Assembly: GCA_000708835.1 (NCBI GenBank)
Contig: DF237037.1
Location: 62,001 to 126,000, forward strand
Source of the DNA: Klebsormidium nitens
Taxonomy: Eukaryota; Plantae; Klebsormidiophyceae
Length of the DNA stretch: 64,000 nucleotides
Direction: 5' to 3'
Below the pieces are notes generated by a model that saw only the letters and a list, made by a program, of their open reading frames with translations, was not told the origin of the DNA and did no database searches. Shown piece after piece: positions 1-64,000 of this stretch. A program made the translations under genes and the position numbers. Positions within the stretch are counted from its first letter, which is position 1. Each line of letters starts with the position of its first letter.

Positions 1-900
1 GCACTTGCAAGTTGCATTCGATTTTGAAGGAAACCTGGAAAGGAAGAGGACGGACGCTCCAGCCTCTAGGGTCTAGAGCTTAGTCTTGATTAAGTAGGAC
101 GATAAGTAACAGCATCTGCATTGGATCACGCTCATTGCTAGCAAAGCCCGGAAAGCCAAACTTCTGCTTAATGAGTTTGCACCAGCGAGTGCAAGGACCA
201 GTTCTGCATTTGAAACTGCAATTTTTGGTGACGGGTAAGTACAGCAAGCCGTTTGATATCAAGTTAGCCGCATCTTCTGGTCGTGTTTGGCATTTCTTTT
301 CTTTTGGTTGGGATTGGTCTTGGACAATGCTCACAGGTAAATTTCAAGGGTGTGACATTTGGAGCATCATGTAAGGCCTGTATTTTTTGGTATGTAATGC
401 TCGCATCAGATTGGCAGGTAAAAGGGACTATCCAAAGTCCTTGAGACATGGTTTTGCACCACCACATTAGTCTGGTTGCAACCAGCTGCGTAGCGCTTCC
501 TACTAGGTGGTTTGTGTGGCTGGCAGGCTTCGTATGCCCTTGTGGAAGCCTTGATGCACCACCTTCTGGTTGAAAGTGGATCGAGCTGGCCGTGACCACC
601 AACCACTGGTCCTGTTCATTGTTTTGCCGGTGGCATAGTGGAGGAATGGGCTTGCCACCATTTGGTGGCAGGAGAGCTTCAATGTGCAATCTTCGTGTGG
701 AGCAGCGCAAAAGCATTCCACATGCTCATGCTTAGACTCAAAGGGGAAAAGACGTCTGGCCCATTATGGTTCTTTCACCACTTCCATGCAGGAGTCAACA
801 TCAGTGCCAGGCAGACACTCGAAGGCAGCGCTAGAAACCTGTGAGCCTGCGCAGGCTCCTGGACAGGCCCATCGTTGCTCAGAAGACCTCCCCTGGTGAT
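1..900 (-). mobile_element. Possible highly degenerate Ty3/gypsy-like retroelement relic
   Basis: Stop-riddled minus frames contain weak echoes of integrase zinc-finger (GGHG...EACQPHK) and RNase H (PFTCQSDAS) motifs, and the DNA looks TG/CA-rich. Weak evidence; may be coincidence. Confidence 0.2.
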
Positions 901-991
901 GATTGACCACAGCAAGGCCCAGCAAGCGTGCTTTTAGAACTTAACCTCAAGGGCGCCAGAAGAAACGGGCGCGGGGCCTAGGTTAAAAGCG

Positions 992-8260
<7,269 letters not shown>

Positions 8261-11200
8261 CGGACAAGCGAAGGAACCGATACTTCTTAGACCGAGCCGA
8301 TCTGGCAAACGTCCCTGCGTTTATAGAGCAGTCTGGCTCGGGGCCGGACTTGCGGTGTTCTGGCTTCGATCTTCTGCTTACAAGCATACCAACGCCTTGC
8401 ACGCAGACACACTGGACCAGGCATGCATACGCCATCTGGCATGATCGTTGGCCATCGTTGGATGATGCACGGCGCTCTGGGCTGAGCTATGATCGACCGG
8501 CGCATATATGCATTCAATTTGCACTCTGCAATTAACGTTCTAGCAGCAGCCGCTCGAATGGACCGCATTCCAATATTTGCGCCAACACCGGAGATCTGGC
8601 AAGTCTAGCGGGCGGCTGAGTCTAGTGGTTGAAAGTTATAGCCATCCACATCTTTAAATATTCAAATGTTTATCAATATAAGCTAGGTGTCATGCCTGGG
8701 CGGCCCCCTAGAGTTCGGTTATATATATTTTGATCCGAGAGTGTGATCGCGAATGATCTTATGATACCAGCCGGCGGCCAGGCTTGATCACGCATGATGA
8801 AGTATAAATGATGACCTTGCCGGCCTTTGGCCCCCGGCTGGCCGCAGGTCCGACCTAGTACATATTGTCGGAACCGGCGAAGTACTGCAAGCTACGACGG
8901 TCGCCATCAATCATTTTAAACCCTTCCTTTGTGCTGGGGCCGCCAAAACAGTTGTCCAATCAAACAATGGAGAGACTCGTTTTCAGATTCGAAGAGCAAT
9001 CAGACGGGTTTGTACCATTCACTTTCAGCGAACCGGTTAGCAACTCTACGTACACATAGATGGTATATGCAGTCCCTGGACGAAGGACTCTTTTGGCGCC
9101 CGGCCAGCAAGCATAATCATCTTTTATTGAGGCTTCGTTTTTACCAGCTCTTCTAGCTTTGACTCCACAGCGGCTTCATCGAGCCCGTCCAGCCCTACCG
9201 CCTTCTCTTTTCCATAATCTGCACAGAAGAAGTAAGTCGGCCTTGTTACTAGCAGGTGAACATGATAATCCACATCATGCTGATTGGCAGCTCTACTTAT
9301 CTTGGAGTGTTGACGACAAGATCTTAATGACTGGGATGATTCATCATATTCTCACTCACAAAAGATTTGCATGAAGTGCTCACCGAGTCAAGCAGTCTAT
9401 CGCTCAATTCTCGTCACTCTTTAAGAGTAGCACAAGAACCGTAAGGCGAGTGACAAACAAAATCTTACCAAATCGAGCAAAGAGACGAGGTTGAACCCCA
9501 CTGCACTCCCGGATGAGAATCGGCAGCTGAGGGTTCTGGTTCTTAAGCTCTTGGTAGCGATGCGCAACAAAATCTCTGCATGAGTCAAAAGCGCGTCAGA
9601 TTGACAGAGGCATCGTAATCGACAAGGGGGCCGACCTGAAAAAGTGCTTGCTTGCGACATTCACTGAGTTCACAAGAAGCCTTCCCAACAAATGTCGCTT
9701 GCTTCCGTGTTTCACAGATCACACTAGGAGCCTTCCGCGACATCTCCACAGTAGGGTCTTCCCCCTTAACATTTCTGACCACTTTTCACAGATGTAGCAA
9801 CACATCTCACCTAACTCCCTTGCTGCTTGGCGAAGTTTGGCAGAGGTGGATCCGCAGCTCTTGAACGGTCTTCGATAAGGACGCCCGCCAAGCCATGTGG
9901 TTCAATCCTCTGCCCCCTCCTCAGAACTTGCCACCGATCCACAATCCAAATTGCAGACTGAGCGCAATCCAATCTGCACAAGACAAATGCACTTGATTGG
10001 AGCCTGTGTAGAAGTCTTTTACAAACAGGTTTTGGGTTGCGTACCCTGACCTAATGAGTCATGACACCCTGGTAGAGTTGAGTTTCTTTGGATGACATTT
10101 ATCAGGCAAGATTGGGGCAGCAACCACTTTCTGCACGGCACTTCTTTCTTGTTCAAATGCCGTGGCTACAAGCGTCTGGCAAAAAGGCTTGCAGGCAAGC
10201 AATTCTGGGGGCGCCCAACTTGTTAGAAATTGGCCCTTGCCGCGACAGATTTTTTAAAACAGCAACAGGTAGCCCATCTTTTCATGGAGTCACACGGTTG
10301 TCACCTTGTGACAAATGCAACTTTGCTTTCACCAGAAGGAGCAAGAGGGGAATGTGGAGACCTCCTGAAAGCTAAACGCTGAACGCTGAAAGCTGGATAC
10401 TCAAGCATCTGCTTATGTCGTGATTTCCTGATTTGTGAAATCAGATGCACCACAACAAGGTAGGATTTGGTGGTGCAATGTGGTCGATCAGTTTGGACCG
10501 GGGAAAGATAGCTGACTGCCTCAATACTTATCGAAGTCACCATTTATCGCCACTTTGACTTCAATTCCCATGCGGTTTTCGCTTCCCTGTCTCTTAGGGG
10601 GACGCATAAAAATCCACCAAAGCTTATCTTCCAGGTGCTGTTGCTTTGTACAATTGCCTAACAAAGGCTGCCCCCGTGATCCTTTGTCTAGTGTTTAGAT
10701 AACCATTCTCCAAAACAAGAACCAGATCAGCTTGATGTGCAGGAAATGAACGCCAATAAACAACTTTCAGGCTTCCATTTGCTGGCTTGGAAGGCACATC
10801 AATGCAACATTGCTGGAATGGAGAGGGCTCATGACGACTCACCTACAGAGCTTTGCTTTTGTCCTCTACTGTGGCACCCCGCATCTACACAGATACAGAT
10901 TGGAGTACAGATGTACCGAAAGAAGCCTCCACGATCCTGAGACCCTGTTTACCAAATCCTGGTAGCCTTTCACATCCGCCAAAGCTGCCACCAGAGGCGC
11001 CCTCAGCTGCTCTTCCAGAGTTGCGGTGATTGAATGCCCCCCCAATGGCCAAATGCAGAGGCAGCACCTTTCACAAAATAGGGTTTGACATGGTTTGACA
11101 TTTGCGGTTTTGGAAACAGAAAAAGACAAACCACCCCAACCCTAAAAGTGCAGACCTGTGACGTCAGCTCAGCATCATATGTGCGCCAGGGTGGCAACGG

Positions 11201-11764
11201 CTGAGGGTGGCAGCGACCAAACGCTACCTTTCGTACTGGCGTGGTCGCCGACTGTTCGCCGGCAAGGAGCCACAATCGACTTTCTTGAGCTTTCCAAATT
11301 TCCGAAGTTCTCCTTTCTACAGTACCTGGGTACCAGGGTGGTAGCTTCCAAATTTTAGCGCTTGCCCTCTCCAATTGGTCAATGTTAGGTACTATGGTAG
11401 GGTAACGCAAGCAGTGGGCAACCCATCTCTTGATGCGGGAGAGATCTCTGCCAATGGTAGGAAGCTGAAGGTTGATGGTTCAAGCAGGCTGCACTTTCAA
11501 TCTGATCAGACCGTCGGTGGAATCATTCATTGATGATTGAGGCGGCGGCGTCGTTAAAGAGAGGCGCTTGGGCGGTGCAAAACTTGCTTCTAGTTGGTTG
11601 AAAAGCAGCACTTGATCCTAATGCCTGTTCGGTGTTGAGCTCCTTCGTCCTTTGATCAGCTGAAAAGGGAGACCCTTTAGATCTTGACTGGTCCGGGGGA
11701 GGGGCAATCGAGGCCTTGCGGAAGGCACCTTCCTCTTACCTGGACTTAATCACTTGCCAGAAGT

Positions 11765-17311
<5,547 letters not shown>

Positions 17312-18602
17312 TTCAAAGGTATTGACATAGGTAGTGTTGCATAGGGGACCTACCACTGGATGCTGGGAAAAGCCCGAGGCGACTTGTAGTGGACAAAGCT
17401 CTCCGTTATGCAACATGCATTCAAGCTTCGTTGCAACTTTACGCCCGTTTCATTCAAACTCCTATCCCAGTTACTATGCCCTAAGGTACCTTCGATCAAC
17501 GTGTATGTCTGGCGGAAGCTTGCAAGGCTTTACATGGAAAGAAAGTCGATTCAGACCAACACATGAATTGCATGGACATCCCCGGCCCAGGGGTTTGTAG
17601 CCTATAGTAGCTAGGACGAAATATCCATTGCCCTAAGCAGCAGCGTGGGCCAACTCGAGATCGATTATGGCGGCTGCTTTTGCGCGAAAAGGGCGGCGGC
17701 GGCGTGTCTTCTTGCACCGAGCATAGGATTGAGATGCTAGTATCGTCTTCGAATCATTGGTCGATCTTAGCTGAAGTAGGCAATTCTGGTATACCTATAC
17801 CTATACCTATATGTACGTTAGGTATGCAGCATGCGCCTTGACGAATATAATTCGAGCCGTCTCGACTGAGGACTCTCTAGTCATGAGTCGACGGAGTACG
17901 TCACATTGTGGTGACGCGCCCGCGCGCGCCAGCCGGGTTTGCGGGCGGCCGCGGATAGCGTGGCTCTGCCGAAAATCATGCTGATCAACTGTGAAAAGCG
18001 CAAGCAGAAACTGAGAAAGCCTTTCGACTTCCAAGTTCACTGTTCAGGAGAAAGGCGTGATGTTGAACCAGAAAAGAATGTGCAAGCGGGAAGCCACATT
18101 GTTGTACGTCTTTGTATCTTCAACTGATGTTGATTGCATCTCCCATTGTGTAAATGGCTACATACAGTAAAGGGAGGCAGTGCACGATGATGTATCGCCC
18201 CGGGGTTTCCCCTCTTGCCATTGGTGGTAATTGCACTCCAAAGTTGTTTGCAGGAGCAATACATACCTAGCAAGCAGCTTCTTACTGGCACAGGCAAAAA
18301 CTGTAAGCAAGTCAGAGCTACCACTTGTTTTTCCTCTTGCTTAACCACCAAGCTTGATCTAGTTAATCACCACTGAGGCCCAATTCAATGGCAAGACATG
18401 AATCCAGTAATCCTGCAGCCTGTCGCAGTCAAGCATTCACCACGTTTGTGCAGCAACCGTGGTGGTAAAGTCTGAATGGTTAACTAGAGTCTTTGCGGTC
18501 AAATCAGAGATCCAGGCGCTCCAGCTGAGGCTCAGTCAGATGACAAGTCTCACGGCTAGACAACAGCTAGCTTGAGGGGAAAGGAGAAAGACTGTAAAAG
18601 GG

Positions 18603-21600
18603 ATGGAGGTTGAGGCTTTCAAGTTTCCTGGCTTTCATATCATTGGAGAAGTCTACTGCACGTCGCGCTCGGTGGTCTATCGGGCGCAGCGAGAGAAGGA
18701 CAACTCAAGGGTGGTTCTGAAGACCGTGCCGGCTGCGTTGGTGTCTCCGGCCACCAGAGCCAGGCTGCACAGGGAGTATGATGTCACCAAAGACCTGCAG
18801 GTGAGCTGACTCTGAAGAAGTATCCCCTCGAGCAGGTGTGCTGACACGTGCTTGCTTTTGCCCCGCAGATGTTCAGACGCCTGGGCTCCAACTTTCTTCA
18901 ACCAGCCTTGGTTACTAGTTTCTTGAACCAATTTCAGTAGAGCACTTCAAGAAGTGCTCTTTTCATTCATTGCTGTGCGCATTTGACGGAGGATGCCAAT
19001 GTGCGGAGGGCATCCACGACGCCCCTGATGGATGCGGGATGCACCAACGGGTTTTGATCTTTCGGAGATCGCTCTTCCCTGATTTCTGGCTCTAGCTCAA
19101 TCGGTTACAACAGCTAACTCCCAGCAGATGGAAGTTTTTGTCCTGCCCGGGGGCACCCATACGGCGTTTGAATTTTGGATTAGGCCGGAGTCGGACATTG
19201 GACGTTGAATTGAGTCACATCTGCCATACTACTCTCAGTCAAATATTAAGGCCTGTCCAACGAATATACCATTCACCTTTTCCTTCACCGTGCTGTGAGT
19301 TTTTCTCTCTCCCACCATAAAAACGTAACATAAAAGTACTTCTGAATTTAGTTAGCCACCGTTTCAAAAAGCGAGAAGTACCGGAAAATTTGTCCTGCCT
19401 GTCATTTGCCACCATTATGATGATGTAAATCACCAATTTTGTGATGAATATTTGATATGGAGCTTGCCCCATTGTGCTGACCAGGAATCCCCGTACATCG
19501 CACGCGCTTCTGAGCTTCTTGAGCATGGGGGCCAAACAGTTTTGGTATTGGAGGACCTGGGGGCCACGTCACTGGAGGCATATGCCGGCGGGGGCAAGCT
19601 GAGCGTCATTGATGCGCTCAGAGTGGGTATTGGTGTGGCCAGTGCGCTGGAGCATCTGCACAAGGCGGGGCTGATCCACAAAGATGTGAGTGGCAACATC
19701 ATTTGCTGGCACTGCGGGGCTGGAATGGGGGTCGGTCCATAGGCCTCTTTGGATCAGCAAAGAGACCTCCAACTATGGTCAGGTTTGTTGCTGGTCATGG
19801 GGGAAGACTCTGTCAAGCACATTATAGGAGCGAGGGAAACGTTCTGTGCATATAGAAAAAAGTTCTCAATGTGTCCAACAAGAGGGGGGGGCTTGGAAAC
19901 GAAGGCATGGTCGAATGGTCGTGACTAAAGCGCGTCCTGAGTTCAAGCCACGGATGACTGGCCTTGCATTGCGTAGGCGCCTCCTTATGGTTCTAATCAT
20001 GCTGACTTGCCTGTTGAAGGCCCCAATCGATCGTCAGCTTCTGTTAGAGTGAGGTGTAAGACGGTTGATGCGTACCGCGGACTTTTGGTGAAGCCATATT
20101 AGAGTTTGGGCAGGCGCTTTGTGAGTGGTCATGTAGCCTAGGACAAGGAGGGACTTTTCCTTACAGAATAACCACAGATACATCAACGAGCGGGTTACTA
20201 ATTGGCTAAGGCCCGAGATAGGTTAAGTCACAATAGTTCGAAACGTAATTCGCTTAAGGTTGGCATGTGCAGGTCAAGCCGGCCAACGTAATGGTCGCGG
20301 ATAACCTGGGGTTGGTCAAGCTAACCGACTTTTCCATCTCGAGCTGGCTCCCCGAGGAGAACCGCATGCTGATGCCCCCTGACGTCATGAAAGGCACCGC
20401 CGCATACATCAGCCCAGAACAGGTGCGGCGCTTGCAAGCACGCTTTCAAGAGCTCCCTTATCAAATTCATGTACTCGTTCGATAGCTGAGATATCCAAGT
20501 CATGCTCTGAAAGGAGGCAGTGGTCTGAATTCGTTTGCGGTTTAAAGATTTCGAAGTGGTTTACCTTTCGGATGAAGGTAAATATTCTCGTGGATAGGTG
20601 TGCACATTGGAGCACTTCAAGGACGTTGTTGCTAGCTTCTGTCAAACTTGGTTTTTGAGCGGCTTTCGTGCGTTCTGGTTCCTCCATATAGACTGACTAA
20701 ATGCAGTTTATTGCAAGGAAGAGTTACTTACGCTATTTCCTTTGGTGCCTACCATCTTGATTACCTGAGCCTCTGTCTGAGAACATAGGGCTCACAAGGT
20801 CCTTGACGCCCGAACGTTCCAACGGACGGATCAAAGATTATGATTTGGGAACGACGCTGAGCTTATCTCGAATACGACTTGGCACCTTACGAAGAAGAAC
20901 ACCGTCTGTAGAAACTTTCACCGGAAGCTGCGTTTTGAACATCGACTGCTGTGTAGCAAACGTTCTGTAACGGAGAAGCCGACATCTTGGCCTACTGTCT
21001 CCAGAACTGAGTTTCACAACAAGCGGACCGAAAGCAAGCCTCCCGAAACCAAAAGGTGCTGAACTCGCTCCAAATTTTTCACAGACGGGCCGTGTGAACC
21101 GCGCCGTCGACTTCCGGTCGGACCTCTACTCTCTCGGCGTGACACTGTACGAGCTCCTGACAGGACAACGCCCCTTCCGCGCCGAGGAACTTCAGCAACT
21201 CTTGTATCAGGTAAGCAGCCAATTATCGAACAGCTGGTGCGGGGACGTGGAAAAATGAGGTATCTGAACTGAGATTGCCAAGTCGCCACCGAGAGTGTCT
21301 CTTGACGGAGTTCCGAATACATGACCCGGGATGACCCTTTATTCGGCGATTCTTGTATGTGTTCTTCTCAGCCTTTTGGAAACCCCATTGCAACCTAGGA
21401 GCTACGTTGCTGCATTGAGCTCAGTTCTTCAAACCTGAAGGACCAGAATCCTATAACGCAAAAGGCCCTACATTTATTGCATCACCTATGGCGACCGACA
21501 AAGAAACTGCTTTCCTGCTTGTACCAGCACATCGCAGTGGTCCCGGTTGCCCCCGCCGCCGTCGACCCCGCCATTCCGGAAGTTGTTTCCAGCATTATGA

Positions 21601-21735
21601 TGAAGCTCCTGGTGAAGGACGCGGCAGGGCGGTATCAGACGGCCGCAGGGTTGCGGGCAGATTTGCAGACGTGTTTGGAGCAGCTGAACCGGGGGGAGGT
21701 GCGGGAGTTCCCGCTTGGCAGGGGGGATCACACTG
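18603..21735 (+). other. N-terminal Ser/Thr protein kinase domain of the hybrid kinase (exons 1-5)
   Basis: VVLK lysine, alphaC RLHREY, HKDVKPAN catalytic loop, TDFS, SPEQ, DLYSLG and the RYQTA arginine are all present. Confidence 0.9.
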
Positions 21736-24700
21736 GTGAGCTTCACGTCTTATTCCGGTAAAAAGATGGAGGAAGAGAGAGGGGACGGAGAGGAGAGGGA
21801 ACGATAAAAGTAGAGATGAACAAAGCAAGGGTAGGAAACGGACGGAGGACAGGAATTGGCGTCAAAGCTGCATGTAAAAGATGTTCCGTGCTGCTTTGGG
21901 AAGTTGTTTGGCAAACCAGCGAGAAGAGGCAAAAGTTCTCTCTATTTTCTGAGGAGTCCAGCTGACCTCTCGTGAACCTTGCTGGGCGAGACTATCATTG
22001 CTTGCTTTGGGTTGATTGCGGGTTCGTTATCTATCGCAGTGGGCCGTCATGGCTCTCGCAGAGTATCTCGTCCGGGTGTTTGGTCGGAATAACGTCATAA
22101 GGCACGGACGCTTACTGGGTAGGTCCGTCCTTCCACCGTCGTTGTACATCGAGCCTACGTCTGCAATCCTGTCCAACATTCAGAATCATCATAGTTCTGG
22201 GAGGTTCTAAATCTCCGATGCCGATTATTGCAGGGCGCCTGCGCACCCCGGCCCACGTGCTGCGAAATGCAACCTTTGGGAAGAGCTGACAGAGTACTTG
22301 GTTTCTGACCTGGTTAGAGTCGGCCGCAGGGCGCTGTGGTCCACCTGGCTCACGGTCTGTGAGTTGCAACTTCGATCAACTCTGACAAGAAGGCTAAAAT
22401 GTTAACATTACGCGTTGACATGCGCAGGGCGCTTGCGCACCCCCGCCCACGTACTGGGCCGCACCAACGAGGTGACGGCGCTACAGGCCAGCCTGGCGCG
22501 CGTTGCGAGCAACAAGACGCTGGAAGTCGTCTTCATAAGCGGATACAGCGGGATTGGGAAAACGGCGTTGGTCGAGGAACTGGCGCAAGTGAGCCCGCGC
22601 GGAAAGGCGGCGCTGGTGCAGGGCAAGTTCGACCAGTACAGCCGCGATATGCCGTTCAAGGGGATCATAATGGCCATGCAGGTGAGCGAGCTGCGGCAAG
22701 AGACACTAAGAACGATCGTCGTCTCTCTTTCCAACCTTAGCTAGTGGCCCTTACTTTCTGGGGAAGGGCAGGCCCTTGATTTGACCTAAAACTAGGGGTT
22801 TGGTTTGCGGACCTGCGAGGAGGTGCGAAGCTTGAATTGGTTGGTGCCTGCTGTTTCATCCTGTCAAAGCGAGAGCCTGACCCAATGTTTAGTCGGTCTG
22901 TTCGTGGGCACAAGAAAAATGGCGTTGATTGAGCTAGAACATTTGTTCAAAGGCAGACCCTTCTACTAGTCACGCACTCTCTTCACGTACCAAATACTGT
23001 ACCTCCGTAACCCGCCACAACGGCTTTGACGGGACGGACGGCCTTGAGCTTTTATTCTCGTTGAGGTGTTGCAAACTCACTGCTGACGTGGCCTAGCGTA
23101 GCAGCTTTGGTCTAAGCCTCAACGTAGAGCCTGCTGCAGCCTCAGGCGGTGCTGGGCGAGCCCTGGATACCAATTCAGTGCTCATGTGGCGCTGACGTGT
23201 TGCTGACGCGGCTATTTCGCTCGGTCTGCAGACCCTGCTGCAGGCGGTGCTGGGCGAGCCTGGGGTGACCATCCGGCGGTGGCGCGACCAGCTGTGCGCG
23301 GCGCTGGGCAAGAACGGGCGCCTCATGACGGACGTGCTGCCCGCGCTGGGGCACCTGATCGGGTCGCAGCCGGAAGTGCCGCACATGGATGCGACCCCGG
23401 CAGAGGCCAGGTCAGAGCCTGTCCGAATGCCTTTACTTTACCTTTTCTTCGGGTCTTAATATGATTCTCGGGGCTGATTAGCAAAGACGTGCTGCCCGCG
23501 CTGGGGCACCTGCTTGGGCCGCAGTTGGAAGTGCCGCACATGGATGCAACCCCGGCAGAGGCCAGGTCAGCGATTTTGAGTCGGGGGTTCCGAGCGTTTA
23601 GGTTGTGGAAGTGTCAGGTTTGTAGAATCATGAGGGACGTGCTGCCCGCTTCGGGGCGCCTGATTGGGCTGCAGCCAGAATTGCCGCACATGGATGCAAC
23701 CCCGGCCGAGGCTAGGTCAGCCACGTGGATGTCGTTGAGGTTTGAAGTCTGGCCTCTCGAATGTCTCATTTATAAACGTGTTTTTAAAGTTCCGCCAGCT
23801 TCTGAGCTGGAGCGCATGTTCACCCGCAGTGTTCGCCCGCAGCGTTCGCCCGGCCCTTATTTTACATGCAATCGACACCTATCTTCTGACTCACGCTCGT
23901 CCCACCCCGCAGGTTTCTCGAGACATTCGTGCGTCTCCTCCGCTGCTGCGCCCAGATGCGCGCGCCCCTCGTCCTCTTCCTGGACGACCTCCAGTGGGCT
24001 GACTCCCCCTCACTCCGCTTCCTGGAGGCGCTCACGCGCGACGGCGCCGGCGCGCCCCTGCTGCTGATCGGCGCCTACCGCAGCCCCGACGCCGACGAGC
24101 GCCACGCGCTCGCGCGCCTAGTTGCCGGGCTGGCGGAGCAGGAGGTGGTGCGGGTGGAGAAGATCGAACTGGGGCCGCTGCCGCTGGCGGATACGCAGGT
24201 TGGGAAGCAATATAATTGCTTCGAGGTCCTGAGATGCCGTTTGGATACCGTCCAAGAATGGTCGGAATGAGGGCGAGGCAACGCGTACTTGCACCTGGAT
24301 GTGCATCGCTTCGGTGCTGAGAAGAAAGGCACGTCCGCTGAAAGAGCAGGGTCCAACACGCACGGTGCTCCAGAGTTGGCGAAGCCCGCCAAGGGACAAC
24401 AGTTTGACGACTCGTATCTCAAAGCACACAGTCCCGATAGTCTTCAGCAGTCGTTGAATTCAACGCCTGGTGGTCTTTTTGTGCCTGCGCATTGAGCTCG
24501 TAAATGTGCAAACTGCTGTGTCAATCAACCTGAATGTCTACAACCCCAAACAAGTGAGCCATTTCCGCCCAGGCGCTAGTAGCTGCGTGCATCGGCGAGT
24601 ACAGCCCGTGAGTGACGGAGCGGGTGCAGCCGTGACGTGGCGGAGCGGGCGCTTTTGTTGTACTATAAGTATCGGACTCGTAATACGCACTTTTGAATAT

Positions 24701-27700
24701 CCTAATCAAAAGCTTTTTTTCCGGTCCCGCCCAGGCGCTGGTGGCGGCGTGCATCGGCGAGGACAGCCCGTGCGTGGCGGAGCTGTCGCGCGTGGTGCAG
24801 GACAAGACAGAGGGCAACCCGTTCTACGAGCTGCAGTTCCTGAGCGCGCTCGTGCGTGACGGCCTGCTCTACTTCGACAAGGACACCGGCCAGTGCAGGT
24901 ATGCTAAAGTCAGCACCGGGAAGATGGAAACACAACATAAATTAACTGGAGAAATGTGACTCTAGTGCGACTGTGCGAGGAGCGCGCTCGTGCGTGATGG
25001 CCTGCTTCATTTTGACGCGGACATCGGCCAGGTGCAGGTGGAGCCGTTGGCGTCAGTAACTTGCGTTTTGAAATCAGGGTTTGCTAACGACTCCTTTTCG
25101 AGCGCTCTTCCACAACAGCCTGCTCTGATTCGACAAGGTGCAGAATGTGGCCGCTGACGTCAGCACTCTCGATACACGTTAGAAACGAGGTGCAGCGATT
25201 CTAGCCCCTCGATTGGATTTTGAGGTCTTGGCTCCTGGATCTTGTCACCTTGTGCAAACTTGTCAAATTACCGTATCAAAACGCTTCCGTTGCATGCAGA
25301 GCGACCAGCACGCCTGCGCACATCACCGCAGGTCACGACGAAACTTTGGGGAACTCTGACACGAAGGGGCTCTGGGTTTCGTACGTTCAGTAATTTTGAC
25401 TTGGGAAATGTAAGTTTACCTTCTCCGGGGGCCTTGGCAGGTGTTACAACATGGCGCAGCTGCGCACATTGCCGCAGGTAATGATGAAGTTGGCAGGATT
25501 CATCAAACTAAGAAGCCCTGACTTTCTTGACCCCCTTCTTGACGGAGGCTCACCTTCTCCGGGGCCTTTTGCAGGTGTTACGACATGGCGCAGCTGCGCG
25601 CGTCGGCGCAGGTGACGGTCAACGTGGTCGACTTCATGGCGGACGAGCTGCGCACGCGCCTGCCCGCGCCCACGCGCGCCGTGCTGTCGCAGGCCGCCTG
25701 CCTCGGCGACGGCTTCACGCTTACCATGCTCGCGCTCGTCTGCCAAAAGGTGAGCCCCGACGCACTGTGAGGCTGCGTGCATTGTACGTTTCTGTGGGGT
25801 CTGTTCATAAAGACGTCGTTCACTTCATCAATTGCTCAAGTCCTTTCTATCACGAGTTGTCCATCTGAAAAATGTATTCGTCCTCGCTTGATTTCTATTC
25901 AAAACAGAGTAATTAGAGTGCCTGAAGGGTGCGGCAGGAATGTACTCAGATGCTCACGTGTGTTTTGCCGGTGAATGTGATCAACGCTTCTTGAGTTTCG
26001 TAAGGTCAAATCTGATCGTCTCTTCGGGATGCCTAGCGTTTTGGCCTTCTAAAGCATTCCCTCCTGCTGTTCTTACTCGGTCAAGCGACCCTGGGGCAAG
26101 GCAAAAAGACGAGGAAATATGACAAGAGAATGGAGCAACGCTTGGGAAGGGGCCAGTCGCATGCTGTCGTTCATTCAGACTGTCCTGACAGTCGAGTGGT
26201 CGGGGTCCCTGGCCAGCCAGCCCAACTTTCACGCATAGTCTTCTTGGATCGCGCTGGCCGATCAATAAAGCCGAAGTTACGCGTGCCCTTATGCCGAGAC
26301 GTGACGACGATACGCGGGCCTGTAAGTCATCTGACCGCTAAGAAACAAGGTGGCTTTGCTGTCCACCTTCTTTAAGATAGGTAAGCCCAGAACTTGTTGA
26401 GGATCTGCACTGCAGCAAACGAAGAAGTTCGCACCGGGTTCTTGTGAGCAACCCGGCTCCGGCAGGTTGTCCACTTTAAGGAATCTTGCGACTCGTGAAG
26501 AGCCCGAAAGTCTTGTAAAGACCTGACTCGAGGAAATGCCTAACCTTGAAACGCCTTTTTCCCTAACCCTAGAGCGCTTATATTTTGGTTTTGCCAACGC
26601 TCGTTTCCCCACCCTGCGCAGCCTACCAAGGAGCTTATCAACAAGCTGTGGCCGGCTTTGACGGCGGGCTTTTTGCTGTCGGTTGGAGACGAGTACTGCG
26701 AGCAACGCGATCAAGACCCGACCGCCCTTGACGCCGCCCGGTTCAACTTCCGCCACGACCGCATTCGCGAGGTGAGGCACGTGGGCATGCCACCTGAAGC
26801 CACGTGGCAAGGCAAGCTGGTGAACATTGCGGCGGAATCACGATCGGGCATACATAAGAGTACTCTGGTGAATTGACTGTCCGGAACTTGAGCACAATTT
26901 TTAAGGTGGGGAAATCTGCAAAACTAACGTGTCGTGCTTTGTGGGCTTCCAAAGACGGAATGTCGTGTGAATTTTGGTGGGAGGTTGAATTGACACAAAG
27001 ATGAAGGGACTTTCTATGCGAGCATTGTTGACAATCTGGCTGTTTGCCGTTTCCTAGGAGCTGACCCTAACGTTGCGTTGGCCACTCCTTTACTCGTTCC
27101 CTTGCAGTCATGGGACCCTAAAACCCTGACTTCCTGAAACCATACGGGCCTAGAGATTGGTCAGACTCTCTTTCTAGTGTATCGAACCCCAGCCTGGCTT
27201 TCGCAGGCCGCTTCCCAGGAGCTGACCGCCTCGGGGCCGCTGATATCATGTTGGCCACTTCCTTGCTTCCTTTGTTCCGTCAACTTTAGAACTCTCTAGT
27301 CGTGTTCTTGTGAATTCGAGTACTTTTCTCTTTGTAAGATTTACCGACTTGACTCATTCCAGGCCGCATACCACAGCTGACCGCCTCGGGCCCGCTGATC
27401 TCGTGTTGGCCACTTCCTTACTTCCTCTGTTCCGTCAACTCTTCACCTTTCTAGTCGTGTTCTTGGAAACCCGACTCGGCTCTTTTGCAGGCCGCGTACC
27501 AGGAGCTGTCCGCCGAGGAGCGCCCCGAGGTGCACCTGCGCGTCGGGCGGCGGTTGCTCGACGGCATGAGCGCGGCGCAGTACGAGGAGCACGCGTTCGC
27601 TGTCCTACACCACTTCAACCAGGCACTGCCGCTCATCACCGACCCCGTCGAGCGCTTACGGCTCTCACACGCCAACCTCGCTGCAGGTCAGGACCCCCGC

Positions 27701-30700
27701 CCGTATTTTCCGTTTTTGGCGCTTGCCTTCTGGTAGAGTGATGTTTTCAAGTCGATGAAGTCGATCATAAATCCGAGATGTCCAAGGGCACGTGTGCGCA
27801 TATCATCGCCCCCTTGGAGCGCAACGTCTCGGGCTTGCCAACCTCGCTGCAGGTCAGACTGCATGTCATGGCCAGTCTCAGCACAAGACATTTTCTAGCG
27901 CTCGTTATCCAGGAAAACACTGCAGTAACCAAATGGTGTCAATCATGAAAGCATTCGTCTAGAGACTCCTATGTCTGATTGCCGACCACTCGGAGCAATT
28001 ACGCCTCGCAAACGCCAACCTAGCCGGAGGTCAGACTGCGTAGTCACGACGCTGCGCTTAAATCATCTGGTGCACGTTGATGGATTAGACCTTGATTTTG
28101 GACCTTCTGTGAGCTTTTCACCGACCCCATAGAGTGTCTCCGCTTCGCACAGGCCCACCTCGCAGCAGACCAGACCGCCTAGAATATTGTAACTGTATCT
28201 CGTCCCTTAGTGTAGGGCTGTACTTCAAGAGGTGGTCCCATGAGAAGCCCGGAATGTTCGGAAAGTTGTTTGTTATGGGGAGTGTAGAATCTCTTTCCTG
28301 GTCGAAATGAACCCTCTATGGAGGCCGCCTTCTCATACGAAGGCGTGGCAATGCAAGCATCTATCGTGACACTACTGCTTCCTCTGAAGATACGCTATTG
28401 TTCACGCAGGTCGGAAAGCCAAGGCGGCAACCGCATACGAGGCCGCCCTGCAATACGTTCGCTGCGCCCAAGAGCTGCTCGGAGCGGCGCCAGAGTCGTG
28501 GGCCCAGCAACCACAGCTTGCGTTGGACATCCAACTGGAAGAGGCCACGTGTCTCTCCCTTACAGGTAGGCTCTCCAGACTGCGATGAGTAACGGACACA
28601 ATCTGCTCTAGAACTTGTGGCATCTAGTGTGGATGGCTGGCGAGGCAATCTAACCTCCGAACAAAGATATGTCGCTTGCATGCGTGTGGCGTGTTATGTC
28701 AATCATAGTTAACATCTTTCTCACCGACGGGGGTCCGTGGCTGCTCCATTGTCGGAGATCCCTGACAGATTTTGAGATGTCGATTTCGTGGCCCCTTATT
28801 TGCTCACATGTGCACTTAACTTATGGGTATTGTGTACATGAGTTTTGGGCATCACTCAGCGTCTCATCAACTTTGTTTGCCACGAATCGACAATTTCGTT
28901 GACAGGCCAGCATGGCGATGCGCTGGCACTGCTGGACCAGCTCAAGGAGCGGATGCGGGGCGACACGGACAGCATGCTGCGCATCCTGGAGCTGCGGATG
29001 CAGGCTCTGACTCTCGCGGGACAGGTACGAATCGGCTCCTAGCTCTGGTTTTGACTATTTCAATTTCGAGGGATGATAATGCTAGGGTCTCAAGCTTGAC
29101 TACAGGATTGCCGCTCCAAATGTGACACAGCGTCCGCTGAGGTGTGAGCATCACCGCGTTTGGTTTGGGCTCCCAGCATATTTGCTCTCGCTCGTCTCAT
29201 GTGGCCTCGTTAGCACAGGCGCAGCAAAGAGGACAACACGTGGGCGGACCTGATCAAGTTGTCCTGTTTTGTTCGTTGCTAACTAGGCGTATAAAGTCAT
29301 AGCACTGCGTATGCTGCCTCACAGCCGTCTTTCTTGCCGCTGGCTGCTTGATGAACTGTTTGGAGGCCTTGTCGGTTGCGATTTTTCCAGACACCGTGTG
29401 CTGACGTCATTGTCATCATTCAGACAACGTATGCTGATGTCATCATGCTCCTGACCACCCAGTTGCTCGAGACTCTGTTCGACGCCGCCGAAGGCCTGGC
29501 CATGCTTGGGGCCCCGCTGCCCATGTTAGACGCCGAGATCGAATCGGCGATCCCGGGGGAGCACGCGCAACTAGAGCGAGCTCTTTCCCAAATGGATTCC
29601 GACAGCCTCGCGGCGCTCCCAGTCATGACCGACACCCACACGCTCGCCGTTATCCGACTGATGGACCGGCTTATGATGGCCGGATACTGCGCCGGACGAG
29701 TACGGCTGATCCACCTCATCACGCTTCGCATGCTAGCGCTAGTGTTACAGGGGGGCCACTCGCCGTTGGCCTGCTTGGCACTCCCGCTCTACGCCAACTT
29801 CTTTCTGATTCGGCTTAAGGAATACGACCGAGGTCACGAGCTTAGCAAAGTCGCGCTACGAGTGATGGACCGTTTCGCGGATCAGACGCGGCGCGGGCAG
29901 TTCAACGTGGCCATGGCAACGTCCGTCGTGCACTGGAAGGGAACCTTTGACGTGAGCTTCATTCCTCATTACCTCCCAAGTCTCCGCTTGATTATAATCG
30001 CCCCTTCCATCCATCGCCCTCATTGCCTGCAGCTGAGGGGACCTGTCTTGATTGATTTCTTGGTAGGATCAAGTTGAACGTGTTCACATGCCCTCGCAAG
30101 TCGTCTCATGCATGTCCTGTGTGCTTGCCCTCGCTATCTGTTGATCTTTTACTTGATTCTTTGCTTAACCCCGGTTGTGACGCCTTCGACAACGATACAG
30201 CTCTACTTCGCCTACTGCAAGATTTTGTACAAACTACGAGGTGCTTGAGGACCCCACGAGTCTGCTTGAGTGGCCGCCTCTGACCGCAACCTGACCGACT
30301 TGCAGGGTTCAGGATCGCAAATAGTTGAGATTTGCAAGAACCGTCTGGGTATGTGCACGCCGCAGAATTCGATCAATCTGCTCGACATGCACGCCGGGCA
30401 GAACCTCGACATTGTCGAACTTCAGCTTAACCTTCTCGAAAGACTCCACGATCGCAAGTGTCCCGTTTTTCCTAGCTGCTTTCTCTATCTGTGGACTTTG
30501 CAGGATTCCATTAACTTGCTAGACGTGGGCGCCGGGCAGAGCCTCGACAGCGGAGACCACGTGTACGCCGCGTTCAATCTGTCGTTCTCCCGCCTCTTCG
30601 AGTTCCACAAGGGGCTCCCCCTGCCGAAACTCCGCGCCAACATCGCCAGTGCCGTCCGCACGCTGCAGCGCATGAAGGAGAACCAGCAGCGGGGACTTGC

Positions 30701-33700
30701 GCTTGCTCTAGATCATGTTGCCAGGTAACACAAACGCTATCGGTAATTTTGCGGAGTTTGGGCAGTCCATACGCTGCAGCTTATGAAAGAGAGCCCTCCT
30801 ACACTGTTCGCTTGTGGTTGTGCTGGGGCCATGCACTATGTTCTGTTCGAATCGAATCTTTGTATCTCTGGGTCTCATGAAGTGTGCTTCACGAGTCGAT
30901 CCGAGGACCTACTTTTGCTGCTCATCCGTCGGCTTGGTTGGAAGCGGGCGGGCGCGGTTCGTCAGAGTCGCTTGTGAACACGCTTTCGGCACCTCAGACT
31001 GCGCAGAGGGGTGCTTGGAAACTATCGCTGTGTGCCTACTCGCACAGAAAGACTGGCTTTCCCACAGCTGAATAACATCAGTTTTGCGCCTTAAGTGAGA
31101 CTAGAACTCCTCGAGCGCCAGATTTGATACAACAGAGAGAGGAGACCATAAAAAGAGAGGCAAAAGTGAAAAGAAGAAAAGAATTGTTTGACCGCGTAAC
31201 CCGCTCCAAGCTCCGTCTCACTGATGTGCAGCGTTTTGTCGGGCGAGTCTCCAAACGTGCGGGTCGGCACCATCAGACTGCGGAGATCGGTGCTCAAAAC
31301 ATGTCGCTGCGCACCTTCTCGCACGGAAAAGCTGATTTTCGAAGCCTTATGTTTGACTTCACACACTGCTAACAAACTCTATTTTACACTTGTGCAGCGT
31401 TTTGTCTGGCGAATCGCCGAACGTGCGGGTCGGCACCCTCATCGAGGATGCGGTGTGGGAAGACGCGGCCTTTCTGCACGAGAATGTCGCTAACCACCTG
31501 AACCTAGCCTCTTATCAGCTGCTGAAGATTGCGGCCCTGTGCCACCTGCAAGAGTACCGGTAAGCAGAGCTAATCAATATCATCCCATGGGCGGACATTT
31601 TCGGAGGCCTGTGTTCTGGAACCTCAACAAAAATTCACGAACCGCCGAGTTTGCTGAGTAAATTCGCAAATTTCCTGAGGTTAGTAGTGGAATTACATCC
31701 AGCTGTTCCAGCTTGGTAACACGTTGGAAAGACGAACTCGAAAGGGCCAACAGTAGATCAGCCGTATCTCTCTTGCTCATCATTCTCGTTGGTGAAGACC
31801 TGGCTCTGAAGCTTGGGTGCCAATTTCTAACGCAAATTGCCGTCGTTTGGACCATTTTGAACGTGCTGAACAGAAAACTTTGCCTTACGATCTGTGGATT
31901 TGAATTGCAGGTCCACCTTGCAAATGAAGCAGTAACTTTCTCCACACAAGGAAATCAAAAGCTCAAACATACTAATCAGAAGCATAATGCCCGCTCTTGC
32001 TTTACCGTTTTCTCCCTTCGTCCTCCTCAGAGCTCTGCTAAAGGTGGTAGCCGCGGTGGAGCCGACCCGCGAGGTGCTGCAACCAATTGTCTTTTCCGTA
32101 CTACTATCCTTCTATGAGGCTCTCGCATGCGCTCAGCTCCTGCCCGCCCGTGTCCCTGGCGCCCCGGCCCCTCATCCGAGTTCTGAAGCCGCCTACTGGG
32201 AGCGCCGGCTTGGAGAGTGCGTATATCCAGAAGTTGTGTTTGGGCGGTGATCTTTCTCTGCACCTACTCGATATTGCTGCGCTTAAGTGGTTGAAAGATC
32301 TTCTTCCTTGGCTCGCAAAGGAAGTAGTGGCAATAGGAAGCATCCGGCTCGTATGCGACTTTGGATTGAACTCGCAAAGTAGAAAGAGGCTCGACGTTGG
32401 GCTGAATTATGATCCTGCTTTGCACCTGCCGTAATGTCAATAGAAGCTCGATGCCGGGGTTCCGGTTGCGGAAATGCTTTGCACATATACAGCCTTCTGC
32501 TTTAACAACGAGGTTTTGTCCTTGTGTTTGAACCCAAACTTTCCGTCGAACCTACACGTCATGGTTACTCGACTCTTCCGTCTCGAAATCTTCTTCCTCC
32601 CAAAAATGGTCAATCTTGTATCGAGAGTTCCGACCCCACGTTCCACCGGCAGGTGCGTTGATGCTCTCAAAGAGTACGGCGATGTGAACCCCCCTCTTCA
32701 CGGGCACCGTTACTGGCTCGCCTTCGCGGAGCAGCAGCGCTTGGAAGGCGACCACCTAGCAGCAGAAGTGGCGTATGAGAAGGCCATCGACGGTGCAGAG
32801 GCGGGCAACTTCCTTCAGGTCGGCCGCCGTTTTGCGTCAACCTGCTCAGTGTCCCGAGTCTGCCAGCTTGTGCAGATTCGTCGTTCAACAAGTCGCAAGA
32901 CAAACTTTCGTGCTGAGGGCTTTCGGAGTATTTGCTTCTGTTAACAGATGAGTTGCAGGAAGCAGATTCGCCTTGCCTCTTCGAAACTTTATCGAAGCGA
33001 GTCTATCGGAGATGGACACTGATGTTAGATGCGGCAAGGAGGCAGCCGATGCTAGCCTCCTCAACTATAATCATCTTTCAATCAACTGCTGGGCCTGCAT
33101 GTCGCCGACCTCTTCTCCGCAACTCATCGACCTGAACACTCACCACCTATCAACGCTCCTGGTTTCATAGCTTCAACCCTGACCTCGTGTTCTTGTTGTC
33201 CAGGACATCGGTTTGGCACACTTGCTCGCAAGCCGCCACTACGCGGCGGCCGGCCGACGCCGCACCGCAGCGTGGCACCTCACCGAGGCGCAAGACGCTT
33301 ACGCCGCCTGGGGGGGGGCCGCGGTGGTCCAGCGCCTGCCAATCATCCCCCCCCACCAGCGGCCCGGACGGCATAAGCCGGCGGCCCCGCCGCGTCGAAG
33401 CGCATCCCCGAGCACAGACTCGGCACTCAACACAACCACAATCGATTCACTTCAGCCCGTCGGGCAGTTGACGGAGGACAGCTTACAGAGCCTCGACGTG
33501 CGCGCAGTGCTGGCCGCGTCGCAGACCCTGAGTAGCGAGATCGTGCGGGAGGCGTTGTTGGAAAAGTTGCTGAATATAGTGATGGAAGTGGCAGGCGCGC
33601 GTTACGTCGTGCTCGTGCTGCAGCGGTCGGGCGAGAGCGGGTGGTTTCTTGAAGGGAGCGCGAGTGTTGCCGGTCGCGCGGCCGGGAAGCGACCAGAGGA

Positions 33701-36700
33701 CCCGACGGAAACAAAGCGCTTCAGGTAGTTATTTGCTTCTTGCGAATATCATTCTCGTATCGATCTTTGCACCTCGGAAAGCCTCAACTATTGATCATCA
33801 GAGTTTGAATGGTTTGGCAGACGTAGGGCTACTTTTTAGATTGATCGTTATTGACCAGTTACGCCTCTTGATAATAATCTAACACTATTGGCCAGGTAAG
33901 GAAGTAGTCATTTTCTGCCAGATTGTCACCTCGGGCAGTGGCTAGAGCTGATGCGCTGATTGAAAGGGACAACTCTCAGTTGGTCATGGGTCCACTTCGA
34001 GGGTGTTGCACGCTCGACGCTATTCAAAGTTCGCTGCCAGTCGCGTTTTGCAGTCCTAGTGCTCCAGTTTCAGACCCCCGTAAACTCACTCCATACCCCT
34101 TCGCCATTCTGCTTCAGGTTTGCGGATGATACTGCAGCTCAAATGTCGGAAGGAGTGCTGACCAAACTGGCCCCCATGCCGCTGAGTGCGGCGGGCGCGT
34201 TGGTTCCCCAGGCGCTTGTGTTGTACGTTTCGCGGACGCAGGAGGTGGTGATGCTGAAGGGGGGGGGGCAGGCGGCCGCCGTCAAAGACCCGTACCTGGA
34301 CCGGCACCAACCGCAGTCGGTGTTGTGCATGCCCATTGTGCGGCACGGAGGTGAGGTTTTAGTGTTTGGAAAGCGATGGTAACTCTAAGTTCCGTACTTA
34401 GACGAGGTCAACCGACGTTTGCCATGTAACAGGACAGAGGACCACTATCACAATCGAAAGAATCGAAACCAGATTGATTGATGGTGTTTCAAATGTGGAT
34501 CTAATTTCGGGTTCTGGTTGAATTTTGGGTTTTTGAGACAGAGGACAGGGGTTTGACTGGAATCAGACCGATGATCATTAGCAGTGGAAGCACGCCCCAA
34601 ACTCGCGACACGAAACATCACAGCCTGGACCTCCGTACAAGAAGCCGGTCGCTCTTGCATCGCCTTTCAGACCCGTTTGACGTTGTTACTTTGGGCTTTG
34701 TGCTGCACAAAAGACCGACCGTCTCTACATCGACGAGTTCCACTTTAGCCATTCAAAAAAGACACTTCGGAGGCCTCTCTTCGTTCTTAGCAAAAAACGA
34801 CCTGCTCGGGGCTCGATTGCTGTCTGTCAGCCCTTTCTTGAGACCGCGAAACAAATGCAAAATGCGCAGAGATGGGCGGTGTGACGGACGTGGAGCATAC
34901 TTAGCTCCTCGAGGGCCAGACTGCTGCTGGTCAGCCCTTTTTCAAGACTGTTTTGGAGGTCAGCTACCCAAATAATAACTGTTTGCTGAGCCGGAAACCA
35001 ATGCAAACGGTGCAGAGGTGGGCGGTGTGTTATACGTGGAGCACGACCTGCTGCCGGACGCGTTCCCCGCTGCGCGCATCCAGACGCTGGCCATGCTGAG
35101 CGCGCAGATCGCCATCAGCATCGAGAACAGCGACATGTATGCCGAGGTGCGTGCCGCCGATCCAATGCCCCCTTTGTTTTCCGGAGACTGAACCGGTTTA
35201 TACGGCGTCTTAGAGGTCAAGCGAATGGCCCATTTGATTCAAACCAACCAAGGACGACTGTCGGATCGTAAGGAAGATTTAAAAAGGTCGGTTTCATGAG
35301 CACCTGGGTAGCTGCGAACTAGCCCATCTGGCGACTGCACACGCCTTCCAAAGCTCCAAAGTATCTCATCCAGAAGTCACTTTGTCGTAAACTCACTGTG
35401 CATACGGTGACCATGCACTGCGCTTCGCCTGTGCGTAGCGGCTAGTCGCACTGCTTTAAAGTGGTCACGTGTCTGCAGATGCGGAGCCGCGAAGTCGAGC
35501 TCCTGACGGCCAAGAACTTGGCAGAGGAGGCAACAAGAGCCAAAAGCCTCTTTCTGGGTAAGGACACTTCCCGCTCGTTTGCGGCCGAAGCTCGTCATTT
35601 GCAGTGTGCGGACAATGTGCACGGACCCTTAAGAGCGGATGACGTAACGCAGCTTCAGGTTCGCGTCGTTATGATCAACTTGAGCCAATGTCGGAACTTT
35701 AGGGAGCGGCGGCTCCCTCCCAGCGCTGACGGCGTGCTTGGAACAATAAGAGGACAGCATGACCAGAAAACGAGTGTTTGGCAGCCCGCCGTGCCTCCGT
35801 TTATTGCTCATCAGTCTCATCCTTTCCAGCAACTGTTGTGCCTTTTCTTCCTCTCATTATTTGATCACCCGTTACTCTTGATTGGATCCGTTTGAAGAAT
35901 TTTTGCACTCATCGTCCCTCATCTTTTCAAGTGATCACTGAAAACTCAACTGATCACTCGTCATCGACCGACTGCCGTATTGTTTCAATGTCTCATCATT
36001 CCTGGCTAAGAAAGTGAATGCATCTCCCCCTCCCTGCAGCGACTATGTCGCACGAGATCCGCACCCCCTTGAACGCGATCATCGGCATGACGTCACTCCT
36101 GCTTGGCACGGACCTGTGGCGGGAACACCACGAGTGCGTGGAGACCATTCGGCAGTCGGGCGACCAACTTCTTGGCCTGGTGAGAGGGCAGCACTTCTCT
36201 AGTTTTTCGCTGGATTTGAACATGTAGAAATGTAGGTGTTGCAGATAGTCTCTTGAAAAGGTTTGGAAATGGAGTCTTCCCCTATTTGTAGTTAGTATTC
36301 TTGACAAATGCACCGGGCTGCAGCTGCCGTTTTCTTTACGAGCAGCCTAACTGGAAAGTCTTGGGAACGCTGGCAGGTAGTCGCAAATTGTTTATACTGA
36401 CGTTAAGCGCTGGTTGCCTCAATCTTCTATGTTCATGTCATCAGAAGTACGTCCTCATGTAAAAGCAACAGCTTATGAAGAGGAGCCATCCGTTGTATTG
36501 CGTATACGTCGCCCAGGAGGCACTCTCAACCTCAACGAGGATTGCACGCTTCCAACTTTCCTCCCGCCATCTTCGTCCGCAGATAAGCGACATTCTGGAC
36601 TTCAGCAAAATCGAGGCGCGCACTCTAGAGCTGGAGTCGGCGCCCTTCAGCGTGCGGCAGTGCCTCGAGGAGGCCGCCGATTTGGTCGCCGCCAAAGCCG

Positions 36701-39700
36701 CTACTAAGCAGCTGGAGCTCGCGACGCACACTGCCGCCAATGTACCGGGCACCGTTCTGGGCGACGTCTCGCGGCTGCGCCAAGTCCTGGTGAGAGTGTA
36801 CATGGGGAATGCTTATCGTGTTTTTTCTGCGTTGGGTCGAGGACTTGGTTGACTTTCTCCTATACGAGCAGCTAGAGCTTTCGATGCACACGGCTGCGAA
36901 CGTACCGGGCACCGTTTGGGCGACATCTCGCGACCCGGCCAAGTCAAGTGACATTGGCGCGCCTCGTGGTGTCGTTTTCGAAAAGTCGAAGATCGGATGA
37001 GCATCCAGCACGCCGCAGGCAAGCTCAGTATCGGGTCACCGCGCTCTGATTTTCAACAGCTCAGACAGTGACAAGTTACTGGAGTGGACAGTGCAGGTTT
37101 GACAAAGGGACAGCCGGCAAGGGTCGCCTGTAAACATAGGTTCCGGCAGCAATCTGATGCTCTGCGCCACAACGTAGGGGTTGCAAGATATAAAAAGTGG
37201 TGATATCTTGTTATATTTCTACCTCTTGAGAAAACACGACACGTGCTGACGTGTTTGTAGGTCAACTTGCTGAGCAACGCGGTGAAGTTCACGGAGGAGG
37301 GCGAGGTCATCCTCCAGGCCAAGTGCATCGAGTCGGACGACAAAGCGGTCTCCCTCGAGTTCTCGTGCAGAGGTGAGCGCTTTTGACGCTTGCAATATGC
37401 AGGGCTATCCATTGTTGGACCGGCACGTTTTGCTCTAGGTGGAAACGCTCCCGAATGTGGGATCGATTTGCTGCACTTTGAGTTGCTTGAAAGCGCGAAT
37501 GATGATAAATGCTGGCTGCGGTTGAAGGGAAGGTGAATTCACCTCGAGTTACTGGACCCGCTAAACGCCGTGCAACACTGCTGAGGCCTTCGTATCTTAC
37601 ACCAATTCCCGCTCCTTTTGGTTTCACCAGATCGTCAACATTTTCGAGGTTTCTAGCAGCTCTTTACTGCGCTGACCGCTCGCTGCCGCCGTTTTTCCTC
37701 GCCCCCAGACACTGGCATTGGGATCGCCGCGGAACACATCCCCCGCCTCTTTACCGCTTTCTCGCAAGCGGACGCATCGACAACTCGTCGATTTGGGGGC
37801 ACTGGCTTGGGCCTCGCCATTTCCAACAAGCTCGTCAGGGTAATCGGCTCTCTCGTGTTCTTCTTTTCGTTCTTCCTGTGTGCATAATACCCTTTCCGTA
37901 CAATCATTTTGTCTCTGATTTGATCTTCTGGCCATCGATTTGTCGTCTGAGGACTTCAGCATAGAAACGAACACTGCGCAGCTGTTAAAAGGGAAGAGGC
38001 CGTGGATTCTGCCTACATATCATGATTGTGGAGAATGCGTAACGACTTAGTTTGTAGCTTAATATGCTCCAACAGCAAGTACTAGGGACAATCGTGAAGC
38101 GCTGAAGCGCTACGTTTTTCCGCATCCAAAATAGTCATTGTGCAGCCCCCAAAGTATCCACAGCCTTGGAGTGAGTTGAATTTCCGAAGGCTTTGAAAAG
38201 TAAGCATGTTGATGGGTTCCGCGTGCCAAGGCGTCGGTACGGACTGTCGGTTGGCCCCGCTTGCGTATCTTGTTCCTCTCGATTAAAGTACAAGAACGCC
38301 CTCGAATCGAAGTGCTCGAGCCATGTTTACCACGTCCTACGGTGCAGAACTGCAAACCAATGGCCTTCGCTTTGTCAGAACCACTCACAAACGCTCATCC
38401 GAATGCAGGCAATGGGGGGCCACTTTACCGTCGACAGCGCCCTCGGGGCTGGTTCCACCTTCCGCTTCGCCGTGCAACTAGAGACTGCACCTAGTATCAT
38501 GATTGAAGCGGTGCCGGCAGACGCGCGCGCATTGCAGGGCAAAACGTGCTTACTAGTCGCGCGTAATGCCAGCTTAAGAGCCATTCTAGAAGAGCAGGTC
38601 GCGGTGTGGGGGATAAAGTCCACTGCGGTCGCGACGGAGGGGGACGCTTTAGAAGCGCTCCACACGGTGAGCGCCGGAAAGGAGAAATGCCGAGCTTGGA
38701 TGGGTTTGGCCTCAAAAGCATCGGATGCTTGAATCGTGATTTTGATGCGAACCTCTCAGCGTTTGGGGCTGCTAGGCAGGCCAGCGAGAAGCATCATCGC
38801 AGCGAGCAGTCTCCGCACAAAGGAGTTGGACGAAGAAAGTTGTGCGCTCGTTATCTTGCGAGTATTCTTGTAGCCTGGTTGTCCGCTCTGTGGTGTCTAC
38901 ATAGGCTCAACATGCGGTGATGAGTTTCCGCTTCTGTTAGAAAAAGATGTCTATAAAGGCTACCTGCTTTAATTTTCTCTAGTTTACCTCAACCTTTGAG
39001 CAACAGCGTTTCCGGGTCTTTCTGCAGACAAAGCCCTCGTTCGACTTTGGAGTAACCGACCTCAGCACTCTCAATTGCGGAACGATTGCCGGGTGCGCTT
39101 TTCTGAAGGCAGCGCCCCGATTCCCCCTGGTCATTCTGAGCACGTGGACTGAGAGGGAGGCCAAAGCACAGGTGAGCAGACGGCTCGGGGTTCAAACTTC
39201 TAGACCCTTATTCCTCTTTTCAACCCTAAAAGTCAAAAAATCTGATACCCAGAGCTCTCTCTCAGTGACTGCGGCATGCGGGGCTGCAAAAAGACTGAAC
39301 GCATTGTGCTGACACTCCGGAAAAGCACCAGCATCTGCATCCTTCACCAGAGATTTAGTGCACCGTGAATCGGTCCAAAACAATTTGGGCGGATGTTCCC
39401 TGCCCCACTCACGAGCAGGTTAAGAATTCACCTTTAAGCGCCGACAGAGACCTTTGGGGGTTGGTTTATCGGAAGAAAAATGCTATCGAGCCTGGAGCAA
39501 GAGCTTCGCCGCAATCCCTTCCTGGTCCTGCTCCGTTGGCCGATTCGCAACTGTCGAAATCAGTGCTTGTAAGAAGGATTTTTGGATATTTCCCCGCTGG
39601 AATCCGCTACCGACCTTGTCATTCTTGTCGGAACGTATGGCCAGTCAGCAGTGCACCGTTTAGCGGTCGCCATGCTTCAAGTAAGGGAGAAACTACAAAC

Positions 39701-42029
39701 TTTCCAGAGAAGCAGAGCGCGGACACCTGAAACGCAGGTCTTTGATTGCAAGTCCCGGGCCTGATTGCAATGTTGCAATGGAAGGAACAGAGTTGTGCAA
39801 TGATCAGAACGGCCCGAAATCTTCAAACATACAAAGAGAGTCTGCTGCGACGGTGGCCACACTTTGAACCCACAGCAACCTCGCGAGGGCTCTAGCCTCA
39901 ACCTCCGTAAAAAGTATCATTTCCCGATTTCAAACAAAGGCTGAAAGCCGGCCTCTTCTGTTGCGCAGCGGACGGATCACGACCGCGTGATCATCATCAG
40001 CAAGCCCGTGAAACATGCCAGCCTGTGGGACGCCGCAAACAAACTCCTAACGACGGGCGCCCATAGCAATGGGTCTCCCACCGCGAACGGCGTGCTTCCG
40101 TGCGCGGGGGCGGGGCCGCACAGACTGGAGTCGAGCTCGAAGCTGCGGGCTCTGCTCAGAATCTTGATTGCGGAGGTGAGAATTCTGCTAAATTGACTGT
40201 CGAGACTCCACCGTTGGGCCCCTTCTTTCACTTTCGCGCAGTCATGTCAAGGGTTCCAGAGAACGACGAGGGAAAGAAAAGAGGGACGAAAGGCGAAAGT
40301 GCTCGGCAGGGGCCTCCGAAGGTGAGAGCCGCGTGACCAGACCACAAAGAAATCTGGATCAGGCAAACCTTGGGTTGGGGTTTGAGTCACAGATCTGTTG
40401 AAAAGGCAGTTCCGGCACTGATGGTGCCAGCAATATACGCGCTGCCCAGCTTGACGTCGAAATACGCCGGAGGATTTTGCATGATAGATACGGGGCCCGG
40501 CAAAGCAACAGAAACTTATGACGGCGTGCCTTTCCTTCTGGGCTCTTGTCTTGACGGTCATGCTGGCGATTGTTGAAGGGACACGGATGTTGTATGGATG
40601 TTCCCAGGCGTTGCTCAGCTGAAGTGTCGCTTGTTCGTGAAACGACGGATTACAATTCTGAGACCGGCTGTCCAATTGTCAGACGTCGCCTTGTCGCATC
40701 CGAAAGGAACCGTAGCTGTGCCCCTGGTATACCGCGGGTCAGACAACCTGATATGCTGGAGCAACCTTATCTAAGAACTTAAGAATCTTCGTAAGATCCT
40801 CATACTAAAATAGGACTCCTTACCTCCTTTTTTGGCAACCCCCTGGACAATATGGCAGAGCAGCAGGTGGCCAACTTAATAAAAGCCAAAAACCTTGAAG
40901 CCCTAGATCCCTAAATGTGTCAAAACCTCTGTTTTCTGGCTGTCTCAGGACAATATGGTGAACCAGCGGGTGGCCATCCTCCTTCTGAAGCGGCTCGGGT
41001 ACACTGCGGACTGTGTCGCGGACGGGCTGGAGTGCATCCAGGCGCTGCAAACGCGGCCGTACCACGTGGTCCTCATGGACTTGCAGGTACGTACCCTGTA
41101 ATCCCTATGGGTTTTCCGGTACGTACCGCGTGGTGCTTTCGAGAGATCGGGTTGGTACCGCCAGTTCGGTTTGATGATTGACAGGCAAGTGTCACGTGGC
41201 GTATATTGATTGCTGCCGTTTTTGTGGGCAGGTGCCACGTGGTGCTCGCGTATGTGCCTGTACCGCCACATTCTTGGACCAATGATCTCGAACGGTTGTC
41301 TTTCGACTGAGTCGAGACGATCCAACGACCATCGTCGTAGCTTAACGTCGAGACTTTACTCGGGACTGCCACGTTATCAGACGTTCAGCGTTTTCGGATG
41401 TACTGCTTGCACACTTGCGTGAGACCTCTTTGCTTATCTGAAGATGACGTCGCTTTGACTTTACCTGAACATCACGCCGCTTTGACTAGCCACTGCCTGA
41501 ATGTAGTTTACGATCTCTACCTGTTGTCTCTTCTGCAGATGCCCGTCTTAGATGGTCTGCAAGCATCGCGGGCTATCTGTACCGCATACCCCAAAGGAAC
41601 GCGGCCGTATCTAGTTGCTGTGACGGCAAACGCGATGCAAGGGGACAGAGATCTGTGCCTCGCTGCCGGAATGGACGACTACATAAGGTGAGAAGTTGCG
41701 CGTACTCGCAACTTGAAGATGCGTCAAGTCTCAACATTCCAAGCTTTTCTCGTTTAAAAAGGAGATTGGGCAAGCAAAAGATTAAAACTCCTCAATCCTG
41801 TCAAACGGCGCCTTCCCACGAGTCCCAAACTTGCGTACGGAACTCCGAACGCTTTTCACCGACATGAGTTGTGATCAGGTCGTGGTTTAGATTGTCCGTT
41901 GCCTCTCATTTGATCGCGTCCTTAAATCTTGTGTTGCCCTGTTGCAGCAAACCAGTGCGGATCGAGGAGCTTAAGAGAGTGTTAGATGCTCAGGCATGTA
42001 GGCTGGCCAGTGCCGAACCTAAGATTTGA
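18603..42029 (+). CDS. Hybrid Ser/Thr kinase - STAND/AAA ATPase - GAF - histidine kinase - receiver protein, about 2,080 aa; exons 18603-18800, 19485-19685, 20273-20422, 21085-21210, 21528-21735, 22428-22681, 23232-23410, 23913-24198, 24735-24898, 25575-25749, 26622-26771, 27491-27686, 28410-28565, 28906-29024, 29463-29951, 30504-30724, 31398-31559, 32031-32216, 32653-32818, 33204-33724, 34118-34350, 35016-35146, 35479-35557, 36040-36179, 36583-36789, 37261-37372, 37709-37839, 38409-38666, 39109-39171, (39645-39680 possible), 39969-40175, 40949-41086, 41539-41687, 41948-42029
   Basis: Kinase [42 protein letters not shown]; Walker A GYSGIGKT; Walker [13 protein letters not shown]; TEGNPFY; [17 protein letters not shown] and AQIAISIEN; H-box [14 protein letters not shown]; N box [10 protein letters not shown]; G1 DTGIGI; G2 [11 protein letters not shown]; receiver ILIAEDN, VVLMDLQMP, AVTANA, DYISKP. 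The 33 firm exons sum to 6,237 nt (divisible by 3) with phase-matched GT-AG introns. The 38667-39968 region is the least certain. Confidence 0.93.
22428..26771 (+). other. STAND-class / AAA_16-like P-loop NTPase module of the hybrid kinase (exons 6-11)
   Basis: [20 protein letters not shown] (Walker A), [16 protein letters not shown] (Walker B), LIGAYR, GNPFY and FRHDRIRE match the bacterial kinase-ATPase fusion family. Family placement is from recalled motifs. Confidence 0.85.
23331..23720 (+). repeat. Three tandem copies (period 155 and 150 bp) of the 3' half of kinase exon 7 with its GTCAG donor
   Basis: Copies end at 23410, 23565 and 23715 and encode [54 protein letters not shown] and [27 protein letters not shown]. 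Confidence 0.95.
27203..28175 (+). repeat. Diverged tandem copies of both ends of kinase exon 12 in its flanking introns
   Basis: Acceptor-side copies CAG-GCCGC..GCTGACCGCCTCGG at 27203-27310 and 27359-27467. Donor-side copies of GCCAACCTCGCTGCAG-GTCAG at 27837-27856, 27991-28034 and about 28137-28175. Confidence 0.85.
33473..35146 (+). other. GAF domain of the hybrid kinase
   Basis: [17 protein letters not shown]...[15 protein letters not shown]; [17 protein letters not shown]; GVLYVEH...[24 protein letters not shown]. Confidence 0.85.
35479..38480 (+). other. HisKA + HATPase_c transmitter; phosphoacceptor His codon at 36051-36053
   Basis: [23 protein letters not shown]; [12 protein letters not shown]; [21 protein letters not shown]; DTGIGI; [22 protein letters not shown]; MGG...[13 protein letters not shown]. 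Confidence 0.95.
40150..42029 (+). other. C-terminal canonical receiver domain; phosphoacceptor Asp codon at 41078-41080
   Basis: [56 protein letters not shown]. Confidence 0.92.
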
Positions 42030-43838
42030 ATAGATCAGTGCAGGTTTAGACTTCACTATCAAGTGAAGTGTCTATCGTTATTCTACAAAGGGCGGATTGC
42101 AATAATATCTCATAACGACTACTCAAAACGGCAGGGCGTCCAGCTCATTTATGTGTGTCGCATGGTAGACTTGGCATTGATAGTTTCGGCACGGTCGAGT
42201 GCCGGACGAGAAGGTAGCCCGGAAAGAGACCCCGGATCTTAGCCCGGCTTGATAGTTGTCTATTTTAGATTACAACCTCAAATCATTCGAAACAAGCTTA
42301 GCAAGAGTGGTATTGATTGGACGAGAAACAAATATGCAGTGCATGCATCTTGAAGATGCCAGAAATTACGTCCATTTCCGAGCAGGCCAAACTTTAGTTA
42401 GTCAATTTTGATCCACGTGATACATTGAACTTGTTAGCCAATCAAATGATAAGTAACTTGACATGACGAACTAGACCCGAATCCCCGACACCGCGTCTGC
42501 ATGGTACATGGGGGATCAGCCCGGGCCCGGCGGCGCGGACTCGAATTGACCGCAACTCGCTATCAATGCATGAGACTGAGTCACGCATGCAGTCAAGATT
42601 GACATGCATGATGCAGCCGCGATACTCTGTAGAATACAAGCTTCAATGACATACAATTCTTAGCAAGTGATGGAAATTAGTTTGCACAAAGTTGATATCA
42701 GCATGCGCCTATAGCTAGCTTTGTATAGATATACTAGCTGATGGTAGTTATTCCGGCCAACTTTCAGTAGGTTGATCGTCATGCATGAGGACCGTATAAA
42801 CCTGCCATGCAGATTATGAGTTCAATCTATACGACTATACGTATAAAACAGTTGAGCCACGTACGGCTACCGTAAGTTAAAACTCACAAGCTCATTCAAT
42901 GATTGATTTCATGCTTTGAAGTAATGTTTCGGGCAATTAAGTTTTCAGTCAACATTCAAGGTCCCGTCGGACACTCTCTTGGTCCGGTCCAGGCGCGCAC
43001 GAACACCAATTCTAAGTTATCTTCTCGAAGTCTCAAAAGTCGGAGATTGTCCCGTTCAATTAGAGGATTCCTGGAACATGTCATTCGTGCGCTTGTATCA
43101 TGCATCGGTTGCAATGCAGAGACGAACATCATGCAGTTGTTCAACGCCAAAGTTGATTGTTGGATAAAGTGACCGGCTGCAAGTGCAAGTCATCGTCAAT
43201 TAGTCGATTAGCCATGCACGCACTCTTGTTGCTCAAATCAGGACTGTGATATATAGACGTACGATTAAGGTGAAATTGTCTCGCATTTTAGAGCGTCGGA
43301 AGTGCGCTTCTTGTAAAGTTGAAGATTGATGTGAGCTGATGACCATCCGATTGAAAGTACAAAACTGCTTCAGTATCTTGATAAGCAAAACGTGTCACAC
43401 GGAGAAGCCCAGAACCTGCAGGCTGGCAAAACAACCAAGAAGGTTTCATTGCCTGGCTGATGGACTCGCACTTATACGCATGGGTCATATGCGTTACGTA
43501 CGTGTGCGCCGCGTGGCGGCCGCGCGCGGCCTGCGCGCGCGCAAAGGAGTCAAGTCCGGGTCTTGCTTAAACCCCTTTCACAATGCAACGGGCTTCGGAC
43601 GACCGTCGGATTATATACGTGACTGGTGCAGCACGTCTTAAGTGACTCACCGGCACGTCGTGCAGAGTGCGGCAGATCGGTCATGGCTCAGACGTGAACA
43701 TGCTGATCTCTTTCACTTCCTTCTGTGAAAGTTCGATAAGTAGCTTGACTGGCAAGACTTGCCCGACGTTTTGAAGAAGCTCTTTGATCACACCTCGCTT
43801 TCACAGTTATCATTCCGTGCAATCAGAAGTCCAGAACG

Positions 43839-45666
43839 ATGGCGCAACAAGCGAGCAGCACGCAGATCCTGGCACCCCACATCACCGCCAGGACCCTCAA
43901 AACATTCACAGAGGACAGGTACCCTCGCCCTGGCTCCGACACCGAGCGAGAGGTGTTTGTTCACAGCTTGCGCAAGCACATGACTCTGGGAGGTACCGAG
44001 AACAAGCACTATGAAGACTCAGAAGTCTTCGCTGTTTCCGATGCTGTGGTGGTGAAAAATTGGGGGGAGCTTGAGAGTGGTTTGTTCGGAGCTGTTCGCA
44101 TGGCATATTCTGAACACTACTGTCTTCATTTGAGGCCAGATGACATTTGGCTAGCCATTGCTCAAGGAGTCTCTGCGCATCTTCAGTACAATGACAACGC
44201 TGAGAAGTACAGGCACGTCTTTGTGGACCACGAGGGGAAGGAAACAATCAGTGTCTGCGTCAACGGTCTTGAAACCGGTAAGGTCGACCTTTCAGAATCT
44301 TTTCTTCGCTTTTGGCGGAACCCCCGGGTCTCGAGACCAGTAAACTCTGTCTAGGTAATTGTTTAACCAAAGAGTGCGGATTGTGGTTGTCTAGAATCAC
44401 TTTCCTGTTCAGTCGCGTCAAAGAAAGCACCGAGCGTGGTTCTTTCGACTGCTGGAGCTGTTGAAATATCGGGCTGATATATCAGCACCTGTTCTGCTTG
44501 TGAATCTGAACAAAACAACTCTGGTAAAGATCCGCACTGAACGCACAAGAACTTCTGCTCAGTGATAATCTCGTGCTTTCAGGAACTTCTGAAAAGCTTG
44601 TGGACTGCTGACAGCAGCCTTTCACATTGTAGGATTCAGTGCTAGATGTCAGATCTTTTCTGTCGGTTTCGTCATCAGATGCACCTCCTTACTACAGGAT
44701 TGTTTAATTGCATCCGCAGTAACTGCTGTAGTCTCTATAGTCTCGTTTAAGATTCTGATTTGCTGAGGGCTTTTCAATCAGGTTCGGAATTTAGACTCCT
44801 AAGTTGAATCGAGGAAGCGGCGTGAATGTCCTTTACGGCCTACATCCCCGAGCTGCGACTTATCGTGAGCTGTACAAATCAAGAAGGACTGAAGAAGTAA
44901 GAAAATTTCACAGTTAATTTCTACTTCCATGCTTCTCAGGAAAAATCCTCTGATCCCTACTTTTCTCCTCGCAGCTGATGGGACTTACTTGGACTGGCCC
45001 AAGTGCATCCAGCTCATCATCAACGAACTAGAGGTGCGGGTCAAGGGCGACACCGGCAAGCTCCTCGTGAACGACTTCTCCACAACCGACCTGATCTCCA
45101 AAACCGCGAGCCAGATCGTTCTGATGGACGCCATGAAGCACTACTTCGTGTACGAGATGTGCTTCGAGTGCGGCATTCCGTCCGTCTCTCTGCACGGCAC
45201 GCTCGCGGACTGGGAGCGCCTCGTGACGAAGGCGCGCGCGCTGCGCGCGCTCAACATCGGCCTGAATAAGTGGCTCGACAGGCTGGAACCGGTCCTGGAG
45301 AAGCTGGTGGATACGTACCGGGGGAAGGTGGACCAGGACTGGTGGAGCCGGGTGATTCATGAAAAGGAGAGCTACGGGTCGGGGCCAACCCCCCATGGCA
45401 TTTCCGGCTGGGTCTGCGCGTTCTTTCCGTACGAGCGGAACGGGGATGAACTCCGCCCTTGTACGTCACTCGTGAGTGACAAGATACCAAAAGGGCTGGT
45501 GGAGTGCCCGTTCATCATTAATGACAATGGTGCCGAAACTGATAACCTGCTCGTCGCCGGAAGCTGTGGTGTGACGGTGACTGAGGACGGTCGGGGGGTG
45601 ATGCCGTGCATCGGGTGGCTTGTGAAGCGAGTCCCCAATACAGACAAGGGCAATGGGAATCCGTAA
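43839..45666 (+). CDS. DUF4419-family protein of unknown function, about 376 aa; exons 43839-44277, 44975-45666
   Basis: Motifs AYSEHYCLHLRPDDIWLAIAQ, FVDHEGK, DFSTT, LMDAMKHYFVY, CGIPSVSLHGTLADW, WWSRVI and ISGW match DUF4419 as recalled. One phase-1 GT-AG intron; 1,131 nt total. Confidence 0.85.
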
Positions 45667-47137
45667 TGAAGATGGAGACGATGGAGACGAAGTAGCGATC
45701 TGACCGATCAGGCGAAATTCGTGCTATTGTGGCATGTCGTGAAGCTCAGTTCTCGCAAGAGGCTTCCGGCAGGAGTAGGATGATAGCGGTAACATTTCTC
45801 ATTATAAGTCTCAATTTTTATATGCATCAAGGTTCTCTACTCGGATATGTGAGGTCAATGGCTCGATCGAGTTTCGGCATCGGTCAAACCATGACTAATC
45901 AATATTGTGAGCACGGGTTCGAAATTTCACTGCCAAAAGTTATAGTACACGTGATCATCCTCGATGCTTTGCCCTTTACAGGCTCGTATACAATCCGGGA
46001 CTCATAACGTACTGAGTCACTCCCTTCGCGACGCCTTTCTTATCGATGATTGGTTTTATCTCGTGGACGGCAGACCTTAGATATCGCGATTGATTGATTG
46101 TCTGTTTCTGCCAGGTAGCACCATCATCATTACCTATTATATTGCCATATATGGTTCTCCCCATTCTAGCTTTTGTCGCGGTCGATTAACTTATATACAG
46201 AATTATGCACGCCCGGGCTTGGCGCACTAGCTGCTTAAGCAGGGCGCCGATCACCTATACCGGGGAATAGCTGGAATCTCAAGCCCCACGGTGCCTAGCT
46301 GGCAGCTCTTTGGTCTAGCGACGTGCTGCCCGAATGATTAGTCTCGTCATGGTGCCGTGACATAGGTGTGTCAGCATGGGGAGTCAGTCCGACGAGACAA
46401 TCAATACTGTGACCATGAGCACAATGACACCAATAAAAGTGTGCATAAGAGCTTTCAAGTTAGCGACATAATCTGGTAACTGGTATACTGATACTTATTT
46501 GGAATAGGGTCGAACAAACAATCAAGGCGACTGGCCCGGAAAGTAGCTGGACGCTTTGAGCAAGCGGCCGCGGGCGCGTGTCCTGTTGAACCGTCAGCTC
46601 GTGGGGCCAATCTGTGCGCACTTATGATTAATTTACTAGGAAGAAGGCTCCCCCTGACAATTATGGGCTCGAACACATTACACTGCTTCAATGCAAGTGT
46701 CAATAATGCATTCGCCGAACCTCGGCTCGAACTACGCAAATGTACATCATACTCATAGCAAAATGTCTATCTTGAAGCTAACCGGGACTAGCTAAAGCCT
46801 AACGTCCTAGCATGATACACATGCCAGCAACCTCACCACTGACTGTCGTACTCCCGGCACCCTCGAACAGCCATAGGCGCTAACATATCCGAAACCACCA
46901 CCTAGACTCGCTTCCGAACGAGCACCGTCTCGAATGCAATCAGGCGCCCACAGGCAACCCGCCATAGCTACTAGCAAGGAACCCTTCCGCTAACCGAATC
47001 TACGAAGACCAACTCCGACGGCTGACTTGCGCTGTCGACGAAGGCACTACCTTTTAGCAGTCGCCACCAGACGTTATTAGCTTAAACCCTACTCCCAACA
47101 GCAATTCTTCGAGATTAATTGTGAGTCACTTCCGAGG

Positions 47138-52696
<5,559 letters not shown>

Positions 52697-53569
52697 GGAG
52701 CTAGTAGCGGTCTACATTAGCGCAGGCGTGCGCCTCTGCTTTGAGCATCTTCCAGGACGAAGATGTCAATTGTCTGCCATCCCCAGAATCCTGGTTCAGC
52801 AGCTCCTGAACTGTTTGGACCAGACGTTGGTGGCTTAGAGATACTCTAGGTTCCTACCCGTCTCACTAAAGCTTTCTGCTTCGCATGCTTTACTAAGCTA
52901 AAGCAAGTTGCTAAACCACTCCGCTGCCCAGACTATTTCTTGATGCTGCACCTTACAGCATGATCACAACACTATCGCCATCGTCACGCCTCAAGTACCA
53001 GAATCTTTACTCAAAACACGGTCTTCCTGAGGTAGACTTCTTCAAAAAGCGAAGTCTACGCCACGACACTGCCAGGACTGGTCATTATAATTCTGTATGC
53101 GAGGCAGCATCCTTAAACAATATTAGAATGATGCACCGGTCTTCCTGATTCTAGCTTTGAACTTGAAGGAGAAAATCCACCATGGGCATCTCCGTTGCTG
53201 AGTAGCATTATGGCTTTAAATCTGATACCTACATCATCCGCCACACACCTAGAAATTGACCAGCTGCATCTTCTTTCTTTTTCGAGTTTGACAATTTTGA
53301 GACTCAGATTGAGTGATCGACTTGCCAGCACTCCCTGTTGTGGCCCTGACAACGCGGGGTGTCAAACCTTAAGTCGCCCTGGAAAATACAAAATTATACG
53401 AAGAGGAAATCGCGCGGTTTACGTTGATACCGTACCCGTGGGTGTCACTCAGTGACACTTCCCAGCTCCGCAAGGTATTATCCTAGAAAACGTGACACTA
53501 CCTACAGTTAAAACCTAAACCACTGGCATAAGAATCATTTTTGGTTTGAAAGGGACGTGCTCAGAGGGC

Positions 53570-53720
53570 CTTTGAAATTCGGACCTCCCTACCCCGCCCC
53601 GCGCGGATATGCCGGGCGGCCGCCGGGCCCCACGATCGCCGGAAAAGCGAAACCCGAAACCCTCGAAAAGCGCCACAATCCGAATTCCGCTGGAGGGAGC
53701 GCGCGAAGAAAGCGCTAGGC
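53570..53720. promoter_or_regulatory. GC/CpG-rich island in the 1.39-kb spacer between divergent FAM135 and RMND1-like starts; candidate bidirectional promoter
   Basis: CCCCGCCCC box, GCGGCCGC and AAACCC repeats lie between the ATGs at 52696 (-) and 54089 (+). Position and composition only; no transcript data. Confidence 0.35.
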
Positions 53721-54088
53721 AAACAGTCTACTGAAGTCCGCTGACAAGGCCTCGATGTGCTTTTTGCGTCGAACGCTAATCTGTACTTTCATGAATTGTT
53801 TCTGCCGACGCTTGTTCTCATTTCGTCGCCACAACGTCGGGTCATCAATAGATTTAGGGTTCCGCTACCCCTCCACACGCTTCAAACTTGAAAGAGCATG
53901 GCTCGGTGCCGCGGGCAGCTAGCTGTGCAGAGCTCAAACAATTCTTCATCGAGTAGAGTTGGTGTTTCCTTGGTGGGCGTCATGGTTATTCTTGTTGTTG
54001 GCGGCTTCATAATGGAAATTGTTGCAGCAGCAGGCTGATCTGCTAGCTCTAATACGCACTGTCCCCTACCACTCCAGAAGTTTCCACC

Positions 54089-57000
54089 ATGAGACACAGC
54101 CTTGCGCAGCCTTTGCAGGCGGTGCTGAGGTTGCCACTGTTGAGCAGGTCACAGGGCATCCCACAAGCAGCCTCACCAGATGGTGCCTTTGCTTTGCTCG
54201 CGTTGTCACAAGCGGGGGCTACTTTTGCGTTCTCTCACTTACGGGGTGTTCGACCGTTGCAGTCGGCAGCTAGCCACCTGCGCGCAGCTCTTCAGCTACA
54301 CCTGTTGCAAGATGTTAAACAGGTGTCCCTTTCAAGGCAGGCCTATAACCAGAGTTCAACAAGAGCTTCCTCAGATCAGCGAAATAGAGAAGGTCCTGCT
54401 GCGCTCGTGAATCGCTTCCTTCATTCACAACCAAATCCCAACTCTCCGCCGATACCACCTATCAAAAGCTCGCCACACACGAATGGTTTTCATTCACTTC
54501 CCGTGCGTAGCCGCTTCTCCTCAGCAGCATCCATTGGTACATCGCCAGTTCGAGCGATCCATTCAGCCACTGTTCAAACATCCTCTTCCCCTCAGCCGAG
54601 CAAACCGGTCGATATCCTCGATAGCAAGCTACACGAAGCCTGCGTACCTGACATAGGGACAAAGGGAGCAGTGGGGCTAAACCCTTTCACCAAGCAGCAG
54701 CATACGGTTCCTTTGCCACCACTTCCCCCCTCCGCAGCGGCGGCGTTTGAGAGGCACACTGCGCAGGCGTATCAAGGGGAACAGGAGCACATACCAAAAC
54801 CGACGGCGGATGACCAGCATATGACAGCTCGGGGATGCTATATAGCTCGCAGGTGAGTGGCGTTGCCTACGGGAGACTGTCACACTCTGAAGATCTGGAC
54901 CCTTCGAAAGTGTCTGTTTAAATATAGCATCAGATCGAATCTGGGAAGGGGGGATGTAATTTCTCAGTGGTGGTACTGATCCTGAAAGGTCTGTCTCCCA
55001 GTCTGCTTTCCTGATCTTCTGTTGGGGGTGGCGTAGCGCTCATCGCTGATCATGTCGTTGGCTGCACTGCGCTGTGTAGGGTCTGTCGCTGGTCTAAACT
55101 TGCGCTCAGATCCATCTGCAGTGAAGTCTGTCCTCTCCTTGACAACGGCTTGGCTGGATGAAAGAGCATAGCAACTCTTCTTCATTCCAAACACCTGTAG
55201 TGGTGCGCTCTCCTGGTGCTAAGCTGGGCCTGCTGTGGGACCTTCTACTTCGAACGCCTTCCATTGCCAGGACCTCCCTCTTCCTGCCCTAGTTACGAGA
55301 AGGTCCCGTTTCCTCGTTGCAGGATCAATCTTGGGAAGTTGGTCGAGGGCGCGTATCCGGATCGGACTGTAAACCACAGGGGCAACAATGTCATCGTACG
55401 CTTCAAGGACCGGAAGACTCCTCCGACGGGGCACAAACAGGTGCGGGGCACTAAGCACAGCTTACCCTTTTCTTTCAGCTGACTCAGCAGAAGAGTACAT
55501 TGCAGTGAGAAGTAACATACCCAGCTTCAGAGCCCCGGGAAACAAGCTGTTTGATGGTGACGATTGTATCAATGGAGACGATTATATTGACGGTTTTGAC
55601 ATGTGGCTTGCTGTCGCCTTGTATACTGTGTTTTGCCACGCTTCCCTTGGACTGCAATCGTAACCACCGTGCCGTACGAATGAGGTAGGGGCTCTAATCC
55701 TTATTTTAACATTACCCGACAGAGGTTGATCATCAGACGGTCATCAGCATCAGCATATTTCATCCAGCGCAAAACCCATCCTTCAGGAACGTAGCAGTTG
55801 ACAGCCAACAGAGTCTCGAGGCAGCCTTCCTCCATTTTTTCAGTTTCAGGTGAACCTTTGACTCGTAATTCTTGCTCTCCTGACTAGATTTAATCCAGAA
55901 GGCAGAGTCAATGATCCATCATTAAACCGTTTTGATAACCCGTTTGTTGCATTGATGCAGGGCGCCAGGTTGTTTGCCCCTCGGTGGATGATCGTGTTTG
56001 ACTACGGCGCCCTGGTGTTCTTCAATTTTGACCAGAGCGAGCTGGCAGCGGAACTCCAGGTGGTGTCGCAGTTCTGCGAGACGGCGCTCGAAGAACGCAT
56101 GACGGATGGTGCGCATCTTTCGTCCTCATTCTTCTTGCTTCGACGCTCATCGTCTAACGTCACCACCCTTGTCACTTGCAGATTGTTGCCTTGATTGTGC
56201 CCGTTGCAACAAACCTCTCAGCTTAGCTTTGTCCAGCTTTGTTGCTTCCAGCATCTCTTACGACTTGCCTTCACATTGCTTGTAGAACGTGTTGCTTCAA
56301 TGGAAGGGGGGCGCAAAGCTGTACAGATCTTGAGCATTTCACCAGCTCCGCTTTTTCGGTTCCGTGCTTCTGTAAATTACTCAAGCCCAGGGTTTATTTT
56401 GGTTGGGCATCACCTTGCTTTTTTGGTTCAGCGAATACCCGTCTCCGTCGATTTGTGCAGATTACGGGGTGTTTGTGCGCCACAGCCTGGAAAAGTACTC
56501 TGTCGGGGGCCCGGACTACGTGCTGATTCGGGACCTGAACGAGAATGCGATTCGGGTGATCGGAAGCATTCTGGGCCAGAGCGTTGCTCTTGACCACTAC
56601 ACTGTCGAGGTAAGAGGAAGTACAGCTCTTTGACGTATCTTTGACCAGGCGGCGATTGAGGAATCTCGAGTTGCAGTGGTCAACTCAGCATGAGTCCGGG
56701 TGACCCGGCCATTTCTCTTTCCATGTGGCATTCCTTTTGGGAGGAACTTTTCCAATTGATCAACAAAAGGGTCCTTAACGACGGTCCCTTCTGAGCCGTC
56801 ATTCGGGTTCGCGGACTCATATGACTCGCCTTTTCGAAACCTGAATTATCACACTGGCGAAGAGGCGAAACGGAGACGAAAAGGAGGGCGAGGCACCGAA
56901 AAAGGAACCTTTGGTTTGTCGCTGCTTGGTTTCTAGGTTGCTGTTGCGTGACCACGGACGTTGCAAAACTCGATCAGAGGCTTCTGGTTTGTTTCTCTAC

Positions 57001-59052
57001 ATTCGTGAGAGGTTCAATATTCTATTGCCGTTAGGGCGACGTTGAATGCATGTTTGTATGTATTTTACTCAGCCCATATTCACAACTTTCGGGGCTCCGG
57101 AATCCTCGGTTTCACCAGTTAGTTGACTGTCAGCCCCAGGGGCTTCAACGTTGGTGCTATCCTTCTCCGACAAGTCCTTCCGCGCTGTCAACGGCGTCTA
57201 TCTAAAGATACTTGAAAAAGATGGTTAAGGAGCTTGAGAAGCGACTCCTGGCGTGGAACCGCGCTAAAGCCCCACCTTCGAGTTTGTCATGTCCAGCATC
57301 TCGGTATCAAAGTACGCAAGACTGGAGATTCTCCAAATTGAATGTTACTTCTTCAGTTTCATACCGCAGAACTCTTCAACCTCAACCCTCGACGAATCAG
57401 GGTTCAAAGACTTTCGGGACTCTGAAGGCACGCTTTACTGAACCATGTGGCGCGTCTCGTGCAAAGGTCATGGACCCGTCTCTGACCACGCTTTAGAGAC
57501 ATTCCACTCGAATCCCGCATTCCGCAAGCCCGTATTACACGCACGCGCTTTGGCTTCGAAAATCCTGGCTACCTCTGCGTCCCGACTTTTACCCATTTTG
57601 AACCTCTTAGATTCTTAACCTTTCTCTTCATCCTGACTCTTTACCTTCTTGGATCCCCCAGCTCTTAATTGTTAACCCTGACTTCGTTAACCCAAATTTT
57701 CAAGTTCCGTTTTTGCTGTTGCAGGTGGACCGCATGATTGCGCGCTTCGGGCAGTTGAACAAGGACATGATGGAGCTGGGCAGCTTCACGATTACGCGCA
57801 AGGACCTCTTCAAGCTGATCGGGGTCGTCAACACCACCATTACTGACGTCATCATCAAGCTGGAGCTGCTCAACAGGTGAGGGCCACGTGGAAGCTCCGA
57901 ACCCGAAGCCGACTGACTGAGCGTACGTGGCCCTCAAGAGCTTCCAGAACTAAGCGTCCGGTCTTTGGCGCTCTGTTCATAACGTACGAGGCAGAGCGAG
58001 AAGCTCGTCCGAGCGCAGAGCCTGCATGGCGCGTTCGAGCCCAAACGTCAAAACCAGATAAGAAGTAGAGCAGCCGTATCCAAGCGTCGGAGTCATTACG
58101 AGCCCGTGTTACAGCCCCGAATGAAGGGCGCTCGAAATAGAAATCCAAATGTCAGAGGTCCGAGTCAGCGCGTCCAATCAAAATTTTAGAGTCAAATGCG
58201 CTTGGAGGAGGGCTGAAACAGATCAAACTTGTAAATATGGTGGTCTTGATGGTCAGAGAGCGGTTGGAGGATTGCCTGACAGGTTTGAGGGGGAATGGTG
58301 GATAGTTTTGTAAATGGGTGTTGAAATTGGTTGGATGAATGGATTGCGATGGTGAGCTTGAAACGTGGTAGCGTGTTTAATGGGTGGTCCTTGTAAGGGT
58401 CGGGAGTGGTCGGCGAATTAGTATGTATCTCGATGGTTCGTACCTTGGCAGAAAGGAATGTAAGTGCGACAAACTGACGGAGGAGATTGGAAGGCCGAAC
58501 AGCGGTTTTGAAGAAGCCGACATTGATTCGGCTACATGCATATTGAATCTCCCCAGACATTTGCCCGGAGGGCATCGCCAAAAGTTGCAGCCTGACTTGC
58601 TTTTCCAACTGCAGGTCGGACACTGCCTGGAAGTTTGCAGATTACGGCAAGATCTGGGAGTACATGCGAGGGGATTTCGACATCGCGGACCGGTTCGACA
58701 GTCTCAACTACAAGCTCTCGGTCATTCAAGTGAGGCGTCGGGTCGTCAGCAACAAAAGAAAATGTGTTGTAGAATCATGAGCTTCTGGTTATCGGCTTAA
58801 ACAGAACTTTGCGTCTCGTTGACTCCTTCGCCTTTGAGCACCGTTGGGTAGGCTTTCCTGTGGACCATGTTCAGACCCAATATGTGTCTGATGTACCCTT
58901 TGGCGTGTGCGTCTTTGCAGGCAAACGTCAAGTTCTTTCTCGGCGTCCTCCAGAATCGGAAGTCCGATACGTTAGAGTGGATCATCATTGCTTTGATTTC
59001 TGCCGAGATCATTCTTGGCATCTACGATATTCTTCGGACAGCAGCAGGTTGA
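54089..59052 (+). CDS. RMND1: RMND1/Rmd1 (DUF155) family protein, probably mitochondrial, about 525 aa; exons 54089-54852, 55323-55440, 55961-56108, 56461-56609, 57725-57876, 58615-58729, 58921-59052
   Basis: TARGCYIARRINL, MIVFDYGALVFFNF, VIGSILGQSVALDHY, LLNRSDTAW, DFDIADRFDSLNYKL and NRKSDTLEWIIIALISAEI (C-terminal TM). Long low-complexity presequence-like N-terminus. Phases are consistent. Confidence 0.9.
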
Positions 59053-59728
59053 TTAAGCGTCGTCATTGTTTGTCCTCGTCATTGATATTTGAGGTGATCT
59101 GCTCTCAATACGATTGTCAATGAAATTGAAGGCACTTACATCTGGTTCTGAGAAACGATATCTCCAAGCTCCGGCTGCCACACCCGTTGCGCAGCGTCAC
59201 TCAAACGCGAATTAAGCAATTCTTTCGAGAGTCCGCAATCCGTTCAAGTATACCTGTTCGTATAGTATGCGCTCGGTATCAATCCTGGCAGAGGCGACAA
59301 GTTAATAGCTTGCGACAAGTTGATGACTCTTGTCAAACCGTGGCTTCATGCTGTCGCAGCTGCATGGTCGTTGACAAGATCGACCCGCATGCGCCTAGTC
59401 ACTGTGCAGATATACAACCTCTCGATCGATCTGCATATATCGTTAAGTATGTTGCACATGTGCGCATGTGCAGCCTTACTTCATTGATTTGCGATGCATG
59501 GCCTCGAGCGAGCGCAGCCGCTTAGTATATTGTCCCACTACACACGTGCACAGTGCATGGTACATAGGGCCATGCAAAAGCTAGGCTACGTACGCGTACT
59601 AACTACCGCGTACTTCATGCAATAGGCCAGGGACCGCCGGCTAGCTAGGGCGCCCATATTATGCTACCTTTAATCCACTGACATACGTCCGCTGGCACGC
59701 AGCTCACCGTCAATGGCCATGGTACGTA

Positions 59729-59769
59729 CTTCAACGATTGCCTGTTTCAGTGCTTCAACGATTGCCTGT
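59729..59769. repeat. 17-bp direct repeat CTTCAACGATTGCCTGT x2 (24-bp period)
   Basis: Direct reading of the sequence. Confidence 0.8.
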
Positions 59770-60083
59770 CAAACTATGATGAATTCTTACTCATACATGC
59801 ATTAAACCGCAGATTTTATGTTTACTAGTTTACTAACGATCGATCATGCATTGAACGGTATGGATTCAATCCGACAGGCTTGGCAGTTGCCAGGGTGTCA
59901 AATGTCAAATGCTTTTGAAGCTCAGACAAGAAGCGTAAAGTTCAGACAAGAAGCTGCCTCCGAACATCATTGTAAACCACAGTGGCCGCTTACATATTCG
60001 AATCAGTCTGAGAAGGCGAATGAATGGTAAATCTTAATTGATCGAGTGTACTGTACCAATCGACTCTCGTAGGTTAGCAACAA

Positions 60084-62681
60084 TCAGCGAACTTCCGAGA
60101 AGCGCAAGATTTTGCCCTTCTCCCAGATAAACTCCGTTGGCTTCAAGCTCTTGACTGCAAGCTTTTTGAGCCGTTGACAACCTCTCAATATCCGACACAC
60201 TGTCTTTTGATCGAGTAAGCTACCCTGAGCTACACCGTCGCACCAAAGGGACTCTAAGGCCGGGTTTCCCTTCGCAAACCGGACAAGACCATCTTCCGTG
60301 ATAGCCTTGCATTCCGAGATGATCAGGCTGTTCAACGATCTCAGGCTCAGAAGACTTTGGAGCCCAGAGTCGGTCACCAGATAGCAGCCGTGGATGTTAA
60401 GCTCTACCAAATTCGGAGAGAGTTTGAAAGTGCTTTCTAAAGTCCAGTCCCTCACCCAACCCGAGTTTCTAGCAAGACTCAGCTTTTTCAGACCTGGGTA
60501 ATGAACAAAGAGAGCTTCGAATGCGTCGGGACTCACTATACACTGTGCGCAGAATGCCAAGCTCAGATCTGTCAAACCAGTGCACTTTGCCAGAGCTACC
60601 GAGAAGGGCTCGTCCCAATTCAATCGACAGTTTGTCAAATCTAGCGTCTTCAACGAGGCCAGATCAGGTAAACGAGCCCACTTCAAACTTTGCAAAAGCC
60701 TGCAGTGGGTAAGAACCATCGTGTCCAAGCGTCGGCACCCGAGCAACACGTATCCTAAGGAAGCTTCATCCATCCCGGTGCAACCACGGGCAAACAAGCG
60801 CCGTAGCTTGCCGAGGTTCTCCCCTAAGCTTTTGAACAGCTCCGGCTGCGACTCGATGATGCAGTGGTCCAGCGTGAGATCCTGAAAGAAATCCCAAGTC
60901 AGTCCTCAGACGTATGCTTGTCCGAAAATCTAGCGTGCAACGTTGGTTGTAAGTTTTCGCGTTTTTGGGCGTGCTCAAACGTTGATCCCGAAAGAACGAG
61001 ACGAAGATTGACAAAGCCATAACACGCCAACTGAGTTGTAAAAGCATGACTCTATTCTCGAGGCTGTTCAAGTAGCTGTTGTTGAACTTTGCTCATGAAA
61101 CCAAAACGGAGCTGGGAGCTTGTCAAAATGAACGATTGTTTGGTATACTACTGGGGAACATTTCGAACCATGTCATGCTTTGCAGCTTCATACACTTTGG
61201 GCATATCAGACTGGTACACTCTTTCGCTGTACATCACCGGCTCACCTCCAGATTTGTGCACAACTTGAGATCCACGAGCGCCTCATACATCGCCAGTTTC
61301 TTGCACCGCGACACGTCGAGCTTGGTCAACTTTCCACAGTGGAATGCGAGCCTCCTGAGGGCCCACCGACTGAAGCGAGGGCAGTCCGTTATTCTCAAAG
61401 AGGTTAACCCCGAACACTGCTGAGATATGGGTTGGAAGGCTGGGTCAATCTCGTTAACCAGGTTGGTTAACTGGAGGGTTTGCAGATTGGTCAGGGATGC
61501 TAGCGCAGCCACACCTTGGCTGTCGATAGGCCCAGCCCGGCACGGGTGCAGTTTGAACGTGGAGAGGTTACGGCAGAACTGTCCTATGGCGATAAGCGCA
61601 GCGTTCGTGAGGCTTGTGTGAGAGATGAGCTCTAGCGTTCGGAGTGTGGTGCAATTGGCAGCAATCTGCTCGACTGCGGAGTCGGTTAGGCTTGTGCTTG
61701 TGCTTGGGCCAAGCCCCTGAATGCATAGGGACTCCAGCTGCAATAGGCGCTTCAATGGAGTGTAGTCTTTGACCGCTGCACCACCACAAAGAAGCGTCAG
61801 CTCATGGAGATAAGGATCGGTCAGTTAAGTTAACCCCGATCCACTCGATCAGGCACAACCCAGAAATACAGTGAACGGCCGTCAGAGATGGCAGGACAGT
61901 CGATTTGTCTGAGGGCAGTGGGAGTCAGAATCTTGATTGTGACGAAACCCAAGCAGATCAGCCAGCATTGAACTGAGAACCTCAACCTTTGTGTTCACTG
62001 AAAGGCAGACATAGTAACAAAAGCAGAGCTTTGATCGTGATCAAAACACATCGATGACTCACCGGAGCACTCAACCAGATGCAGACTCCGCAGCCCCCTC
62101 ACTCCTGCCAGACAACCAAGGCCCTCCCCAGAAATACCATCATCGTACCGGACCTCCAGATGCTTGACTCTCGAACAAGCCCCCATCAAGCCCTCCAGAA
62201 TGTGGTCATCAATACTCAGAGGATACAGAGCAGGAGGATACAGCTGCTCTGTCCGAATCGTCGCAGACAGGGCCCCGAACGATAGCACCCGTTCTGCGGG
62301 CCCCAGATAGTGCGTGACCGCCATTGCTGGCTCGTAGCTTACGAGCGTCTCCCGAGTCACCTGGTGCGGAAGCACGTACCGGCCAAACCCTGCTGCAAAC
62401 TTCTCGACATCCTCAGGATCGCTGTTGGGCCCGACAAGGCGCAAGCTTTGCATGCAAGGGAACTGTGACAGATATGACGTCAGCTTGTTAGAGAAGGTAC
62501 CCAAGCAAATCGGTCCTGAAGCTTGCGCCCAAGAGGTGACGGAAACCTTCTCCCGCGATAGCTTTTCAAATTCTGCGAACGCCCGGCACGACTGAGCAAA
62601 CGCGCTCCGGTCGGCGCCGCGCTTTAGCGCACTTGCAACCTGGACCCAGACCTCTTCTGGCAGCAGGCCTAGATAATCCAT
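60084..62681 (-). CDS. F-box / leucine-rich-repeat (RNI-like) protein with TIR1/AFB/COI1-like N-terminus, about 648 aa; exons 62681-62063, 61775-61246, 60881-60084
   Basis: F-box LLPEEVWVQV..DRSAFAQSCR followed by many cysteine-containing LRRs (LTDSAVEQIAANCTTLRTLEL, VTDSGLQSL, ITEDGLVRFAKGNPALESL). 1,947 nt, in frame. F-box/LRR is firm; the TIR1/COI1 relationship is tentative. Confidence 0.9.
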
Positions 62682-63642
62682 TCTGCTTTGCCAAACGTTG
62701 CGCCTCTTTTGCTCAGGCAACTCTGCACAAGTGACAAGGACAATGCGCTGAATCAGGGCTGAATCGAAAGTGCCTTGGCCCATTGGGTGCGCGAACGCGC
62801 GCGAGCAAGTCTGTACTTCGGCTCTTTCTAAACCTGGAAGAAACCTCCGGCCGGGCATGCGGCCGCCGGCACGCCGGCCGCGATGGCGCCTTCCATGAGC
62901 GCGCGTTGGCAACAGTACGTTGTCCGGGTCCTTCAATCGTATTCCGCTTACCGACGTGGGCTGGCGGACTCGCCCGGTTCTTACATATTTTGGGGACATC
63001 AAACGGCTCGGCCGGGGTCTAAGAAGTAGGCGGCCAAGAGACGCACTTAAAGCTCGGAGCTGTGGTAACGATTTTCATGCTCAGCGGGCCAATCCGGCCC
63101 GTATGTAGCATCGCGATCATCCATTGAGCATTCAAAGCATATCGACATCATGAGCAGCAAAACTTAGATGATGAATCTCTGGTTCACAGCTTCAGTGACG
63201 AGGTGTTAGGCCTTCATACTTGTAAAGGTCAATTTTAAACGTGTGGCAGAACAATAGGCATAGCTGTTTAGATTTATCTAAGGACATGTTTGATCGCAGT
63301 CGAAATTGTGACCAAGCGTTTGCTTCCAATACTTGGAACCAAATGGCGGTTGATATGACGAGGAAGAAGGTGTGTGTCGGTCCAGCGGGACCCTCTCTAA
63401 TATAGTAAAGAAGGTAAGTCTGATTGCATCCCCTTGTGCGAGGACGGGCTCCGATGAACAAAAACGTACTCGTGCATGTCGGATCTAGCTGGCGGGCACC
63501 GTTTGCCTACGCTACAAGCACAACCCGCAGCCTCGCAGCCTACAAATACATTCTGAAGAAAGTATAACCTAGGAGTGGTCTCTCACTAACTTTAGTGCCA
63601 CGCGCTTCGATCAAACATCAACTCGTACCTTCTTGATAATAA

Positions 63643-63687
63643 AAAGCCTGCCTGGCTGCAAACACAAAGCCTGCCTGGCTGCAAACA
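63643..63687. repeat. 23-bp tandem duplication AAAGCCTGCCTGGCTGCAAAC(AC) x2
   Basis: Direct reading of the sequence. Confidence 0.85.
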
Positions 63688-64000
63688 AAAAAGTCTGCTC
63701 GACCGGCATGTTTATTCCTCGTCTCCACCTCGTTTCCATCTGCCAACCCGAGGACTGGCTTTTTTGTTCTGTTCATAGTACCCAAGATTCTTCCGCGCAA
63801 CTCTGATTAAACTGGGACGTTCAAAGACCAGCTGCCCGGGTTATCAGTTCACGTGGTTGCTTTCACATGTTCGGGTTTAAGGCGACCAAAGACACCGATA
63901 CTGCCGCTCTGCAGACGTCCGCAAAGCTGATCGATTTCCCCTCCGTACACTTCACCGGCAACTGTATCAGGAAAAGGCCACCCTGCATTGAGGTAAAATA

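Follow-up and report, generated by a model that had tools for sequence, protein, structure and literature searches.

The window, a stretch of 64,000 nt from the Klebsormidium nitens contig DF237037.1, carries a single gene at positions 18603–42029 (+). The spliced model starts with an ATG at 18603, ends with a stop codon at 42027–42029 and comprises 33 exons and 32 GT-AG introns with a mean length of 535 nt. Its reading frame runs uninterrupted across all 33 exons to give a protein of 2,105 aa; the earlier note had estimated 32–33 introns and ~2,080 aa. The features of the locus are as follows.

18603..42029, +, entire CDS of 2,105 codons and a stop (TGA/TAA region 42027–42029), in 33 exons with 32 GT-AG introns
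18603..21735, +, Ser/Thr-kinase-like domain, exons 1–5, aa 1–295 (Pfam Pkinase, motifs)
22428..24198, +, AAA_16/STAND NTPase core, exons 6–8, aa 295–534 (Pfam AAA_16, Walker A/B)
24735..32818, +, winged-helix end of the NTPase module and ~700-aa all-helical arm, exons 9–19, aa 535–1262 (collinear bacterial relatives)
33204..35146, +, low-complexity linker followed by GAF, exons 20–22, aa ~1346–1557 (weak Pfam, alignment; junctions confirmed by RNA)
35479..36789, +, coiled-coil linker and HisKA, exons 23–25 (Pfam; junctions confirmed by RNA)
36583..38666, +, HATPase_c, exons 25–28 (Pfam, N/G1/F/G2 boxes)
38409..40175, +, degenerate first receiver, exons 28–30, aa ~1806–1970 (alignment to the bacterial protein P0155)
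40949..42029, +, canonical receiver and stop, exons 31–33 (Pfam Response_reg, motifs)

To confirm the junctions, as the earlier note had proposed, the model was compared with spliced contigs. These contigs, from four runs of four studies, matched introns 15–24 base for base (eight junctions plus two loose ends), while the remaining 22 junctions left no seam in the alignment with bacterial homologues. Runs dating from 2015–2024 and filed under two organism labels were 100% identical, an indirect sign of the species. Exons 15–25 were joined unbroken in the spliced contigs, which reached ~3.6 kb further upstream and 2.2 kb further downstream. One contig (X3 record 9, 4,896 nt) extended from past the 5′ end of the coding sequence to 33726, and another (X11 record 6, 4,922 nt) from approximately aa 616 to past the stop codon. 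When the spliced contigs were laid out, no pile-up of molecule starts or ends was seen inside 18603–42029. Since the 4.9 kb contigs span both the NTPase and the histidine-kinase halves, the kinase/NTPase and GAF/HK/REC parts are transcribed as a single mRNA; separate transcripts, which would have spoken against the earlier note, are not what the contigs show. That two neighbouring genes or transcripts (kinase/NTPase and GAF/HK/REC) were taken as one, or that the locus is decaying or contaminant bacterial sequence, is extremely improbable: only the length of the locus and the nature of the transcript evidence, which consists of assembled contigs from runs presumed to be RNA, speak for it, against the continuity of exons 15–25 with no start or end pile-ups, the open frame and the dN/dS values of 0.10–0.20 given below, and the spliceosomal introns rule out bacterial contamination.

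The encoded protein consists, in order, of a Ser/Thr-kinase-like domain, an AAA_16/MalT-like STAND NTPase, a ~700-aa helical arm, GAF, HisKA and HATPase_c domains, a degenerate receiver and a canonical receiver, and bacterial proteins of ~2,000 aa aligned collinearly with it across 18660 to 41706. Pfam searches with exon pieces, all on the + strand, placed Pkinase at 19500–21255, AAA_16 at 22406–22741 and 23890–24267, GAF at 34140–34379, HisKA at 36018–36224, HATPase_c at 37657–37884 and Response_reg at 40907–41098 and 41530–41688. A hydrophobicity scan found no convincing TM segment, the top hydrophobic 19-mer (aa 1164–1182, Kyte–Doolittle 1.87) lying within the helical arm, and no exon gave a Pfam match to CHASE, ethylene-binding transmembrane or other membrane-anchored input domains, which sets the protein apart from the histidine kinase classes of land plants (cytokinin CHK, ethylene ETR, AHK1, CKI1, AHK5). 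Pfam, the gene model and RNA thus agree with the earlier description of a single soluble multi-domain sensor with this module order in a green-lineage alga, and the scan agrees with its report of no obvious TM segment.

In the kinase-like domain, Pfam Pkinase and PK_Tyr_Ser-Thr matched on exons 2–4, a region that runs collinear to the homologues' kinase domains, and Lys40, His-Lys-Asp133, Asn138 and Asp152 are retained together with SPEQ. Like the rest of the family, the protein has a degenerate glycine loop, and DFG is replaced by DFS in all three algal copies; because of these two changes the domain may be a pseudokinase. The NTPase module matched AAA_16 with E values of 2.6e-15 and 1e-9, exceeding the curated cut-off on single exons, and nSTAND6, NB-ARC and NACHT weakly. 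Its Walker A (GYSGIGKT, Lys339) and Walker B (LVLFLDD, Asp463/464) motifs are kept in three algal copies. The structure predicted for a bacterial homologue (~31–39% identical) displays a MalT/Apaf-1-like arrangement of nucleotide-binding, helical and winged-helix elements, and on this model the algal module is a predicted MalT-like STAND switch; when the STAND sequence was searched against the PDB, the matches were confined to the P-loop. MalT of Escherichia coli (PDB 8bob), unlike the algal protein, has a LuxR DNA-binding domain at its C terminus but no kinase or HK modules; other STAND comparators are the TPR-STAND protein 6mfv and PknK-type kinase-AAA_16 fusions. The helical arm is probably TPR-like. 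Its exon pieces gave no Pfam repeat match, and TPR-named clusters scored 0.91–0.93 in an Atlas feature search, which was uninformative and provides a lead only.

The GAF domain gave weak Pfam GAF_2/GAF matches below the cut-off (E 0.005 on exon 21, E 5e-4 on L002:12168–12872 of an algal orthologue), and the region aligned with the GAF domain of the bacterial relatives (E 1e-15), e.g. that at 1310–1450 of P0013. HisKA (Pfam E 1.1e-13) contains the H-box SHEIRTPLN, identical in the algal copies L001 and L002, with His1588 as the predicted phospho-acceptor, and HATPase_c (Pfam E 3.5e-11) contains the N, G1 (DTGIGI), F and G2 boxes. Exon pieces of the first receiver gave no Pfam match, and its counterpart in P0155 aligned with it at E 1e-8; here Arg-Asn replaces the acidic pair while the Lys (IISKPV) is retained. 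The last receiver has Glu1983-Asp1984, the predicted phospho-acceptor Asp2027, Thr2058 and Lys2080. The earlier claim that every catalytic motif of five signalling modules is present holds for the NTPase, the HK and the last receiver, but goes too far for the kinase with its altered loop and DFS. All five modules exist, but GAF has no catalytic motif and a sixth module, the degenerate receiver, had been overlooked.

Collinear, intron-rich orthologues (L001–L004) were found in metagenomic algal contigs, L004 originating from SRR14092360. Amino acid identity to the window protein was 66–67% for L002/L003 and L004 and 60% for L001; it reached 74% (L002) and 62% (L001) in the kinase domain, 61% and 54%, respectively, in the helical arm, and just 43% (L002) in the degenerate first receiver. 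Purifying selection is indicated by dN/dS values of 0.16, 0.10 and 0.20 for the algal orthologues, and all modules and motifs are kept in the algal copies, which represent two deeply diverged lineages with saturated dS. Intron positions vary among close relatives. Introns 4 and 20 occur in the window copy only, and no exon-edge duplicates, a sign of gain by duplication, were found at either. The edge of exon 7 is present in triplicate (23323/23478/23628).

The finding is not new, since Kabbara et al. (2018; PMC6324907) described KniteHK20, KniteHK56 and KniteHK59 of K. nitens as the first group X kinases in the green lineage and reported that they cluster with fungal group X in a histidine-kinase phylogeny. 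The same study reported no group X kinases in the sampled glaucophyte, red alga, chlorophytes and land plants, and found group X-like kinases to be polyphyletic in fungi and amoebae. Compared by published description, not sequence, the three KniteHK proteins share with the window protein the N-terminal Ser/Thr-kinase-related domain, GAF, the HK core and a receiver; the exon structure, transcripts, STAND fold and degenerate first receiver of the window gene are not part of that paper. The window protein has the group X features, namely an N-terminal kinase domain, AAA_16, GAF (weak in Pfam), and HisKA and HATPase_c with a C-terminal receiver. By Pfam and collinear alignment it also fits the domain definition of the cyanobacterial dual kinases (cbSTKIII/HstK), which combine an N-terminal STK with one or more GAF domains and end in a His kinase (PMC2176072). 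The earlier note's comparison with HstK/Pkn-type fusions of cyanobacteria and with group X kinases of fungi was thus confirmed at the level of domains, Chk1p being composed of S_TKc, AAA_16, GAF, HK and REC (PMC9069115).

Among the fungal proteins, Chk1p of Candida albicans and Mak2/Mak3 of Schizosaccharomyces pombe are large soluble proteins of >2,000 aa with the same six-module order (PMC9069115), tied to peroxide sensing and morphogenesis. Chk1p carries an N-terminal extension of ~430 aa ahead of its kinase domain, whereas the algal protein begins at the kinase. The cyanobacterial HstK/Alr2258, Pkn40 and Pkn41 (cbSTKIII) are collinear over their full length (~31–35% identity) and have the degenerate glycine loop and SPEQ in common with the algal protein; in contrast, cyanobacterial dual kinases are intronless and usually have one receiver or none, while the algal protein has two.

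More than 7,000 bacterial proteins with the same architecture were found. A first profile of backbones and exons returned only cyanobacterial proteins. A window-weighted profile, built from bacterial backbones and window exons and expected from a local test to give a window-like protein 440 bits, yielded bacterial proteins alone, the best of them at 360 bits, and brought up no closely related annotated protein from plants or other eukaryotes. Two rows marked 'src' turned out to be cyanobacterial-like, and three cluster look-ups yielded metagenomic bacterial names only. The best full-length scores belonged to non-cyanobacterial proteins (1,160 and 1,085 bits), compared with ~980 bits for cyanobacteria.

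In the HK+REC tree the algal clade (support 100) fell within a group (97) with P0196, P0155, P0283, P0298 and P0370 and was thereby kept apart from the cyanobacterial crown (99). The whole-length tree also placed it outside this crown (100), on a long stem and with long-branch attraction warnings. Its neighbours there were bacterial GGDEF-output proteins and were rejected as kin, indicating that this placement is due to long-branch attraction. In the N-terminal tree the clade sat on a long stem outside the cyanobacterial crown, without placement and again with long-branch attraction warnings. All supports are SH-aLRT values from a quick search, and the trees include no full-length sequences from fungi, amoebozoans or other algae. 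The phylogenetic comparison with cyanobacteria suggested in the earlier note therefore placed the HK+REC part with other bacteria, but left the N-terminal part unplaced. P0196, P0155 and P0283 are proteins of uncultured bacteria with the order kinase-AAA_16-GAF-PAS-HK-REC-REC-Hpt and with relatives in Desulfobacteraceae, Bryobacterales and Blastocatellia. They are 41–43% identical to the algal protein in HK+REC and share its extra first receiver, but differ in having PAS domains that separate GAF from HisKA and an Hpt at the C terminus, none of which occur in the algal protein, and their first receiver retains more of the acidic pocket than the algal one. P0155 lies on a plainly bacterial contig, and a scan of genome contigs with P0283, although swamped by a generic receiver motif, located full-length relatives at two loci, in Bryobacterales and Blastocatellia. 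Taken together, the sequence evidence suggests that the transmitter part is closest to non-cyanobacterial bacterial proteins.

The locus is very probably one expressed nuclear gene for a soluble 'dual protein kinase/group X' hybrid sensor kinase of 2,105 aa, belonging to the family already described through KniteHK20/56/59. We infer its mechanism, at every step, from MalT-type STAND proteins and hybrid histidine kinases. GAF and/or the helical arm would sense a signal in the cytosol, and this would free the STAND module from an ADP-bound closed state; ATP binding would lead to STAND self-association, which would alter the HisKA dimer and result in autophosphorylation of His1588, and the last receiver would then take up the phosphoryl group at Asp2027, from where it would reach a separate HPt protein and response regulators. 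With its catalytic Lys and Asp kept, the kinase-like domain would probably serve as a second Ser/Thr output or in autoregulation, while the degenerate first receiver is most likely a non-phosphorylatable regulatory or docking module. By analogy with Mak2/3, peroxide is a candidate signal. A streptophyte alga near the base of the land-plant line thus retains an expressed and constrained cytosolic sensor of bacterial/fungal type, in which a STAND ATP switch appears to be tied to both Ser/Thr and His-Asp signalling, a type missing in the land plants sampled. To what was known at the level of a family survey (PMC6324907), the present analysis adds an RNA-supported 33-exon model, a single transcript, a predicted MalT-like NTPase, the degenerate extra receiver and the probable non-cyanobacterial affinity of the transmitter.

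With regard to origin, the position of the algal clade in the HK+REC tree would fit an account in which a non-cyanobacterial bacterium passed the gene horizontally to the Klebsormidium lineage, independently of the fungi, and ~30 introns were gained afterwards; we regard this as possible, though less likely than not. The group joined in that tree also supplies the best full-length scorers and the shared extra first receiver, one of its members lies on a clearly bacterial contig, full-length relatives occur in Bryobacterales and Blastocatellia, the window-weighted profile brought up no close annotated eukaryotic protein, and the reported polyphyly of group X-like kinases (PMC6324907) points the same way. 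Against this stand the long stem of the algal clade and its lack of placement in the whole-length and N-terminal trees, the type of support and the sampling of all three trees, and a donor group without a name; the two deeply diverged algal lineages also weigh against it and imply that any transfer was old. The protein expected in such a donor has the order kinase-STAND-GAF-(PAS)-HK-REC-REC-Hpt. The more specific proposal, that a two-receiver kinase-STAND-GAF-HK gene came from a non-cyanobacterial soil bacterium, separately from fungal group X, and has acquired ~30 introns since, is doubtful; if true, it would offer a datable natural experiment on the speed and route by which a bacterial gene becomes intron-rich, and an independent bacterial origin would make it a clear-cut example of a transferred gene that took up introns on a massive scale.

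The gene could instead be an ancient, vertically inherited eukaryotic one that shares its ancestry with amoebozoan kinases and group X of the fungi and disappeared on the line towards land plants. The module order of Chk1p and Mak2/3 (PMC9069115), the assignment of K. nitens members to group X (PMC6324907) and the 32 introns, many within conserved motifs, are consistent with this, the introns together with the deep paralogues in related algae speaking for long residence in a eukaryotic genome. We nevertheless consider it unlikely, as the family is reported from no other sampled Archaeplastida and group X itself as polyphyletic (PMC6324907), while the profile search yielded no close eukaryotic protein and HK+REC groups with particular bacteria.

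Endosymbiotic transfer from the cyanobacterial plastid ancestor has in its favour the thousands of cyanobacterial proteins of ~2,000 aa with the same architecture and the described dual kinases (PMC2176072), but is very unlikely given the position of the algal clade outside the well-supported cyanobacterial crown in all three trees, the higher scores against non-cyanobacterial proteins and the reported absence of the family from the sampled glaucophyte, red alga, chlorophytes and land plants (PMC6324907). The cyanobacterial relatives are named by NCBI as 'trifunctional serine/threonine-protein kinase/ATP-binding protein/sensor histidine kinase' and 'hybrid sensor histidine kinase/response regulator'.

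The window has a G+C content of about 52 %, its DNA is eukaryotic, and its coding sequence is split into short open stretches. To model the gene at 18603–42029 (+ strand) we used related algal loci; the closest relatives of its largest exon (29376–30074) lay on long metagenomic contigs, where they had been called as short ORFs. The loci retrieved (L001, L002/L003 and L004) were intron-rich with a module order identical to that of the window gene, and tblastx comparison with the window showed 34 conserved coding blocks separated by unalignable DNA. Splice sites between blocks were chosen by reading frame, GT-AG and site scores, and ambiguous ones were decided by ungapped match to the algal relatives and bacterial homologues. 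The model contained 33 exons and 32 GT-AG introns of 260–872 nt. It began with the ATG at 18603, 27 nt downstream of an in-frame stop, and ended with the stop codon at 42027–42029, giving a product of 2,105 aa. Thirty of the 32 junctions caused no notable insertion or deletion in a comparison with 50 bacterial homologues, and the two exceptions, junctions 20 and 22, were both confirmed by RNA. Searched against the full library with phmmer, the largest exon matched 589 proteins, mostly of 1,700–2,200 aa, the matched part lying at about residues 850–1,000 of those proteins; five of them were collinear with window 18660–41706. Pfam scans of single exon pieces gave matches distributed as follows.

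Pfam matches in the gene (all on the + strand)
19500–21255, +, Pkinase
22406–22741, +, AAA_16, E 2.6e-15
23890–24267, +, AAA_16, E 1e-9
34140–34379, +, GAF/GAF_2, weak, E 0.005
36018–36224, +, HisKA, E 1.1e-13
37657–37884, +, HATPase_c, E 3.5e-11
40907–41098 and 41530–41688, +, Response_reg

Taken together, the collinear alignment of the five homologues and the Pfam order indicate that the locus is a single gene-sized unit, with the modules arranged as the earlier note had read them.

To determine whether the gene is transcribed as one unit, we compared it with assembled sequencing runs, which are presumed to be RNA. Twenty runs from seven studies contained 0.05–0.42 of the sampled words of window 30450–36250 (0.28–0.42 in the best eighteen), a stretch of which about one third is exon in the model. 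Four runs, each from a different study, supplied the contigs that were placed on these 5.8 kb, and contigs from seven studies, with runs dated 2015–2024, were 100 % identical to the window. The runs bear two organism labels, which would fit the renaming of strain NIES-2285 from K. flaccidum to K. nitens; G+C content and intron richness also agree with this species. Eight GT..AG joints coincided exactly with model introns 16–23, one of them fixing the acceptor at 35478, which was undecidable by homology alone, while loose contig ends matched the final bases of exon 15 and the opening bases of exon 25, bringing the confirmed junctions to ten. One spliced contig (X3 record 9, 4,896 nt) reached 3.6 kb upstream of 30504, where the upstream coding sequence is 3.05 kb, and another (X11 record 6, 4,922 nt) reached 2.2 kb past 34348, where 1.78 kb of coding sequence remains. 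These two contigs bridge the kinase/NTPase and histidine kinase (HK) halves, showing that both are joined in assembled spliced RNA, and no pile-up of molecule ends between the halves was seen among the contigs on 30450–36250, in agreement with the reading of the locus as one gene rather than separate transcripts.

The algal loci shared 66 % (L002, 2,023 aligned residues), 67 % (L004, 832 residues) and 60 % (L001, 1,816 residues) amino acid identity with the model, with dN/dS values of 0.16, 0.20 and 0.10, respectively, synonymous sites being near saturation. All modules were conserved among them (HisKA 80–85 %, kinase 62–74 %), the least conserved part (40–43 %) lying between HATPase_c and the last receiver. 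The earlier observation is confirmed, and the window gene is real, expressed and constrained. L001 and L003 came from one sample, and they look like two paralogous lineages.

The kinase domain retained Lys40 (VVLK), His-Lys-Asp133, Asn138, Asp152-Phe-Ser and SPEQ, with a degenerate glycine loop, a trait shared with the bacterial relatives. The NTPase presented Walker A (GYSGIGKT, Lys339) and Walker B (LFLDD, Asp463/464), the transmitter His1588 in SHEIRTPLN, an N box (10 aa), G1 (DTGIGI) and G2 (10 aa), and the last receiver Glu1983-Asp1984, Asp2027, Thr2058 and Lys2080. Residues ~1806–1970 aligned to the first receiver of P0155, an uncultured bacterial full-length relative (E 1e-8), with Arg-Asn in place of the lost acidic pair; judged by its sequence, this segment is a degenerate receiver, additional to the modules listed in the earlier note. 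A hydropathy scan across the 2,105-aa model showed no membrane anchor, the peak 19-residue value (1.87) falling inside the helical arm.

Sequence searches matched the NTPase part to no solved structure beyond the P-loop. We therefore folded the homologous segment of the closest full-length bacterial protein (P0196:293–706), using an alignment of 50 relatives and the six window exons of the NTPase region. The predicted structure had a mean pLDDT of 93.6, and its Foldseek matches included Orc1/Cdc6, Apaf-1 and plant NLRs, with listed figures of 16.9 for Apaf-1, 16.0 for the TPR-bearing STAND protein 6mfv, 15.9 for NRC1 and 15.8 for NRC2. This model, made on a bacterial homologue, supports a STAND module of the MalT kind, and the NLR-like switch proposed earlier is supported at the level of predicted fold.

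A mechanism can be proposed with MalT-type STAND proteins and hybrid kinases as models: the GAF domain or helical arm would receive a cytosolic ligand or redox signal, ATP would replace ADP in the STAND module, and the protein would then self-associate. His1588 would autophosphorylate, and its phosphoryl group would be relayed through Asp2027 to a separate HPt protein and to response regulators. The kinase-like domain would provide a second output or autoregulation, and the degenerate receiver would have a regulatory role. What we observed of this scheme is that the residues are present and conserved.

Similar architectures have been described. Cyanobacterial dual protein kinases (cbSTKIII; HstK, Pkn40/41), abundant in filamentous strains, combine a Ser/Thr kinase at the N terminus with GAF and a His kinase at the C terminus (PMC2176072), and each of two profile searches matched more than 7,000 proteins of this architecture, mostly cyanobacterial and of ~2,000 aa. 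Fungal group X kinases combine a GAF domain with one related to Ser/Thr kinases (PMC6324907); Chk1p, Mak2 and Mak3 contain S_TKc, AAA_16, GAF, HK and REC, and Mak2 and Mak3 sense peroxide (PMC9069115). For Klebsormidium nitens, the annotation by Kabbara et al. comprised 67 histidine kinases; these authors did not find the group X type in Micromonas, Volvox or the sampled land plants (PMC6324907), and it goes unmentioned in a 2026 survey of zygnematophyte kinases (PMC13730384). The window gene is likely one of the three published K. nitens members (KniteHK20/56/59). The interpretation in the earlier note was largely right, except that the family and its occurrence in K. nitens were already published (PMC6324907). 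Our analysis adds an RNA-supported gene model, a single transcript, a predicted MalT-like fold, the additional, degenerate receiver and initial evidence pointing to a non-cyanobacterial affinity.

To evaluate this affinity, we built trees in which the algal clade (window, L002 and L001) had an SH-aLRT of 100. In the HK plus last receiver tree it grouped (SH-aLRT 97) with P0196, P0155, P0283, P0298 and P0370, proteins of uncultured bacteria that carry two receivers and an Hpt domain and were also the top full-length scorers. P0155 is encoded near type VI secretion, cytochrome bd and desulfoferrodoxin genes, and P0283 has full-length relatives in Bryobacterales and Blastocatellia. An old transfer from a non-cyanobacterial bacterium is compatible with this grouping. 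A window-weighted profile, on which a window-like protein would score 440 bits, was searched in a 5.8-billion-cluster collection; scoring covered the 8,000 candidates with the most words in common, and among these nothing exceeded 360 bits besides the two backbone proteins, P0155 (617 bits) and P0196 (559 bits), and the matches listed were all bacterial, none from plants, an absence that is supportive but not proof. The trees comprised algal and bacterial sequences, and shared eukaryotic ancestry with the fungal and amoebozoan kinases may also explain the gene. In the HK plus last receiver tree the algal clade was separate from the cyanobacterial crown (99), and the data argue against a plastid (cyanobacterial) origin. 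The N-terminal kinase plus NTPase tree (IQ-TREE quick) gave the clade no placement. In the whole-length tree (FastTree, 111 rows) it stood on a long stem beside long-branch bacterial GGDEF-output proteins; we took this neighbourhood for long-branch attraction rather than true kinship.

Several observations concern the introns. Unspliced contigs covered the intron 20 region (33697–34140) in two runs at a depth of 6–7, compared with 40–130 for spliced ones; they resemble unprocessed RNA more than an isoform, since the retained intron introduces a stop codon immediately. Intron positions varied among close relatives: introns 4 (21211–21527) and 20 (33725–34117) were missing in both L001 and L002, intron 8 (24199–24734) was missing in L002, and L002 had an extra intron (L002:409–906) inside the counterpart of exon 2. 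Twelve of the 32 introns (5, 6, 7, 8, 9, 11, 12, 15, 16, 21, 25 and 30, spanning 22234–40873) contained a second, diverged version of the exon edge next to them, splice site included, at a distance of 98–194 nt (284 nt in one case), 79–89 % identical where measured (z 5.6–39 against shuffles); no such copies were found in introns 4 and 20. The 3′ end of exon 7 and its donor were triplicated (23323–23415, 23478–23570 and 23628–23720; period 150–155 nt), each copy encoding a variant of one 27-aa sequence followed by AG|GTCAG. A tandem copy of this kind occurred once in the neighbouring gene (50907/51054), like the exon-edge copies in the twelve introns. The next gene downstream belongs to DUF4419, a mostly fungal and bacterial family.

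Neighbouring genes
5414–5758, +, peptide-chain release factor (PCRF)
13079–16319, +, class I/II aminotransferase, looks like serine palmitoyltransferase
43788–44351 and 44893–45663, +, two-exon DUF4419 gene (Pfam E 4e-17 and 3e-53)
48350–52711, −, FAM135/DUF676 serine-esterase-like gene
60087–63074, −, two leucine-rich-repeat genes in tandem
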